Origin: Candidatus Omnitrophota bacterium
GTDB taxonomy: Bacteria > Omnitrophota > Gorgyraeia > DTHP01
DNA length: 63,025 nt
NCBI GenBank assembly: GCA_023819145.1
Contig: JAMWCW010000009.1
Span: 1-63,025 of the forward strand
Direction of reading: 5' to 3'
A model generated the notes under the pieces. It was not told the DNA's origin. It saw only the letters and a program-made list of their open reading frames with translations, and ran no database searches. Within the stretch, counting starts at the first letter, position 1, and each line of letters opens with the position of its first letter. Made by a program: the position numbers and the translations under genes. Shown here one piece after another: positions 1-63,025 of this stretch.

Positions 1-252
1 ATCTTGATAGGTCAGCCCTTGAGGAAGGATTATTCCGTAGACACGAAATTCACTTATAGGCCCCATCAACTGGCAGTGGTATTTTTCAAGAAACTTAAGT
101 ATCTCTGCTTCGGTAGTTTCTTCTTTAAAACCCACAATTACTCTTTCGGATTCTTTTCTATAAGAGAAACTCTCCGTTTCCATAAGCATCGCCCAAGAAA
201 AAGACGCAAAAAATAGAACAAAAATTATTAAAAACTTAAATATTTTCATCAT
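1..252 (-). CDS. Secreted protein, N-terminal part only (gene runs off window start); signal peptide plus propeptide-like segment (possibly subtilase/inhibitor-I9-type)
   Basis: Absent from the ORF track because it has no stop in the window. Minus-strand ATGATG at 247-252 opens an 84-codon frame that reaches position 1: MMKIFKFLIIFVLFFASFSWA|MLMETESFSYRKESERVIVGFKEETTEAEILKFLEKYHCQLMGPISEFRVYGIILPQGLTYQD. It has a classical n-h-c signal peptide. The VIVGFK...AEILKFLEKY pattern recalls protease propeptides (inference). Confidence 0.45.
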   Translation of the reverse strand, partial: MMKIFKFLIIFVLFFASFSWAMLMETESFSYRKESERVIVGFKEETTEAEILKFLEKYHCQLMGPISEFRVYGIILPQGLTYQD

Positions 253-287
253 TTTTTCAAAATAAATTTTTTTGATTCTTCATAAAT

Positions 288-316
288 AAAATAGCATATG
301 TGTGATTAAGTGTCAA
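288..316 (-). promoter_or_regulatory. Candidate sigma70-type promoter for the 1-252 gene
   Basis: The minus strand reads TTGACA (316-311), a 17-nt spacer, then TATTTT (293-288). This lies about 35 nt upstream of the ATG at 252. Confidence 0.35.
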
Positions 317-526
317 GGGGAATGTGATTAAGAGAATGAATTGTGAGCGTAATTTTCAGAAATGGGAATGAGCTTTATATAAAAAGGGCTTTCTTCCCCC
401 CTCTCTCTTTTTTAGCCACCTACGAAATGGCAAAGTTTTTTATAACTGATTATTTTTTAGATTAGTTATTTAAGTTTTGATAAATTTTGATATTTGTTGT
501 TTAATCTTTATTCTTAATTCGGCAAG

Positions 527-2938
527 TTATTTTTTCTGCTGTAAGTCGCTCAGGTAATTTGCCCAGTATTTCATTCTCCCTAAATTCTTATCCAATTCCT
601 GTTCTAACTCTTTTATCTGTAAGCCATCCTTTCCTAAACCAATGATTGTCCTCAAGGAATCTCGCCCTGAGGAAGAGGTTCTAACTCTATCTGAGCGCGG
701 GAGAGAATATATTCTTGTCTTATCTACGGTCTTTGCTTTGATCAAAATCTTGAGGTTCCTTTCTTTATGCGGAACTCCTTGATAGAGTAACTTCCAATTT
801 ATGTTTTTCGTAGCCATTCTTAATCCCAGCAGTAAAAGTAAGATTAACAAAGCATACTGCAGGTAATAGATATATTCCCTTTCCGGAGGAAGATTCTTAA
901 AAGGAATGATCTTAAGCGCTTTAGAATTTAAAAGAATAAGTTGCGCCAGCAATTTCAAAATCTCTTCCAGACTGAGTTCTTTATCGATACCCAAATTTAT
1001 AAAGATAACCCCCTTAGAAGAAATAAAAGCCAAAACTCCTGCCATTTTAATTACAATTCTTAGCCCTCCAACACCCATATTTCTAAAACTCTCAATAATT
1101 TGTTGCTGAGTTTCTTCATCAATTCCCTCAAATCCTATAAAAATAATCTGCCCTGAACCATCTTCAATTACCTGAACATCAGCATTAATTTGCTCTGCAA
1201 CAAATTTTAAATGTTCTGGATCAACCTTTCCTCCTTGCATAGCCTCAATAAATAAATCCACAAGCATTCCTGCATCCTTTCTCCCTAACCCTTTTAGTAT
1301 GTTCTCCCAAACTCCTTGAGCAACTGCATTGTCTTGTATTAGCGTACTGCCATACCCGAGATATGTAATTGAAGAAACAGAAGTTATAAATTTTAAAACC
1401 TCTGGAGAAAGAACAAGAGAAGCATCATCGATTCCCTCTTTCCTACCACTATCTTGAACCTTTTGATCATTTCCCCCGGCTTTATCCGTTCCTTCGCCAG
1501 CTGGGTCCTTTACTTCGCCAGCCGGGTTCGTTCCTCCGCCAGTTTGGTCCGTTCCTCCGCCAGCCGGGTTCGTTCCTCCGCCAGCCGGGTTCGTTCCTCC
1601 GCCAGCCGGGTTCGTTCCTCCGCCAGCCGGGTTCGTTACTTTGCCATCTTGACCCGTTCCTCCGCCAGCTGGGTTCGTTACTTTGCCATCTTGACCCGTT
1701 CCTTCGCCAACTTGGTCCGTTCCTTCGCCAGATTGACCCGTTCCTCCGCCAGTTGGGTCCGTTACTTCGCCAACTTGGTCCGTTCCTCCGCCAGGTTGAC
1801 CCGTTACTTCGTCAACTTGGTCCGCTCCTCCGCCAGTTTGACCCGTTTCTCCGCCAATTTGGCCTATTACTAATTTACCTTCCCCCTTAGATAATTCGGC
1901 AGAAGAACCACCAGAAACAACTCCCCCACTTTGTGGTAATTGCCCTCCTATTTCTACTATTCCCCGCAACATTTCTTGCTCAACTCTTGTAAATCCTCCA
2001 AAAAGACAAGGATAGGTTCCTGTCTCTGTGGATAAATCTGCTCTTTGCTGGTTTAATGCTTCGACGTCTGTCCCCAAAATGTCATCAGCTATCTTTGCTA
2101 TCTCCGAAAGATATCCTTGAATAACATCATCTTTATGTTCGCGCAATATGCTCGTTCCTATATATGCAAGATAAATCAATTCTTCTAAACAGTGGGAATA
2201 ACCAAGATTATTTTTTACATAACCTAAAACATCCCTAACCGTTCCTGCCAATCCTGAAATATTTCCTGTTCTTGCCGCAAGGGCAAGCTCTACACTCCAT
2301 CTTAGAAGCCTATCGTAACCATTCCCAGAGTAAAGATTATCTACCGCCGATCTAAAAATAGAGCTATAAAGCTGCCTACCGTAATTAATCATATCATAAA
2401 TTCGACCAATTAAACCATTACTACTTTTCTGCTTGGCATTCCAGCGCATCCACGCATCCAGAACCTCTAAATTTCTGTCCACAAAATATCCCCTTTCCAT
2501 ACTCACTAAAGCTCTTCGGGCTATTTCCATTTTTAATCCCTCGTCTATTCCTGGATTGTCAATAACCATCTGAAAAGTATCTGCCATATCTCTTAATAAA
2601 GGCTCTCTCTCCTCTGAAGAAAACTGAGTAAGCTGGCGTTCAGCAAAATGATAAATTTCGTTTAGTAACGTCGCATTAGGCGTAAATGTAAATTGTTCCA
2701 ATAACGCCGTGAATCCTGTTGTCACGATGAGACTATCAGGATCACATTTAGGCATTGTTAATGGAGGAGGAGTTAATTCAGCATCGCTAATAGGAAGCGA
2801 ATACTCACCTCCACCCCATAGATCTATAACTCCATAACCGGAAGGTATCCTTGCTAGTAAAAATAATCCCCCGATTATCCAAATCTTTAAAAGAACCCTT
2901 TTTCTCCCAAACATTTTCTTATTTTTCTCTCCCTTCAC
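527..2938 (-). CDS. Large envelope/secreted protein with central Gly-Thr-Pro-Asp heptad-repeat region; function unknown
   Basis: 803-aa ORF. It has an N-terminal basic stretch plus hydrophobic helix (RKRVLLKIWIIGGLFLLA), a central low-complexity region built from 7-aa units (TNPAGGG, four perfect copies), and a second hydrophobic helix near the C-terminus (YALLILLLLLGL). A consensus promoter lies upstream. No family recognised. Confidence 0.7.
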   Translation of the reverse strand: MKGEKNKKMFGRKRVLLKIWIIGGLFLLARIPSGYGVIDLWGGGEYSLPISDAELTPPPLTMPKCDPDSLIVTTGFTALLEQFTFTPNATLLNEIYHFAERQLTQFSSEEREPLLRDMADTFQMVIDNPGIDEGLKMEIARRALVSMERGYFVDRNLEVLDAWMRWNAKQKSSNGLIGRIYDMINYGRQLYSSIFRSAVDNLYSGNGYDRLLRWSVELALAARTGNISGLAGTVRDVLGYVKNNLGYSHCLEELIYLAYIGTSILREHKDDVIQGYLSEIAKIADDILGTDVEALNQQRADLSTETGTYPCLFGGFTRVEQEMLRGIVEIGGQLPQSGGVVSGGSSAELSKGEGKLVIGQIGGETGQTGGGADQVDEVTGQPGGGTDQVGEVTDPTGGGTGQSGEGTDQVGEGTGQDGKVTNPAGGGTGQDGKVTNPAGGGTNPAGGGTNPAGGGTNPAGGGTDQTGGGTNPAGEVKDPAGEGTDKAGGNDQKVQDSGRKEGIDDASLVLSPEVLKFITSVSSITYLGYGSTLIQDNAVAQGVWENILKGLGRKDAGMLVDLFIEAMQGGKVDPEHLKFVAEQINADVQVIEDGSGQIIFIGFEGIDEETQQQIIESFRNMGVGGLRIVIKMAGVLAFISSKGVIFINLGIDKELSLEEILKLLAQLILLNSKALKIIPFKNLPPEREYIYYLQYALLILLLLLGLRMATKNINWKLLYQGVPHKERNLKILIKAKTVDKTRIYSLPRSDRVRTSSSGRDSLRTIIGLGKDGLQIKELEQELDKNLGRMKYWANYLSDLQQKK
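1478..1860 (-). repeat. In-frame tandem repeat (21-nt unit, degenerate 21/24/42-nt periodicity) inside CDS 527-2938
   Basis: Plus-strand unit cgttcctccgccagccgggtt occurs four times perfectly head-to-tail at 1550-1633, which reads TNPAGGG x4 on the coding strand. It is flanked by diverged copies (GGGTGQDGKVTNPAGGG x2 and others) from about 1478 to 1860. Confidence 0.85.
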
Positions 2939-2996
2939 CTTTTCAAAAATCTAATAACTTTTAAAATTATTTTATTATACTTTTCTTCCCACTATA

Positions 2997-3025
2997 ATTA
3001 TAACATAACATACAATTTTTGTCAA
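2997..3025 (-). promoter_or_regulatory. Consensus sigma70 promoter of the 803-aa repeat protein gene
   Basis: The minus strand reads TTGACA (3025-3020), the 17-nt spacer AAAATTGTATGTTATGT, then TATAAT (3002-2997). Both hexamers match the consensus perfectly. The promoter lies about 55 nt upstream of the ATG at 2938. Confidence 0.55.
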
Positions 3026-3329
3026 GTTATACTAATTTTGCATCCTTTTATTTTAGCAATATAAAGCAAAAATTATGCCTGTTTAGAGGAAAGAAAGAGA
3101 TATTTTCTCAAGTATCTGCTAAACAAAGACTTAGGAACAATAGCCTTCTCTAAACAAGTTCTCTCTCTTCCTTATTTTAGTGTCAATTTTTGTTCCCTTC
3201 TGAGGGAAGAATAACCTTAGCTCTTGAAATTGAATAACTTATGCTTGAAGGCAAGAACTCTCTGGGGGTAACTTTTGTTTACAGAAGTGAGATAAGAGTT
3301 TACAATTGCCGAGAAAAAGGAGATTAAAG

Positions 3330-3660
3330 AAGGTTCATTCCCATCTAAGAAAGAAGGTTATAAATCTTTTTTCTGATAAAAAAACATGCCGAGGGTCACC
3401 TTGGGCAAAAACCACTGCTCTACCTTTACCAAAGTTCCATCGGGTTTATAGAGTCTTTATAGAGTCTTACAGTATAGATTACTCCCATCACATAGGTCCC
3501 GGGCTTAACTTTACTTTCTGCCTGATGAATGAATAACTCTTTTTCTTCGGTATAGGGAATGCTGTCAGGGGTAGTATAAGTTATGGTTAAGTTGTCTCAA
3601 TAATAAGCCTCCTACAGCCCAATCATAGCCCACAAAACCATCTTCTAACTCAATCTTTAA
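3330..3660 (-). pseudogene. Decayed coding remnant (multiple frameshifts), family unknown
   Basis: Minus-strand translation gives coding-like fragments in three successive frames: ...IELEDGFVGYDWAVGGLLLRQLNHNLYYP* / TPDSIPYTEEKELFIHQAESKVKPGTYVMGVIYTVRLYKDSINPMELW* / GKGRAVVFAQGDPRHVFLSEKRFITFFLRWE*. There is no intact ORF. Confidence 0.25.
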
Positions 3661-3671
3661 TTATATATCTA

Positions 3672-3851
3672 TTATATAACAATCTCTTTCCCTAAAGCCA
3701 AATCTCTTAACTCCTTATGCTCTACGCTTATCCCTCCTCCGTCGCGATATTCTAAGACTTCACTTACTATTTTTACAAACTCAACTTCAAAACTTACCTC
3801 TTTACTCTCAGAATCAACCTTTACCAAACTCTCTAAGCCCATTTGTTTCAT
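3672..3851 (-). CDS. Small hypothetical protein (59 aa), below ORF-track cutoff
   Basis: Translation: MKQMGLESLVKVDSESKEVSFEVEFVKIVSEVLEYRDGGGISVEHKELRDLALGKEIVI*. An AGGAG lies 8 nt upstream of the ATG at 3851, immediately after the stop of the upstream frameshifted gene. Confidence 0.4.
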   Translation of the reverse strand: MKQMGLESLVKVDSESKEVSFEVEFVKIVSEVLEYRDGGGISVEHKELRDLALGKEIVI

Positions 3852-3862
3852 TATTAATGCTC

Positions 3863-4152
3863 CTAACTGTTACAAATCGTATCCTGAGGAAGTTCATCAT
3901 CTATTTCTAAATCTTCTAAGGTAAATCTTGTCTCATAAATGCGCCCTTTACCAATGGGGAATACTTTGCAATTCCTTGATTAACTCGGCAGGAGTTAAAA
4001 GAATAGGAAAATCAAATTCCGAATAGGTTTGTTCCATCACATACTTATTTGGCTGGCTATAAAGATAAACAAAGCCTTCGCAGGAAAGTGCAAAATTAAA
4101 GAAAAAAAACAGCAAAACCCAATAAGCCGAGAATTTGATGACTTTTTCTCAT
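3863..4152 (-). pseudogene. Small secreted/lipoprotein-like gene interrupted at two homopolymers (T8 and C4 on coding strand)
   Basis: A strong RBS (GGAGG, then 6 nt, then ATG at 4152) precedes MRKSHQILGLLGFAVFFL*. Removing one T from the T8 run (A8 at 4102-4109 on the plus strand) joins it to ...FNFALSCEGFVYLYSQPNKYVMEQTYSEFDFPILLTPAELIKELQSIP. Removing one C from CCCC then joins ...IGKGRIYETRFTLEDLEIDDELPQDTICNS*. The reconstruction is about 95 aa. Confidence 0.4.
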
Positions 4153-4350
4153 CTCTTTCCTCCTTTTTAATCATTTAACTATTTAACTAATTCTATACTA
4201 TCTATATCCCACAACTCTTCTTTCGTCAAGTATAAAAATTATCTTAACTAATTATTTCTCTATTTTATAAACTCTGATAATCCGCTTTTGCCTTTATCCC
4301 CTTCTTCTCTCCCTTTCCTTTACCCCCTATCAAGAAACGTCACTACCTAT

Positions 4351-4429
4351 CACCCACCACCCAACCCAGTCCACCTCGTAGGTGGCCCCGATGGCCACCT
4401 ACGAGGTGGGTAAAGGGGTTAGTGGTCAG
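4351..4429 (-). repeat. Palindromic repeat copy A (attC-like or REP-like element)
   Basis: Plus strand: cacccaccACCCAACccagtCCACCTCGTAGGTGGCCccgatGGCCACCTACGAGGTGGgtaaagggGTTAGTGgtcag. It contains a 17-bp perfect stem. On the minus strand it reads ..CTAAC...GTTGGGT. It starts 1 nt after the stop of CDS 4426-4659. Confidence 0.8.
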
Positions 4430-4659
4430 AGAATAAATTTCTTACAATTTTTAAAACGGGAAAAGCTTCTTGACTTTTGGGAAGTGGTATTAAAATTAAA
4501 AATGCGGTTAAAGGAATCCAAAAATTTAATATAGCAATCTAAGTCTATATTCTTTCCTCGGGAGGGGAAGTTCTTTTTTGCCATTTTTCTAAACTCTTCC
4601 TGAAGGTGCTTTGCTTTTGCCAAAGACAAGAGTTCTTTTTTCTCTGCTTCACTTAACAT
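4426..4659 (-). CDS. Small hypothetical protein, probable partner of the upstream nucleotidyltransferase (TA-like pair)
   Basis: 77-aa ORF that overlaps the NTase gene by 11 nt, suggesting translational coupling. The N-terminal 55 aa look helical (MLSEAEKKELLSLAKAKHLQEEFRKMAKK...). No family recognised. Confidence 0.45.
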   Translation of the reverse strand: MLSEAEKKELLSLAKAKHLQEEFRKMAKKNFPSRGKNIDLDCYIKFLDSFNRIFNFNTTSQKSRSFSRFKNCKKFIL

Positions 4660-5200
4660 CTTTAATCCTCGTCTTTAATCTTCTAAATTCCTCTTCCATC
4701 TCAAAGAGGGAAAAATATTCTTTTAAATTCTGCCAATCTAAACGCTCTCTATATAAGTCTACCAACGCCTCTATATCCGCTAATTCTTTTATCCTGCGCA
4801 AGGGGTCATTGGCGATTGCTTGCACCTTAAGTCCGATGATATCTTCGGGCAGTAATATTCTTATTGACTCCTTACCGTTAAAAATTTTTCTTTCCTTTGC
4901 ACGCTCAAGCATCCTTAAGGAAATTTTCCGGAAAGCATGAATGAAATCTAAACTTCCCCATTGAGGATTATGGGCACGGAAATGAGAAACATTCTCAGTC
5001 CTAAAATAGAGATGATATCCCAACTTTCTAAGAATCTTATCTAACGCTTCCAGTTCTTCAGCTTCAACCAGAAAATCAAGGTCGAAGGTGGCACGGGGGA
5101 TTCCTAAAGCTCCTAAAGCAAAGCCTCCGATTAAGGCATAATGAATATTCCCCTTCCTAAATTCTTTCAAAATTTTTCTCAATACCCTTTCAAATTCCAT
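4649..5200 (-). CDS. Nucleotidyltransferase-fold protein (minimal AbiEii/DUF1814-like or MNT-like NTase)
   Basis: 183 aa. The motif ALIGGFALGALGIPRATFDLDFLV matches the G-G/S...DxD polymerase-beta-type NTase signature. The C-terminal half is helical. Confidence 0.7.
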   Translation of the reverse strand: MEFERVLRKILKEFRKGNIHYALIGGFALGALGIPRATFDLDFLVEAEELEALDKILRKLGYHLYFRTENVSHFRAHNPQWGSLDFIHAFRKISLRMLERAKERKIFNGKESIRILLPEDIIGLKVQAIANDPLRRIKELADIEALVDLYRERLDWQNLKEYFSLFEMEEEFRRLKTRIKDVK

Positions 5201-5212
5201 ATTTGTCGGTTA

Positions 5213-5289
5213 CACAACCACCCAACCCAGCCCACCTCGTAGGTGGTCATGGGGACCACCTACGAGGTGGGTACGGTTAGCAGGTCAGG
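5213..5289 (-). repeat. Palindromic repeat copy B (attC-like or REP-like element)
   Basis: Plus strand: cacaaccACCCAACccagcCCACCTCGTAGGTGGTCatgggGACCACCTACGAGGTGGgtacgGTTAGCAggtcag. It has the same orientation as copy A and sits 862 nt away. It lies between the DUF1846 stop (5303) and the NTase start (5200). Confidence 0.8.
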
Positions 5290-5302
5290 TTGTTTCGGTT
5301 TT

Positions 5303-6817
5303 TCAGGTTATGAATAAATCGCGGTAGGGGAAATTGCCATCGGTAGTAACATTAATCCTTAACCTCCGCAAACCCACTTCATCTCCCGGAGGAGGAGCAT
5401 AAGTAAGATGGGCTTCACAACCTGCTAAATCTTTCAACTTCTCCATGGCAAGTTCTGCAGTAGGATTGGTAGCAGAAGACATGCTCAACGCAATTAAGGT
5501 TTCATCTAAATCAAGAATCTCACGCTTCATGTGGAGAATATTTTTCTTCAAGGCACTAATCTCTTCAATTATCTTGGGAGAAAGAAGATGAATCTTGTCG
5601 GGAATACCCGCCAGAACCTTTATGGCATTAAGGATTAAACTTGAGGAAGCACTCATCAATAGGGAATTTTTTCCCATAACAATCTTGCCGTCAGGAAGTT
5701 CCAAAGCAGCGCCACAGCCGATAATTGATAAATCTTTCAATTTCTCCTGGGCTTTTTCTGCAAATTCCCGAGCAGGAATTACTACCTTTCTATCTTCAGG
5801 AAAACATCCCAATTCTTCCATCAATAACTCCACCCTCTCCACCACTTCCTTCTTTTCTAACCCTAAAAGATTCTCATAGCGATAGCGGAAATATCTCCTG
5901 ATAATTTCCTGTTTTGCCGCTGAGCTTACTAACAAATCATCAACGATGGCAAAACCCGCCCGATTTACACCCATGTCGGTTGGGGAATGATAAATCATTT
6001 CCGAACCCATAATCTTTTCCATAATTCTTTTTAATACCGGGAAAATCTCCACATCGCGATTGTAGTTTACAGCGGTCTGATTGTATTTAGATAAATGAAA
6101 GGGGTCAATAAGATTAAAATCACCAATATCAGCAGTGGCGGCTTCATAAGCCATGTTTACGGGATGTTTCAGAGAAATATTCCAGATAGGAAAGGTCTCA
6201 AATTTGGCATAGCCAGATTTTATTCCCCGTTTATAATCATGATAAAGCTGGGATAAACAGGTAGCAAGTTTGCCACTCCCCGGACCGGGTCCGGTTACCA
6301 CCACAATGCGATTATAGGTCTCAATATAGGAATTTCTTCCGTATCCCTCTTCACTTACAATTGTGTCTATATCGGTAGGGTATCCTTTGGTGGCTGAATG
6401 TAAATAGACCTTTATCTTGTGATGCTCCAAGCGATTCTTAAATCTCAATGTCTGAGGTTGATTATCAAAACGGGTAATCACAACACCTACAATCTCTAAA
6501 TCATTCTCCCTTAAGTCATCAATCAATTTCAGGGCATCAACATCGTAAGTAATCCCAAAGTCTCCTCTAATTCTTCCTTTTTCGATGTCTCCAGCATAGA
6601 TGCAAAGAATAATATCAATTTTATCTTTTAGGCTCTTAAGCAGTTTTATTTTTATGTTGGGGTCGTAACCGGGAAGAACTCTTGCGGCGTGGTAATCGTA
6701 GAAGAGTTTTCCTCCAAACTCAAGATAGAGTTTTCCGGAAAATTTCTCAATGCGCTCTAAGATTGCTTTCTTCTGTTCAAAGAGGTATTTTTCATTATCA
6801 AAGCCGATTTTTCTCAT
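5303..6817 (-). CDS. DUF1846 (UPF0371) family protein
   Basis: The sequence MRKIGFDNEKYLFEQKKAILERIEKFSGKLYLEFGGKLFYDYHAARVLPGYDPNIKIKLL...VTGPGPGSGKLATC...YAKFETFPIWN is characteristic of UPF0371. I chose the start at the 12th codon of the ORF (ATG at 6817), 2 nt after the kdsC stop. Confidence 0.85.
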   Translation of the reverse strand: MRKIGFDNEKYLFEQKKAILERIEKFSGKLYLEFGGKLFYDYHAARVLPGYDPNIKIKLLKSLKDKIDIILCIYAGDIEKGRIRGDFGITYDVDALKLIDDLRENDLEIVGVVITRFDNQPQTLRFKNRLEHHKIKVYLHSATKGYPTDIDTIVSEEGYGRNSYIETYNRIVVVTGPGPGSGKLATCLSQLYHDYKRGIKSGYAKFETFPIWNISLKHPVNMAYEAATADIGDFNLIDPFHLSKYNQTAVNYNRDVEIFPVLKRIMEKIMGSEMIYHSPTDMGVNRAGFAIVDDLLVSSAAKQEIIRRYFRYRYENLLGLEKKEVVERVELLMEELGCFPEDRKVVIPAREFAEKAQEKLKDLSIIGCGAALELPDGKIVMGKNSLLMSASSSLILNAIKVLAGIPDKIHLLSPKIIEEISALKKNILHMKREILDLDETLIALSMSSATNPTAELAMEKLKDLAGCEAHLTYAPPPGDEVGLRRLRINVTTDGNFPYRDLFIT

Positions 6818-6819
6818 TT

Positions 6820-7338
6820 TTAGAAGTAGCGTTTCGTTACCAGGTCCCATTTATCCTGCGCCTTAAGAATAATCTCAATTACCTCCCTTACTGCTCCTTC
6901 TCCACCTTTATTTACCGTTACATAGTGCACAAAAGACTTTAATTCCTCACGGGCATTAGGCACACAGACCGCAAGTCCTACGCGTTTTAGAATGGGAATG
7001 TCAATCAAATCATCGCCAATGTAACAGACCTCTTCATCTTTTATGCGGAATTTCTTTAACACTCTTGTATAGGTATTTATTTTCTTATAGGCTTTCTGAT
7101 ATATTTTGGTAATGCGCAAATGCTTTGCGCGACGGGTAACTATTTTGGAATTCCCGGCAGTAATAATCACCGTCTTTATCCCTGCCCGCGTAAGGAGAGT
7201 TAAGCCAAATCCATCATGGATGTTAAACGCTTTCAGTTCATCTCCATAATTCCCATAATAGAATTTCCCATCAGTCAAAACTCCATCCACATCCATAATG
7301 AGTAACTTAATTTTTTTTGCCCGCTCAAAAATATCCAT
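6820..7338 (-). CDS. kdsC: 3-deoxy-D-manno-octulosonate-8-phosphate phosphatase (HAD family)
   Basis: 172 aa with HAD motifs LIMDVDGVLTDG and YIGDDLIDIP. It is the last gene of the kdsB-kdsA-kdsD-kdsC run. Confidence 0.9.
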   Translation of the reverse strand: MDIFERAKKIKLLIMDVDGVLTDGKFYYGNYGDELKAFNIHDGFGLTLLTRAGIKTVIITAGNSKIVTRRAKHLRITKIYQKAYKKINTYTRVLKKFRIKDEEVCYIGDDLIDIPILKRVGLAVCVPNAREELKSFVHYVTVNKGGEGAVREVIEIILKAQDKWDLVTKRYF

Positions 7339-7498
7339 AGTTATTCAAACTCTGAACTCAAAATCCAAAACTCTAAATTCGTAATCCGTAAACCGTAATC
7401 CGTAAACTAAAAAACGAAATCCAGAAAATCTTATAAGCTTTCTACAATGAGAAAAACTATCTTTCTCTTAACTTAACTACTTAACCCTTTAACTAACC

Positions 7499-8476
7499 TT
7501 ACACTATTCCTGCTTTCAAGAGGTCCTGCACATCTATAAGTCCAACTGGCCTATTTTTCTCATCAACTACGGGAATTTCATCAATTTTGTATTCGCGCAA
7601 AATCTTTAATGCCTCTTCAGCCAGACTTCCCTTATTAATCGTCTTTGGAGATCTGGTCATAATCTCTTTTACTTTTCGCTCTAAAAGTTTCGGGTCAGTT
7701 TCTATATGGCGGCGCAGGTCCCCATCGGTAAAAATCCCCAGAAGTTTTTTGTTCTTACCAATAACCGTGGCAGAGCCGGCACGGGCGCGGGTGATGGCTA
7801 AAAGCACATCTTTTATGCGTGTATCTTCGCTCACTACCGGATTTGCCTCTCCTTTGCGCATAATGTCTTCTACCTTTAATAACAACCTCTTCCCCAGGGT
7901 TCCGCCGGGATGGAGTAAGGCAAAATTTTCTTTCTTGAAACCTTTTTTTTTCAAAACCGCAATGGCCAAGGCATCACCTAACGCAAGAATGGCGGTGGTG
8001 GAAGCGGTAGGAGCAAGCCCTAAGGGACAGGCTTCTTTCTCCACCGAAACATCCAAAACCACATCGGCATAACGCGCTAAGTTAGATTGGAGATTTCCCG
8101 TAAAAGCAATCAATTTTGCCCCAATTTTTTTGATTAACGGAAGGAGTTTAGTCAACTCTTCGGTCTCTCCGCTGGTGGAAAGGGCAATCACAATATCTGC
8201 CTGAGTTACTCGGCCTAAATCTCCATGTAACGCCTCGGCAGGATGGAGCCAAAGGCTGGGCGTGCCTAAAGAAGATAAGGTGGCAGAAATTTTCTGGGCG
8301 ATTATTCCGGCTTTACCCATTCCCGTAAGCACAACCCTGCCTTTACAATTAGAAACGAGTTCTACCGCTTTCAAGAAATTTCTACCCAAGCGCTTTGACA
8401 AATCGAGGATTGCTTTCGCCTCTATCTGGAAAACATCTTTGGCACTCTTTAAAGGATTAGTTCTTCTTTCTTCCAT
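7499..8476 (-). CDS. kdsD: Arabinose-5-phosphate isomerase (KpsF/GutQ/KdsD family; SIS + 2x CBS)
   Basis: It has a SIS motif (VLTGMGKAGIIAQKISATLSSLGTPS...SGETEE) and C-terminal tandem CBS repeats (VEDIMRKG..., VKEIMTRSP...). Confidence 0.9.
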   Translation of the reverse strand: MEERRTNPLKSAKDVFQIEAKAILDLSKRLGRNFLKAVELVSNCKGRVVLTGMGKAGIIAQKISATLSSLGTPSLWLHPAEALHGDLGRVTQADIVIALSTSGETEELTKLLPLIKKIGAKLIAFTGNLQSNLARYADVVLDVSVEKEACPLGLAPTASTTAILALGDALAIAVLKKKGFKKENFALLHPGGTLGKRLLLKVEDIMRKGEANPVVSEDTRIKDVLLAITRARAGSATVIGKNKKLLGIFTDGDLRRHIETDPKLLERKVKEIMTRSPKTINKGSLAEEALKILREYKIDEIPVVDEKNRPVGLIDVQDLLKAGIV

Positions 8477-9285
8477 ATTTGGCTGATTGGTTTTACTTCT
8501 TTAAGTAATTTTTCTAATGCTTTTAAATCAAGCATGTTCGGACCGTCAGAAAGGGCTTTATGAGGATCATCATGCACTTCTAAAAAAATGCCATCGCAAC
8601 CAAAAGCGACAGCTGCCCGGGTAAGCCCGGGGACAAATTCCCTATTACCTCCAGAAGAAGCTCCTCTTCCACCAGGAATTTGTACTGAATGTGTCGCATC
8701 AAAAATCACCGGATAGCCAAATCCTCTTAAAATGGCTAAAGACCGCAAGTCGGTTACCAGATTATTATATCCAAAAGCGGTTCCCCTTTCCGTAAGTAAA
8801 ATTTTTTTGTTCCCCGTTGTTTCTACTTTCTCAATGATGTGCTTCATATCCCAAGGAGCAAGAAATTGCGACTTTTTTAAATTAACCACCTTGCCAGTTT
8901 TTCCCGCTTCCACTACCAAATCGGTCTGCCTTATTAAAAATGCGGGGATTTGAATGATATCTAAAACACTTTTTGCCTCTTTTATCTCATTACGACAATG
9001 AATATCAGAAAGTATAGGTAAAGCAAATTTTTCTTTTATCTTTGCTAAAATCTTTAAACCTTTTTTTAATCCTGGACCTCGATAGGATTTGATAGAGAGC
9101 CTATTTGCTTTGTCGTAACTGGATTTAAAAATAAAAGGAAAATCCAATCTTTCAGTAATCTCTTTTAAAGCACCAGCCATATAAAAAGCATGCCTCTCAG
9201 ATTCAATCACGCAAGGTCCAGCAATTAAAACTAATGGATTTTTCTCCCCGATTTTTATTTTCCCTAATTTAATCTCCTTAACCAT
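8449..9285 (-). CDS. kdsA: 3-deoxy-8-phosphooctulonate (KDO-8-P) synthase
   Basis: 278 aa with LIAGPCVIES, FKSSYDKANR and DATHSVQIPGG motifs typical of KdsA. Confidence 0.95.
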   Translation of the reverse strand: MVKEIKLGKIKIGEKNPLVLIAGPCVIESERHAFYMAGALKEITERLDFPFIFKSSYDKANRLSIKSYRGPGLKKGLKILAKIKEKFALPILSDIHCRNEIKEAKSVLDIIQIPAFLIRQTDLVVEAGKTGKVVNLKKSQFLAPWDMKHIIEKVETTGNKKILLTERGTAFGYNNLVTDLRSLAILRGFGYPVIFDATHSVQIPGGRGASSGGNREFVPGLTRAAVAFGCDGIFLEVHDDPHKALSDGPNMLDLKALEKLLKEVKPISQIWKKEELIL

Positions 9286-10022
9286 TCCTCTGCCCTTTTT
9301 AAGTCTTGGGGGGTATCGATTCCTAAGGTATCATCTTTAGTAATAATTATTTTAATGCGCATTCCGTTCTCTAAGGCACGCAACTGCTCAAGACACTCCA
9401 TCTTTTCTAACCTCCCCAAAGGAAACTTGACAAAATCAAGAAGCGCTTTTCGCTTATAGACATAAATTCCCAGATGTTTAAAATACTGGCACACTGCCCC
9501 ACTCTCGATAAGGCAGGAAGCTCGATTATCCTGGTCTCTTAAATAAGGAATTGCAAAACGTGAAAAGTATAAGGCATAACCCTTCTTGTCAAAAACAACC
9601 TTCACCACATGGGGATTAACTAAATCCTCTCTGTTTTTAATAGAAGTGGCTAAAGTTCCGATGTCTGCACTTTTATCTTCCATAAAATTCTTCACTAAAA
9701 ATCTAATCATCTGATGTTTAAGAAACGGTTCATCTCCCTGAATATTTACGATAATTTCCGCCTTGATTTTTTTGGCTACCTCAGCAACCCTCTCTGTGCC
9801 GGAGCAATGGTGGGAAGAAGTCAGCAGAACATCCGCACCAAACTCTTGAACGGTTTTAAAGATTCTCTGGTCATCGGTAGCAATAATAACTCTATCTAAT
9901 TTAGCTTTTTTTGCATTTTCATAAACCCATTGTATCAACGGTTTGTTCCCTAATTTAGCCAAAGCTTTACCGGGAAAACGCGTTGATTTATATCTTGTGG
10001 GAATCACTCCTAATACTTTCAT
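9264..10022 (-). CDS. kdsB: 3-deoxy-manno-octulosonate cytidylyltransferase (CMP-KDO synthetase)
   Basis: VIPTRYKSTRFPGKAL and IVNIQGDEP motifs; 252 aa. Confidence 0.95.
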   Translation of the reverse strand: MKVLGVIPTRYKSTRFPGKALAKLGNKPLIQWVYENAKKAKLDRVIIATDDQRIFKTVQEFGADVLLTSSHHCSGTERVAEVAKKIKAEIIVNIQGDEPFLKHQMIRFLVKNFMEDKSADIGTLATSIKNREDLVNPHVVKVVFDKKGYALYFSRFAIPYLRDQDNRASCLIESGAVCQYFKHLGIYVYKRKALLDFVKFPLGRLEKMECLEQLRALENGMRIKIIITKDDTLGIDTPQDLKRAEEWLRRLN

Positions 10023-11040
10023 CTTCTATACGGGCGATTAACTCTTCCTGATTAGTAACTGCTACACCCAATTTCTCTACTACTATTCCTGCGGCAAAAT
10101 TGGCTAACTGCGCTGCTTCTTTCATCCCCGCTCCCTGAGAAATAGCTAAAGTAAAAGTGGCAATTACCGTATCTCCTGCTCCTGCCACATCAAAAACCTC
10201 TCTTGCCACGGTAGAGATGCGGTAAGGTTTTCTATGTTTCTCAAAAAGACACATCCCTTGTTCACCTAAGGTAACAAGAAGTGCTTCCAAGTCCAGCCCC
10301 CGCCTCAATTCCTCTCCCGCACGATTAATCTGTTCATCAGTAATCAATTTGTCGCTGTTAATCCTTAAGGGAACTGTGCCTTTTATTTTCAAATAGCGGA
10401 TGGCGTTTTCTGTCTCTTTACGGTTGGGAGTAATGGCGGTAAAACCCTTGTAATAGTCAAAATGTTCTTCTTTCGGGTCAACAGTAACAACTATTTTATT
10501 CTTCTTAACGAGATTCCTAAGTTTATTTAAAAGGGCGGGGGTAATAATTCCCTTGCCATAATCCTCAATAACCACCGCCTGATACTGACCTATAGACTTT
10601 TCAAGATATTCAATAATATCTTCCAGCCAGCAATCAGGAAGAGGACTGGTATCTTCCCAGTCAACCCTTACTGTCTGCTGATGTCCGGCAATGATTCTCG
10701 TTTTCAGAGTGGTAGGCCTCTGAGAATAGGAAAAGATTCCTTTGATATCTACGTTTCTCTTCTTTAACTCTTTCTTCAAAATTTCTCCATTATTATCCTT
10801 ACCCACTATTCCCAACAAATTAACGCTTGCTCCTAAACTGCTAAGATTACAGGCAACATTGGCTGCGCCTCCGGGAGCATAAGTCTTCTTCTTTGCCCAG
10901 ACCACAGGAACGGGTGCTTCGGGAGAAATACGCTCTACCTCTCCCCAGATGAACTCGTCAAGCATCAAGTCTCCTACCACCAGAACTTTTGCCTTGCTAA
11001 AAGAAGAAATAATTTTTCTTAATTTTTTATTCTCAACCAT
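9988..11040 (-). CDS. hldA: D-glycero-beta-D-manno-heptose-7-phosphate kinase (RfaE/HldE domain I only; PfkB family)
   Basis: It has PfkB motifs GGAANVA and DVAGAGDTV and the N-terminus VLVVGDLMLDEFIWG typical of RfaE domain I. There is no adenylyltransferase domain. I placed the start at ATG 11040 (MVENKK...), which overlaps the upstream stop as ATGGTTGA. Confidence 0.85.
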   Translation of the reverse strand: MVENKKLRKIISSFSKAKVLVVGDLMLDEFIWGEVERISPEAPVPVVWAKKKTYAPGGAANVACNLSSLGASVNLLGIVGKDNNGEILKKELKKRNVDIKGIFSYSQRPTTLKTRIIAGHQQTVRVDWEDTSPLPDCWLEDIIEYLEKSIGQYQAVVIEDYGKGIITPALLNKLRNLVKKNKIVVTVDPKEEHFDYYKGFTAITPNRKETENAIRYLKIKGTVPLRINSDKLITDEQINRAGEELRRGLDLEALLVTLGEQGMCLFEKHRKPYRISTVAREVFDVAGAGDTVIATFTLAISQGAGMKEAAQLANFAAGIVVEKLGVAVTNQEELIARIEDESIRSDSHKI

Positions 11041-11962
11041 CTCTACACATCCTTTCCATAATTGCCCGATATAACAAAGGGAGCATAATTTCATGGTGCC
11101 CGATGAAAGAAAAACCTTTACCTTCTAAAGTTGGTCTTTTTACGACGTTGGTAAAAGCACGATAATGTTTTATCATATCAAAATCCGCAGAAGTAAAATT
11201 CTTCACTCCAAAACCCAGATTCCTTACTACCGCCAATGCCTTCAAGAATACCTCGGGCAAAATCACCGCCGAACCAAAATTTATAACTACCCCTTTCCCC
11301 AATTTGCTCACCACCTCACAGAACCGCCGGAAATCACGCAGGCTCAATTCTCCGGTATCTGCGCCGTTGCAGGAGGGATGCATATGGATGATATCCGTAC
11401 CGATGGCTACATGGACAGTAACTGGAATTTGATATTTTACTCCTGCATAGAGCAAACTATATGCTCGATATTTTAATTTCCTCCGCGCAATCATCTTTCC
11501 AATGGCTTCTCCCAAACCATAGTTTTTAATTCTGCCTTCTTTTATTGCTCTGTTGAGATAATCGGCAGTCTCGCTGGCCATACCGAAACTACCATTTTGA
11601 ATTGCTTCATCCACATCTTCAGAAGTTCCTCCCTGATAGGCAATCTCAAAATCGTGGATTATCCCCGCTCCATTTAAGGCAACAGCAGTAATAATTCTTC
11701 TGCGCATCAAATCGATGATAAAGGGAGAGAGTCCACATTTTATCACATGGGCACCGAGCATAAAAATAATCGCTCTCTCTTTACGTTTTGCCTGAATAAT
11801 CTCGGATATGAGCTGTTTAAAATCTTTTCCGGCAAGAATATCGGGAAGGGAAGAAAAGAAATCTTTTTTAAGAAAATTGAGAGAAGAAAATTTTTCTATC
11901 TTTACCTTGCTTTTGCGCGTTCTTAAAGGGTAAGTCTTTAGTTTACAAAAGTCTATCACCAT
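11033..11962 (-). CDS. Deoxyhypusine-synthase-like (DHS-like NAD-binding fold) protein, function unknown
   Basis: 309 aa. The stretch FMLGAHVIKCGLSPFIIDLMRRRIITAVALNGAGIIHDFEIAYQGGTSEDVDEAI resembles the DS/DHS family core. This is recognised from memory only and is not verified. Confidence 0.45.
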   Translation of the reverse strand: MVIDFCKLKTYPLRTRKSKVKIEKFSSLNFLKKDFFSSLPDILAGKDFKQLISEIIQAKRKERAIIFMLGAHVIKCGLSPFIIDLMRRRIITAVALNGAGIIHDFEIAYQGGTSEDVDEAIQNGSFGMASETADYLNRAIKEGRIKNYGLGEAIGKMIARRKLKYRAYSLLYAGVKYQIPVTVHVAIGTDIIHMHPSCNGADTGELSLRDFRRFCEVVSKLGKGVVINFGSAVILPEVFLKALAVVRNLGFGVKNFTSADFDMIKHYRAFTNVVKRPTLEGKGFSFIGHHEIMLPLLYRAIMERMCRDG

Positions 11963-12007
11963 TTTAAGGTAATTTTATACCATAAATTATGCGAAAAAAC
12001 AATCTTT

Positions 12008-12859
12008 TTACTCTATCTTTTGCAAAACCGCTACCACCGTGCCTACCACAGGAATGTTCATGTGCACTTTCATCATCAGGGGAATTCTGTTTTCGTCATT
12101 ACTTAACCAAACCCAGGCACTTCCTTTGTCAAAAGTTTTCTCCCCCAATTGAGGAACGGGCTCCGCCATAAAAGCATCAAAAACACCCACCCCCGGAAGA
12201 TTCATCTTGCCAAAGCTGGTAATAGCTATCTTAAGTAACCAATTCTTTTCCACCTGATTTACTGTAAATTCCAGAGGCTTTTCGGTAGTAATTTCCTTCA
12301 GACGAAAACAATAAAAAGCACTGAATTCATCAACTGCTTCGGTGGGAAGAGGAAAAGTCTTATTTGTTCCGTCTTTTAAATTCTGAAATTTCACAATTTT
12401 ATTATCCCAATCGTAATCTAAAACTAAATACGCACTATATTTCCCTTCCTTTCTTACCGCCGTATGTCTTATGCTTAGAAGGGTTTCTTTGTCCAGAAAA
12501 GATTCCATATAATCATCAACCTTAAAGAGAAAATTGAGCCATTTATTTGAACGAGCACTACCCACGAGGCGATAAGCCTGACGTCCATTTAGCTCTACCA
12601 TCTCTTTTATCTCTGTGACCACGATACCAACGGGCATCTTCATCCAGTAAATTTCATAAGTAAGTTTTTCCCCTATTCTTAATTCGGGTTTTGCTTCTTT
12701 GAGCTCTATCTCCACCTCTTTATCTTCTAAGGTAACGGTTTCTATCTGTTTATACCTCGCCAGTGTTCCACAACCAGCCATTGTAAAAGCAGTAAGTATT
12801 ACTATAAATTTTAAAATTAGAGTTTCGAATTTAGAATTTCGGATTTTAGAACCGTTCAT
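12008..12859 (-). CDS. DUF3108-like lipoprotein
   Basis: It has a lipobox (LTAFTMAGC). The block EKLTYEIYWMKMPVGIVVTEIKEMVELNGRQAYRLVGSARSNKW...FKVDD is typical of DUF3108. Confidence 0.65.
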   Translation of the reverse strand: MNGSKIRNSKFETLILKFIVILTAFTMAGCGTLARYKQIETVTLEDKEVEIELKEAKPELRIGEKLTYEIYWMKMPVGIVVTEIKEMVELNGRQAYRLVGSARSNKWLNFLFKVDDYMESFLDKETLLSIRHTAVRKEGKYSAYLVLDYDWDNKIVKFQNLKDGTNKTFPLPTEAVDEFSAFYCFRLKEITTEKPLEFTVNQVEKNWLLKIAITSFGKMNLPGVGVFDAFMAEPVPQLGEKTFDKGSAWVWLSNDENRIPLMMKVHMNIPVVGTVVAVLQKIE

Positions 12860-12885
12860 TTTTATATTTGCTCGATGTGCTTCTC

Positions 12886-14988
12886 TTAAGCAACTCCATC
12901 AATCTCGCCACATTTTTGGGCAAGTTTACTAACTTTTGTGGCGGAGTTTTTAGTATTTGAATAATCGCTATCAAGAATTTTACTTACCGCCTCTATAACT
13001 TCCTCGGAAGTGATTGACCTAATACATTTAAACCCAATTTTACAATTATGTGCAAGACATTTAACACAACCCACATCTTTATGCAAAACAATATCTTTTT
13101 CGCCTAATGGCCCCCAGCGTTTTGGACCTAAACCCGCCTGTTTTCTTCCAAAAATACTGATTACCGGCGTTTTTACTGCTACCGCAATGTGCACCGGTCC
13201 ACTATCATTGGAAATAAATAACTTCGCTCTCTTTAAAAGCGAAGCGAGTTCCTTAAGGGAAAAATCTACAAAAACAAACGTAGGACTGTATTGCATAAAA
13301 TTTTTTACTCTGTTAGCCAAGTAAGCATCTTTTTTAGCTACAACAATCAAGACCTTCATCCCGTAATCTTTTATCATTCTATCAGAAACGGAAGCAAAAT
13401 TTTCCGCAGGCCAGATTTTGGAAGGGCAACTTGCTCCGGGATGAACGACTACAAAATTATTACTTTCTAAACCATTTTCCTTTAGCAATAAATCAACTTT
13501 TTCATCCGCATCTTTACTAATGGGGAAAAATAAGGACCTATCGCATTTAGCGATTCCTAAATAATTTAAAAGGTCTAAATTGTAATCCAACTCGTGTTTT
13601 TCTCCTAAGTATTTTTTCTCCTCTATCCGCTTGGTATTTAAAAAACCCCATTTCTTTTTATAGCCAACCCTTTTAGGAATTCCTGCGAGAAAAGAAATGA
13701 TATGGACACGATTTGTAGGATGTAGAATTAAAGCTAAATCAAAACGATATTTTCTTATTTTAGTTATAAATTTTAAAGTATCCAGTAAAGAACGGTCTTT
13801 TCCCCTTTTATCATAGACAATTACCTCATCTAAGTAGGGATTGCCTTCTACAATCTCTTGAGTATAAGAACTAACCATCATCGCCAGAAAACTCTGAGGA
13901 AAACTGTCTCTGAGATTTTTAATAACCGGTGTGGACAAAACTACATCACCAATTCTATCGGTGCGGATCACCAGAATACGCTTATAATCCTGTTTGCTAA
14001 CCAGTAATCGGTAATCAGTAATCAGTAATTTCTTTGCTGCCTCAACTACTTCCCAGGGTTTGACCAATTCTAAGCATTTCCGATGTCCATACCTACATTG
14101 TGCTTTCTCGCAAGGAACGCAGGACAATAATCTGCGTAAGACAAAAAAATTCCCCGACAGCGGTCCGTATTTTATGGGATCGGTTGGTCCAAAAATGGCA
14201 ATGGTGGGAATATTTACAGCAGAACCGCAATGAAGCACGGCGGAATCATTGGTGATTAAAACCCTTGCCATCTTCAATAAAACTACAAGCTGGGGAATGG
14301 TAGTTTTACCCGAAAAGTTAAAAACGCCATCTCCAAGATTATTCTTTATCTCTTGAGCAATTAAGAAATCATCTTGAGAACCTACAAGAATAATTTTAGT
14401 TTTGCATTCATCCCTTAACCTCCGGCCTACTTCTATGAAGTTTTTTAGTTCCCAACGTTTCGTCGAGCTACGTGCAGCGGGAGCAATAACTATCAAAATG
14501 TCACTTTTCTCAATACAGGCCTCTCTTAAAAGATGTTCTACATAATCTTGGTCTTGTTTTTCAAAATGCACTCTGGGAAGTTTAAGGTGGGGATAAATCG
14601 TCAATCCCAATTTTTCTATGACTTTTAAATGCTTATCCCGCATATGCAGGCTATTTTTATTACTGTTTCTTAATAAAGAGGTTTTATATCGCGGGTGAAT
14701 CAAGAGAGGGATGAGAGTATGGCGTAAATCTACTACCAAGTCGTATCGCTCCTGACGCAATTTCTTAATTAAAGAAGTTTTTTCTTTTAGGGAAGATTTT
14801 TTATTATAGAAAAATAAGTTACTTATTTTTCTATCCTTCTCCAAAACCTCTTTCCCTCTCGGCCCAACGAGAATATCAAACAATGCCTGGGGAAAATTTT
14901 CCTTTAAATGTTCAAGAACCGGAGTAGTCAAAATAACATCTCCAATATTACTTAAGCTTATCATCAAAATTTTCTTAACTTTTCTCAT
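12886..14988 (-). CDS. Tandem fusion of two GT9 (LPS heptosyltransferase) modules
   Basis: 700 aa. Module 1 runs KKILMISLSNIGDVILTTP ... NDSAVLHCGSAVNIPTIAIFGPTD. Module 2 runs YKRILVIRTDRIGDVVLSTP ... NDSGPVHIAVAVKTPVISIFG. The linker is LLITDYRLLVSKQ. Confidence 0.85.
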   Translation of the reverse strand: MRKVKKILMISLSNIGDVILTTPVLEHLKENFPQALFDILVGPRGKEVLEKDRKISNLFFYNKKSSLKEKTSLIKKLRQERYDLVVDLRHTLIPLLIHPRYKTSLLRNSNKNSLHMRDKHLKVIEKLGLTIYPHLKLPRVHFEKQDQDYVEHLLREACIEKSDILIVIAPAARSSTKRWELKNFIEVGRRLRDECKTKIILVGSQDDFLIAQEIKNNLGDGVFNFSGKTTIPQLVVLLKMARVLITNDSAVLHCGSAVNIPTIAIFGPTDPIKYGPLSGNFFVLRRLLSCVPCEKAQCRYGHRKCLELVKPWEVVEAAKKLLITDYRLLVSKQDYKRILVIRTDRIGDVVLSTPVIKNLRDSFPQSFLAMMVSSYTQEIVEGNPYLDEVIVYDKRGKDRSLLDTLKFITKIRKYRFDLALILHPTNRVHIISFLAGIPKRVGYKKKWGFLNTKRIEEKKYLGEKHELDYNLDLLNYLGIAKCDRSLFFPISKDADEKVDLLLKENGLESNNFVVVHPGASCPSKIWPAENFASVSDRMIKDYGMKVLIVVAKKDAYLANRVKNFMQYSPTFVFVDFSLKELASLLKRAKLFISNDSGPVHIAVAVKTPVISIFGRKQAGLGPKRWGPLGEKDIVLHKDVGCVKCLAHNCKIGFKCIRSITSEEVIEAVSKILDSDYSNTKNSATKVSKLAQKCGEIDGVA

Positions 14989-15008
14989 TGTTAATTACTC
15001 ATTGCTAA

Positions 15009-16025
15009 CTAGTCATTACTTACTAATTTCTTTACTTCTGCAAACACCTCATCAGGCGTAATGGATTTCATACAACGATTATCTTTGCATTTTAAATGAT
15101 AACAAGGGACAGTACATCCTACATCTTTTTGAATTACCCGATATTTACCCGGTCCATAGGGTCCAGTGATTTTGCTTGCGGTGGGCCCAAACAAAGCTAA
15201 CACTTTTGCTCCCACGGCAACGGCAATGTGGAGAGGTCCTGTATCATTGGTTACAATTAATTCCGTTCGTTTAAATAATCCACCCAACTGTTTAAGGGTG
15301 GTCTTACCGGTGGCAATAACGGGTTTTGTCTCCATATACTCTGCAATCTCCTGAGCAAGCTCTGAATCTTTATCTGCTCCACTAATCACAACTTTTGCCT
15401 TCATTTTTTTAGTCAACATGTCTCCCAAAATTCCGAAATATTTGGGTGGCCAGCGTTTCAAAAACCAGTTTGCCCCTGGATTGAGGACGATAAAGGGAGT
15501 GCCTTTAGTTATGCCATTATCTTCTAAGAATTTTTCTATATAAGTTTCCACTTCAGAAGGAATAAAAAAATCATAGCCCATTTTATCGATGGGCATATCT
15601 AAGGCATGAGCTAAATTGAGAAAATATTCCACGCGATGTAAGTCGCCTTTAGGAATTTCAACCTTATGGGTAAGAAACAATTTCCTTTTTTTTGTAACAT
15701 ACCCACAGCGTTTGGGAATTTTAGCCAGCGCAGTGATTAGAGTGCGCGTAAGAGAACGATGGAGCAAATACACCTCATCAAACTTTTTGGAACGCAATAG
15801 ACTTATAAACTGCAACTTGCCTAAGAGCGAAGAGTATTCCCCTTCCTCATCATAAATAATCAGTTCATCAAGATAAGGATTGCCTTCGAGAATTTCCTTA
15901 CAGCGAGGAACAATCATACAAGCCAAATGAGCATCGGGATATTTGTTCCTCACTGCACGGATAAAGGGAGTAGAGAATAAAACATCTCCCAGCCAGTTAA
16001 CATTAATAATAAGAATGTTTTTCAT
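15009..16025 (-). CDS. GT9 LPS heptosyltransferase
   Basis: 338 aa with NILIINVNWLGDVLFSTP and NDTGPLHIAVAVGAKVLALFGPT motifs. Confidence 0.85.
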   Translation of the reverse strand: MKNILIINVNWLGDVLFSTPFIRAVRNKYPDAHLACMIVPRCKEILEGNPYLDELIIYDEEGEYSSLLGKLQFISLLRSKKFDEVYLLHRSLTRTLITALAKIPKRCGYVTKKRKLFLTHKVEIPKGDLHRVEYFLNLAHALDMPIDKMGYDFFIPSEVETYIEKFLEDNGITKGTPFIVLNPGANWFLKRWPPKYFGILGDMLTKKMKAKVVISGADKDSELAQEIAEYMETKPVIATGKTTLKQLGGLFKRTELIVTNDTGPLHIAVAVGAKVLALFGPTASKITGPYGPGKYRVIQKDVGCTVPCYHLKCKDNRCMKSITPDEVFAEVKKLVSND

Positions 16026-16090
16026 AATAAACCAATTACAAAATTAAACAATTACATCATACAGCAAGGAAACAAAAAGAGCAAGAATTG

Positions 16091-17185
16091 TTAGAAGGTT
16101 AATATCTCGCGATAAAAATCTTCTGTTTCTTTTACCATATTATCAAGGGTAAACTTCTCTTCTATTGTCTGCTTACCTTTAAATACAAGTTTGTTCTTTA
16201 GAGTATCATCCTCCAATATCCTACAGATTGCTTCTCCTAAGCCTTTCTCATCACGCGGTAAAACAAGTAAACCATTTTCTCCGTCCTGAATTATCTCAGA
16301 TATCCCTCCAGTATTTGAAGCAACTACCGGAATACCGAAGGCCATCGCTTCCAAAAGCACCATCCCTAAACCCTCTTCTAATGAAGGTAAAACAAAAATA
16401 TCCATAAGAGAAAAAATCAAAGATTTATCCGAAATAGAAGATACTAAAAATACACTTTTTTCCATTTCCAAATCTTTAATTAATCTCAAAAGCAAATTTC
16501 TAATTTTTCCCTCACCCACGATAAGTAATTGTGCAGAGGGGATTTTTTCAAGAACATATTTCATCGCTCGGATAAGATAAAAATGCCCTTTAATTTCAGC
16601 AAGGCGAGAAATGATACCAATCACCGGACCCCTGCTTAAACCAAAGTTATTTCTCAATCCATTTATCTCTTTTTCGCTTTTTTTAAAACTCCCCATTTCT
16701 ACACCGTTATAAATCACCTTTATTTTAATTCCCTCTAACCCAAATTTAACTTTGAGGTGCTTTTCCACTGCCTTACTTATGGCAATCACTCCCTTTCCCC
16801 AATGGGGGAAAATTTTGTGACTGATTCGTTTTTTATAAAAACCGTGAGCGGTAGAAACAAAAGGGAGATTTAACCTCTTTTGAACATACCTAGATATTAC
16901 ACGCGTAAGTCTGGTTTGCGCGTGTAATAAATCCATTCCTTCTTTCTCCAAGATTGAACAAAGATTTCTTTTTGCCCAGAAAATCTTTGGACTTATTTCG
17001 GATTTAGTAAAAATGTTCAGAAAAATGTGCTCAATACCCAATGATTTTAATACGTCTAATTTCTCCCCTCCCCTCGAAGCTACTTTAACCAAATGACCTT
17101 TTTCTTTTAAACCTTTAGCCAATGAAAGAACATAGGTAGTGATCCCACCGGCATTTAGATGATTAGTAAGCAAGAGTATTTTCAT
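16091..17185 (-). CDS. GT4-family glycosyltransferase (GT-B, group 1)
   Basis: MKILLLTNHLNAGGITTYV...; the C-terminal motif PSLEEGLGMVLLEAMAFGIPVVASNTGGISEII matches the EX7E type. Confidence 0.85.
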   Translation of the reverse strand: MKILLLTNHLNAGGITTYVLSLAKGLKEKGHLVKVASRGGEKLDVLKSLGIEHIFLNIFTKSEISPKIFWAKRNLCSILEKEGMDLLHAQTRLTRVISRYVQKRLNLPFVSTAHGFYKKRISHKIFPHWGKGVIAISKAVEKHLKVKFGLEGIKIKVIYNGVEMGSFKKSEKEINGLRNNFGLSRGPVIGIISRLAEIKGHFYLIRAMKYVLEKIPSAQLLIVGEGKIRNLLLRLIKDLEMEKSVFLVSSISDKSLIFSLMDIFVLPSLEEGLGMVLLEAMAFGIPVVASNTGGISEIIQDGENGLLVLPRDEKGLGEAICRILEDDTLKNKLVFKGKQTIEEKFTLDNMVKETEDFYREILTF

Positions 17186-17191
17186 TTATCA

Positions 17192-19333
17192 TTATGATAA
17201 TGAGGGAAATCTTACTCTCAACAATTTAATAACCGCATCGGCAACCTCTTGCACCGTAATCCTCCGCATACATTCATAATCTTTACAGGCAGGCCTATAG
17301 CAAGGGCCACAGAATATTTTTTTATGTATTACAATAAGGTTATCTTTAGGATAAGCAATGTGTTTACGGTAGTCAGTGGGCCCAAATAAAGCCACCGTGG
17401 GAGTATCTACTGCCATAGCCAGATGAAGCGGACAGGAGTCTCCGGTAATATAAACTGCACAACGCTTTATAAGCGCAGCCAACTGTGAAATGGTAGTTCT
17501 GCCACAAGTATTTATGGGCTTGGTACGGAGTAGAACCTGATTGCGTTTTATCTCCTCTCTATCTTCTTCCGTACCCGTTATAATTATCCGTATCCCTTTT
17601 GAAGAAAGTTCTTCTGCTAAATAAGCAAATCTCTCTAAGGGCCAGCGTTTAGAAAACCAACGCGAACTCGCGCCGATATTCATCCCTACTAAAATCTGGG
17701 AGGCAGAGAGCCAGTTATTATTTAAAAAATTATCAATGTATTCTTCGTCTCTCTGGTCAATAAATAACTCTAATCGCTTGTCCTCACATTTTATACCAAA
17801 ACTATTTAATAACCTGAATTGGTGTTCAAGTGGAGAAATCGTCTCTTTAGTATCCTTTAGACGATAATTCAAAAGGAAAGAAAATTTTCCGTTATCATAA
17901 CCAATCCTCCGTGGAGAAAGCGAAAGATAAGACAAAAGGTGACTTGTTTTATTATTCTGCAGGTCGATTACCAAATCAAAAACATCATTGCGGAGTATTT
18001 TCCCTATTTCCTTTAACATTTGAAAACGGCTTTGATAGCGATTCTTGTCAATAATAACTACATCATCAACATAAGGAAGTTTTGCAATCATTTCCCGTGC
18101 TTGTCTACTAGTCAAAACAGTAATGCGTGCCTGAGGAAAATGTTTTTTTATTGCGCGAATGCTGGGTATTGCTAAAACAACATCTCCCAAAGCACTATAT
18201 TTAATTATTAAAATCCTCAACACTTGCAAAGCATCCTTATAAACCAAAAGAGTCTGTTCGGTCATTTTCCTCAAAGAAAAATCAATTTCTACATATTTCC
18301 TTGCTTTTTGAGCAAATTCCCTCGCCAATCCTCTTTCTCGCAAAAGTTTCGTAATCGCTTCCGCCAGTTCAGGAGGATTGCCTGGAGAAACTAAAAGTCC
18401 ATTTACTTTATCCTTTATTATGTCCATAACCCCGCCTACCTGCGTAGCTACCACCGGTACTCCGCAGGCACCTGCTTCAATAAGCACCCTTCCAAAAGCC
18501 TCATGGGTTGTGGTGGCCAAAACAAGAAGGTCTAAACTATGTAATAATTCCACAATGTTATCTATGTGTCCTACAAATTCCACATACCGCTCAAGCCCCA
18601 GTTGTCTAATGAGTAAATCCAATTCGCGTTTATACTCTCTTCTCCCTGGAGAAACCTCACCAGCAATAACAACTTTTACTTTAGGAACAATTCTTACTAC
18701 TTTCGCCATGGCTTTTAAGAAATCGGTATGACCCTTGAGGGGAGTAATCCTCCCAATCATCCCCACTTTACAGCCATCTTTCAGGTCCGATTTCGGTTCT
18801 TTGTATTGGAATAAGTTCAAATCTACTCCCCGATGAATGAGTCTGAGTCGATAGAAAGGAACGCCGAAATGGTTACGCATATGCTTGCCAATAACGGAAC
18901 TAACCACAATCACATATTTACCCCATTTCATTATGTGGCTGAATAGATGTCTTTTGTAATAACCATGGCAGGTAGTAAGAAAAACCATCCAATTAAGCAA
19001 ATCTTTTTTTGCAGAGCGTGAAAGATATAAACGATAGGCAAAATATCCTATCCAAGCGGGAACACGTGAGCGAGCATGAACTATATCTATTTTTTCCTGC
19101 TCTAATATTCTCGCCACTTTAAAAATCATACGTATTATCGTAAAGATAAATTTCTCATGGACGGGTAAAGTATAATGGATAACACCATTTTCCCTCAATT
19201 CCTTCACCAATCGTCCACCCTTAGAAATAACTATCGCTCTATGCCCATTCTGGACGAGGAACTTCGTCAGGTCAACGGTACCCCTTTCTACTCCGCCTTC
19301 ATTAAGTTGGGGTAAAAGTTGTAAAATATTCAT
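17192..19333 (-). CDS. Fusion protein: GT4 glycosyltransferase (N) + GT9 heptosyltransferase (C)
   Basis: 713 aa. The N-terminal half has NEGGVERGTVDL...HEAFGRVLIEAGACGVPVVATQVGGVMDII. The C-terminal half has LRILIIKYSALGDVVLAIPS...GDSCPLHLAMAVDTPTVALFGPTD. Confidence 0.85.
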   Translation of the reverse strand: MNILQLLPQLNEGGVERGTVDLTKFLVQNGHRAIVISKGGRLVKELRENGVIHYTLPVHEKFIFTIIRMIFKVARILEQEKIDIVHARSRVPAWIGYFAYRLYLSRSAKKDLLNWMVFLTTCHGYYKRHLFSHIMKWGKYVIVVSSVIGKHMRNHFGVPFYRLRLIHRGVDLNLFQYKEPKSDLKDGCKVGMIGRITPLKGHTDFLKAMAKVVRIVPKVKVVIAGEVSPGRREYKRELDLLIRQLGLERYVEFVGHIDNIVELLHSLDLLVLATTTHEAFGRVLIEAGACGVPVVATQVGGVMDIIKDKVNGLLVSPGNPPELAEAITKLLRERGLAREFAQKARKYVEIDFSLRKMTEQTLLVYKDALQVLRILIIKYSALGDVVLAIPSIRAIKKHFPQARITVLTSRQAREMIAKLPYVDDVVIIDKNRYQSRFQMLKEIGKILRNDVFDLVIDLQNNKTSHLLSYLSLSPRRIGYDNGKFSFLLNYRLKDTKETISPLEHQFRLLNSFGIKCEDKRLELFIDQRDEEYIDNFLNNNWLSASQILVGMNIGASSRWFSKRWPLERFAYLAEELSSKGIRIIITGTEEDREEIKRNQVLLRTKPINTCGRTTISQLAALIKRCAVYITGDSCPLHLAMAVDTPTVALFGPTDYRKHIAYPKDNLIVIHKKIFCGPCYRPACKDYECMRRITVQEVADAVIKLLRVRFPSLS

Positions 19334-19344
19334 TCTATAAAATA

Positions 19345-21300
19345 TCAGGTTATTAGATTTTTTATTTTACCATAAAGGTATGCTCTGTCCTCAAAAAAAT
19401 CTTTTATATGTGGCTTTTGTAAAATTGATACTATCTCTTCTCCAACCTCAGCTGGACTTACCAAACTTATATAACCACAAGCTTCCAGATTTCCTAAGAA
19501 TCTTTCCTGTTTTGTATCGATTTTTAATCCCTTTTTCTCAGCCTCAAAAACAACCACGGGCTTCTTAGAACTCAATGCCTCTGAGACCATGGAAATGCTC
19601 TCTCCGGAAACAACCACAACATCCGCTAATCCCAAAATACCCCCAACCGCTTTTTCGATGTTTTTTTCATTAGCAATTATTAAGAGAGGACAAATTGAAG
19701 TTCCAAGAAGTCTCTTTTTAATCAAGTTGTCTATTTGGGGAGATGTTCTGCGGGAGGTAGTAACCAATAATTCTATTCCCCTAATTCTAGTTAACCCTAT
19801 TAACTCATCTATTACCTTATCTATCACTTCCTCAGTTAAAGTGTAGTTTTTTGTTTCTCCTCCGATTAAAACCCCAATTTTTAATCTATCGTTTTTCAAA
19901 ATAAAACCCGCTTCTTTTAAATTCTTTTTTCCCTCTTCCATTGTCTTCTCATTAATTAAATTAAGCGCCGTATGCGTAACGGCAATATTGCGCAACTTCC
20001 GTGGCTGGTCATGGAAAGGAATAACCGCCAAATCAAATCTTTTAAGAGATACTAATCCGGGTTTCATAATTACAATACTTTTGGCTCGGTTTTCCTCCGC
20101 AAGAAACAAATTAACTGCAGAAAGATTTACCCCACAGGAAATAATTATATCGCCATGTAAAGAAACAACTTGGTTATAAGATTCTTTCCTTAAACATACT
20201 CTTAAACATCTCAAGCATCCACGACAATTATCACGCGCAAAAAAACCTAATACATTGATTAGATATCTTGCAAAGAGGTTTCTAAAACTGATTTCTATCT
20301 CCCTAATTTCCAACAGGTTATTCTTTTGGTCATCAGATAAAACTGCAAATCTTTCTTCCCAAACCTCTCTAACCATATTAGCCAGGGCCCTTGCTTGGTT
20401 AAGATGCCCCGCTTTACCATCGGAGAGAATGATAATTCTCCTGTTTGGGCTACCTTTCCAACGATGGTGAAACCAGAGCCACTGATGAGGATATTTCTCT
20501 ATGTATTTTTCAAGAATAATGTGAAATTGTCTTAAAAAATATTTATCCTCTTTTTCTATCGGCAACTCATCTCCAACTTCAATACGATGATATGGACCGT
20601 CCTCTCTTATTATAAACACTGGAAGGACACCCGCCCCTGTATGACGGCTTATCTCTACTACCCCCGAAGGCGTCCACGCTAAAAGAGAAAACAACTCTAC
20701 CAGCATACCGCTTTTTCCTGATTTCTGGTCTCCGAGGATGCCTACAATATTGTTTTTTCTTAAACTGCTCAAAATATCGCGCATAAACGAACCACGCACA
20801 ACTACCTTTGCTCCCAATCGCCCCCGATAATGATTAAGCAGTTCATTTAAACGGTGAGGTTTCTGTTGACGGGCTAAAACTACCATCGGATATCCTTTTA
20901 TCTGAGCTACCAACGAAGAAAGTTCCCAGTTACCAAAATGAGCGGTGAGAAAAATTAATCCTTTACCCCTCTGTAAGACCTTTTTGATTTTGTCTTCTCC
21001 AATTATCTTTATGTATTTATCTACATACCGTTGATTTATGCGTGGAAAATAGAGAAACTCTATTAAATTCATTGAAAGATTACGAAATAATTCTTTTACT
21101 ATCCCTCTTCTCCGTTCCATAGATAGATGTCCCTCGAGGGCTAATTTCAAATTTAGATACGCCAACTTTGCTCTCTTCGCCAGAAGGTAATACAATATTG
21201 TGCCCAGACAACGAGCAAAGAAAAGAGAAACCTTAATAGGCATAAGACAGACTAAAAAACTCAAGAATCTAACCGTTATGTAAAGTAGATAATCGACCAT
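19345..21300 (-). CDS. Fusion protein: LpxL/HtrB-type lipid A acyltransferase (N) + ELM1/DUF1022-like GT-B-like domain (C)
   Basis: 651 aa. The N-terminal half has TAHFGNWE (HX4E) and YPHQWLWFHHRWK, as in Lip_A_acyltrans. The C-terminal half starts IIILSDGKAGHLNQARALANMV, the hallmark of the ELM1 family. Confidence 0.75.
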   Translation of the reverse strand: MVDYLLYITVRFLSFLVCLMPIKVSLFFARCLGTILYYLLAKRAKLAYLNLKLALEGHLSMERRRGIVKELFRNLSMNLIEFLYFPRINQRYVDKYIKIIGEDKIKKVLQRGKGLIFLTAHFGNWELSSLVAQIKGYPMVVLARQQKPHRLNELLNHYRGRLGAKVVVRGSFMRDILSSLRKNNIVGILGDQKSGKSGMLVELFSLLAWTPSGVVEISRHTGAGVLPVFIIREDGPYHRIEVGDELPIEKEDKYFLRQFHIILEKYIEKYPHQWLWFHHRWKGSPNRRIIILSDGKAGHLNQARALANMVREVWEERFAVLSDDQKNNLLEIREIEISFRNLFARYLINVLGFFARDNCRGCLRCLRVCLRKESYNQVVSLHGDIIISCGVNLSAVNLFLAEENRAKSIVIMKPGLVSLKRFDLAVIPFHDQPRKLRNIAVTHTALNLINEKTMEEGKKNLKEAGFILKNDRLKIGVLIGGETKNYTLTEEVIDKVIDELIGLTRIRGIELLVTTSRRTSPQIDNLIKKRLLGTSICPLLIIANEKNIEKAVGGILGLADVVVVSGESISMVSEALSSKKPVVVFEAEKKGLKIDTKQERFLGNLEACGYISLVSPAEVGEEIVSILQKPHIKDFFEDRAYLYGKIKNLIT

Positions 21301-22357
21301 AAAATATCTCAGATTCTAAAATTTTCATTTCCACTGCTAAACTAAAAAGATGCAAAGTATTAGAATATTTTTTTATAATCTCAAGCAAGGGAGTTAATCT
21401 CACCGCATCTTTTTCGGTAGTGAGTAAAATTTTAACGCCATTTCCAATACAAGAAGAAAAAATCTTAAGTAAATCAGGCTCTTTATAGCAATAATGGTCC
21501 AAGAATTCAAAAACCAATTTTATATTGCCCCCCAATTTCTCTACTGTAAATTTAAAAGATTGAGGTGAAGCTATCCCTGAGAATATACACACATCTTTTC
21601 CTTTTATAATACTTAAATCTTTCTTCTCCCCATTGGCTAAATTCTGTAAAAATTGAGGGAGATAAATGGCATTAAAAATTTGAGCCCTATGATTAATTCT
21701 CTCTAACTCGTATTTCAGCCTATCTAAACTACTTTTTTCTTTCACCAAATCCGTCTTGTTAATAACAAAAAAATCAGCCCTCTTTAAAGAAGAAATCGGC
21801 TCCCGTAAAATACCGCGGGGGATAAGCCAGCCATTACCAAAAGGGTTAATACCGTCGATAACAACTATTTCTAAATCTTTCTTTATTCCCCACTGTTGAA
21901 ATCCATCGTCCAAAATAACTATATCGGCGTGGTATTCTTGTAAAGCTTTATTTATGCCTCTCTTACGGTTAGAGTCAACAACAATGGGAATATCAGCTAA
22001 TTTATGCGATAGCAAAAGTATTTCATCGGTAGGTAATTTAAAGTATTTATGTCCACCGTATCCGCGTGACAATATAACTACACGGTTTCCTTGGGTTCTA
22101 AAATATCTTGTTATACTTTCCACGAGGGGAGTCTTTCCCGTTCCTCCCCAGGTAATATTACCGATGCTCACTACTTTAGCATCAAAAGATTTCCTCTTAC
22201 ATAAATTTTTGTCATATAAAAATAAAATCAGCTTGATGAAGAAAAGATAAACAAAAGAAATAACTAAAAAGATGAATTTAATTAAATTTGCTATAAAAGA
22301 ATATTTTTTATCGGTAATTACCTTGTAAATATAATTTCTAACCCTGTAGCGCACCAT
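21269..22357 (-). CDS. lpxK: Tetraacyldisaccharide 4'-kinase
   Basis: P-loop in LpxK context (VVSIGNITWGGTGKTPLVE); 362 aa. Confidence 0.9.
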   Translation of the reverse strand: MVRYRVRNYIYKVITDKKYSFIANLIKFIFLVISFVYLFFIKLILFLYDKNLCKRKSFDAKVVSIGNITWGGTGKTPLVESITRYFRTQGNRVVILSRGYGGHKYFKLPTDEILLLSHKLADIPIVVDSNRKRGINKALQEYHADIVILDDGFQQWGIKKDLEIVVIDGINPFGNGWLIPRGILREPISSLKRADFFVINKTDLVKEKSSLDRLKYELERINHRAQIFNAIYLPQFLQNLANGEKKDLSIIKGKDVCIFSGIASPQSFKFTVEKLGGNIKLVFEFLDHYCYKEPDLLKIFSSCIGNGVKILLTTEKDAVRLTPLLEIIKKYSNTLHLFSLAVEMKILESEIFYGRLSTLHNG

Positions 22358-23873
22358 TATTTTTCTCTTTAATTTCTCCTACAGACTTATACAAATATCT
22401 AACAAAATCTTCTGCTTCTTTTTTATCTTTTATTCTCTTCTCTACCTGGGCTTCTTCTAAAGTCTTTAATATTTTACCCACTAATGGACCTGGTGAGATA
22501 TTTAATATCTGCATCACCTCTTCGCCATTTAATATTCTTGGCGGTTTTACGATATCCTGTTCATAAAAATATGCCTGAATAAGATGAAGAAGATATTTTT
22601 TGAATTCTCTCCGACTCTGGGAGGTGGTCAACGGACCGCGCGTAGAAAATTTATCTGCAAGAGCAACCAATATAAGCGCAATGCTCTCTTCTCCGCCAAC
22701 ACGGAAAAAACGCAGTTTTGCACGCGGAGAAACATCTTTTGTATCTACAAGATATCCGGGACGAAGATGTAAATTAATTAGCTTTATAAGTATATTCTCC
22801 TCACGAGAAGAAAGTTTTAATCTCTCAATTATTTTACATGCTAATTCTGCCCCCAGCTTTTCATGCCCAATAAAACGAATTTTGCCATCAGCGGTAATCT
22901 CTTTAGCCCACGGTTTACCTAAATCATGAAACAGCGCTCCTAATTTTAATACAAACAACCTTTTTCTTACACCGGCAATTCTTTCTTCCAAATATTCTCT
23001 AATCCTTTTTCCGATTAATTTTTTAGAGTACAATTGGGCAAGAAGTTTCTCTAGCTCTTTTAAAGTTCTTAAAGAATGCTTCCAAACATCCAGATGATGA
23101 TAAGGGCCTTGCTCTACTCCCCGCATTCCAATGATAAGAGGAAATATTTTATCTAAAACTCCTAAACCGTCCATCTTTCTTATCATTTCATAGGAAAAGG
23201 GCGTTTCCAAAATACGTGCAAGTTGCTCGGTAATTCTTTCTCCAGCAACTCCAGATAAAAGAGAGGCTTCCTTTTTAATCAAACTTTCTGTAAAAGGCGC
23301 AATTCTAAAACCTAATTCCTGAGAAAAAGTAAAGGCACGAACTATCCTTAAAGGGTCATCAATAAAACTTTTCTCGGATACTACACGGATTGTCTTCTTT
23401 TTCATATCCTCAAGACCTCCCCAAGGGTCAATCAGCTTAAACAAATTTTTGTCTCTTAAACCCTTTAAATCCAAAGCCAACGCGTTAACTGTAAAATCAC
23501 GCAAATAGAGGTCCTCTGCGATATTGGCTCCACGAAATTGGCTAAAATCAAATTGATATGGTTTTTCACCGTCGAAAACTATACGAAAAGTCTTACTTTT
23601 TTCATCCAGAATAACAAAATGTCCCTTTAGTTGGCAAGAAAGAAACTGAGTAAAATCTTTTACCTCTCCACTAACTGCAAAATCTATCTCTACTACCTCC
23701 TTAACAGATACTCTATTGAGTAATAAATCCCTGATTATACCACCAACAATAAAAACATCTACGGACTTCTTCCGCTGTAGAACACATAGGTCCTTTAAAT
23801 AAGAAATGTTAGATAAACTCTTCCAGAGCCTAGCCACATCTATCTTCATCCTTAACATAACCCTTAAAACCAT
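22338..23873 (-). CDS. cca: CCA-adding enzyme / poly(A) polymerase family tRNA nucleotidyltransferase with HD domain
   Basis: VFIVGGIIRDLLL (GGxxRD), the RDFTVNALA motif, and an HD region LFHDLGK. The start is uncertain: ATGs occur at 23873, 23858 and 23849, and the first abuts a hairpin. Confidence 0.8.
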   Translation of the reverse strand: MVLRVMLRMKIDVARLWKSLSNISYLKDLCVLQRKKSVDVFIVGGIIRDLLLNRVSVKEVVEIDFAVSGEVKDFTQFLSCQLKGHFVILDEKSKTFRIVFDGEKPYQFDFSQFRGANIAEDLYLRDFTVNALALDLKGLRDKNLFKLIDPWGGLEDMKKKTIRVVSEKSFIDDPLRIVRAFTFSQELGFRIAPFTESLIKKEASLLSGVAGERITEQLARILETPFSYEMIRKMDGLGVLDKIFPLIIGMRGVEQGPYHHLDVWKHSLRTLKELEKLLAQLYSKKLIGKRIREYLEERIAGVRKRLFVLKLGALFHDLGKPWAKEITADGKIRFIGHEKLGAELACKIIERLKLSSREENILIKLINLHLRPGYLVDTKDVSPRAKLRFFRVGGEESIALILVALADKFSTRGPLTTSQSRREFKKYLLHLIQAYFYEQDIVKPPRILNGEEVMQILNISPGPLVGKILKTLEEAQVEKRIKDKKEAEDFVRYLYKSVGEIKEKNNGALQG

Positions 23874-23875
23874 AA

Positions 23876-23895
23876 ATGAGCCCTTGCGGGCTCAT
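23876..23895 (-). terminator. Hairpin, candidate intrinsic terminator after the small membrane-protein gene
   Basis: ATGAGCCC-TTGC-GGGCTCAT forms a perfect 8-bp stem. On the minus strand it is followed by TTATGGTTTTAAGG. Confidence 0.4.
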
Positions 23896-23980
23896 CTACA
23901 AGATAATTTATTTATAATATTAATTAACAATTTGCTTAATATGAAAAACAGACAAGGGGAGGCTGTTTTAAAAAACGCTT

Positions 23981-24202
23981 CTATTTTTTTTCTTCTTCTT
24001 TCTTTTCCTTTGCTCTTGCTATGGCATCCTTTACTTCACCAATACCAGCAATTAAAGCAATCAATCCTCCAAAGATAAGCATCGGTGGAACGCTACCTTT
24101 TAAAACGGTAAGAAAATTTCCCCACCACCATTTTGGGGTTAAGAACAAAATCCCTAAAGCAATACTTACAAGCCCTCCAATAATTGCTAAAAACTTACCC
24201 AC
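23981..24202 (-). CDS. Small two-TM membrane protein with Lys/Glu-rich tail
   Basis: 73 aa: MGKFLAIIGGLVSIALGILFLTPKWWWGNFLTVLKGSVPPMLIFGGLIALIAGIGEVKDAIARAKEKKEEEKK. It uses a GTG start preceded by GGAGGTGA 6 nt upstream. Confidence 0.6.
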   Translation of the reverse strand: MGKFLAIIGGLVSIALGILFLTPKWWWGNFLTVLKGSVPPMLIFGGLIALIAGIGEVKDAIARAKEKKEEEKK

Positions 24203-24294
24203 TTAAATCACCTCCCTCATCCAGATAATAAAACCAACCTCCCCTAATTAGGAGATTTTAACACAGAGAAAATTCAAAAGGCAAGGGAAAAATT

Positions 24295-24726
24295 TTATTT
24301 TTCCTGAAGTATCTTTCTTGCCTTTTCCATTGTTTCTCTCTCAGATTTATATGACAATCTGTTAATTGCCTCATCTATCTCCAGCCATTCCACACTATCT
24401 ACTTCCCAATTGTGATCTTCAATATTTCCATTCGTGTATTTAAATAGAAAAAAGTCCACCGTTTTAGAAAAAATAGTTCCCTCTTCTTTGGAAGAATAAA
24501 AATAATGGATAGAGTTCAGTTTCTGAATCAACTGACCTTCTAAACCTGTTTCTTCTTTTACCTCACGTATTGCTGCCTCTTCGGGAGATTCTCCTGGTTC
24601 TATTTTACCTTTGGGAAGGCACCATATAGTATTCTTATTGCGAGAAATCAAAGCCACTTCAAGCCTGCCTTCTTTCTCGCGAAAAACCACTCCCCCTGCG
24701 GAATGCTGTTTTTTTGTTTTAAACAT
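24295..24726 (-). CDS. NUDIX hydrolase
   Basis: Nudix box GKIEPGESPEEAAIREVKEETGL. Confidence 0.85.
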   Translation of the reverse strand: MFKTKKQHSAGGVVFREKEGRLEVALISRNKNTIWCLPKGKIEPGESPEEAAIREVKEETGLEGQLIQKLNSIHYFYSSKEEGTIFSKTVDFFLFKYTNGNIEDHNWEVDSVEWLEIDEAINRLSYKSERETMEKARKILQEK

Positions 24727-24750
24727 AGAACTTACCTCCTCTGTCTATCC

Positions 24751-25647
24751 TTAAATTCTCCATCTCCGATCAATCCAACTCCATTGTTCAGGATATTGCT
24801 CTATAACATCTTGCAGTAAAATAACTAAATTCTGAGTATTATCAAAAATGGTCCGCTCAATATTTTCTTTATGTGCAATCTTAAACTCCGGATATACTAT
24901 GAGTTTATGTCTCTCTTGTTCTCTTAGTATAAACATGGGAATTATGTTTGCACCGGTGCGTAGAGACAAAATTACTGGACCGGCAGGTGCCGAGGTGTAA
25001 CGATTAAAAAATTTAACAAATAAACCCGAACTGCCCGCATCCTGGTCTATAAGAATAATCAAAATCTCATTGTTTCTAAGAACTTCTATGGATCTCTCCA
25101 CACATCTTATTGCAGGCTTAGTAAATATCGGTCTAACTTTCTGCATGCGTAATCCTCTCCCCAAAACATTTGCCATTTTCTCATCACGTGGGGTGCGCAA
25201 AATATAGTTAACGGGATATCCGTATTCTGACAATACTCCTCCCAAAATAGTAAAAGCCCCGATATGAGCAGTTATCCCGATTATTCCTTTATGTGCCTTT
25301 AAAGCATCATCAATTATTTTACGATTCTCTAAATATGCCAAATTTTTTCTTCTTCGAGAATGAACTAAGAACCATAAAGTATCAGATGTATTTGCTCCTA
25401 AAAAGAGCGTTGATTTGTATAAAATATTCCTCCTTTCATTATTATTCTTCTGCGGAAAAACAACCCTCAGATTATTAAGCGCCAATTGCCGATAGTATTT
25501 TGAAACCTTGTAGAAAATCTTACCAAGTAAAACACCAAGTTTACGTAAGAAAGAAAGAGGAATAAAATAAACGACAACCGCCAATAATCTTAGAAACAGA
25601 CGGACAAAAGAATAACGGATGGTTCTCTCAATTTTTCTTATCTGCAT
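24751..25647 (-). CDS. LpxL/HtrB-family lysophospholipid/lipid A acyltransferase (divergent active-site motif)
   Basis: 298 aa with an N-terminal TM helix. TAHIGAFT occupies the HX4(D/E) position. The C-terminus is YPEQWSWIDRRWR, as in Lip_A_acyltrans. Confidence 0.75.
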   Translation of the reverse strand: MQIRKIERTIRYSFVRLFLRLLAVVVYFIPLSFLRKLGVLLGKIFYKVSKYYRQLALNNLRVVFPQKNNNERRNILYKSTLFLGANTSDTLWFLVHSRRRKNLAYLENRKIIDDALKAHKGIIGITAHIGAFTILGGVLSEYGYPVNYILRTPRDEKMANVLGRGLRMQKVRPIFTKPAIRCVERSIEVLRNNEILIILIDQDAGSSGLFVKFFNRYTSAPAGPVILSLRTGANIIPMFILREQERHKLIVYPEFKIAHKENIERTIFDNTQNLVILLQDVIEQYPEQWSWIDRRWRI

Positions 25648-25731
25648 TTAGAAAACCCCTCAGCTAAAATGGTTCGTTCTCACGCAATATAAATTATAAC
25701 AGAAAACCAAGAAATAATTATAAAATTTTTC

Positions 25732-25760
25732 TTGACTTAAAATTTATCCTGTGAGAAAAT
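25732..25760 (+). promoter_or_regulatory. Candidate promoter of the ybaK-like gene
   Basis: TTGACT (25732-25737), a 17-nt spacer, then GAAAAT (25755-25760). AAGGAGG lies 5 nt before the ATG at 25796. Confidence 0.3.
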
Positions 25761-25795
25761 CCGAATCAAAATAACAGTTTTAAAAAGGAGGAATC

Positions 25796-26266
25796 ATGGG
25801 CATACCCAGAAAAATCATTAACTATCTAAAGAAAAATAAGGTCAACTATAAAACTCTAAAACATGAAATCGCCTATACCGCTCAAGAAATCGCTGCTCTG
25901 CAACATGTCTCTGGTAACCGCGTAGCAAAGACAGTTTTGATAAAGACAGATAAAAATTTTCTGCTCGCAGTTCTACCTGCAACTTATCTGATTGATTTTA
26001 ACAAAATCAAAAAGATTGCTAAGGTTAAAAAAACTATGCTTGCTAAGGAAGAAGATATGAATAAATTGTTCCCCGATATTGAACCGGGGGCAATGCCTCC
26101 CTTGGGACCATTATTAAATCTTCCTGTATATGTGGATAAATCATTGACAGAAAACACAGAAATCGTCTTCAATGCAGGAACCCATTCAGATATGATTAAG
26201 ATGAAATATAAAGACTTTGAAAAAATAAATAAGCCCGTAGTGGGTAACTTTGGAAAACACGTCTAA
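25796..26266 (+). CDS. YbaK/EbsC-type aminoacyl-tRNA deacylase domain protein
   Basis: 156 aa. The pattern AKTVLIKTDKNFLLAVLPA...FPDIEPGAMPPLG...VFNAGTHSD is typical of the YbaK/ProX editing-domain family. It is one of only two plus-strand genes. Confidence 0.75.
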   Translation: MGIPRKIINYLKKNKVNYKTLKHEIAYTAQEIAALQHVSGNRVAKTVLIKTDKNFLLAVLPATYLIDFNKIKKIAKVKKTMLAKEEDMNKLFPDIEPGAMPPLGPLLNLPVYVDKSLTENTEIVFNAGTHSDMIKMKYKDFEKINKPVVGNFGKHV

Positions 26267-26271
26267 AAGAA

Positions 26272-27222
26272 TTATACCTCTGATAAGAACTTAGGATGAG
26301 CAATAAAGTTGTGCTCAGTAATCGCAAGAAAATGATAACCGTGGGTTTTATACCATCCAATTACCTCTTCTAAACTCGCTGTCCCGCCATCTGTTTCTGT
26401 ATGGATATGAATACAGCCCTTCAACCACTCTCCCTTACCAAAATAAGGGAAATAAGTTACCTTGCCATCTTTAGCAAAAATTGGTTGGGTCCATGCTTTT
26501 TTCCTATTTTTCAAATCTTTAATCTCAATGCGAACATATTTATCGTCTGGGCTAAAATAATAGGTTGATTCTTTACCAAAGTTTATCTGGCAAACCTTAT
26601 GCCCATTTCTAATGTATTTAATCTGAGCGGGAGATTTCAAATGTAGATAAATACTAGTTTCTCTATTAATAATCTCCTCGACCAATGGGCCGGTGGTAGA
26701 ATAAAAAGAACCCCGCTTCAATGCCTCTAATATCCCTGTTACATCCATAACTTCTGTTCTCACCATAATCCAAGCCCTCCCTGCATCTCTTTTTAAATCA
26801 TGCATATCGTCAGAAGTAAAACCCCAAATCTTCCTATCAAATTTGCGAACCAAGAGAAAATCCCAGCGACGGGTAGATTCAGGCCAAGGAATTTTATTGG
26901 GATTATATATCTCTATACCCAAATACCCATCTAACCTAAAAAGTTTACGCCGATTGTAGGGCTTGAGTAAATAGCTGGGATGGGAAAGAATAGCTAAACC
27001 ATTTTTAGAATTTATCTGATTAATTATTCCCTGTAGACTCGATTTGATATTTAAGGGGGAATCTAAGTTTAAAGCAACCATGTCATTTCGTGGTAATGTC
27101 ACTTCTACCGAACCAGGAAGGATAATTATTCTTCCGTTAGAATCTTTTTTATCCACAGGCACGGCGGGCAATTTCTTCCTTCCCCAATTAATAAAGAAAA
27201 AGAATGAATTTTTTAAAGACAT
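26272..27222 (-). CDS. PHP-family metal-dependent phosphoesterase with circularly permuted motif order
   Basis: 316 aa. Motifs normally at the N-terminus (WLKGCIHIHTETDGG...HFLAITEHN) sit at the extreme C-terminus. The mid and late motifs (IILPGSVEV, LAILSHPSY, GIEIYN, GFTSDDMHD, ILEALKRGSFYSTTGP) come first. Confidence 0.7.
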   Translation of the reverse strand: MSLKNSFFFFINWGRKKLPAVPVDKKDSNGRIIILPGSVEVTLPRNDMVALNLDSPLNIKSSLQGIINQINSKNGLAILSHPSYLLKPYNRRKLFRLDGYLGIEIYNPNKIPWPESTRRWDFLLVRKFDRKIWGFTSDDMHDLKRDAGRAWIMVRTEVMDVTGILEALKRGSFYSTTGPLVEEIINRETSIYLHLKSPAQIKYIRNGHKVCQINFGKESTYYFSPDDKYVRIEIKDLKNRKKAWTQPIFAKDGKVTYFPYFGKGEWLKGCIHIHTETDGGTASLEEVIGWYKTHGYHFLAITEHNFIAHPKFLSEV

Positions 27223-27224
27223 TT

Positions 27225-28469
27225 TTAGACAAATTTTCTTACCAGGAGAGTGGCATTGTGTCCACCAAATCCTAACGAATTAGACAAAGCAACTGTAACA
27301 CTTTTCTGCCGTGCAACATTAGGAACGTAATCAAGGTCGCATTCGGGGTCAGAAAATTCATAATTTATGGTAGGAGGAATTATGCCATATTTTATAGTCA
27401 ATACTGTAGCAATTAGTTCTACCGCTCCCGCAGCTCCTAATAAATGTCCAGTCATCGATTTGGTAGAACTTATGGGAATTTTCTTAGCATATTCTCCGAA
27501 TACAAGTTTTATCGCTAAGGTCTCTACCTTGTCATTCAACTGAGTAGAAGTGCCATGAGCATTTATATAATCAATTTCCTGGGGTGAAAAACCAGCATCT
27601 TCAATTGCCATGTTCATTGCCCGAGCAGCACCTTGACCGTCGGGATCGGGGGCGGTAATGTGATAAGCGTCATCGCTGGAACCATAACCTACAATCTCTG
27701 CATAGATATTTGCGTTGCGCCTGAGCGCATGTTGTAACTCCTCGAGCACCAAAACACCCGCTCCTTCACCCATAACAAAACCTTCCCTTTTGGCATCAAA
27801 TGGTCGTGAAGCTTTTTCCGGTTGGTCATTATAATGTGTAGCCAATGCCTTAAGAGCACAAAAACCACCTATGCCTAAAACAGTAATGCAACTTTCTGTC
27901 CCTCCACTTAAAATCACATCCGCCTGTCCGCGTTGGATGGTTTTAAAAGCTTCACCTATAGCATGAGCAGAGGAAGCACAGGCAGTAACCACGCAATAAT
28001 TTGGCCCCTTTAATCCCAAAGATATAGCCACTTGGCCAGGAGCCATATTAACAATCATCATAGGAATCATAAAAGGGGAAAGACGTGAAGGCCCTTTCTC
28101 CAAGAGTATCTTATGCTGTTGTTCTACGGTATGAAGCCCTCCGATACCTGAACCAATCACTACCCCTATACGAAAAGGATCTTCTTTAGAAATGTCCAAT
28201 GCTGCATCCTTGACTGCTTCCTTCGCTGTCACTAGTGCAAATTGAACAAATCTTTCCATCCTTTTGACTTCCTTGGGACTAATGTGTTCTCCGGGAGAGA
28301 AATTTTTTACTTCACCTGCAATCTGGCAATCAAAAGGAGAACTATCAAAACTGGTAATTTTCCCTATCCCACTTACTCCGTTTTTTAAAGAACACCAGTA
28401 ATCTCCAAGAGTGGAACCCAAAGGAGAAATTATGCCCATCCCTGTAATCACTACCCGACGTTTTTCCAT
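27225..28469 (-). CDS. fabF: 3-oxoacyl-ACP synthase II
   Basis: [12 protein letters not shown] (active-site Cys), HGTSTQLND and GHLLGAAG motifs; 414 aa. Confidence 0.95.
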
Positions 28470-28477
28470 CGCTATAT

Positions 28478-28511
28478 CCTTTAAGAATAAACCCGCCTTT
28501 TGCCGGCGGGT
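28478..28511 (-). terminator. Hairpin + T-tract between acpP and fabF (terminator/attenuator)
   Basis: The minus strand reads ACCCGCC-GGCAAAA-GGCGGGT followed by TTTATTCTT. It sits in the acpP-fabF spacer, where partial termination is known in E. coli. Confidence 0.5.
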
Positions 28512-28542
28512 CTTATGGATAAGTTATATTTAAGAAATACCC

Positions 28543-28785
28543 CTATTTTTTGGGTTGAATCTTGCCTTCGATATACTTAATAGCATCGCCAACAGTGCGA
28601 ATTTTTTCCGCATCTTCGTCCGAAATCTCTATGCCAAATTCCTCTTCTAAAGCCATTACCAATTCTACAGTATCCAGAGAATCCGCACCTAAATCATCAA
28701 TAAAAGAAGAGGTTTCTTTTATTTCCTCTTTTTTAATACCCAACTGCTCTGCCACAATAGACTTAACCTTTTCTACAATTTCCAT
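28543..28785 (-). CDS. acpP: Acyl carrier protein
   Basis: [20 protein letters not shown] phosphopantetheine-attachment motif; 80 aa. Confidence 0.95.
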
Positions 28786-28816
28786 CTTCTTTACCTCCCT
28801 TCTTTTGCACCGCGAT

Positions 28817-29554
28817 TTAAATCATACCTCCATCCACTACAATTACCTGACCTGTAATATAACTTGCAGATTCAGAAGCAAGAAACAAGGCAACTTCGGC
28901 TATGTCGCGGGGAGCCCCAAATCTACCTAAAGGTATTTTTTCCAACATTTTTTCTTTTATATCTTGAGGAAGTCTATCAGTCATCTCTGTTTGAATAAAT
29001 CCGGGGGCAATCGCATTGACTGTAATCCCCCGCGAAGCCAACTCTTTTGCTACCGACTTTGTAAATCCAATTATACCCGCTTTAGAAGCAGAATAATTTG
29101 CCTGTCCTGCATTACCAATAAGACCAATAATCGAGGAAATATTTATAATTCTCCCTTCTTTTTGCTTAAGCATGACCTTTGCTACTGCTTTGGTGCAATT
29201 GAAAACGCTTTTTAAATTTACCTCAATAACCTTATCCCAATCTGCCTCATCCATTCTTAGAATTAATCCATCGCGGGTTATCCCCGCATTGTTAATTAGT
29301 ATATCTATTCGCTGGGAGTTGTCAAGAACATTCCCCACCATTTTTTCTATATCTTCTCTACTACTCACATCCACTTTGAAAGTGCTGACGCATTTATCAA
29401 AGTTAAGGATCTCCGCTTTTGCCCTCCCTAACTCCTCCTCATTTATGTCACAGATAACTAACTTTGCTCCTTCTTGGGCAAATCGCAAAGCAATCTCTTT
29501 TCCAATTCCACGGGCTCCACCCGTTACAATTGTTACTTTATCCTTCAATAACAT
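28817..29554 (-). CDS. fabG: 3-oxoacyl-ACP reductase
   Basis: SDR motifs [16 protein letters not shown] and YSASKAG, in fab operon context. Confidence 0.95.
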
Positions 29555-29620
29555 CTTCTTTTCCCTAATTTTAAGGCTGAATAATTATATAAGAAAAAAA
29601 TATTTTCTGTCAAGTTTATT

Positions 29621-30559
29621 TCAAGCTATTGTTACTTTTTCCATAAATACTTTTATATCCTGAGTGGTCTCGATATTGTAAACCTCTAATGCATTATCAA
29701 TTCTGCGAATTAGCCCCGAAAGCACCTTCCCTGGACCAATTTCTAAGAATGTAGTAACTCCATAATCAACCATAAACTTCACTGATTCCTCCCAGCGGGT
29801 AGCATGATTTATTTGATTAACTAAATTAGTTTGGATTTCACGTGGTTCTTTCTCAAGATAAGCAGTTACATTACTTACCACGGGTATATGGGGCTTTTTT
29901 ATATCTATACGATTCAATTCCGATAAAAGTTTCTTACCGGCAGGAGACATTAAAGAAGAATGAAAAGGTCCGCTTACTTCTAAATAAACTGCTCTGCGAG
30001 CTCCTTTATCTTTCGCAAGTGCTACTGCTCCTTCAAGTGCTTTTAGGGAACCAGAAATAACAATCTGCCCCGGACAATTAAGATTGGCAATCTCTGCCCT
30101 TGACTCATTACAAATCATCTCTACCGTTTCATAATCCAAACCTAACAAAGAAACCATCCCTCCGGGATTAATCTGAGAAGCCTCCTCCATAAATTCTCCT
30201 CTTTTATATACCAACTTAACCGCATCTTCAAAATCAATTGCCTCTGCAGCTACGAGCGCAGAATACTCTCCCAAGCTCAAACCCGCAGTTATCTGGGGAG
30301 AAATAGAGGGAATAGCCAATTTCAAAGCATTAAGAGTAGCAATAGAGACTACCAAAATGGCTGGCTGAGCGATGGAAGTTGATGTGAGTCTTTCAAGAGG
30401 TCCCTCAAAACACAACTGTCTCAAATTCAATTTAAGAACCTCCTCTGCTTTCTCAAACAAAAACCTTACTTCACTGAAATTTTCATAAATGTCCTTGCCC
30501 ATTCCTACATATTGTGCTCCCTGTCCAGGAAAGACAAAGGCAATTTTCTTCTTGTTCAT
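29621..30559 (-). CDS. fabD: Malonyl-CoA-ACP transacylase
   Basis: FPGQGAQYVGMG and GLSLGEYSA motifs. Confidence 0.95.
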   Translation of the reverse strand: MNKKKIAFVFPGQGAQYVGMGKDIYENFSEVRFLFEKAEEVLKLNLRQLCFEGPLERLTSTSIAQPAILVVSIATLNALKLAIPSISPQITAGLSLGEYSALVAAEAIDFEDAVKLVYKRGEFMEEASQINPGGMVSLLGLDYETVEMICNESRAEIANLNCPGQIVISGSLKALEGAVALAKDKGARRAVYLEVSGPFHSSLMSPAGKKLLSELNRIDIKKPHIPVVSNVTAYLEKEPREIQTNLVNQINHATRWEESVKFMVDYGVTTFLEIGPGKVLSGLIRRIDNALEVYNIETTQDIKVFMEKVTIA

Positions 30560-30593
30560 TTTAATCCTCTAAAATAATAAATCGATAAAAGAC

Positions 30594-31586
30594 TTAAGCC
30601 CATTCAATTACGGTTGCTCCCCAAGTTAGTCCGCTACCGAAAGCCACCAACACAATTATATTGCCTTTTTTGGGCTTCTTGAATTTCACTGTCTCATATA
30701 GAGCCACTGCAGTAGAGGCGGAAGACATATTACCGTATTTTTCAATATTTAAATAAATCTTATCCATAGAAATTCCTATTTTTTTTGCTACTGCTTGTAA
30801 AATACGAATATTTGCCTGGTGGGGAATGAGATAAGTAACATCTTTACAGTCAAGACCTGCTTGAGCAAGCGCTTTTTCCGCAGCATCTGCCATTAATTTC
30901 ACGGCATGTTTAAACAACTCTGATCCCTCCATCTTTAAAAAATGCAGTCTCTTCTCTACAGTAGAAAATGAAGCAGGCATTCTTGAACCACCAGCAGGTA
31001 TCTGAAGTAAATCAACCTGATTACCATCTGTTCCTAAATATGTAGAAATTATTCCACCTTTATCAACTTTTCTTAATACACACGCACCTGCACCATCTCC
31101 AAACAAAACACAGGTACTTCTATCTGTCCAATCAGTAATTGCAGAAAGTTTTTCTGCACCAATAACTAAAGCGTTTCTATAGGTACCATTCTTAAGAAAT
31201 TGCTCTGCCATATTTATGGCATAGATGTAACCCGTACAGGCAGCAGAAATGTCAAAACAGACTGCATTGAAGGCTTTTATTTTGCGTTGAATAAAACAAG
31301 CGGTGGAAGGGAAAAACATGTCCGGTGTAATTGTAGCACAAATAATGAGTTCTATTTCCTGCGGACTTAAGCCCGCATCTTTCAAAGCTTCCTCTGCAGC
31401 ACGAGCTCCTAAATCTGAAGTGGCGTCTTCGGGAGAAGAAATTCTTCTTTCTTTTATTCCTGTTCTGGTAATTATCCAATCATCGGTAGTATCTACCATT
31501 TTCTCCAAATCCTGATTGGTAAGAACTTTCTCCGGCAAATACGCACCGACTCCTACAATGCCTACAGCATTATTACACATCACCAT
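30594..31586 (-). CDS. fabH: 3-oxoacyl-ACP synthase III
   Basis: AACTGYIYA, HQANIRI and GNMSSAS motifs. Confidence 0.95.
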   Translation of the reverse strand: MVMCNNAVGIVGVGAYLPEKVLTNQDLEKMVDTTDDWIITRTGIKERRISSPEDATSDLGARAAEEALKDAGLSPQEIELIICATITPDMFFPSTACFIQRKIKAFNAVCFDISAACTGYIYAINMAEQFLKNGTYRNALVIGAEKLSAITDWTDRSTCVLFGDGAGACVLRKVDKGGIISTYLGTDGNQVDLLQIPAGGSRMPASFSTVEKRLHFLKMEGSELFKHAVKLMADAAEKALAQAGLDCKDVTYLIPHQANIRILQAVAKKIGISMDKIYLNIEKYGNMSSASTAVALYETVKFKKPKKGNIIVLVAFGSGLTWGATVIEWA

Positions 31587-32590
31587 GCTCCTAACTTTTC
31601 TATTCCCTCTTGAATGTGTATCCTAACATTATTCTTTACAGAACAAACAGCAAACTTAATGGCATTCTTTATTGCACGGTAAGAAGAAGCACCGTGGCAA
31701 ATGATACAGACTCCGTTTACTCCCAAAAGAGGAGCACCGCCGTATTCCGCATAGTCTATCTCCTTCTTCAAATTCCTAAATGTGCTTTTTAAAAACAAGG
31801 CACCAATTCTCGCAAGACCACTTCTCTTGATATGTCTTCTTAAAAATTCTATCAGAGCATAGGCAAGACTCTCGGATATCTTCAAAGCAACATTACCCAC
31901 AAAGCCATCACAAACAATTACATCTGTCTTTCCTTTAAATATATCTCCTCCTTCTACATTACCAATAAAATTCAACCCACTCTTTAAAAGTAATTGATGG
32001 GTTTCTTTAACAAAATCGGTTCCTTTCGTATCTTCTTCACCAACATTAAGCAATCCCACCCGAGGTTTATCTATGTTAAAAAGATACCTTGCATATACCG
32101 CCCCCATAATTGCATATTGATAAAGATGCATAGGCTTGGGATTAATATTTGCACCTGCATCAATCAGAATACAAACTCCTTCTAATGTAGGAAAAACTAT
32201 AGCAATACCCGGACGTTCTATACCCGGGATAAGACCCCATTCAAGTGTAGTAGCACAAACTACTGCTCCCGTGTTGCCTGCGGAAATAAAACAATCCGCC
32301 TTACCTTCCTTCACCAATCCCACCCCTACCATGATGGAAGATTCTCTTTTTCTCCGCACACTTACCGCAGGATAATCCTCCATCCCAATTACTTCAGAAG
32401 CGTGTTTAATAATTATCCTCTGAGGATAACGCAATCTATGCCTAGCTAATTCCTTTCTTAAAATTTCTTCATCACCTACAAGCACCACTTCTCCATAACC
32501 CTCATTCACCGCAAGAATCGCTCCCTCAACCTCTACATGAGGAGCGTGGTCTGAACCCATAGCATCTACCGCGATGCGAAAATTGCTCAT
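31580..32590 (-). CDS. plsX: Phosphate acyltransferase
   Basis: RIAVDAMGSDHAP motif. I placed the start at ATG 32590, immediately after the rpmF stop at 32592-32594. Confidence 0.95.
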   Translation of the reverse strand: MSNFRIAVDAMGSDHAPHVEVEGAILAVNEGYGEVVLVGDEEILRKELARHRLRYPQRIIIKHASEVIGMEDYPAVSVRRKRESSIMVGVGLVKEGKADCFISAGNTGAVVCATTLEWGLIPGIERPGIAIVFPTLEGVCILIDAGANINPKPMHLYQYAIMGAVYARYLFNIDKPRVGLLNVGEEDTKGTDFVKETHQLLLKSGLNFIGNVEGGDIFKGKTDVIVCDGFVGNVALKISESLAYALIEFLRRHIKRSGLARIGALFLKSTFRNLKKEIDYAEYGGAPLLGVNGVCIICHGASSYRAIKNAIKFAVCSVKNNVRIHIQEGIEKLGAW

Positions 32591-32591
32591 T

Positions 32592-32783
32592 TTACTCCTT
32601 TTCCTCTTTCTCGAGCACAATCACTTGCCTCTTTCGGTAATATCCACAAAAGGGACATACACGATGAGGTAATTTCATCTTACCGCATTCAGGACAGGCA
32701 ATCAGACTGGGAATATTGATTTTCCAATGAGTACGCCTTTTGTCTCTTCTTGACTTAGAAAATTTTCTCTTGGGTAATGCCAT
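32592..32783 (-). CDS. rpmF: 50S ribosomal protein L32
   Basis: MALPKRKFSKSRRDKRRTHWK plus the zinc knuckle CPECG...CPFCG. Confidence 0.95.
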   Translation of the reverse strand: MALPKRKFSKSRRDKRRTHWKINIPSLIACPECGKMKLPHRVCPFCGYYRKRQVIVLEKEEKE

Positions 32784-32850
32784 CTTCTCTCCTCCCTTCT
32801 ATTATGTAGTATGGAAACAGTAACTGCACTTAACTAAACTATAAAAAAGA

Positions 32851-33261
32851 TTAACTCCTTTTACAATTACATTTACCTTTATTCAGGTTTCCTCCGCATC
32901 GGGGACACAAGCCCAAACATTCGGGCTTACATAAAGGCTTTAGAGGATAATCAAGAATAATTTCCTGTCTTATGTCATCGGTAGTATCCACAATGTCGGT
33001 ATTCTTAACTGTGTATTCAAAACTATACTCTTTTTCAAGAAGAAATTCTGAAGCATCGAGACATCTTGCGCAAACAACTTCTAGAAATACCCTCACTTTT
33101 GCCTTCACAAATAATTCGTGCCCCTCTTTATAAAGATGATAATCCACCTCAAAAGGCTTATTTACTTTTATATCAAATCGGTCTAAGTCCAGAACCTCGG
33201 GTAAATATATCTCTTTGCAGACCTCTCCCTCATAAGGAATGCTACTTACTTTTATTTTCAT
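32851..33261 (-). CDS. yceD: YceD/DUF177 family protein
   Basis: It occupies the conserved position upstream of rpmF-plsX. The C-terminal Cys cluster is CKPECLGLCPRCGGNLNKGKCNC. Confidence 0.85.
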   Translation of the reverse strand: MKIKVSSIPYEGEVCKEIYLPEVLDLDRFDIKVNKPFEVDYHLYKEGHELFVKAKVRVFLEVVCARCLDASEFLLEKEYSFEYTVKNTDIVDTTDDIRQEIILDYPLKPLCKPECLGLCPRCGGNLNKGKCNCKRS

Positions 33262-34396
33262 TATTTTTTAACAAAAAATAAGACTGTCGTGCAATAAGGT
33301 GTTCTTCATTGGTATGAATAACTAAAACCTTCGTCCTTGTTACTTTAAGAAGAAAATCTAATCCCTTACAAATTGCTCTACGGATTTCCTTTTGATTTTC
33401 TCCTATACCAGCGGTAAACACAAGAGCATCCAACCCCCCCATAATTCCTGCATATGCTCCAATATATTTTTGTACACGATAGACAAAAACATCTCTGGCT
33501 AATTTTGCCCTCGGATTTTTTTTCTTTACCGCCTTATTTATATCCCTCATATCGTTACTTATGCCCGATAAACCAAGTAATCCACTTTTTTTATTAAGCA
33601 TCTCATCTATTTTTTCTAAACTGTACCCCTTTTTTAAAAGAAAAAGAATGATCGAGGGGTCAAAATCTCCCGGACGCGTTCCCATGACCAATCCTTCTAA
33701 AGGAGTAAACCCCATGCTTGTATCGATAGATTTTCCTCCTTTAACCGCAGTGATACTACATCCATTACCTAAATGGCAAGTAATTATTTTTAAACCCTTT
33801 AAAGGTTTCTTAAGAATTTTTGCTGCTTCTTCTGCCACATATTGATGACTTGTCCCATGAAATCCATATTTTCTTATTCCAAACCGTTCGTATAAATTGT
33901 AAGGCAACCCATAGAAAAACGCCTGTTTGGGCATTGTAGAATGAAAAGCTGTATCAAAAACCGCTATCTGAGGGATACCCTTCAAATGTTCAAAACAAAC
34001 CTTAATAACCAAAACAGCGGGAGGATTATGTAAAGGTGCAAGTATACTATATTCCTCTATTTTAAGCAATCTTTTTCGGTCAATAACGCAAGGTTGACGA
34101 AATGCTTCTCCTCCGTGGACCACACGATGGGCCACAGCAGTTATCTCTTTAAGGTCTTTTAACACCCCTTTCTTTCTATCCAAAAGCAGAGAGAAAATAA
34201 AATTAATTCCTGCTCGATGGTGAGGAATTTTTAATTTCTTAAGAAAAACACTTCTTCCACTAACCTGATGTTTTATAAAAGAAAAATTTTCTCCAATCCT
34301 TTCTAAAACGCCTCTTAAAAGACGGGTTTCCTGGGGCATCTGGAATAAAGAATATTTGATAGAAGAACTTCCGGCATTAATTACTAATATTAACAT
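33242..34396 (-). CDS. ackA: Acetate kinase
   Basis: LVINAGSSSIKYSLF, HRVVHGG and GFHGTSH motifs. Confidence 0.95.
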   Translation of the reverse strand: MLILVINAGSSSIKYSLFQMPQETRLLRGVLERIGENFSFIKHQVSGRSVFLKKLKIPHHRAGINFIFSLLLDRKKGVLKDLKEITAVAHRVVHGGEAFRQPCVIDRKRLLKIEEYSILAPLHNPPAVLVIKVCFEHLKGIPQIAVFDTAFHSTMPKQAFFYGLPYNLYERFGIRKYGFHGTSHQYVAEEAAKILKKPLKGLKIITCHLGNGCSITAVKGGKSIDTSMGFTPLEGLVMGTRPGDFDPSIILFLLKKGYSLEKIDEMLNKKSGLLGLSGISNDMRDINKAVKKKNPRAKLARDVFVYRVQKYIGAYAGIMGGLDALVFTAGIGENQKEIRRAICKGLDFLLKVTRTKVLVIHTNEEHLIARQSYFLLKNNENKSK

Positions 34397-34425
34397 ATCT
34401 TATATGCTTAATCTGATTGTTTAAT

Positions 34426-35442
34426 TTAATGCGTACAAATTTTGGATTTCTGGGCACGCACGGCAGTCACTGCTACCGCATCTATGATATCATCAACATC
34501 ACAACCCCTTGAGAGGTCACTGGCGGGACTTTCTAAACCTAAAAAGAGGGGGCCAACTGCTTTCGCCTTTGCCATTCTCTGAACGAGTTTATATCCACAA
34601 TTGCCTGCTTCAAGATTGGGAAAGATTAAAACATTAGCATAGCCTGCTACAGGACTATGAGGAAATTTTATCTTTGCCACCTCTGGAACAATAGCAGCAT
34701 CAACCTGCAATTCCCCATCAATTAATAAATCGGGACGCCTTCTTTTAACTATCTCTAAAGCATTGACAATTTTATCAATATTTTCCCCTTTACTTGAACC
34801 TTTAGTAGAATAACTTAAGAGAGCAACTTTTGGTAATATTTCTAAAACATCCTTTGTAAAATCCGCGGTTTCGATAGCAATCTCTGCAAGTTGCTCATCA
34901 TCAGGTTCAGGGACTACTCCACAATCAGCAAAAACAAATAACCCCTTTTCTCCATATGTACAATCGGGCACTACCATAATGAAAACACCCATAACCGTAG
35001 AAACTCCTTCTTTCTTCTTTATGCAATGGATAGCTGCTCGTGCAACATCGGAAGTAGATAAACTTGCTCCCGCCACAAAACCATCTGCCTCTTTTGCTCC
35101 CACCATTAAACTGGCGATAAATACAGGATTTCCTTTTACAATTTTTCTTGCTACCTCTAAACTTATACCTTTTGCTTTACGTAGTTCAAAATACAGAGAA
35201 GCATATTTTTTAATTATGTCCCCATTGTTTAAATCGATAATCTTTATGCAATCTGAGGCAGCTTCCTCTTTAAACAACTTATGCAACTCTCCTTTTTTAT
35301 CAAAAATAAATACTTTGGCAATTTTCTCCCTTACGATAAAACTTACCGCTTCCTGAACCCTTTTATCTTCTCCTTCAGGAAGAACAATTGTTTTAGAATC
35401 GCGTTTTGCCTTTTCTCTTAAAATTGATAATACATCACCCAT
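34426..35442 (-). CDS. pta: Phosphate acetyltransferase (short PTA_PTB form)
   Basis: IVLPEGEDKRV...ANVLIFPNLEAGNCGYKL...GPLFLGLESPASDLSRG. The start at ATG 35442 overlaps the coaD stop. Confidence 0.9.
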   Translation of the reverse strand: MGDVLSILREKAKRDSKTIVLPEGEDKRVQEAVSFIVREKIAKVFIFDKKGELHKLFKEEAASDCIKIIDLNNGDIIKKYASLYFELRKAKGISLEVARKIVKGNPVFIASLMVGAKEADGFVAGASLSTSDVARAAIHCIKKKEGVSTVMGVFIMVVPDCTYGEKGLFVFADCGVVPEPDDEQLAEIAIETADFTKDVLEILPKVALLSYSTKGSSKGENIDKIVNALEIVKRRRPDLLIDGELQVDAAIVPEVAKIKFPHSPVAGYANVLIFPNLEAGNCGYKLVQRMAKAKAVGPLFLGLESPASDLSRGCDVDDIIDAVAVTAVRAQKSKICTH

Positions 35443-35929
35443 GACATTTACCAAAAAATTTCTTCCGTAAAGCCTTCTCGACAAAAGAAGGAACAAAATA
35501 AGAAAGGTCTGCTCCTAAAGCCCCCGCTTCTTTTATCAGTTTTGAAGACAAATAAGAATACGCTTCATTGGGCATCATAAAAATTGTCTCTATAAAAGGG
35601 GCAAGCTTTCTGTTAGTAAGTGCCATTTGAAACTCATACTCAAAATCTGAAATCATCCTTAAGCCACGAATAATTATCTTTGCTTTCTTTTTTTTCAAAT
35701 AATCTACCACCAAACCATTAAAAGTATCCACTTCCACTCCCTGCACATCTCTCACTGCTTTTTTTACCAGATTCACCCTTTCCTTCCAGGAAAAAAGTGT
35801 TTCTTTACTAGGATTTTTTGCCACTGCTATGATGACCTTGTTAAATAAAGAGTTAGCTCGTTTGATTATATCAATATGCCCGTAGGTAATGGGGTCAAAT
35901 GTTCCTGGATATATAGCTATCTGTATCAT
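35435..35929 (-). CDS. coaD: Phosphopantetheine adenylyltransferase
   Basis: AIYPGTFDPITYGHIDII motif; 164 aa. Confidence 0.95.
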   Translation of the reverse strand: MIQIAIYPGTFDPITYGHIDIIKRANSLFNKVIIAVAKNPSKETLFSWKERVNLVKKAVRDVQGVEVDTFNGLVVDYLKKKKAKIIIRGLRMISDFEYEFQMALTNRKLAPFIETIFMMPNEAYSYLSSKLIKEAGALGADLSYFVPSFVEKALRKKFFGKCHG

Positions 35930-36480
35930 TTATCTTTCAATTTAAGAAAAGAAACAAACACCTCACCATATCTTCTCTGTTTTAAGAGAAATAAGTTCCC
36001 TAATTCACCCAATTTTTCCTCCCCATGGTGCTCTACTACAATTAATGCTTCAGGTTCTAATAATATACTACTTTCTGAAATTTTTTTCAAGATTAAACTC
36101 ACTAAACCTTTCTTGTAAGGAGGGTCAAGAATAATTAAATTAAACCTTTCTTCATGGCAAGAGAAATAATCTATAGCTCTAAAACAATCTATTCGCATAA
36201 CTTTTGTCTTTGGTTTGATTTCTGGCGGAATATTTCTCTTGACCACTTCAATACATTCTTTATCATTATCTACAAAAGTAACGCTACTTGCTCCTCGAGA
36301 AATCGCCTCCAACCCCAAAGCTCCTGAACCGGCAAACAATTCCAGAACTACCGCTCTTTCCACAAATTCACCTAAAACATCAAAAATTGCCTTACGCACC
36401 TTCTCTTCAGTTAAACGTAAATTTTTTAACTTGGGAGAAATTAACTTTTTACCTTTTAGTATGCCAGTGGTTATGCGCAT
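35926..36480 (-). CDS. rsmD: 16S rRNA (guanine966-N2)-methyltransferase
   Basis: LELFAGSGALGLEAISRGA and IILDPPY motifs. It is paired with coaD, as in many bacteria. Confidence 0.9.
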   Translation of the reverse strand: MRITTGILKGKKLISPKLKNLRLTEEKVRKAIFDVLGEFVERAVVLELFAGSGALGLEAISRGASSVTFVDNDKECIEVVKRNIPPEIKPKTKVMRIDCFRAIDYFSCHEERFNLIILDPPYKKGLVSLILKKISESSILLEPEALIVVEHHGEEKLGELGNLFLLKQRRYGEVFVSFLKLKDK

Positions 36481-36487
36481 ATTATTC

Positions 36488-38563
36488 TTAAGCTACAGAA
36501 ACAAGTTCAAGATTGGGAAATCGTTCTTTTAAAGTCTTTAGTAAAATTCTGTGTTTTGAGAAATCTAAATAGGGATCGTTTGCCAGGAGACCAAAGGCTT
36601 CTTTTCTACTCAACTCAAGTATTTCCATATCTTTTAAAATATCCCCAACTTTAATCTCGGGAAATCCATGCTGGCGTTCACCGAAAAATTCTCCCGGACC
36701 GCGTATTTTTAAATCTTCTTCAGCAATTCCGAATCCATCGCGAGTCTTTACTAAAGCAGTAAGTCTTTGTCTTGCCTCTTCTGTTTTGGCAGAGGAAAAC
36801 AGAATACAATAAGAGGGATATTTCCCCCTTCCTATCCTACCGCGTAATTGATGTAGTTGAGCAAGCCCGAATCTTTCGGCATTTTCTACCACAATCACTG
36901 TAACATTAGGAATGTCTATTCCTACCTCAATCACAATGGTAGAAACAAGCAAATCAATATTCCCTTCTTTAAAATCCTTCATTAGAATATTCTTTTCTTC
37001 AGTGGATAATCTACCATGCAGAAGTCCAATTTTAAATTCTCTAAAATCTTCCTCTTTTAATCTCTCGTACATCTGTACTGCAGATTTCACGTCTAAAATT
37101 TCTGATTCCTCTATGAGAGGATAGACAATAAACGCCTGCCTTCCCTGTTTTAATTGTTCCTTAACAAAATTATATAAATCTTTTCTTTTATCTTCTGAGA
37201 CCCAATAGGTAAATACCTTACCTCTTCCCTTGGGTAGTTCGTAAAGAGTGGAAATATCTAAGTCTCCATAAAGAGTCAAGGCAAGAGTACGGGGAATGGG
37301 AGTAGCAGTCATAATTAGGCAGTCCGGATTGAGCCCTTTATCTTGCAACTTTTTCCTCTGCAAAACTCCAAATTTATGTTGTTCATCGATTACCACTAAG
37401 CCAAGATTGTTAAATTCTACATTCTCCTCAATTAGCGAATGCGTACCAACAATAATATCTATATCACCATCTTTTAATCCTCCCTTTATCTTATCTTTTA
37501 TGTAGCAAGGAACACCGCTAATCAAGAGTTCCACTTTTATCCCAAAGGGAATAAAGAAATTACTCAAATTAATAAAATGCTGCTCTGCAAGAATCTCTGT
37601 GGGTGCCATCAAGGCTCCTTGATAACCATTTTGCACCGTTAAAAATAAAGCATAGACAGCAATAACCGTTTTCCCTGAACCAACCTCTCCCTGCAGGAGA
37701 CGCTGCATAGGTTTAGATTTTGCCATATCTTCTTCTATCTCTCTAATTACATGTATCTGGCTATCGGTTAATCTAAAGGGAAGTCTTTCCGAAAAAATTT
37801 TAAATAAATCGGGGTCGAGACGATGACTTATCCCTTTCTTGTTCATTCTTTCTTTTATCCTTTTTATTCCAATTCCTAATTGCAGAAGAAAGAATTCCTC
37901 AAAGACAAATCTTTTCCTTGCTAATTCTTCCTTCTCAAAATCATCGGGAAAGTGCATCCAATGGACTGATTCTACAATATTCGGTATACCATTGCGTTTA
38001 CGAATATCGTAGGGGATAAATTCAGATAATTTATTTGCATAATGATTAATTGCCTCATATACAATGTTCCGCAATATCCTCTGGGTTAAGTTCCCCGTTA
38101 GGGGATATACGGGAACAATCCTTCCCATATTTAGCGAATCGAAACTATGCTCTTCAATAATTTCAAATTCAGGAGAATTCATCTGGTAATTCAAAAATCT
38201 CTCCACTTTACCATAGAGGATAACTTTTCTGCCTTCTTGAAACATCTTTTCTAAATACGGCTGATTGAACCATACTGCAGAAAGAATTCCGCTTCCATCC
38301 GTAATTCTTACCTCAAATATATAAATCCCCCGCCTTGAACGCCTCAAATTAGTAAAAATCACTTCTCCCATCACCAATTCCGTTCTACCGTCTTCCAAAC
38401 GAGAAACTTTCTTAAATTCTCTACGGTCCTCATAACGCCGAGGAAAAAGATAGAGTAAGTCAAAAACTGAGTTTACTCCCAGACGTTGAAGGTCTTTACA
38501 CCGCTTGGGTCCAACTCCTTTTATATATTGCACAGAAATGTCTTTAAGAGACCCACCCATCAT
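36488..38563 (-). CDS. recG: ATP-dependent DNA helicase RecG
   Basis: It has a wedge/OB N-terminus and SF2 motifs GEVGSGKT, DEQHKFG, MTATPIPRT and QLRGRIGRG. Confidence 0.95.
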   Translation of the reverse strand: MMGGSLKDISVQYIKGVGPKRCKDLQRLGVNSVFDLLYLFPRRYEDRREFKKVSRLEDGRTELVMGEVIFTNLRRSRRGIYIFEVRITDGSGILSAVWFNQPYLEKMFQEGRKVILYGKVERFLNYQMNSPEFEIIEEHSFDSLNMGRIVPVYPLTGNLTQRILRNIVYEAINHYANKLSEFIPYDIRKRNGIPNIVESVHWMHFPDDFEKEELARKRFVFEEFFLLQLGIGIKRIKERMNKKGISHRLDPDLFKIFSERLPFRLTDSQIHVIREIEEDMAKSKPMQRLLQGEVGSGKTVIAVYALFLTVQNGYQGALMAPTEILAEQHFINLSNFFIPFGIKVELLISGVPCYIKDKIKGGLKDGDIDIIVGTHSLIEENVEFNNLGLVVIDEQHKFGVLQRKKLQDKGLNPDCLIMTATPIPRTLALTLYGDLDISTLYELPKGRGKVFTYWVSEDKRKDLYNFVKEQLKQGRQAFIVYPLIEESEILDVKSAVQMYERLKEEDFREFKIGLLHGRLSTEEKNILMKDFKEGNIDLLVSTIVIEVGIDIPNVTVIVVENAERFGLAQLHQLRGRIGRGKYPSYCILFSSAKTEEARQRLTALVKTRDGFGIAEEDLKIRGPGEFFGERQHGFPEIKVGDILKDMEILELSRKEAFGLLANDPYLDFSKHRILLKTLKERFPNLELVSVA

Positions 38564-38564
38564 T

Positions 38565-40250
38565 TTAATTAAGTATCTTGTACTTCAACATAAAATAGGG
38601 ATCTTTGTCTTTAGGATTTAATTTAAGACAAAAATAAAATTTTTCATAAGCCTCTTTAATCCTACCTTCCAGAAAATACACATAACCTAAATTATAGTTT
38701 GCGGAGGAAGAAAGTTTGTTTATTCCAATTGCTCTTCGGTAATAATCCTTTGCTCTATCCATCTCTCCTCTTAAGAGATAGAGATTACCCAAATTATTAT
38801 AAAGCGCTACAGAAAAATTGCTACTGAGTTTATTTTCTAAATCCTCTATCGCTTTATCCAAATTATCCATATCCACAGATTCTAAAAACACAGTTTTAGA
38901 TTCACTTTTAATATCGTGGATTCCACGCATTATTAGAGGAGAAAAAGCAAAATTTAAAAGAGAAAAATTAAAAAAAATAATCAAAAGAAAACAAAATCCT
39001 CTGAGAAATGGTGAAAGAACAATTGAGGAAAAAGATTTGCATAAATGAATTTCTATCAATTTAGCTAATATAGCAATGGTTATCCAAAAATATATTCCCA
39101 AATAAACAATCCTCAAATTTATCTCTCCGAGGTTAAGAAGGATACCGGACCATAAACTTGCTAATCCTATAAGAGAAATTATCTTTGAATCTTTGTCAAT
39201 ACCCTTTTGAAGATTAATTCTAAGTATTAAAAAAGAAATTGAACTTAATAAAATTACAAAGGCTAAAAAACCAAACGTGCCCAATTCTGCCCATAACTCT
39301 AAAAATTCGTTACAGGCATGTCTTATAAATTGTTCAGGATAAAAGCTAAATTTTTTATATTCAGAGGTAAAGAGCACAAAATTACCAATCCCGACGCCTC
39401 TAAAAGGATAATCTTTAATCATATTTAAAGCTACCCGCCAGATTAAAAATCTTTCCCTAAAACTCATTAAAAATCTTTCTCCATAATTCTTAAAGAATAT
39501 TTTCATCCCCCAAAATACCACAAAAATAATTGCTAAAATAAAAATATTTTTTATCAATTTCTTGTTTCTCATATCAAAAATAAAATATAAAAATAAAAAG
39601 AAAAACATTGCCGTAAAACCTATAAAAAATCCTCCCTTTGAACCCGTTAAGATTAAGGCATAAATTGACACTAAACATCCCAAAAAATAAGAGATTTTAT
39701 TTAGATTTTTTTTTGTGAGCAGCAAATTAACAAAACAAAAAGGTAGGTTTATCGCCAAAAAACCACCCAGAAAATTCTTATTGACAAAAGTGGAAATCAC
39801 TATACCTTTATGCGAAATTCTGAGAAAATCCCAACCCAGATATTGAAACCACCCATAAAAAGAAACCAAGAAGATGCTTAAAGCCAATAATGTAATGAAA
39901 TGCTTTATATCTCCTAAACTATCGAAGGAAGAAAGAAAAATAAAATATATACCCACATATATAAATATCTGATAAAATTGAACGGAGCTGGCAAGTTTAT
40001 ACGGGGATAAAATAAAAGAACATAAATTAAAAATAAAGAAGGCAAGGACTAAACCATTAACATAACTTTTTCTGAAAGAAAAAAAACCCTTAATTAAACC
40101 AATAACCCAAAGCAAAAGAAGAAGAAAAAAAATAAGAATAAGATAAAAGGACTTATAATCAAAGGCATCGGTTCTATTAAAGGAACCAATATTTATAAAA
40201 ATCAGAATAATAAAAGTAAACTGAATAATTTTCTTGAATTTATCTTGCAT
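38565..40250 (-). CDS. O-antigen ligase-like (Wzy_C) polytopic membrane protein with C-terminal TPR repeats
   Basis: It has more than 10 TM helices, the ...RHACNEFLELWAELGTFGF motif (H-x-x-N-E-[FY]-L type) and a TPR tail (ALYNNLGNLYLLRGEMDRAKDYYRRAIGINK...). Confidence 0.7.
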   Translation of the reverse strand: MQDKFKKIIQFTFIILIFINIGSFNRTDAFDYKSFYLILIFFLLLLLWVIGLIKGFFSFRKSYVNGLVLAFFIFNLCSFILSPYKLASSVQFYQIFIYVGIYFIFLSSFDSLGDIKHFITLLALSIFLVSFYGWFQYLGWDFLRISHKGIVISTFVNKNFLGGFLAINLPFCFVNLLLTKKNLNKISYFLGCLVSIYALILTGSKGGFFIGFTAMFFFLFLYFIFDMRNKKLIKNIFILAIIFVVFWGMKIFFKNYGERFLMSFRERFLIWRVALNMIKDYPFRGVGIGNFVLFTSEYKKFSFYPEQFIRHACNEFLELWAELGTFGFLAFVILLSSISFLILRINLQKGIDKDSKIISLIGLASLWSGILLNLGEINLRIVYLGIYFWITIAILAKLIEIHLCKSFSSIVLSPFLRGFCFLLIIFFNFSLLNFAFSPLIMRGIHDIKSESKTVFLESVDMDNLDKAIEDLENKLSSNFSVALYNNLGNLYLLRGEMDRAKDYYRRAIGINKLSSSANYNLGYVYFLEGRIKEAYEKFYFCLKLNPKDKDPYFMLKYKILN

Positions 40251-40297
40251 AATGACTATAATTAAAACCTCTTATATTTTAAGGGAGGGAGGAAGCT

Positions 40298-40528
40298 ATG
40301 TCAAGGAGATGTGAAATTTGTGGAAAAGCACCACAAACAGGCAAAAACATTGCTCGACGTGGTATGGCCAAGAAAAAAGGTGGGGCGGGAAGAAAGATCA
40401 CCGGCACAAGCCATCGCCGATTCTTGCCTAATTTAAAATGCATAAGGGCGGTAATAAACGGAAGAACCCGTCGCGTTAAAGTCTGTACAGAATGCCTTAA
40501 AAAAGGGAAAGTAATAAAGGCGGTTTAA
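40298..40528 (+). CDS. rpmB: 50S ribosomal protein L28
   Basis: MSRRCEICGKAPQTGKNI...RRFLPNL... matches the L28 signature; 76 aa. Confidence 0.95.
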   Translation: MSRRCEICGKAPQTGKNIARRGMAKKKGGAGRKITGTSHRRFLPNLKCIRAVINGRTRRVKVCTECLKKGKVIKAV

Positions 40529-42228
40529 AGAGCGCTCCGAAAATCCTCTATATTTAAACTGATATACTCTTGACCCCGAAAACTTAACAAACGAGGGATA
40601 TAAGCGAGGTCGAAAGATTTACCCTTTTCTGCTTGAGAAATCCAATTCTCAAAATCTCTCCCCCTTGCCTGATATGTAAAAGAACCATCGGTAACCCAAA
40701 TTTCCAATCTATTCCTATTACGATTATTCAACATATCTTTAAGACGCAAACCATAGCTAACGAAAACAGGCACAGGATTCCCTTCACCAAACGGAGCTAG
40801 TTGATTAAAATCATTAATTAAATCGGAATTTAGTAAAGAAAAAGGTAATTCTCCATCAATGTAAAGAGAGGTTGAAAAAATTTCCGAAGTAATTGTCTCC
40901 TTCAATAACTGATTAAATAAAAGCTTAAATTGGGGAATTAAATCTCTTTCCATTTTTATCCCACAAGCAGATTTATGACCGCCGTAGGAGATAAAAAGAT
41001 GGGCACATCTATCTAAAACCTTAATAAGATGAATGTCTTCCAAATCTACTCTTCCTGAGCCAGAAGCTATGCTATCCTTAAACGAGAAAAGTATTACCGG
41101 GCGCGAATAACGCTGGGAAAGTTTGGACGCAACAATTCCCACCACCCCTTGATGCCATCTCTCATCTCCTAAAACAATAGAGAAATCTTCTTTAAAATTA
41201 ACCTCTCTTTCAATACGACTCACCGCCTCATTGTAAATATCTTCTTCTATCCCCTGTCTTTTGCGATTAGTATTGTCTAGAACCTTTGCAATCTCCAACG
41301 CTTCCGAAAGGGATTCAGTAATAAATAACTTTAGACTCGCCTCGGCAGAATCAAGCCTTCCCATGGCATTGATACGGGGACCTAAGATAAAACTTATATC
41401 GTAAGGAGATATTTTTTTATTTTCTATAGCCGAAACTTCCATAAGTGCCTTAACGCCAGGAAGCTGACTTTCATTCAACTGGAGAAGACCATATCTCACC
41501 AAAATTCTATTCTCTCCTAATAAAGGAGAGATGTCAGCAATAGTCCCTAAACAGACTAAATCCAATAATTTCTTAATTTCCAAAAAACCATCTTTATCTA
41601 ATAAAGCCTGTGCCAATTTAAAAACTACACCCACACCAGAAAGATTTTTATCCGGATAAGTTTCGCCTTGGCATAAAGGATTAACAATAGCAAAAGCCTG
41701 TATTGGCAAATTTCTTTCTTCTGGTTCATGGTGGTCGGTTATGACCACATCAATTCCTCTTTTTGCTAAAGATGCTACCTCGGAAGCATTGGTAATCCCA
41801 CAATCAACCGTAATAACCAGATTAATATTCTTATCCACTGCATAATTTATCCCTTCTTCACTTATGCCATAACCTTCTTCAATGCGATGGGGAATGTAAT
41901 AAAAAACTCTTCCACCGTATTCCCTAAGAAGTTTAATAAGTATCGCCGTTCCCGTAATGCCATCTACATCATAATCTCCGTAAATAAGAATATTCTCTTT
42001 TTTTTCTATCGCCTTTTTTATCCTGGATACGGTTTTCCCCATGTCTTTAAAAAGAAAAGGGTCATACAAATCCGCAAAAGAAGGATTAAGAAAAGCATAC
42101 GCCTCATCAGGACTATCTATTTTACGGTTTATTAAGAGTTGTGCCAACAAGGGAGATATGCCCAAAGACTTGGTCAAACGACTAACCTTATCTGAATCTG
42201 GTTGCAAAATTCTCCAAATTTTCTGCAT
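40525..42228 (-). CDS. recJ: Single-stranded-DNA-specific exonuclease RecJ
   Basis: DHH motifs IYGDYDVDGITG, VDCG and VVITDHH, plus a DHHA1 GGHKSACG motif. I preferred the start at ATG 42228 (MQKIWRIL), 2 nt after the upstream stop. Confidence 0.9.
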   Translation of the reverse strand: MQKIWRILQPDSDKVSRLTKSLGISPLLAQLLINRKIDSPDEAYAFLNPSFADLYDPFLFKDMGKTVSRIKKAIEKKENILIYGDYDVDGITGTAILIKLLREYGGRVFYYIPHRIEEGYGISEEGINYAVDKNINLVITVDCGITNASEVASLAKRGIDVVITDHHEPEERNLPIQAFAIVNPLCQGETYPDKNLSGVGVVFKLAQALLDKDGFLEIKKLLDLVCLGTIADISPLLGENRILVRYGLLQLNESQLPGVKALMEVSAIENKKISPYDISFILGPRINAMGRLDSAEASLKLFITESLSEALEIAKVLDNTNRKRQGIEEDIYNEAVSRIEREVNFKEDFSIVLGDERWHQGVVGIVASKLSQRYSRPVILFSFKDSIASGSGRVDLEDIHLIKVLDRCAHLFISYGGHKSACGIKMERDLIPQFKLLFNQLLKETITSEIFSTSLYIDGELPFSLLNSDLINDFNQLAPFGEGNPVPVFVSYGLRLKDMLNNRNRNRLEIWVTDGSFTYQARGRDFENWISQAEKGKSFDLAYIPRLLSFRGQEYISLNIEDFRSAL

Positions 42229-42230
42229 GG

Positions 42231-43499
42231 TTATTTCCAAACAAACCAAACTAAGAGATAAGCAGAAATCACCGCCGAAAGAGTAAAAGGCAACCCTATT
42301 TTTACAAAATCTTTAAATTTTACTATAATTCCTTCTTTTTTAAGCAAACCACAGGCAACAATATTTGCTGATGCTCCGATGGGAGTGATATTTCCTCCCA
42401 AACTTGCCCCCAGAAGTAAACCAAAGAGAAAAAGAGAAGGATTAGCATTAAGCTCCTTTGCCATGTAAATAGCCACGGGAAGCATTGTGGCAAGTAAGGG
42501 CACATTGTCCACAAAAGCAGAGAAAAAAACTGCACTAAAAACCAAAACGCTGTATCCAAAAAAAATATTACTACCTACCAAAGATGAAAAAAACTTAGAA
42601 ATTTCTTTTATCCAACCGGTTAAGTGTAGCGTCCCTACAAGGATAAATATTCCCATCAAAAACAAAGAAGTTTCCCAATCGAGCGTTTTTAAACCTTCTA
42701 TAATCGACCCTTCATTAGAAAACTTTTTCCAGATTAAAGAAACTATCCCAAAGAATAAACAAATTACTCCCGCTAAATAAGAAAAATTCTCATCCAAAAA
42801 TGAAGAAAAAGCTAGCGCTATAATCAATAGGATTAAAATCGAAGTAGGAACCCAAGAATGTATGTTTTCGGTATTTGTTATTTCAGCCTTTCTTCTATTA
42901 CCCTTAAAAATAAAATAAAGAACAAAGAAAGAAACAATCGCTCCTAGCTCAACTGCAAAAAAAATGCTGGGTTTACCTTTATAAAAGAAAAAATCCATAA
43001 AGTTCATTTTGGCGAACCCTGCTAAAAGCATGCTGGGAGGGTCTCCAATCAAAGTAGCAGTTCCTTGAAGATTACTAGAGATAGCAATAGCTATCATCAT
43101 ATTAGCAGGATTCATCTTCAGTTTTCTCGCTAAAGAAAAAGCAATGGGGGCAACAATCAAAACTGTCGCTACGTTCTCAACAAAGGCAGAAATAACGCCA
43201 GTAAGAGCACAGAGAGAAAGAATTGCCCAACAAACATTTTTTGAACGATTGACAATCTTTTCCGCAATGTAGGCAGGCATCCGACTCTCCATAAAAATAT
43301 CGGCAACTAGAAGTGTTCCTATAAATATTCCCATGACATTCCAGTTAATCAATAAAAAAGCATCCCTAAAAGTAATTATCCTCAAAAAAATAATGGTCAA
43401 CGCAGAAATTAAGGCAACCCAGGTCCTTTTTTTAGGAAGTATAACAAAGAGCATATAGGAAGCTATAAAGATAAAAAGGGTAATTTCGCGATTACTCAT
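42231..43499 (-). CDS. ArsB/NhaD-superfamily (CitMHS-like) anion permease
   Basis: 422 aa and polytopic. The stretch NVATVLIVAPIAFSLARKLKMNP...NLQGTATLIGDPPSMLLAG is typical of this permease superfamily. Confidence 0.7.
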   Translation of the reverse strand: MSNREITLFIFIASYMLFVILPKKRTWVALISALTIIFLRIITFRDAFLLINWNVMGIFIGTLLVADIFMESRMPAYIAEKIVNRSKNVCWAILSLCALTGVISAFVENVATVLIVAPIAFSLARKLKMNPANMMIAIAISSNLQGTATLIGDPPSMLLAGFAKMNFMDFFFYKGKPSIFFAVELGAIVSFFVLYFIFKGNRRKAEITNTENIHSWVPTSILILLIIALAFSSFLDENFSYLAGVICLFFGIVSLIWKKFSNEGSIIEGLKTLDWETSLFLMGIFILVGTLHLTGWIKEISKFFSSLVGSNIFFGYSVLVFSAVFFSAFVDNVPLLATMLPVAIYMAKELNANPSLFLFGLLLGASLGGNITPIGASANIVACGLLKKEGIIVKFKDFVKIGLPFTLSAVISAYLLVWFVWK

Positions 43500-44004
43500 C
43501 TTTTTCTTTAAGAATTTTAAGGATTTCCTCTACCACTTCCCCTATCGTCAAATAAGAGGTATCTAAAGAATAGTCTGCCCGAGCATAATAAGGCTCTCTT
43601 ATCCTTAAAAGTTCTGCAATACGCTCTTTAGGATTAGAAACATTGAGTAATGGGCGATGCGTATGTTTTTTTACCCTTTCCCAAATAATCTCGGGTTTCG
43701 CTTTAAGACAAATAAGTAAACCATTCTTCTTTAAATTAACGACGTTCTCTTCTCTAAGTACCACTCCTCCACCTGCATCAACAATTAAATTTTCCTTATC
43801 AGAAATATCTTTTACTACTTTACTTTCTAAATCACGGAAATAATCCTCTCCCTTTTCAGCGAATATCTGAAGAATTGGTTTTTTCTCCCTCTCCTCAATC
43901 AAAGTATCTAAACTCAGATATTCACATCTGAGTAATTTCGCTAACTCTTTTGCCACGGTTGTCTTTCCCGTTCCCATAAAACCCACAAGAACTATATTTT
44001 TCAT
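43492..44004 (-). CDS. aroK: Shikimate kinase
   Basis: LVGFMGTGKTTVAKELA P-loop; 170 aa. Confidence 0.9.
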   Translation of the reverse strand: MKNIVLVGFMGTGKTTVAKELAKLLRCEYLSLDTLIEEREKKPILQIFAEKGEDYFRDLESKVVKDISDKENLIVDAGGGVVLREENVVNLKKNGLLICLKAKPEIIWERVKKHTHRPLLNVSNPKERIAELLRIREPYYARADYSLDTSYLTIGEVVEEILKILKEKDE

Positions 44005-44006
44005 AA

Positions 44007-45131
44007 CTAATATTTTCTTAAATTCTGTATATAATTCTTATAATTAAGTTTCATTTCCGCAAGACTATCTCCGCCAAATTTCTCGCGCATCGCACGGGCA
44101 ATTTCAAAAGCAGAAACTGCTTCGGCAATCACTCCTCCTGCGGGAACCGCACACACATCTGCTCGTTCTACCGCGGCTTTAGCTTTCTGTTTCGTAACTA
44201 TATTTACTGAATCCAGAGGATTCATCAAAGTGGAAATGGGCTTCATATACCCTCTGATAATAATCGGTTCGCCGTTACTCAATCCTCCCTCTAACCCTCC
44301 TGCGCGATTAGTTTTATGATAAAAACCCCTTCTTTTATCATAATAAACTTCGTCATGAACTTCAGAACCCAAAAAACCCACATTCAAAAACCCCTCTCCA
44401 ATCTCAAAAGCCTTCACTGAAGGAATAGCAACAATTGCCTGAGCAATTCTTCCGTCCAAGCGTAAATCGTATTGCATAAAACTTCCCAAGCCAGGAGGAA
44501 CGCCTAAAATAATCACTTCAAAAATCCCACCAAGCGTATCTCCTTTTCTAATTGCTTCCTCAATCTCTTCTCTCATTTTCTCTTCCGATGTTTTGTCAAT
44601 ACATCTTAGAGGAGATTTCTCCGCTCTCTCCCTAATGCTATAAAAATCTAAATTCCTCTTTTTTACCTCAATACCACCGATTCTCAAAACATGGCTAATT
44701 ATCTCTATCCTAAACTCAGAAAGTAACATCTTACAAATGGCTCCTACTGCCACCCGCGCAGAAGTCTCTCTGGCAGAAGCACGTTCTAAAACATTGCGCA
44801 CATCTTTGGTATCGTATTTTAGAACTCCCGCAAGGTCTGCATGTCCCGGCCGAGGAAAAATTAAAGGAGGCAACCCTTCAATTTTATAATCCCTGTTTTT
44901 AATAAACAAAGCGATAGGACTTCCTAAAGTAAATCCTTTCCTTGTCCCAGAAATAATCTCCACTTCATCTGTCTCTATTTCCATCCGTTTCCCCCGACCA
45001 AAACCCTTTCTTCTTCTCTTTAAATCAACATCAATCTTATCCTCAATTATTCGCAAACCTGAAGGTATCCCTTCCAAGATAGCCACCATACCCTTGCCAT
45101 GTGATTCACCAGCAGTTAAATATCTTAACAT
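44007..45131 (-). CDS. aroC: Chorismate synthase
   Basis: MLRYLTAGESHGKG...RPGHADL...RSSARETS-like motifs. Confidence 0.95.
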   Translation of the reverse strand: MLRYLTAGESHGKGMVAILEGIPSGLRIIEDKIDVDLKRRRKGFGRGKRMEIETDEVEIISGTRKGFTLGSPIALFIKNRDYKIEGLPPLIFPRPGHADLAGVLKYDTKDVRNVLERASARETSARVAVGAICKMLLSEFRIEIISHVLRIGGIEVKKRNLDFYSIRERAEKSPLRCIDKTSEEKMREEIEEAIRKGDTLGGIFEVIILGVPPGLGSFMQYDLRLDGRIAQAIVAIPSVKAFEIGEGFLNVGFLGSEVHDEVYYDKRRGFYHKTNRAGGLEGGLSNGEPIIIRGYMKPISTLMNPLDSVNIVTKQKAKAAVERADVCAVPAGGVIAEAVSAFEIARAMREKFGGDSLAEMKLNYKNYIQNLRKY

Positions 45132-45143
45132 TGTCCACCTCCC

Positions 45144-45959
45144 TTATTTCCCCAGTAACCAGTAGCCGGTAATCAGTAACCAGATGTTTTCTCCCCAAAC
45201 AAGCGTAATGAACCCTCCTAATATTAAAAATGGTCCATAAGGTATATAATGAGATTTTGTCTTCATTAAAGAGATTATACCAAAAATCAAACCGAAGAAA
45301 GGGGCAATAAAAAAAGTAAGTACAATCTTCTCCGCCCCCAAGAATGCTCCCAACATTGCCATAAGTTTAACATCTCCAAAACCCATCGCCTCTTTCTTGA
45401 AAACCAATTTACCCAAGAATCCAATTAACCAAATCATACCTCCACCAACAATTAGCCCCAAAAAGGACTTTTTTAAGGCAGGCAAAACGGACACCTCTTT
45501 GTGAATTTCAGGGAATAACAAACTGAAAAATATACCTAAAACTATCCCCGAAACAGAGATAACATCAGGGATAATCTGGTATTTCAAATCAATAAATCCT
45601 GCTACGAGAAGAGAAGAGAAAAGGATTGTATAGATAAAAAATTTTGTCGTAACGCCGTAACGCATATAAAAGAATAAAAAAATACTTGCACTCAACAACT
45701 CTACAAAAAAATAGCGGGGAGATATTTTTTTACCGCAGTAACGGCATCTACCCAGAAGAATAAAGTAACTCAAAAACGGAACATTGTCATACCAAAGAAT
45801 GGTCTTTTGGCAATTTGGACAATGAGAACGCGGAGAGACAATAGATTTTCCTTCCGGTAGACGAGATATGCAAACATTCAAAAAACTACCTACAAAAGAA
45901 CCAACAATAAAAACGAAAAGTTTAATGTTAAATAGTGAGATTTCTCTTAAATTAAACAA
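45144..45959 (-). CDS. pilD: Prepilin peptidase (A24 family)
   Basis: Cys knuckles CPNC...CRYCGKKIS and the aspartyl motifs GFIDLK and GFGDVKLMAMLGAFLG. Confidence 0.85.
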   Translation of the reverse strand: MFNLREISLFNIKLFVFIVGSFVGSFLNVCISRLPEGKSIVSPRSHCPNCQKTILWYDNVPFLSYFILLGRCRYCGKKISPRYFFVELLSASIFLFFYMRYGVTTKFFIYTILFSSLLVAGFIDLKYQIIPDVISVSGIVLGIFFSLLFPEIHKEVSVLPALKKSFLGLIVGGGMIWLIGFLGKLVFKKEAMGFGDVKLMAMLGAFLGAEKIVLTFFIAPFFGLIFGIISLMKTKSHYIPYGPFLILGGFITLVWGENIWLLITGYWLLGK

Positions 45960-46025
45960 ATTACAATTCTCCGTATAGTTTTTATATTATATAAAAGAAG
46001 AAAGGCAAATTGCAAGGAGTAAAAA

Positions 46026-46883
46026 TTATGCTGATTTTTTGGATATTGCTTTCTCCAGCACTTTCTTCATAACCAAAACAGGAGCTTTTTTACCTGTCCA
46101 GAGTTCCCACGAGATGGCTCCTTGATAAAGAAGCATACCTAAACCATTCATCGTCTTCAAGTGCTTTGATTGGGCAATTTTGAGAAGTTTGGTTTTTGGA
46201 GGGTTGTAAATCAGGTCGCAGACAGAAAGCCGGGGATGAAAAACTTTCGGTTCAACAACCAAAGGGTCGTCTTTATGCATCCCTACGGGAGTGGCATTAA
46301 TCAAACAATCAAAATCCTTAAGAGGCGAATTGGGTAAACTTCCAGCAAGCTCTACACTACTATTAGGAAAATGGAGTCTGAGGTCAATAACCAATTTTTC
46401 TGCTTTAGAACGGACGAGGTCATAAAAAACTATTTCTTTTGCTCCCGCACGGAGCAAATTAAAACCTATTGCCCGGGATGCGCCTCCTGCGCCCAGAATA
46501 AAAAACTTCTTACCCTTGGGTCTAATTTTTAATATCGTCTCCAGGGCTCGAATAAATCCTCTCCCATCGGTATTATAACCTACTAACTTCCCTTCTTTAA
46601 CCACAATGGTATTAACCGCTCCAATAATTCTCGCTGTAGGATAAACATCATCCAAAAGTGGAATACATGCTTCTTTATGGGGTATGGTAACATTCAATCC
46701 AGAAATGCCTAAGATTTTCATCCCTAAAAGAGCATCTTTAAGATTATCAGGGGCAACCTCAAAGGCTAAATAAATCGCATTTATCTTGGATTTTGCAAAA
46801 GCAGCATTGTGCATCAGGGGTGAAAAACTGTGGTGCACCGGATAGCCGATTATTCCGTAAAGCCGTGTGTGGGAATCAATCAT
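46026..46883 (-). CDS. aroE: Shikimate dehydrogenase
   Basis: YGIIGYPVHHSFSPLMHN, NVTIPHK and GAGGASRAI motifs. Confidence 0.9.
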   Translation of the reverse strand: MIDSHTRLYGIIGYPVHHSFSPLMHNAAFAKSKINAIYLAFEVAPDNLKDALLGMKILGISGLNVTIPHKEACIPLLDDVYPTARIIGAVNTIVVKEGKLVGYNTDGRGFIRALETILKIRPKGKKFFILGAGGASRAIGFNLLRAGAKEIVFYDLVRSKAEKLVIDLRLHFPNSSVELAGSLPNSPLKDFDCLINATPVGMHKDDPLVVEPKVFHPRLSVCDLIYNPPKTKLLKIAQSKHLKTMNGLGMLLYQGAISWELWTGKKAPVLVMKKVLEKAISKKSA

Positions 46884-46958
46884 AAATATCTTAAAAATTA
46901 AATATCAAAAATCAAATATCCCCGAAAATATTCATAATTAAATAGCTCACTTGTCTTA

Positions 46959-48467
46959 TTACCCTTTGTAAGCAATTTTATTTATCGCATTTACATAAGC
47001 TTTCGCCGAAGCCTCAATTATATCCGTAGCGGCTCCGCGACCAGTAAAAAGTTTTCCTCGGTATCTCAGTTTAATGGTGACTTCACCCAATGCCTCCCTC
47101 CCCTTGGTAACCGACTTTATGGCATAATCCTCCAATTCTCCTTTTATCCCCGTAATTCTCTCCACAGCTTTATAACAGGCATCTACCGGCCCATCTCCCG
47201 AGGCAGCATCTTGAATTATCTTATTCTTATGCTTCAGTCTTACGGTAACCGTAGGTATAGTATCTGTCCCACTTACAATGTGCAAGTATTCTAAACTCCA
47301 AATGGGAGGAATTTGTTTAATTTCATCTTCTATAATCGCTACTATATCTTCATCGAAAACCTCTTTCTTTTTATCCGCTAATTCCTTAAAGCGGGAAAAG
47401 GCACATTCAAGCTCTCTGTCAGATAATCTAAAACCAAGTTTCTTCAATCTTTCACTGAAGGCATGGCGACCGGAATGCTTTCCTAAGACTAATCCACTTA
47501 TCTTTAAACCAATATCCTCCGCCTGCATTATTTCATATGTGCGCGGTTCTTTTAATACTCCATCCTGATGAATTCCTGATTCGTGTCGGAAAGCATTCGC
47601 ACCAACTATTGCCTTGTTGGGTTGGACTACGAATCCTGTCAGACTGGACACAAGTCTACTTGTTTTATAAATTTCCGTTGTGCGAATGTTGGTAGCAAAA
47701 GGAAGAAAATCGTTACGTGTTTTAATTGCCATAACAATTTCTTCCATTGCCGCATTTCCTGCCCGCTCTCCTAAACCATTAATGGTACACTCCACCTGCC
47801 TTGCTCCATTCTTTATCGCCGAAAGAGAATTAGCTACTGCCAACCCCAGGTCATTATGACAATGAACACTAATAACTGTCTTATCTATATTCGGCACGTT
47901 CTCCTTTATTAAACGAATCAATTCCCCAAACTGCTGAGGCATAGCGTAACCCACCGTATCAGGAATATTTACTGTTTTTGCCCCCGCTTTTATCACTGCT
48001 TCGAGAACGCGATACAAAAATTCCTTTTGGGTGCGGGAAGCATCTTCAGGAGAAAATTCAACATCAGAAGTAAAATTTCTCGCATATTTAACCGCTTCTA
48101 TTGCCTGTCTCAAAACCTCCTCTTCTGCTTTACGCAGTTTATACTGCATATGTATTTTAGAAGTCGCCAGAAATACATGAATCCGGGGATGTTTTGCTTT
48201 TTTTAAGGCTTCTTTAGCAGAGTCAATATCCTTCTTTAAAGAACGCGCTAAGGCACAAACAATTGGTTTCTTTAACTCCTTGGCAATTAAAGAGACTGCT
48301 TCAAAATCACCTGGCGAAGCAATAGGAAAGCCTGCTTCAATAATATCGACATTAAGATGTTCCAATTGTCTGGCAATTTCCAGTTTTTGTTTCGTCTCCA
48401 GGCTTGCGCCGGGTGCCTGCTCACCATCGCGCAAGGTTGTGTCAAAAATCAGAATTTTCTCTTTCAT
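46959..48467 (-). CDS. leuA: 2-isopropylmalate synthase (LeuA/CimA family, with C-terminal LeuA-dimer domain)
   Basis: [11 protein letters not shown] and [13 protein letters not shown] motifs. I placed the start at ATG 48467, preceded by AGGAGG 8 nt upstream. The 42-codon upstream extension of the ORF is probably not translated. Confidence 0.85.
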
Positions 48468-48549
48468 CTGGTTACTTCCTCCTTTAGGCATTATATTAAC
48501 ATAAGGCGGGAGTTTAAGGCAAGTAATTTCTGTAAATTTAAGGAAATAA

Positions 48550-49461
48550 CTATTTAATAGCGCCCCTTCTCTGTAAAGTTTCTCTTTCTCCAATAGGCGA
48601 AACCTCTACCTGCTCTGCTTCGTAGACCATAACAATCTCTAAACCCATTCCCCAGAGAAACTTATCAAATGTTTCCTTTATCCTTAACATCTCAGGTGCT
48701 TCTAGGAGAGAATCTACACGAGGACGAAGAGGGGTATTTAACTGAATCTGGTCTCCTGGTTTAAGCCCTAAACTTTTTACTATCTGGGCTATTCTTTCTA
48801 CGCCCTGTTTATTTTCCTGAGTAAACATAATCTGGATTCCCATTCTGCCGGCATAAACTCTTCTAAATTCCTTTATCCCCTCTATTACCGCCGTAAAACT
48901 CAAATCTGGATGAGGACGGTTCATAATCTGGAAAGACTCTTCATCATAGGCATCTATCTTAGCAATGACAAAATCAATATCTCTTAAATCTTCCTGAACA
49001 TCTCTTTGACCTAATAAAGTGGCATTGGTAAGGATAGCAATGGGTATTGAGGTAATATCCTTTATCCCTTTGACTATTTGTCCTAAATTGCTTGCTAAAG
49101 TGGGCTCACCTGTCCCCGAAAAAGTGAGATAATCAATTTTACCCGAATAGTGTTCCAAGACAAATTTTACTTCCCTGATTACTTCCTCTGTGTCAACAAA
49201 GACACTTCTTCCCCTTACAAAAACTTCGGTAGGTCCTATTTGGCAGTAAAAACAATCAAAACTGCAAGTCTTGTCTTCTTGAGAAATGGGGTCGATTCCC
49301 AAAGAAGCACCTAAACGCCAAGAGGAAACTGGTCCATAAACATATTTAAGATTGTATCTTTCCATGTCCACCTTTTTAGCCCTCCTTGCCAAAGCATTTT
49401 GCTTAAAAGATAATACAATTAAACTAACTATCCCTAATAAAATTATCTTTCTAATCCTCAT
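48550..49461 (-). CDS. Radical SAM protein (CxxxCxxC), first gene-proximal member/neighbour of the ARR island; start ambiguous
   Basis: [19 protein letters not shown]...CSFDCFYCQ with a GTGEPT glycine-rich motif. The long form (ATG 49461) adds [31 protein letters not shown]. An alternative GTG at 49371 lies 9 nt after AAGGAGG, which is formed by the A-R-R codons. Confidence 0.8.
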
Positions 49462-50191
49462 CTCTTAGCAATTCTAAAAATTGCTCTTCTATCAATCTTA
49501 TGTGTTCCTTATAAGTAAATTCGGGAAACTCTAAAATAACCAAAGCCTCAAGCTCAATCCCTTTATCCTTGAGTATATATATTATACTATTTAATTGAAA
49601 AACAATCTCCCCCAATTCTGGTTTGTAAGTAGGAGATTTTCGGTTAGAAAAAAATGACAAATCTATAACCAGAACCACCTTCCCCAATTCATCTCCTCGG
49701 GGTAATTCAGAAAGTCTCTCTAGAAGATAAAGGGGGTCACTGTAAATACCCCTTGCCTCATTAGCCATGCGCTGTAAATTATTTTTCCAATCAGGATATT
49801 GCTCTACATACTTTGGGAAAACTACATAAATTTTATCTACGAGGCTATTTTCGCAAATATAACTAAGCCAATTGGTGTTGCTAAGTCTTGAAGTTCCATA
49901 ACGATTGTAATCAAGGTAAGGACTGAGTACCACAAGAGTTGGGTTACTGCTTACAAATCCCCAGTGTATCTTTTGTTTAAGCCAAATGGCGATACCTTCA
50001 GGATAATCTATAATCGCAAACTGAAAAGGATATCCTTTGTTACTTACATAGCCCGAATAAGAAAGTCCTCTGTCCAGTACTCGGTATCTTACTAAAGGAT
50101 AATTTACTACGCGTACACGCCGGGCATAACTAAAGGGACAAGAGATAAAAATAATTAATACCGTAAAAATACAGATAAATTTTTTATTCAT
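49451..50191 (-). CDS. ARR-motif protein; UPF0489/arginase-fold-like paralog with degenerate metal motifs
   Basis: N-terminus MNKKFICIFTVLIIFISCPFSYARRVRVVNYPL. It is a paralog of 50261-50998, but SPYLDYNRYG and VIDLSFFSN replace DAHSD and SIDCDWF. Confidence 0.6.
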   Translation of the reverse strand: MNKKFICIFTVLIIFISCPFSYARRVRVVNYPLVRYRVLDRGLSYSGYVSNKGYPFQFAIIDYPEGIAIWLKQKIHWGFVSSNPTLVVLSPYLDYNRYGTSRLSNTNWLSYICENSLVDKIYVVFPKYVEQYPDWKNNLQRMANEARGIYSDPLYLLERLSELPRGDELGKVVLVIDLSFFSNRKSPTYKPELGEIVFQLNSIIYILKDKGIELEALVILEFPEFTYKEHIRLIEEQFLELLRDED

Positions 50192-50260
50192 TGTCGATAA
50201 TACCTAAATATTTTAATCTTTTTTAGCAATAGATTCTTAGCGGTATTCATCCTGAGTATA

Positions 50261-50998
50261 TTACCTATATCCCCAGAACGCTTTAAGTAGCGTGTCTCTA
50301 ATGAATACTTCCTTATCCATGGTGGTATATCCGGGGGAAAGAGCAATGTTTAAAGCGGCGATGCGGATATTTTTTTCCCGTAAAACTTTAACTATCTCTT
50401 CTACTTTGCCTACAATTTCCTCACCCGATGCGGTATGAAAAGGGTCGTAACAGGAAAACCAATCGCAGTCAATGGAAAGCACTATGGTCTCACCATAAGG
50501 TAAATCATTTAAACTATCAATATCAGATAAATCAGGAAATACTGTTTTTTCCTTAGATAAAAATGCAAATTCCCGAAATATTTCTCTTTCTTTTATTGCC
50601 CAATTCGGGAACAACAAACGCGCCCGACTGCAGAGTCCCTCACCAAGCACAAAACGCACCCAGTTTGCACTCTGGGGCGTATCTCGATGTCCCCAATAGT
50701 CGCTATGGGCATCAAGATACACCAGAGTTAATCCTTTGGGTAGACTCCCTTTTTCTATCATACTTTTTAACCAAAGATATGCTGAAACATGATGTAAGGA
50801 AAAACTTACCGGGAAAGAGAAACTGTATTGTGAATCTATCTGAATACTTTTTATCTCAGTACCTACCACCTCAACAATCTCCAAAGGATACCTAACCTCC
50901 TTTATTCTGCGCGCATAGACAGAAGGGTTAAATATTAAAAGATTCGCTAACAAACAAAATATCCCCCATTTTATTGGCTGGGCGTAGCTTATCTCCAT
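50261..50998 (-). CDS. ARR-motif protein; UPF0489/arginase-fold-like putative metallohydrolase
   Basis: N-terminus ...LLANLLIFNPSVYARRIKEVRYPL. It carries SLHHVSAYLW, LVYLDAHSDYWG (DAHxD) and VLSIDCDWFSCYDP (SxDxD...DP-like). Confidence 0.55.
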   Translation of the reverse strand: MEISYAQPIKWGIFCLLANLLIFNPSVYARRIKEVRYPLEIVEVVGTEIKSIQIDSQYSFSFPVSFSLHHVSAYLWLKSMIEKGSLPKGLTLVYLDAHSDYWGHRDTPQSANWVRFVLGEGLCSRARLLFPNWAIKEREIFREFAFLSKEKTVFPDLSDIDSLNDLPYGETIVLSIDCDWFSCYDPFHTASGEEIVGKVEEIVKVLREKNIRIAALNIALSPGYTTMDKEVFIRDTLLKAFWGYR

Positions 50999-51049
50999 CG
51001 CTTCACTTTCCTTGATAATGTTCTATTACTTTTTTATAATGTTCAAAAC

Positions 51050-51727
51050 TTAAATAAATCCCCTTCTAGCATCGTAGTAATAACCCATCTTTTCCACAAA
51101 AGGAAGTACGTCTTTATCCTCAGATATAAGATACCGTTCTTTAAAACTTTCCCAGGTGAATCTTTCTCTCTCAATCCAGATTGGTGGTTGGTAATAAAAC
51201 CGCCGGGCAATATTTATAAAACTATCTCTTACTATTTCTACTGTTGTCTGGGTATTAACCTTGACCTTAAGTCTAAAATAAACACCCTCTATTTCTGCTA
51301 TGCCCTCATTTACCATGCGACGAAGTTCTCTCCCATTCTCCTCTGAGAGTGAGTTTAATTCACCTTCAATATAAGCAAAGCCGTATTGTATATCGTTTCT
51401 ATCTGCCGAAGACCTTATGGTTAAAATATTCTTATCATAGAGAGTCTCTACTGCTTCGCGTAGAGGAAGCTCTATAAGACGAGGAATGTCTTCCTTTTTA
51501 TTCCTTATTCTTTCTATAAACCACCCTTGTGGCTCTATTTCTACAAGCAAGCGAACCGAATGTTCTGTCATTGCCTTTCCTTTAACTCTCCGCGCGGAGG
51601 CGGCAGGCGGAGCATAAAATAAAACCGTGGTACTGATTATCAGACAAACAAATACCATCTTCTTTATCCTATCCTCATATTTTAATAACTGGATTATATT
51701 CATCTCCCTCTTATCCGCCGTAGTCAC
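51050..51727 (-). CDS. ARR-motif protein, unknown function
   Basis: ...MVFVCLIISTTVLFYAPPAASARRVKGK.... The ORF starts at a GTG at 51727; alternative ATGs lie at 51703 and 51658. No family recognised. Confidence 0.6.
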   Translation of the reverse strand: MTTADKREMNIIQLLKYEDRIKKMVFVCLIISTTVLFYAPPAASARRVKGKAMTEHSVRLLVEIEPQGWFIERIRNKKEDIPRLIELPLREAVETLYDKNILTIRSSADRNDIQYGFAYIEGELNSLSEENGRELRRMVNEGIAEIEGVYFRLKVKVNTQTTVEIVRDSFINIARRFYYQPPIWIERERFTWESFKERYLISEDKDVLPFVEKMGYYYDARRGFI

Positions 51728-51755
51728 GATATCCTTAAACGCATATTAAACTCCC

Positions 51756-52499
51756 TTATTTTATTTCTGCATAATATTCCTTAATTAACCGTTCTGTTTC
51801 TTTTAAATCTCCTCCCGCTCTATTAAGAAAGATATTAATCTGGGAAAACGCATCCCAAGAAAATCGCTCCCCGCGCTCTGTCATTATCTGGGTAACCTTT
51901 GTAATCACAAATACAAAGTTATTTCTTAGGTAAGGATACTTTATCCAGTTCTCTGCAATTACCTCCTCCTTAAACCGCCTTAAGAAATCATAGGCATCGG
52001 GCTGAACATCTTTTTCTTTGGGGTCAATGCGGGTTATTTCAATCAACATCCCCAGTAAAGTTTCAAATCCCTGCTTAATGTCTTTAAGCTCCGTAGGTAA
52101 GTCGCATATATCTTTCAGAACCGAATTTAAACAATAGGAACTGGCTCTTAATCGATGCATACTTTCAATTAGAGCAAATACTAAATCTGCTTTTTCTCTG
52201 TCTTTTAAGGTAGAGAGGCATTTCAAAAATTCTATTAAGGTATAACGGTCATTTTTACTCAGCTTCCTTATCCTCTCCAGATAATAATAAAAATCTTCCT
52301 TGTTAGATATTGCTTCTAAATTTTTAACTAAGGGCATTAATTCAGAAACCTTTAAGTTAAATTCAGAGGCTAAATCACGAACGATGTTGTCAGTATTTCT
52401 CTCGGAAACAAAAAGTAGTCTGCGCGCCTCAACAGATGTTGAGAAAAGTAGTAAACCCAGCAGAATAGTTAATAATATTCTTAATCTAAAACCTTTCAT
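51756..52499 (-). CDS. ARR-motif protein, predicted all-helical, unknown function
   Basis: N-terminus MKGFRLRILLTILLGLLLFSTSVEARRLLFVSERN. There is no SD before the ATG. A 20-bp palindrome lies 12 nt upstream. Confidence 0.65.
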   Translation of the reverse strand: MKGFRLRILLTILLGLLLFSTSVEARRLLFVSERNTDNIVRDLASEFNLKVSELMPLVKNLEAISNKEDFYYYLERIRKLSKNDRYTLIEFLKCLSTLKDREKADLVFALIESMHRLRASSYCLNSVLKDICDLPTELKDIKQGFETLLGMLIEITRIDPKEKDVQPDAYDFLRRFKEEVIAENWIKYPYLRNNFVFVITKVTQIMTERGERFSWDAFSQINIFLNRAGGDLKETERLIKEYYAEIK

Positions 52500-52510
52500 C
52501 TTATCTAAGT

Positions 52511-52530
52511 TATTGATATTAATATCAATA
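52511..52530. promoter_or_regulatory. Perfect 20-bp palindrome (operator-like) immediately upstream of gene 51756-52499
   Basis: TATTGATATT|AATATCAATA is a perfect inverted repeat centred 21 nt upstream of the ATG at 52499. Confidence 0.4.
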
Positions 52531-52549
52531 AAGTGCTAAATAAAATATA

Positions 52550-52619
52550 ACACCTCTTTGGGGTGTCGTCAAGATAGGAGCAGATATAAAAAACCCTCAC
52601 TTTTTTTGGGGGGTGGTTT
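52550..52619 (-). terminator. Two weak hairpins with flanking T/A tracts downstream of gene 52636-53343
   Basis: The first is ACACC-tctttgg-GGTGT (52550-52566), followed on the minus strand by TATATTTTATTT. The second is AAAAAACCCTCAC-T7-GGGGGGTGGTTTTT (52588-52621); it folds better as plus-strand RNA, so it is ambiguous. Confidence 0.3.
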
Positions 52620-52635
52620 TTATTGAGGAGATTCT

Positions 52636-53343
52636 TTATTCCGCACCGATGAACACGAGATCACTCAAGACAGCGGGAATATCATCCCGGAAGCGGGAAG
52701 GATCCCACGGTCCGTTGTTAAAAGAAATCGTGATATAGGAAAGTTTATCTTGAGAAAACTTCCTTAATTTATCCAAATCTACTACTACCAACCTTGGACT
52801 ATCTTCTTCTTTTAAAGGATTGGGTAATCTACCCATTAATACTCGCTTAGTAAAGTAAACTGGCGAAACCAGTTGCGACTTACCTTGTGCTTTAATATCT
52901 TGACTGAAGGTAAATTCTAAATCAAGATTAACCCTATCACTATTGGGATAAACATAAAAAGCAAAGTATTTTGCTTGGGCAAGTTCTGGAAAATTATTCA
53001 GGTCTAATCTAAATCCGATGACTGCCCCGGCAATTGCCCTTTTCTGATCTACAGGTGTAATTATGCCTCTATTCGTATCAATGTGCAGAGTACCTGTCTG
53101 ATGAGAATAACTGTTCTCAAAAAAAATCTCCCACATTTTGTAAGCAGGATTTACTCCTGCGGGAACAAATGCTTGAGAAATTACCCTTAATCCCTTCGGT
53201 AACAAAGATTCAATTCCACCTTTAGGAATGGGCAACAGATATTTCTCCTTATCACCCAGAAAAGGGTTAGTCGCTTTTGTAGCCTCGCTACTTTGGATAA
53301 GCGGAAGCACACTGGTGAAAATCCTCATCCCAATAACCTGCAT
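52636..53343 (-). CDS. Hypothetical beta-rich protein; N-terminal targeting region apparently lost/out of frame
   Basis: 235-aa ORF with no signal-like N-terminus. Upstream (53421-53350), a different frame encodes (T)LKKAVVTLVLLVVCLVIQVYQFTVYA right after an AGGAGG, with ACG where the start codon would be expected. Confidence 0.55.
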   Translation of the reverse strand: MQVIGMRIFTSVLPLIQSSEATKATNPFLGDKEKYLLPIPKGGIESLLPKGLRVISQAFVPAGVNPAYKMWEIFFENSYSHQTGTLHIDTNRGIITPVDQKRAIAGAVIGFRLDLNNFPELAQAKYFAFYVYPNSDRVNLDLEFTFSQDIKAQGKSQLVSPVYFTKRVLMGRLPNPLKEEDSPRLVVVDLDKLRKFSQDKLSYITISFNNGPWDPSRFRDDIPAVLSDLVFIGAE

Positions 53344-53471
53344 AGACTGTAAACTGATAAACCTGGATAACCAAACACACTACTAACAACACCAGCGTAA
53401 CAACCGCCTTCTTTAACGTCTCAACCTCCTTTCTAACTTAGACCGATATAATTATTAATAATGCCTTACTT

Positions 53472-53499
53472 TTAATATTAAGTGGTAGTTATTTGTAAA
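53472..53499 (-). promoter_or_regulatory. Candidate promoter upstream of gene 52636-53343
   Basis: The minus strand reads TTTACA (53499-53494), a 16-nt spacer, then TATTAA (53477-53472). It lies about 45 nt upstream of the AGGAGG at about 53425-53430. Confidence 0.3.
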
Positions 53500-53609
53500 G
53501 AGTTTATACTTTCAGGCGGAGCATTAATTTATGCGGTTATGGTTATTTAAGATATTTACCACCAAAGTTATCTCGTAACATATTCGTCAAGAGCGGGAAT
53601 AAATAAATT

Positions 53610-54089
53610 CTACGGCACATGTTTACTCCACCATAATCTGAACCAAGCAGGAGGAATCCCCATTTGCGCTCCCCCACTAAGCAACCGCGCAAGAACTTCT
53701 TCTTCTAAGATCAGATAATCCAAATTCGCATCCTCTACTGGGAATTCTTCATCATTGTTCTTTAGAATACTTGCCTCTTTACCCAAAAACTCTCTGAAGG
53801 TAATCTCTCCCTTAAGCCAACCTTTGAGCCGGGCAATAAAACCCAATCTATCGCTTACAGGTATGCGGACATAAACTATACTAAACGGACTAATATCGCT
53901 GAACCCCGGAGGAAGTATATGCGTAATAAATACAGGTATAATAACAACCGACTGAGATAATCCATCGTAACTTACCTTAGCATCCTTTATCCTTCTACAA
54001 ATTACACTCTGCTCTGATATTATAATCTTAAATGTCAAACCTAAAACCAACGCTAACATAGCCAATCCCAAAAAAATTTTTGTTTTCAT
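53610..54089 (-). CDS. ARR-variant (C-R-R-I-K) protein, unknown function
   Basis: N-terminus MKTKIFLGLAMLALVLGLTFKIIISEQSVICRRIKDAKV. 159 aa with a Trp-rich C-terminus (PPAWFRLWWSKHVP). Confidence 0.6.
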   Translation of the reverse strand: MKTKIFLGLAMLALVLGLTFKIIISEQSVICRRIKDAKVSYDGLSQSVVIIPVFITHILPPGFSDISPFSIVYVRIPVSDRLGFIARLKGWLKGEITFREFLGKEASILKNNDEEFPVEDANLDYLILEEEVLARLLSGGAQMGIPPAWFRLWWSKHVP

Positions 54090-54133
54090 ACCTACCTCCT
54101 TTTAAGAAATGGACTGTTAACTTAGCTAATGCA

Positions 54134-55114
54134 TCACAAATAAATAATATACCGCCTTAGATAACTCGCGTTTTCAAAATCCTCTTGTGCTTCTTTAAAT
54201 CTTCCTAATTTGGCTTTGGCAAGCCCGCGGTTATAGAAGGCATTATAGTCATAGGGATTTAATGCTATTGCCTCATCAAAATTCTTTATGGCAGATTCAT
54301 ATAAACCTAATTCCGCCATTAAAGCCCCTAAATTATAAAAAGCCTCCTCATGCCCGGGGTCAAGGATAAGTGCCTTTTCATAATCGTTAATGGCCTCAGT
54401 GTATTCTCCTCTTTCCGCTTTATCAAAACCACTGCTTACATATCTAGCAGCCAATATCCCTTGAGGATAAAGAATATAAATAAATTTATAGTCTCTTGAC
54501 AATCCAACTTTACCTGATACTTTTTGGAAAATTTTATGGAAGATACTTCGCTCTTTCAAAAGCCATATACCACTTTGAGGCTCATAATTATCTCTCCAGA
54601 CAAAAACAGGGCTCTGGTAATTACGCATCAAATCTAAAATTAGACAAGATGCGGAGTCTAATCTTATTAGGGTGGCAATGTGCGCAGGATAAACAGAAAT
54701 TACCTCTACCTCTAAACCTATCTCTCTCCCCAAAACATAAAAAAGTTGACTATAGCCTAAACAATTGGCTTCTCTTGCCTTAAACAGTGTTATTAAATCA
54801 AAGATTCTTGCTTCTTCGTCAGGAATAATTTTTTCTTTTATCATCAAGACCAGTCGCACAATCTTCTCTTCAACGGGTAATGTTTTTAGTTCTTCCAAAT
54901 CAGGAAAAACCTCTTTTATCAAACTAACAATTTCTGCTCTCTCCTCTTCGTAGCCGATAGCGAAAAGCGTCTTTTGTAAGGAAGTTACCGATTCTATATT
55001 TTTTAGCCGTCTTGCCTCAATAGACCTCATAAAAAAAATAAGCGTTGCCATACAGAAAACAATATCTGAAATGATATTTCTCTTAAATCTTAGTCCCATA
55101 TGAATCCTTCCCAT
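54134..55114 (-). CDS. ARR-motif SirB1-like transglutaminase-core + TPR protein (paralog 1)
   Basis: ...FCMATLIFFMRSIEARRLKNIES.... The C/H/D candidates are REANCLGYSQLFYVLG, PAHIATLI and LILDL. It has about 3 C-terminal TPRs. An alternative start at ATG 55099 has a better SD. Confidence 0.7.
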   Translation of the reverse strand: MGRIHMGLRFKRNIISDIVFCMATLIFFMRSIEARRLKNIESVTSLQKTLFAIGYEEERAEIVSLIKEVFPDLEELKTLPVEEKIVRLVLMIKEKIIPDEEARIFDLITLFKAREANCLGYSQLFYVLGREIGLEVEVISVYPAHIATLIRLDSASCLILDLMRNYQSPVFVWRDNYEPQSGIWLLKERSIFHKIFQKVSGKVGLSRDYKFIYILYPQGILAARYVSSGFDKAERGEYTEAINDYEKALILDPGHEEAFYNLGALMAELGLYESAIKNFDEAIALNPYDYNAFYNRGLAKAKLGRFKEAQEDFENASYLRRYIIYL

Positions 55115-55128
55115 CTCCCAATATAAGT

Positions 55129-55998
55129 TTAGGGAGAAGAATTTCCCGCTGTCTGCTGATTAAGATGGTAATAAGTACTCAGGGCAATAAATTTCTCTAA
55201 TGCCTGACTTAATTCCTCCTCACTATACGCTTTAAAATGAGGCATTCCTGTCTCTTTATCCAATCTTAAAATACCCACAGTCTCTATGGGAACTAAAAGT
55301 GGTTTAAAAACATAATTTTCTCCTTCTCTAACCCAATATCCACCCATCTCCTCTATCGCCGCTTTGTATGCGGATAGTTGCATTACATACTCTGCGAAAA
55401 AATCTTTAGCGGTTTTAAAATCTACTAACCACAACGTGCCATCAACTGTTGCTAACATGTCAAAAGTCCCAGCATAACCATGTTCTAAAGAAACCACTAC
55501 GCCCTCTAAAGCCACCGGCTCCAAGTGGTTTGTCTCTAGCCATTTTAAAAATGCGCTAAAGGCAGTTCCTGCTTCTTGCGGAGGAGAAAAAGAAGAAGGT
55601 TGGCCATTCCTTAAATATTTTTCTATTGCTGAATGAACTTTAGTCCCCGTATCTGCAGCTTCATCTCGAGCATTCATTGCCAATCGTAAATACTGATAAC
55701 TCTTCGTAGGGTCGGGAACTATCTTATTTTTTGCCAAATACTCCACCACCAACCGTATGCCCCAGTTTAATAAGCCAGGTTTATTTAAAATCCCCAGAAT
55801 GGTTGTAACCGAAGGAGTTTTCACTCCATTAACCGTATAAATGTGCTTTGTGGGATTAAAGGTTATGTTTATAGCATCTGCTTTTGCGGTTCGCATCCGC
55901 CGTAATTGATAGTCTATAAAACCATAATCTATCTTAAAAACCATAAAACAAAAAATAGGCACCAAATACACTACTTCTAACAATCTATTCCTCTTCAT
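55129..55998 (-). CDS. PD-(D/E)XK (RecB/Cas4-like) nuclease with N-terminal hydrophobic helix and L-R-R-M-R variant motif
   Basis: N-terminus MKRNRLLEVVYLVPIFCFMVFKIDYGFIDYQLRRMRTAKA. It also has HIYTVNGVKTPSVTTILG, GTFDMLATVDGTLWLVDFKT (D...D-x-K) and QLSAYKAAIEE (QxxxY). Confidence 0.65.
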   Translation of the reverse strand: MKRNRLLEVVYLVPIFCFMVFKIDYGFIDYQLRRMRTAKADAINITFNPTKHIYTVNGVKTPSVTTILGILNKPGLLNWGIRLVVEYLAKNKIVPDPTKSYQYLRLAMNARDEAADTGTKVHSAIEKYLRNGQPSSFSPPQEAGTAFSAFLKWLETNHLEPVALEGVVVSLEHGYAGTFDMLATVDGTLWLVDFKTAKDFFAEYVMQLSAYKAAIEEMGGYWVREGENYVFKPLLVPIETVGILRLDKETGMPHFKAYSEEELSQALEKFIALSTYYHLNQQTAGNSSP

Positions 55999-56027
55999 AT
56001 TAACCTCCTCTCTTTAATTCTAAAAAA

Positions 56028-57326
56028 CTAACCCTCTTTTAGCGACGATGATAACAATTCCTGTATTTCTTGGGGAAACTGCTCATATAATTTTTGGTCT
56101 AAGCGTAGCGCTTCTCTAAAATCCGCTAATGCCTCTTCTTTTTGATGAAGGTCAAAAAACCTAACTAAGCCCCGAGCAACATAAGCTCTTACATAATCAG
56201 GTTGAATCTCAATAGCTTTGGTATAATCACTGACTGCCGCTAGAATAAACCCTAATTCTTCAAAAACGCTCCCCCGATTGCAATAAGCTAACGCATTATC
56301 CGGTTCAAGTTCAATGGCTTTGTTAAGGTCGCTGATTGCTTCATCATATAACCCCAATTTAAAGTATGCACTACCGCGGTTAGAATAAGCAGAAGCAAGT
56401 CGGGGACTAAGTTCAATAGCTTTGTTAAAATCGCTAATTGCTTCCTTGTATAAACCTAGTTCTTTTTTTGACACTCCGCGACCGCAGTAGGCCTCAGCAA
56501 AATAAGGATTTAATTCAATAGCCTTGTTAAAATCTAAAACTGCCTCCTGATGCAAACCTAATTCTTCTAAAATAACTCCACGGTCGTAATACGCTATATA
56601 ATAATCAGGATTTAGCTCAATTGCCCGGGTATAATTTGCAATCTCTTCTTGATATAAACCTAATTTGCCTCTAGCAGATCCATAATGACAATACCTTACA
56701 GCTAATATTCCTCGCTCATCTAAGCGCTGAATAACCTCATAGCCATTTCTGCGTAAAGAATCCAATAAAGAAGAATTACCTTCTTTCAAATGCCAAATAC
56801 TTGCTTCGCATTGGTAGGTATTATCCCAATTAAAAATCTCACTTTTACCATAAAACATTCCTTCTACAGCCAAATCTAAAAGCATAAATCCTTCTTCTAA
56901 CTCTATTAGATTGGCTACATGTTCCGAAGAAACCAAAATTATTTCTACCTCTAACCCTATTTCTTTCCCCAGAATATAGAAGAGTTCACTATAGCCTACA
57001 CAGTTTGCTCTTTTTTCTCTCAAAACATTGATTAAATCACACATGTCTTCCTGGTAAATTCCAACCACACTCTTTATCATCGATACCAATTGTTCAATTT
57101 TCTCTTCAACAGGTAAGGTCTTTAGTTCTTCCAATTCGGGGAAAACCTCTTTTATCAAACTAACGATTTCTTCTGCTTCCTTTTCATAGCCAATAGCGAA
57201 AAGTGTCTTCTGTAAGTAAGTTACCGATTCTATATCCTTTATCCGTCTTGCCTCTAAAGTCCCAAGAGGAAATAAAATTACGCTTAAAAAAACAATTCCT
57301 GTTATCTTAAGTATAAAACTATTCAT
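56028..57326 (-). CDS. ARR-motif SirB1-like transglutaminase-core + TPR protein (paralog 2)
   Basis: N-terminus MNSFILKITGIVFLSVILFPLGTLEARRIKDIES. The C/H/D candidates are KRANCVGYSELFYILG, EHVANLI and LLDL. It has about 6 TPRs. The ORF track extends to a GTG at 57362; I preferred ATG 57326 because AAGGA lies 9 nt upstream. Confidence 0.7.
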   Translation of the reverse strand: MNSFILKITGIVFLSVILFPLGTLEARRIKDIESVTYLQKTLFAIGYEKEAEEIVSLIKEVFPELEELKTLPVEEKIEQLVSMIKSVVGIYQEDMCDLINVLREKRANCVGYSELFYILGKEIGLEVEIILVSSEHVANLIELEEGFMLLDLAVEGMFYGKSEIFNWDNTYQCEASIWHLKEGNSSLLDSLRRNGYEVIQRLDERGILAVRYCHYGSARGKLGLYQEEIANYTRAIELNPDYYIAYYDRGVILEELGLHQEAVLDFNKAIELNPYFAEAYCGRGVSKKELGLYKEAISDFNKAIELSPRLASAYSNRGSAYFKLGLYDEAISDLNKAIELEPDNALAYCNRGSVFEELGFILAAVSDYTKAIEIQPDYVRAYVARGLVRFFDLHQKEEALADFREALRLDQKLYEQFPQEIQELLSSSLKEG

Positions 57327-57435
57327 TATTCTATTTTCCTTCGTGTAACCGCATATACTCACGCGTACGCTGATAATACTCCTGATAGACTTGTTTGAAA
57401 TAGTCCGCGTATAATTCTGATCATCAAAATTCAGT

Positions 57436-58695
57436 TTATTTTCTGAGTAACTCTTTTATTTCCTGAGGAAGTAAATCATATAAATCGGGATTTAATAAAA
57501 CAGCAGTTTTTAAATCCTGAATCGCTTCTTCAAATTGACCTAACCTATAGCGCACTAGTCCGCGTGCGGAGAAAGCTGAGGCTAAAAACGGATTTAAGAC
57601 AAGCGCTTCTGTATAATCTGAAATTGCTTCCTCCAATTGGCCTAATTTAACTCTCAAGTTTCCCCGATTTAAAAACGCTAAAGCATAATCAGGTTTTAGT
57701 TCAATGGCTTTATCAAAATCATTCATTGCTTCTAAATATCGTCCTAGTTTATACCAACTAATACCACGATTTAAAAATGCCAATGCGTAATCGGGCTTAA
57801 GTTCAAGAGCTTTTGTATAGTCGCTTATTGCTTCCATAAACTGCCCTAAATCATGTCTTACAATACCGCGATTGTAGAAAGCTTCCGCTAAAGTAGGATT
57901 TAATTCTATAGCTTTTGTAAAATCTAAAATTGCCTCTTCTAACTGTTTTAACTGCACTCTGGCAACTCCGCGATTGCAAAAGGCGAAAGAAAAATCGGGC
58001 TTAAGTTCAAGAGCTTTTGTATAGTAAATAACCGCTTCGGCAAAATAACCTAAGTCATGTCTGGCAACTCCACGGTTATAATGCCTGCCAGCAACGATCT
58101 CTTGTTCGTTCAAACGTGCAGCCAAATTGTATTTCCCAGACAAACCCCTCCCTTCTCTAAACCGCCATAAATTACCATCCTGGACATAATTCTCTCGCCA
58201 AAAAACTGTTATTCCTCTAATATCTAAGAAATCATCGGTTAAATCCACAATCACAAACTGAGAACCAATTCTTATTAAATTTATAGCGTGGTTAGGATAA
58301 ATTAAAATTATCTCTGCCTCCAGACCAATCTCTTTACCCAGAACATAAAAAAGTTGACTATAGCCAAAACAATTCGCTTTTTCTTCTCTCAAAACTGCAG
58401 TTAATTCAAAGGTACCTTGCTCATAAGTTTTAATCTTCTCCTTTATCATCAAAGCCAGTTGTTCAATTCTTTCCTCAACAGGTAATGTCTTTAGTTCCTC
58501 CAAATCAGGAAAAACCTCCTTTATCAAAGCAATAATTTCTTCTACCTTCTCTTCGTAGCCGATAGCAAGAAGCGTCTGGTGTAAGGAAGTTTTTGCTTCA
58601 ATATCCTTTACCCGTCTTGCCTCAGTTGAAAAAGTGCATAAAAATAATAAGCTCAAAATTAAAAAACAATAGGTTTTTATCTTAATTTTTTTCAT
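57436..58695 (-). CDS. ARR-motif SirB1-like transglutaminase-core + TPR protein (paralog 3)
   Basis: N-terminus MKKIKIKTYCFLILSLLFLCTFSTEARRVKDIEA. The C/H/D candidates are EKANCFGYSQLFYVLG, NHAINLI and IVDL. It has about 6 TPRs. Confidence 0.75.
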   Translation of the reverse strand: MKKIKIKTYCFLILSLLFLCTFSTEARRVKDIEAKTSLHQTLLAIGYEEKVEEIIALIKEVFPDLEELKTLPVEERIEQLALMIKEKIKTYEQGTFELTAVLREEKANCFGYSQLFYVLGKEIGLEAEIILIYPNHAINLIRIGSQFVIVDLTDDFLDIRGITVFWRENYVQDGNLWRFREGRGLSGKYNLAARLNEQEIVAGRHYNRGVARHDLGYFAEAVIYYTKALELKPDFSFAFCNRGVARVQLKQLEEAILDFTKAIELNPTLAEAFYNRGIVRHDLGQFMEAISDYTKALELKPDYALAFLNRGISWYKLGRYLEAMNDFDKAIELKPDYALAFLNRGNLRVKLGQLEEAISDYTEALVLNPFLASAFSARGLVRYRLGQFEEAIQDLKTAVLLNPDLYDLLPQEIKELLRK

Positions 58696-58722
58696 CTTTT
58701 TCTTATTAATAAACTAGAGTAA

Positions 58723-60198
58723 CTAATAGACCAGACAGTAATCACTGGAATTTTTTCTATAGCAGATGTATTCTCTGCCATCTTCCTTAGTCCGCCATAT
58801 GCTACTTATACATGTATCACCGTATTCGGTATTTAGAAACACACGCTCTTTTAGCAATAAATAATTATAGAGTGGCAAAAGATTACCCTTTTCTATTTCT
58901 TTGATAACGTAAGCCCTCAACAATTCTGGAGTAGTAACAAAACGGGAGAACATCTCTGCAAAGGTCTCGTGGAAAATAATCGTCTCACTTAAATTCCTTG
59001 ATTTACTATTGTAAAAAGATTCCAAGAATTCGACATCTCCACGGAAACCATTTTTGTAGAAATTAATACCCCCTACAAAATCTTCAAAGATGTGCCCAAT
59101 TTCATGAACTAATATATAACCACTTGCTGACTTAAACAGGTCAATCTGAGACATGCCAAAGAATAAAAAATCAACATAAAAGGCTAATCCTGTAGAAATA
59201 CTCGGTATCCCGGGGTAGATAAAATCTGAATAACTACCTTCCAAAAATCTTATGCGATTTACTGCCTTGAGTATGTCTTTCGGGAGCAATTGAAGAGCAA
59301 AGGCTAGAGCTTTAATTTCTTCAAGCTCAAACTTTCTTAAATTCTGTTCTCCACCAATCTGGATACCGCTTTCTCTTGCAGCCGTAAGGAAGTTTTCTAT
59401 CAGATTGTCTTTGAAATTTTCACCCTGATTAAATTTGTATCCCCCATCAACATCTTTTCCCCATAACCGCAGGACAAGATAGGAAAAATCAGGAATAATT
59501 GCGTAGGCGGGATAGCGACTATTAGTGTTTAGTGCTAAATCTCTTACCTCTCTTGCTGAAGTTATAAGTTTATCCTTTTGGATAAATTCTGCCAAAAGAG
59601 GATTATACATAAACTGCCATTTTTCTTCCTCCGGTTTTTTATAGGCCACAAAAGTCATCGCTCGGATGCCTTTTTCGGTAACAGTTGGGACTGTAACCAA
59701 ACGCACATCATCTCCTGCCGCCCTAAGGGCAAGGGCTTGAACAAAAATTAATTCCTCTAAAGTAGCATCTTTATTATTAAGTAATGTATTTAAAGGCCTG
59801 CAAACAAAATCAGAATTAAAAATCTTAGGTATTAAACCTTCCGCAGAAATGTCAAAAATAGAAGAGTAGCGGGTTATTTCTTCAGTAAGTGTAAGTATTT
59901 TATCGGCGGTATCATAGTAAAATAAAGTTTCTAATTCTTCTTCCAACAATGTTTCTCTTGCCCTTAAATCAGGAAAATTTCTCCCGACATATGTCATAGT
60001 AAAGGACATTCCCTCAAGGTTTAAAATATATTCTTGGTTATCCTCTGCAGTAATAGAAGAAATAGGTATATCCGATGGAATTTCATATACTTTGTTTACT
60101 GTATCTGAGAATCCTAATCCACAATTAAATACGAAAGTAAAAATGATAATAATTATAAACATATTTCTGCCTTTTCTTGTGAAATAATCTTCCACCAT
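58723..60198 (-). CDS. Putative secreted zinc metallopeptidase (HExxH), no ARR motif
   Basis: Signal-like N-terminus (RKGRNMFIIIIIFTFVFNCGLGFS). It carries ILVHEIGHIFEDF (HExxH), and a downstream FHETFAEMF could supply a third ligand. Family not recognised. Confidence 0.5.
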   Translation of the reverse strand: MVEDYFTRKGRNMFIIIIIFTFVFNCGLGFSDTVNKVYEIPSDIPISSITAEDNQEYILNLEGMSFTMTYVGRNFPDLRARETLLEEELETLFYYDTADKILTLTEEITRYSSIFDISAEGLIPKIFNSDFVCRPLNTLLNNKDATLEELIFVQALALRAAGDDVRLVTVPTVTEKGIRAMTFVAYKKPEEEKWQFMYNPLLAEFIQKDKLITSAREVRDLALNTNSRYPAYAIIPDFSYLVLRLWGKDVDGGYKFNQGENFKDNLIENFLTAARESGIQIGGEQNLRKFELEEIKALAFALQLLPKDILKAVNRIRFLEGSYSDFIYPGIPSISTGLAFYVDFLFFGMSQIDLFKSASGYILVHEIGHIFEDFVGGINFYKNGFRGDVEFLESFYNSKSRNLSETIIFHETFAEMFSRFVTTPELLRAYVIKEIEKGNLLPLYNYLLLKERVFLNTEYGDTCISSIWRTKEDGREYICYRKNSSDYCLVY

Positions 60199-60253
60199 AG
60201 ATCACAAAAAGAATCCAATCTATTTTTAACATTTCTAAAATATTATCTCTTAT

Positions 60254-62170
60254 CTAAGGAAAAGAAATCTTTACGATACTTTTCCTTACCGCATCAGCCA
60301 CATAGATAATGCCATCTTTTTCAAGCATACCACCCTGAGGTCTGACTATACTGCCAAAAGCAATATTTTTATACTCGCCTGTTAGCAAATCAATTATTAC
60401 CAGGTGATTATCTTGTAAATCAATTACATAGATAATCCCATCTATCTCAACCATCTCTTCTGGTTTAATCAGGCTTCCCCAAGCAATATCCTCATAGTCA
60501 CCGCTTTCTAAATCAACCCTCACCAGGCATCCTTTTCCCCAGTCGGCCAAATAAGCGATCCCCTCTTTTACAACAATATCTTGAGGTGTAACCAAACTAC
60601 CAGCAGCAATATCTCGGCATTCACCGCTTTCTAAGTCAATTCTCACCAACCAACCTTTTCTCCAATCCGTTACATAAACAACTCCTTCTTTTCCTATCAT
60701 TTGCCGAGGCTCAATCAGACTCCCCGGAAAAATATTCTGATATCCACCGTTGTTTAAATCTATCTTTACCAAACCCTGTTTTCCAGCATCAGCCACGTAG
60801 ATAAAATTACCATTTTTTACCATTGAACACGGATCAAGTAAACTTCCGGGGGCAATATCTTGAAACATCCCATTGCTTAAGTCTATTCTTACGAGGCACT
60901 GCTTTCCCCAATCAGCTACATACATAAAATTATCCTCCAATACCATATGAACAGGATCGCTCAAGCTCCCTGGGGCAATATCTTGAGATAGGCCACTGTG
61001 TAAGTCTATTTTAACTAAACATCCTTTACCCGCATCAGCAACATAAATATAATCTCCTTCCATCACTGTAAACCGCGGATTAATCAAATTACCGGTCGCA
61101 ATATCTTCTACCCTTAAACTCCGGAGTTCTAACTGCCTATAGGCTTGAGATTCTCGGTTTTTAACTAATATATTATTAATAAAATCGCTCAATTTATCCA
61201 CTGTAGGCTTTCCTCCATCAGCAACAGAAGAGAGGGTATTCGCAGTTATTTCTTCTCTAAATAAACCGATAAAATCTTGCAATTTATCTATATTTTCATC
61301 CACAATATAACCATTTAACCCCCATTCTGCCAGATAACTCTTAAAACCTTCTTCTAAGATATTAGATATCTCTCTATCGCTAAAACCGTTCCTGAGCGAG
61401 TGATAGGTTAAAGTAATCACCCACTCGCAGATTGCCTGGCCAACGGAAAAATAAAGGTAATCATAAGGGTCAATTTTAGAAACATGGGCAAAATCCCTTA
61501 AGCCCGATAGACCTATATTGGAATAACACAAATTTTCTGCAAGCTTTTCTATGCCGCCGAGGGGATAATAATTCCAAAACCATTTTCTGCCGGAACCTCG
61601 TTCATGGGTTAGCGGAGAAAGCGATTTATGCAAGTAACCTACCTGAAGTAAACGGGCAAATTGGGTTATGGAACGCAGAGCACATTCTTTCATCTTCTCG
61701 ACATCTTTTATATCCTCAGGATAAATAAAATAATCCTCAGGTGCAATATAGGTTATATACTGGTAGGAACTATCTACAACAGTTGGTTCTCCGTGGAGCT
61801 TACCTTGGTATTTAAAGATAAAGATGCCATTTTCGCTTATCACAAATGGAACAAAATCTAAACCCCTGGTGTTCAATTCCCGTAACATTTCTGCTTCCTT
61901 TTCTAATTCAGCCAAAGATTCTCCTTTTCTTAAGAATTTAAACGCCTGCACTAGACCATTGCCAAGAGGTATAACTGCAGTGCGGGAATGCCAGCTAGAG
62001 GAAGAAAGATTCTCCAGATACGATGGTAATTCCCTATTAGATAAAAAAACGCTGTATGGAACAACCTGCTCATTTATGATATGCACTCTACGGGCAAAAG
62101 CTGGTTGCCAAGAAAAGATAATCAACACCAAAATAACCAACCATTTAATTTTTAAACCAAAAACCTTCAT
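60254..62170 (-). CDS. ARR-motif protein: N-terminal kinase-like(?) domain + C-terminal 7-bladed beta-propeller (NHL-like 41-aa repeats)
   Basis: N-terminus MKVFGLKIKWLVILVLIIFSWQPAFARRVHII. The mid region has AFKFLRKGES, ELEKEAEMLREL, GYLHKSLSPLTH and SGLRDFAH, a layout resembling a protein-kinase-like fold (speculative). The C-terminal 278 aa form 7 repeats. Confidence 0.65.
   Translation of the reverse strand: MKVFGLKIKWLVILVLIIFSWQPAFARRVHIINEQVVPYSVFLSNRELPSYLENLSSSSWHSRTAVIPLGNGLVQAFKFLRKGESLAELEKEAEMLRELNTRGLDFVPFVISENGIFIFKYQGKLHGEPTVVDSSYQYITYIAPEDYFIYPEDIKDVEKMKECALRSITQFARLLQVGYLHKSLSPLTHERGSGRKWFWNYYPLGGIEKLAENLCYSNIGLSGLRDFAHVSKIDPYDYLYFSVGQAICEWVITLTYHSLRNGFSDREISNILEEGFKSYLAEWGLNGYIVDENIDKLQDFIGLFREEITANTLSSVADGGKPTVDKLSDFINNILVKNRESQAYRQLELRSLRVEDIATGNLINPRFTVMEGDYIYVADAGKGCLVKIDLHSGLSQDIAPGSLSDPVHMVLEDNFMYVADWGKQCLVRIDLSNGMFQDIAPGSLLDPCSMVKNGNFIYVADAGKQGLVKIDLNNGGYQNIFPGSLIEPRQMIGKEGVVYVTDWRKGWLVRIDLESGECRDIAAGSLVTPQDIVVKEGIAYLADWGKGCLVRVDLESGDYEDIAWGSLIKPEEMVEIDGIIYVIDLQDNHLVIIDLLTGEYKNIAFGSIVRPQGGMLEKDGIIYVADAVRKSIVKISFP
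60257..61090 (-). repeat. Seven tandem 123-nt (41-aa) coding repeats = propeller blades
   Basis: The units have the form SL.(D/E)P..MV..g..iYVADwGK.cLVrIDL.sG...dIA.G, six of 41 aa plus a last unit of 32 aa. They are diverged at the DNA level. Confidence 0.8.
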
Positions 62171-62212
62171 CTTAAACCTTATCCTTTCCGCTTTATAAAA
62201 TATTCACTGTTA

Positions 62213-63025
62213 TCATTTATCTAATAATGCTCGTATTTCTTTAGGAAACTGCTCAGATAACTTCGGGTCTAAGCGCAATGCTTCTCTAAAATCTGCTAAT
62301 CCCTCTTCTTTTTGATAAAGGTTGAAAAACCTAACTAAGCCCCGAGCAACATAAACTTTTGCATAATCAGGTTGAATCTCAATAGCCCTTGTGTAATCAT
62401 TGAGGGCATCATCGTATAAACCTAATGCAGTTTTTACAGCGCCGCGCCCGAAATAGGCGTCAGTATAATTAGGATTGAGCCCAATCGCCTTTGTGTAATC
62501 CTCAATCGCCTCTCTATGCATACCTAATTCTGCCAAACAATTACCACGTTCGTAATATACGGTACAATCATTTGGGTCAAGTTTAATAGCCTGGTTGTAG
62601 TACGCTATGGCCTGTTTGAAACGACCCAAAATCGCCTCATTAAATCCGTAGCTAAAATATCTGGCTGCGATTATACCATCATCATTTATTCTTTCGATTA
62701 ATTTGTATCCTCCTAATATATCATTTAAGGGATTATCTTCTTTTAAACGCCATAATGATCGGGAAACCTTTTCATAAATTTCTTCCCAGATAAAAACAGG
62801 ACCCTGATAAATAATATCAGGGGCTAAATCTAAAATTGTATAGCCATGACCTAATTCAAACAAATTTGCTACGTGCGTAGGAAAAACTGAAATTATTTCT
62901 ACCTCTAAACCTATGCTCTTACCTAAAACATAAAAAAGTTGACTATAGCCAAAACAATTCGCTTTTTCTTCTCTCAAAACTGCAGTTAATTCAAAGGTAC
63001 CTTGCTCATAAGTTTTAATCTTCTC
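62213..63025 (-). CDS. SirB1-like transglutaminase-core + TPR protein (paralog 4), 5' end beyond window
   Basis: The frame is open to the window end: EKIKTYEQGTFELTAVLREEKANCFGYSQLFYVLGKSIGLEVEIISVFPTHVANLFELGHGYTILDL... plus about 5 TPRs. The M at 62977 in the ORF track is an internal TTG. Confidence 0.75.
   Translation of the reverse strand, partial: EKIKTYEQGTFELTAVLREEKANCFGYSQLFYVLGKSIGLEVEIISVFPTHVANLFELGHGYTILDLAPDIIYQGPVFIWEEIYEKVSRSLWRLKEDNPLNDILGGYKLIERINDDGIIAARYFSYGFNEAILGRFKQAIAYYNQAIKLDPNDCTVYYERGNCLAELGMHREAIEDYTKAIGLNPNYTDAYFGRGAVKTALGLYDDALNDYTRAIEIQPDYAKVYVARGLVRFFNLYQKEEGLADFREALRLDPKLSEQFPKEIRALLDK

Follow-up and report, generated by a model that had tools for sequence, protein, structure and literature searches.

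A signal-peptide-like N-terminus followed by Arg-Arg is shared by unrelated proteins of an Omnitrophota gene island and by proteins of other metagenomic lineages

The island and its N-terminal motif

The window analysed here is the whole stretch of DNA, 63,025 nucleotides long. It carries on its minus strand an island (48550-62170) of 13 complete ORFs, 14 when a partial ORF at the window end is counted. The genes are listed below with the start of the encoded protein around the motif and, in brackets, the motif codons; an arrow marks the putative cleavage position.

48550..49461 (-), radical SAM protein, 303 aa, PF04055 match (E = 9e-15); 25 residues, then RRAKK (49375-49389, ARRAK)
49451..50191 (-), UPF-a, ureohydrolase-fold paralog, 246 aa; CPFSYA↓RRVRV (50111-50125, ARRVR)
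50261..50998 (-), UPF-b, ureohydrolase-fold enzyme, 245 aa; NPSVYA↓RRIKE (50900-50914, ARRIK)
51050..51727 (-), orphan protein, 217-225 aa; APPAASA↓RRVKG (51581-51595, ARRVK)
51756..52499 (-), orphan protein, 247 aa; MKGFRLR-ILLTILLGLLLF-STSVEA↓RRLLF, a variant at +4 (52413-52427, ARRLL)
52636..53343 (-), orphan ORF, 235 aa; N-terminus weakly hydrophobic, motif absent
53610..54089 (-), orphan protein, 159 aa; SEQSVIC↓RRIKD, a variant with Cys at -1 (53985-53999, CRRIK)
54134..55114 (-), transglutaminase-like (Cys-His-Asp) plus TPR protein; MRSIEA↓RRLKN (55001-55015, ARRLK)
55129..55998 (-), PD-(D/E)XK nuclease-fold protein, 289 aa, PF12705 match (E = 7e-8), weak Cas4 similarity; IDYQL↓RRMRT, a variant whose -1 residue is not small (55891-55905, LRRMR)
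56028..57326 (-), transglutaminase-like plus TPR paralog; MNSFILK-ITGIVFLSVILF-PLGTLEA↓RRIKD (57237-57251, ARRIK)
57436..58695 (-), transglutaminase-like plus TPR paralog; MKKIKIK-TYCFLILSLLFLCTFST-EA↓RRVKD (58606-58620, ARRVK)
58723..60198 (-), HExxH protein, 491 aa; ordinary signal or anchor N-terminus, RR tag absent
60254..62170 (-), SidJ-related pseudokinase-like domain plus NHL-type beta-propeller, 638 aa; MKVFGLKIK-WLVILVLIIFSW-QPAFA↓RRVHI (62081-62095, ARRVH)
62213..63025 (-), fourth transglutaminase-like plus TPR paralog, N-terminus outside the window, tag not visible

The ORFs and peptides quoted in an earlier sequence-only reading of this DNA were all found on the minus strand where it had placed them. 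In 10 of the 13 complete ORFs, a signal-peptide-like N-terminus with n-, h- and c-regions is directly followed by [A/C]-R-R-[VILA]-x, and an eleventh carries LRRMR. The stricter pattern [AGC]RR[VILM][KRH], which has a per-position probability of 2e-5 given the amino-acid composition of the window, was expected 0.05 times within residues 15-60 of the 53 ORFs and was observed 8 times, always in the island (8/14 ORFs versus 0/39 elsewhere in the window, Fisher p = 3.4e-6). Its sole further occurrence in window proteins is a GRRLR at residue 188 of a glycosyltransferase. As had been proposed, the motif is absent from further signal peptides of the window (527-2938, the lipoprotein 12008-12859 and the HExxH protein), and it is not a DNA repeat: A-R-R is encoded differently among unrelated genes, GCA AGA CGG being common to only the three complete transglutaminase-like genes. 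The accompanying remark that CGN arginine codons are rare was wrong, as they make up 43% of the arginine codons of the window.

The domain assignments proposed from the translations held, the radical SAM and PD-(D/E)XK calls through the profile matches listed above. Protein 54134..55114 matches TPR families and, weakly, Transglut_core (E = 0.0047); together with the other two complete genes and the partial fourth copy it forms a group of paralogs (46-49% identity) in which C109, H136 and D151 are invariant, and its ortholog in loci L010 and L001 reads FLEA↓RRVKE. Protein 60254..62170 matches the SidJ-related model NF033874 at E = 7e-21 (74.6 bits, below the cutoff of 300), and its propeller resembles NHL structures, Pizza designs and the PknD sensor domain. 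The orphan 51050..51727 has no match in Pfam, NCBIfam or PADLOC and no BLAST relative among the remaining island proteins. For the untagged ORF 52636..53343 an upstream extension is not possible because it already opens at the first start codon past the preceding stop. The HExxH protein, a candidate partner of the tagged proteins, has a homolog at 53% identity within the L010 island that likewise lacks RR; no relative was found in Pfam or PDB, and its single-sequence AlphaFold2 model was unusable (pLDDT 39).

Conservation and anatomy of the signature

The same signature was recovered from at least 8 further metagenomic lineages, bringing the carriers to 41 proteins in at least 9 lineages, and BLAST sorts the 37 full-length proteins into 19 mutually unrelated families. 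Some instances in the window are nevertheless not independent, namely the transglutaminase-like genes and the arginase-fold pair UPF-a and UPF-b, the latter being paralogs at 26% identity. RR is invariant in 41/41 proteins while the flanking residues diverge, and orthologs of just 24-75% identity keep the tag. Because RR is invariant in diverged orthologs, is found in 19 unrelated families and is encoded by codons that differ from gene to gene, the comparison supports the proposal that selection acts on the peptide motif itself.

Tagged genes occur consecutively, in a run of 7 in locus L011 and of 10 in L093. What the island contains varies from one close relative to another (the window has 14 ORFs, L009 has 2 and L010 at least 4), and identity between relatives is 53-75% for island proteins versus 77-93% for flanking housekeeping proteins. 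Most island members are orphans without a family match, and the transglutaminase-like family is expanded to four copies; in these respects the islands behave like a repertoire. One tagged gene, of the transaldolase fold, lies outside any island among housekeeping ilv genes. Its family includes members with Cys at -1 as well as a protein (P0137) with a lipobox-like LSSC in place of the tag.

The strict motif was not found in ~70 control loci of other organisms, in a search covering 826 ORFs and 814 kb as a whole set. About 10 ordinary signal peptides were sampled in the genomes concerned, where exported proteins of the tagged loci have neutral or acidic residues at the tag positions: RR is absent from MlaA (MSEA↓ADL), MlaC (LSWA↓MNP) and a CBM protein (SLYA↓EEK), and an alginate-export outer-membrane protein and several lipoproteins also have ordinary signals. 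None of the NCBIfam sorting-signal models matches the tagged N-termini, in agreement with the view that they fit no known signal, and we found no paper describing a signal peptide followed by RR in this way. Combined, these results support a lineage-specific signature common to unrelated proteins clustered in islands. No gene for a translocon, a receptor or a dedicated peptidase was found linked to the islands. The nearby A24 peptidase gene sits amid aro genes, in an arrangement conserved in a close relative, and shows no link to the motif.

Across the 41 tagged proteins, the n-region is Lys-rich with a net charge of +2.1, a twin Arg occurring in few of them. The h-region is 7-19 residues long (median 13), and the c-region of ~7 residues has Pro at -5 in 10/41 proteins, so that h plus c give an uncharged stretch of ~20 residues up to RR. 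Position -3 is A, S, L, I, T, V or C in 37/41 proteins and position -1 holds A in 32, G in 3 and C in 2, again 37/41, four or five variants having V, L or T at -1. Arg fills +1 and +2 in all 41 proteins; +3 is taken by I (17), V (16) or L (5) and +4 by K (24) or R (11), with mostly E, G or D at +5. Net charge past the helix is +2.1 over 15 residues, equal to that before it, and no second hydrophobic stretch follows RR. Clear anchors encoded in tagged loci measure ~15-16 residues (DivIC and an L009 TPR protein) or more than 22 (LpxK). The tripartite n-h-c rules of signal peptides and the positive-inside rule are set out in a review (PMC9360617). The architecture agrees with cleavage by signal peptidase I, which would leave RR at +1/+2.

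The tagged cargo

The domains recognised among tagged proteins are radical SAM, transaldolase fold, PRK/uridine kinase (PF00485, E = 2e-26), SidJ-like pseudokinase, PD-(D/E)XK, transglutaminase-like Cys-His-Asp and ureohydrolase. All tagged proteins with a recognisable domain are of cytoplasm type, and these are enzyme types that need cytoplasmic cofactors (SAM plus reductant, ATP, sugar phosphates). The radical SAM protein, whose N-terminus had been called ambiguous, proved to be a true member: its six nearest orthologs with an N-terminal extension all carry xRR[VI][KRQ], with CxxxCxxC strictly conserved, while the wider family (~258 aa) lacks the extension. In the tagged transaldolase-fold protein the domain begins at residue 49. 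The tag thus appears to have been added to enzyme folds whose wider families have no N-terminal extension.

The arginase fold attributed to the ureohydrolase pair was borne out by both modelling and structure search. UPF-b keeps six candidate metal ligands (H69/H70, D96, H98, D100, D177, D179), and its AlphaFold2 model has a pLDDT of 82, falling below 50 in the motif region (residues 24-31). In Foldseek the peptide arginase OspR ranks first (8brp, E = 1.7e-7) and all lower-ranked matches are agmatinases, arginases or further ureohydrolases, with modest TM-scores of 0.45-0.56; a sequence search with the UPF-b profile also reaches 8brp (E = 1.7e-5). Should H69 be the ligand, the first His and the first Asp are spaced by 27, as are H12 and D39 in OspR, which acts as a dimer with its substrate bound at the interface (PMC10028609). 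UPF-a has lost five of the six ligand positions, and alignments A4 and A8 show an invariant ARR alongside the loss of DxHxD and DxD. UPF-type genes are present in all islands seen whole. A ligand-less paralog adjoins the UPF gene in the window, L011 and L095; in L009 only the ligand-less paralog is present, beside the radical SAM gene.

A proposed two-part targeting signal and its alternatives

The best explanation, which we put forward tentatively and at somewhat less than an even chance, is a two-part N-terminal signal. A Sec-type signal peptide would take the protein through the inner membrane, with signal peptidase I cleaving after Ala at -1; the exposed N-terminus, Arg-Arg-[Ile/Val/Leu]-[Lys/Arg], would then act as the tag for a second sorting step, separating a dedicated, co-encoded set from ordinary periplasmic and outer-membrane proteins and directing it to one shared destination past that membrane. 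Because the cargo needs cytoplasmic cofactors and a predatory or parasitic life is proposed for most Omnitrophota (PMC10066038), the cargo would most plausibly end up outside the producer, on or within a prey or host cell attached to it. Several points weigh against this explanation. A radical SAM enzyme exported unfolded through Sec would have no known source of an Fe-S cluster, SAM or reductant outside the cytoplasm, a difficulty that, we infer, only delivery into another cell would resolve. The variants with V, L or T at -1 would make poor signal peptidase I sites, basic residues at +1/+2 hinder Sec export in E. coli, and no gene for a translocon, a receptor or a dedicated peptidase was found linked to the islands. 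The specificity of the tag is judged against a small sample, the ~10 ordinary signal peptides of the same genomes. We know of no transaldolase-fold or PRK-type kinase protein that serves as a secreted effector.

Sec/signal peptidase I signals share with the tagged N-termini the tripartite layout, a helix breaker at -4 to -6 and small residues at -3 and -1 (PMC9360617); unlike them, the tagged set has invariant Arg-Arg at +1/+2 and [IVL][KR] at +3/+4, limited to a co-encoded subset. A precedent for residues that steer a further translocation after cleavage is the ASAFAP motif (AxA↓F) of proteins of complex plastids in heterokonts and cryptophytes, which has Ala at -3/-1 and a conserved +1 residue that decides the crossing of further membranes, its cargo being enzymes of a metabolically active compartment (PMC2567999). 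It differs in being eukaryotic, in having Phe rather than Arg-Arg, in the long transit peptide that follows and in its known import machinery. The PEXEL motif (RxLxE/Q/D) of Plasmodium is likewise a short Arg motif after an ER-type hydrophobic signal, found in unrelated families of parasite effectors, with the export information in the mature N-terminus (PMC10653839), and RR[IVL][KR][E/D] loosely fits R-x-L-x-E/D. However, a longer segment separates PEXEL from the hydrophobic stretch before it, and an aspartic protease cuts the motif after Leu, whereas the Omnitrophota tag is bacterial and directly abuts a signal-peptidase-type site. TEXEL (RRLxx) and RxLR are further host-targeting motifs. 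In bacteria, residues just past the cleavage site pick the next destination in the lipoprotein +2/+3 Lol rules, the Bacteroidota lipoprotein export signal and N22 of curli CsgA; these apply to lipoproteins, or to one substrate whose outer-membrane channel is known, and RR features in none of them.

Rather unlikely is an uncleaved membrane tether, in which RR-x-K would stop translocation through a positive-inside or 'charge block' effect, leaving the helix in the inner membrane and the enzyme domain in the cytoplasm, so that the island would encode membrane-tethered cytoplasmic enzymes. The sequence-only reading had offered such an N-out/C-in anchor beside a Sec-type signal; the latter better matches the anatomy, and the anchor is kept alive by the cytoplasm-type, cofactor-dependent nature of all annotated cargo (radical SAM Fe-S, PRK kinase, pseudokinase, transaldolase fold). 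It would also suit the tagged transaldolase-fold gene among ilv genes, an uncharged span of ~20 residues suffices to cross a bilayer, and C-terminal positive charges release a helix from SecYEG (Tooke et al. 2017, summarised in PMC9360617). Charge is equal on both sides of the helix, so topology rules are not decisive; nevertheless, an N-out orientation is disfavoured by positive n-regions such as MKKIKIK and MNRKKLKK. A tether leaves unexplained the signal-peptidase features, namely the residues at -1 and -3 and the Pro near -5. The h-regions are of signal-peptide length, clear anchors of the same loci being as long or longer, and a charge effect would not call for RR alone, yet KK and KR do not occur in its place in the core set. 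Orphan-rich, fast-evolving and variable islands would be unexpected for tethered housekeeping enzymes, and the lipobox-like LSSC of P0137 suggests export.

Compatible with the two-part signal, and improbable as an explanation of its own, is that RR is a site of modification or processing: UPF-b would convert the exposed N-terminal arginines of its neighbours to ornithine, the radical SAM enzyme possibly acting too, or a dibasic-specific protease would cut at RR. The match to OspR and otherwise solely to guanidino-group hydrolases, the conserved ligands with their OspR-like spacing, and the UPF gene of every whole island, often beside a ligand-less paralog as might suit a dimeric enzyme, point in this direction. 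Because UPF-b itself carries the tag, which lies in a probably flexible segment of the model, it would share a compartment with its putative substrates. Against this, UPF-b scores 25 bits on the NCBIfam peptide-arginase model (cutoff 350), the TM-scores are modest, and agmatine, arginine or another guanidino compound may just as well be the substrate. Unlike the RiPP peptide arginases (OspR, FlmR/OhkR), UPF-b has a signal peptide and no precursor-peptide gene nearby, and its putative substrates would be whole proteins. L009 has just the ligand-less paralog, tagged transaldolase-fold and PRK proteins occur in loci with no UPF gene nearby, and a radical SAM partner cannot function in the periplasm.

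A Tat-like or other route for folded, cofactor-bearing proteins, reading a twin Arg after the hydrophobic core, is very improbable: the Arg pair is near-invariant in Tat signals too, Tat cargo includes cofactor enzymes, and the radical SAM protein would need folded export to retain its cluster, but TatC recognises an RR located before the core (PMC9360617). In Tat signals the pair (S/T-R-R-x-F-L-K) comes ahead of a weakly hydrophobic core, whereas the island RR follows a strongly hydrophobic, Sec- or SRP-like one, behind Lys-rich n-regions and with no second hydrophobic stretch beyond it. Least probable of all are ordinary signal peptides made similar by chance, by a lineage-wide compositional habit or by a duplicated N-terminal segment; the paralogs did inherit the region (the transglutaminase-like genes and the two ureohydrolase-fold genes), but this reading is refuted by the 8 motifs observed against 0.05 expected, by 19 unrelated families with differing codons and no shared DNA segment, and by an RR kept in orthologs across at least 9 lineages and missing from the other signals and anchors sampled.

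The tagged island and its occurrence in relatives

In the 63-kb window, the minus strand carries all of the long ORFs, and the GC content is even (0.31-0.41). Two parts were distinguished by gene content:

1-48.6 kb, minus strand: housekeeping genes (KDO and lipid A/LPS synthesis, fatty-acid synthesis, recG, recJ, aro genes, leuA)
48550 to the window end, minus strand: island of 14 tightly spaced, co-oriented ORFs

The motif [A/C]-R-R-[VILA]-x, termed here the tag, follows a short basic N-terminus and one hydrophobic stretch in 10 of the 13 complete island ORFs, and an LRRMR variant is carried by an eleventh. The peptides and coordinates listed for the island ORFs by the sequence-only reading were correct on re-check. 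When the strict form [AGC]RR[VILM][KRH] was counted at residues 15-60 of the 53 window ORFs, 8 instances were observed for 0.05 expected from amino-acid composition; 8 of the 14 island ORFs carry it compared to 0 of the 39 other ORFs (Fisher p = 3.4e-6). The one other strict copy in window proteins is internal.

The same reading had claimed that the tag recurs in unrelated products and is not a DNA repeat. A DNA repeat as the source is ruled out, as the A-R-R codons vary among unrelated genes. The recurrence holds for those genes, but several of the instances are paralogs: the genes encoding transglutaminase-like proteins with TPR (TGase-TPR) are present as three complete copies and a fourth partial one (46-49% identity), and the two arginase-fold island genes are also paralogs (26% identity). 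The supposed rarity of CGN arginine codons proved wrong, as they represent 43% of the Arg codons of the window. CGG accounts for 7 of the 22 tag Arg codons compared to 9% of Arg codons window-wide, an excess that may lack meaning because three of the seven come from the paralogous TGase-TPR genes.

An anti-phage defence island was rejected because no PADLOC system model matched the island proteins; the weak similarities to pVip (E = 1e-8) and Cas4 (E = 3e-6) result from the general radical SAM and PD-(D/E)XK folds. A prophage was rejected as well. The single island ORF without a clear signal or tag (52636-53343) lies downstream of the longest intergenic gap of the island (266 bp, 53343-53610), in which no Rfam family and no tRNA were detected; Rfam and tRNA scans of the whole window were also empty.

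The nearest genome match is a Candidatus Omnitrophota MAG. In total, the signature is carried by 41 proteins from at least 9 lineages. Upon removal of the N-terminus, the 37 full-length tagged proteins form 19 families with no mutual BLAST similarity. Across the 814 kb of DNA retrieved (826 ORFs), a set that includes about 70 loci from organisms with a short radical SAM form, the strict motif is confined to island-bearing lineages. Tagged genes are arranged as follows in the relatives' loci:

Tagged genes in loci of relatives
L011: 7 in a row
L093: 10 in a row
L095: 3
L009, L013 and L014: 2
Short contigs: single genes

Locus L010, from the same group as the Omnitrophota MAG, shares its gene order with the window (radical SAM, leuA, aroE, A24 peptidase, aroC, aroK, onward to recJ and recG), and its housekeeping proteins are 77-93% identical to those of the window. 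The window therefore comes from an Omnitrophota bacterium. Island proteins are 53-75% identical between relatives, compared to the same 77-93% for flanking housekeeping proteins (window 40525-62170 with L010; 6820-9285 and 48550-50191 with L009), and the close relatives hold different numbers of island ORFs: 14 in the window, at least 4 in L010 and 2 in L009. As judged from these sequences, the islands behave like a variable repertoire, in which content varies, families are expanded and divergence is faster than in the flanks while RR is invariant.

Further sequence searches returned little else. A profile of the N-terminus run on a library of 1.84 billion representatives (E <= 1e-3) returned only the window's own proteins; at 34 columns, such a profile is too weak to detect new cargo. 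For the N-domain of the TGase proteins, one close relative was found in genome contigs, on a 3-kb Omnitrophota contig, and no relative in the PDB by sequence or in viral contigs.

Cytoplasmic enzyme types among the tagged families

What recurs in the islands is a core made up of a gene for a radical SAM protein and one or two for ureohydrolase-fold proteins. In the wider radical SAM family, proteins are about 258 aa long and have no N-terminal extension. The extension is present only in the nearest orthologs and takes the form, in each of them, of a signal-like helix with xRR[VI][KRQ] behind it (WGRRVKE, WARRVRE, SVRRIKG, FARRVKS, QGRRIQS and EARRIKE), while CxxxCxxC is kept in all. Relative to the 258-aa family, the tagged clade (48550-49461 and the orthologs P0002-P0005, P0008 and P0009) shows a change from the conserved NTPLRPC to NTPLRPR[VL], and its closest members an LGLKPGD insert. 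These changes indicate that the catalytic domain was altered along with the gain of the signal.

The arginase-fold family has 7 members among 5.8 billion database proteins, all with ARR and 24-50% identical to the window copy; the search for them added few new islands. The gene at 50261-50998 encodes six candidate metal ligands (H69/70, D96-x-H98-x-D100, D177-x-D179), five of which are lost in its paralog at 49451-50191, although the ARR tag is kept. Active-looking and ligand-less genes are adjacent at three places:

Adjacent ureohydrolase-fold pairs
Window, 49451-50191 and 50261-50998, minus strand
L011, 6151-7731
L095, 9292-10747

The arrangement is suggestive of an enzyme paired with a pseudoenzyme. 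As modelled by AlphaFold2 (pLDDT 82), the product of 50261-50998 has the ureohydrolase alpha-beta-alpha fold, with His, DxHxD and DxD as candidate binuclear-metal ligands. Its best Foldseek match is the peptide arginase OspR (8brp, E = 1.7e-7), also found by the sequence profile, and it is followed only by agmatinases, arginases and other guanidino-group hydrolases. OspR converts peptide Arg to Orn by means of His12, Asp39, His41, Asp43, Asp165 and Asp167 (PMC10028609), and the His-to-Asp spacing is 27 in both proteins provided that H69 is the ligand. With 25 bits for a cutoff of 350, the protein falls outside the FlmR/OhkR family of NCBIfam (NF052474). A guanidino-group hydrolase encoded beside proteins whose one common feature is an exposed Arg-Arg is suggestive, and is not evidence of a link.

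Other tagged domains are a SidJ-related pseudokinase fold with an NHL propeller, a PD-(D/E)XK nuclease, and the transglutaminase-like domain with an invariant Cys-His-Asp, joined to TPR. Further carriers of a basic pair were found in relatives, among them a transaldolase-fold family of 408-423 aa encoded outside the islands and having only 5 members in the database:

Transaldolase-fold and kinase-domain genes in relatives
L009, 4568-5839: transaldolase fold
L097, 9983-11227: transaldolase fold (the called start is too far downstream, the correct one being the ATG at 9983)
L098, 439-1668: transaldolase fold
L098, 2661-4724, minus strand: protein of 687 aa with a PRK/uridine-kinase domain (PF00485, E = 2e-26)

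The transaldolase-fold proteins carry C-R-[RK], with a signal-like N-terminus whose last residue is Cys and then a basic pair (AFC-RKVKD, AFC-RRSKD and KSC-RRTLD), except for a fourth member with a lipobox-like LSSC instead. In L009 and L097 their genes are next to ilv genes, and in L098 an L31 gene is close by. The kinase-domain protein has the tag PYEIA-RRIVSPE in a locus where lipoproteins and an outer-membrane protein have ordinary signals.

All tagged proteins in which a domain could be recognized are of a normally cytoplasmic type, the rest being orphans without a family match. None of the classical periplasmic, outer-membrane or polysaccharide-degrading domains is tagged, and such proteins encoded in the same loci use ordinary signals. 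Second only to the motif, the most striking result is this split between tagged cytoplasm-type and untagged envelope-type proteins. The untagged island ORF 58723-60198, which encodes an HExxH protein conserved in L010, gave nothing meaningful in PDB and Pfam sequence searches and its single-sequence AlphaFold2 model (pLDDT 39) was unusable.

Anatomy of the signal and its possible readings

In the 41 sequences, the n-region has a mean net charge of +2.1 and the h-region, measured by a home-made rule (longest stretch free of D, E, K, R, N, Q, H and P), has a median length of 13 residues (range 7-19), both in agreement with Sec/signal peptidase I (SPase I) signals (about 7-15 residues for the h-region). 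The c-region is about 7 residues long, with Pro at -5 in 10 sequences and at -4 in 5. Relative to the putative cleavage site directly before RR, position -3 is A/S/L/I/T/V/C and position -1 is A/G/C (Ala 32, Gly 3, Cys 2), each in 37/41; the small -1/-3 residues and the helix breaker at -4 to -6 expected of such signals are present. Up to -1, the tagged N-termini match the textbook Sec/SPase I rules (PMC9360617). Beyond it, positions +1/+2 are Arg-Arg in 41/41, +3 is Ile (17), Val (16) or Leu (5), +4 is Lys (24) or Arg (11) and +5 is mostly Glu, Gly or Asp (E or D in 15/41). According to the predicted structure of the 50261-50998 product (AlphaFold2), residues 8-23 form a helix and the domain begins at residue 37; the tag is in between, within a linker (24-31) modelled at low confidence. 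NCBIfam/TIGRFAM sorting-signal models gave only noise with 8 N-termini (50 residues, E up to 10), full-length NCBIfam scans gave no signal-type match, and the motif is not described in the searched literature on Omnitrophota signal peptides, effectors and secretion signals, recent genome surveys included. We regard it as a probable Sec-type signal that carries a novel, invariant tag after the putative cleavage site.

From the anatomy, specificity and conservation of these N-termini, we infer a two-part signal, a reading that is quite possible, if short of probable. A Sec-type signal peptide would carry the protein and be cut after Ala -1, and the exposed RR[IVL][KR] would act as a second-step tag separating the cargo from ordinary periplasmic proteins. 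The destination considered most likely would be an attached prey or host cell, given the dependence of the cargo on SAM, ATP or an Fe-S cluster and the proposal that Omnitrophota are predators or parasites (PMC10066038).

The main rival is an uncleaved tether holding the enzymes on the cytoplasmic face. Under the positive-inside rule, an N-out/C-in anchor should be more positive in its C-terminal flank than in its N-terminal one; here both flanks of the hydrophobic segment average +2.1, which favors neither orientation. A bilayer-spanning segment has about 18 or more residues: h alone has a median of 13, and h plus c amount to about 20 uncharged residues. A tether is the simpler account of the cargo, but it gives no account of the signal-peptidase-type -1/-3/-5 pattern, the positive n-regions and the short cores, and we regard it as rather unlikely.

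Two eukaryotic signals offer analogies to the two-part signal. The tag, written R-R-[IVL]-[KR]-[E/D/G], is a partial fit to PEXEL/TEXEL, where R-x-L-x-[E/Q/D] or RRL lies a short way behind an ER-type signal and a dedicated aspartic protease does the cutting; this is an analogy only, as the organism is a bacterium. ASAFAP (AxA↓F, the arrow marking cleavage), in which passage onward into complex plastids depends on the +1 Phe (PMC2567999), is among the closest working analogies. A bacterial counterpart of the two, unlikely in our estimate, would have an envelope translocon that, once Sec export and cleavage have taken place, reads the exposed Arg-Arg and moves the enzymes (radical SAM, kinases, nuclease, cysteine-protease-like, aldolase-fold) out of a predatory or parasitic Omnitrophota cell into the prey cytoplasm; the peptide-arginase-like enzyme may take part in this pathway by editing the N-terminal Arg to Orn. 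No machinery gene linked to the islands was found in the loci examined. Arg-Arg as a modification site, which would be compatible with either the two-part signal or the tether, appears improbable.

Tat-like export is poorly supported and a Tat signal was rejected: S/T-R-R-x-F-L-K sits at the n/h boundary, before the core, whereas RR follows the core in the tagged proteins, whose n-regions are Lys-rich with twin Arg in only a few. Ordinary signal peptides are also a poorly supported explanation. Exported proteins of the same loci have the same build with neutral or acidic residues after the cleavage site and, with about 10 such signals sampled as controls from the same genomes and found without the tag, a lineage-wide signal-peptide habit was rejected on this small control set.

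Ordinary signals in the same loci, all without RR
MlaA: MSEA↓ADL
MlaC: LSWA↓MNP
CBM protein: SLYA↓EEK
Outer-membrane alginate-export protein and several lipoproteins: ordinary signals

Two further signal classes were rejected. Lipoprotein (SPase II) signals have a lipobox, L-[AS]-[GA]-C, with Cys at +1, whereas no Cys adjoins RR in 39/41 tagged proteins; Cys directly precedes the basic pair in two core members and three transaldolase-family members, and these contexts (VIC, QIC, AFC, KSC) are not canonical lipoboxes. The G↓F/M site before the helix and the Glu +5 of prepilin (class III) signals are absent from all tagged N-termini. The A24 prepilin peptidase, put forward earlier as a candidate partner of the tag, was rejected in this role because it sits among aro genes and the tagged proteins have no G↓F site.

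In model bacteria, basic residues right after the signal peptide are avoided, a rule that the tag challenges. For Omnitrophota, which are uncultured and ultra-small, neither an effector repertoire nor a delivery signal has so far been defined. A short, invariant and searchable tag that marks 19 unrelated families, distinguishing them from ordinary exported proteins, would allow candidate cargo to be listed directly for any Omnitrophota genome, and could be used for finding the machinery by phylogenetic profiling and for testing localization with reporter fusions. It also raises the question of why enzymes needing SAM, ATP or an Fe-S cluster bear an export-type signal. Should the peptide-arginase-like enzyme encoded alongside prove to be linked to the tag, this would be the first Arg-to-Orn editing on whole proteins instead of small natural-product peptides; dedicated machinery or prey delivery, if true, would represent a new kind of bacterial sorting system.

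Other features of the window

Several further ORFs were noted in the housekeeping part of the window. ORF 527-2938 (minus strand) encodes a product of 803 aa with an ordinary signal peptide and no Pfam match; it includes a 21-bp tandem repeat (17.7 copies, 1485-1856) encoding a Gly/Thr-rich heptad array (TNPAGGG / TGQDGKV). Fused LPS-core genes are present at 12886-14988, 17192-19333 and 19345-21300, the fusion types being a double GT9 heptosyltransferase, a GT4-GT9 and a lipid A acyltransferase with an ELM1-like domain. Finally, a small nucleotidyltransferase (NTP_transf_5 / DUF2204, with a weaker AbiEii match) encoded amid housekeeping genes at 4649-5200 (minus strand) could be a toxin-antitoxin or defence remnant.
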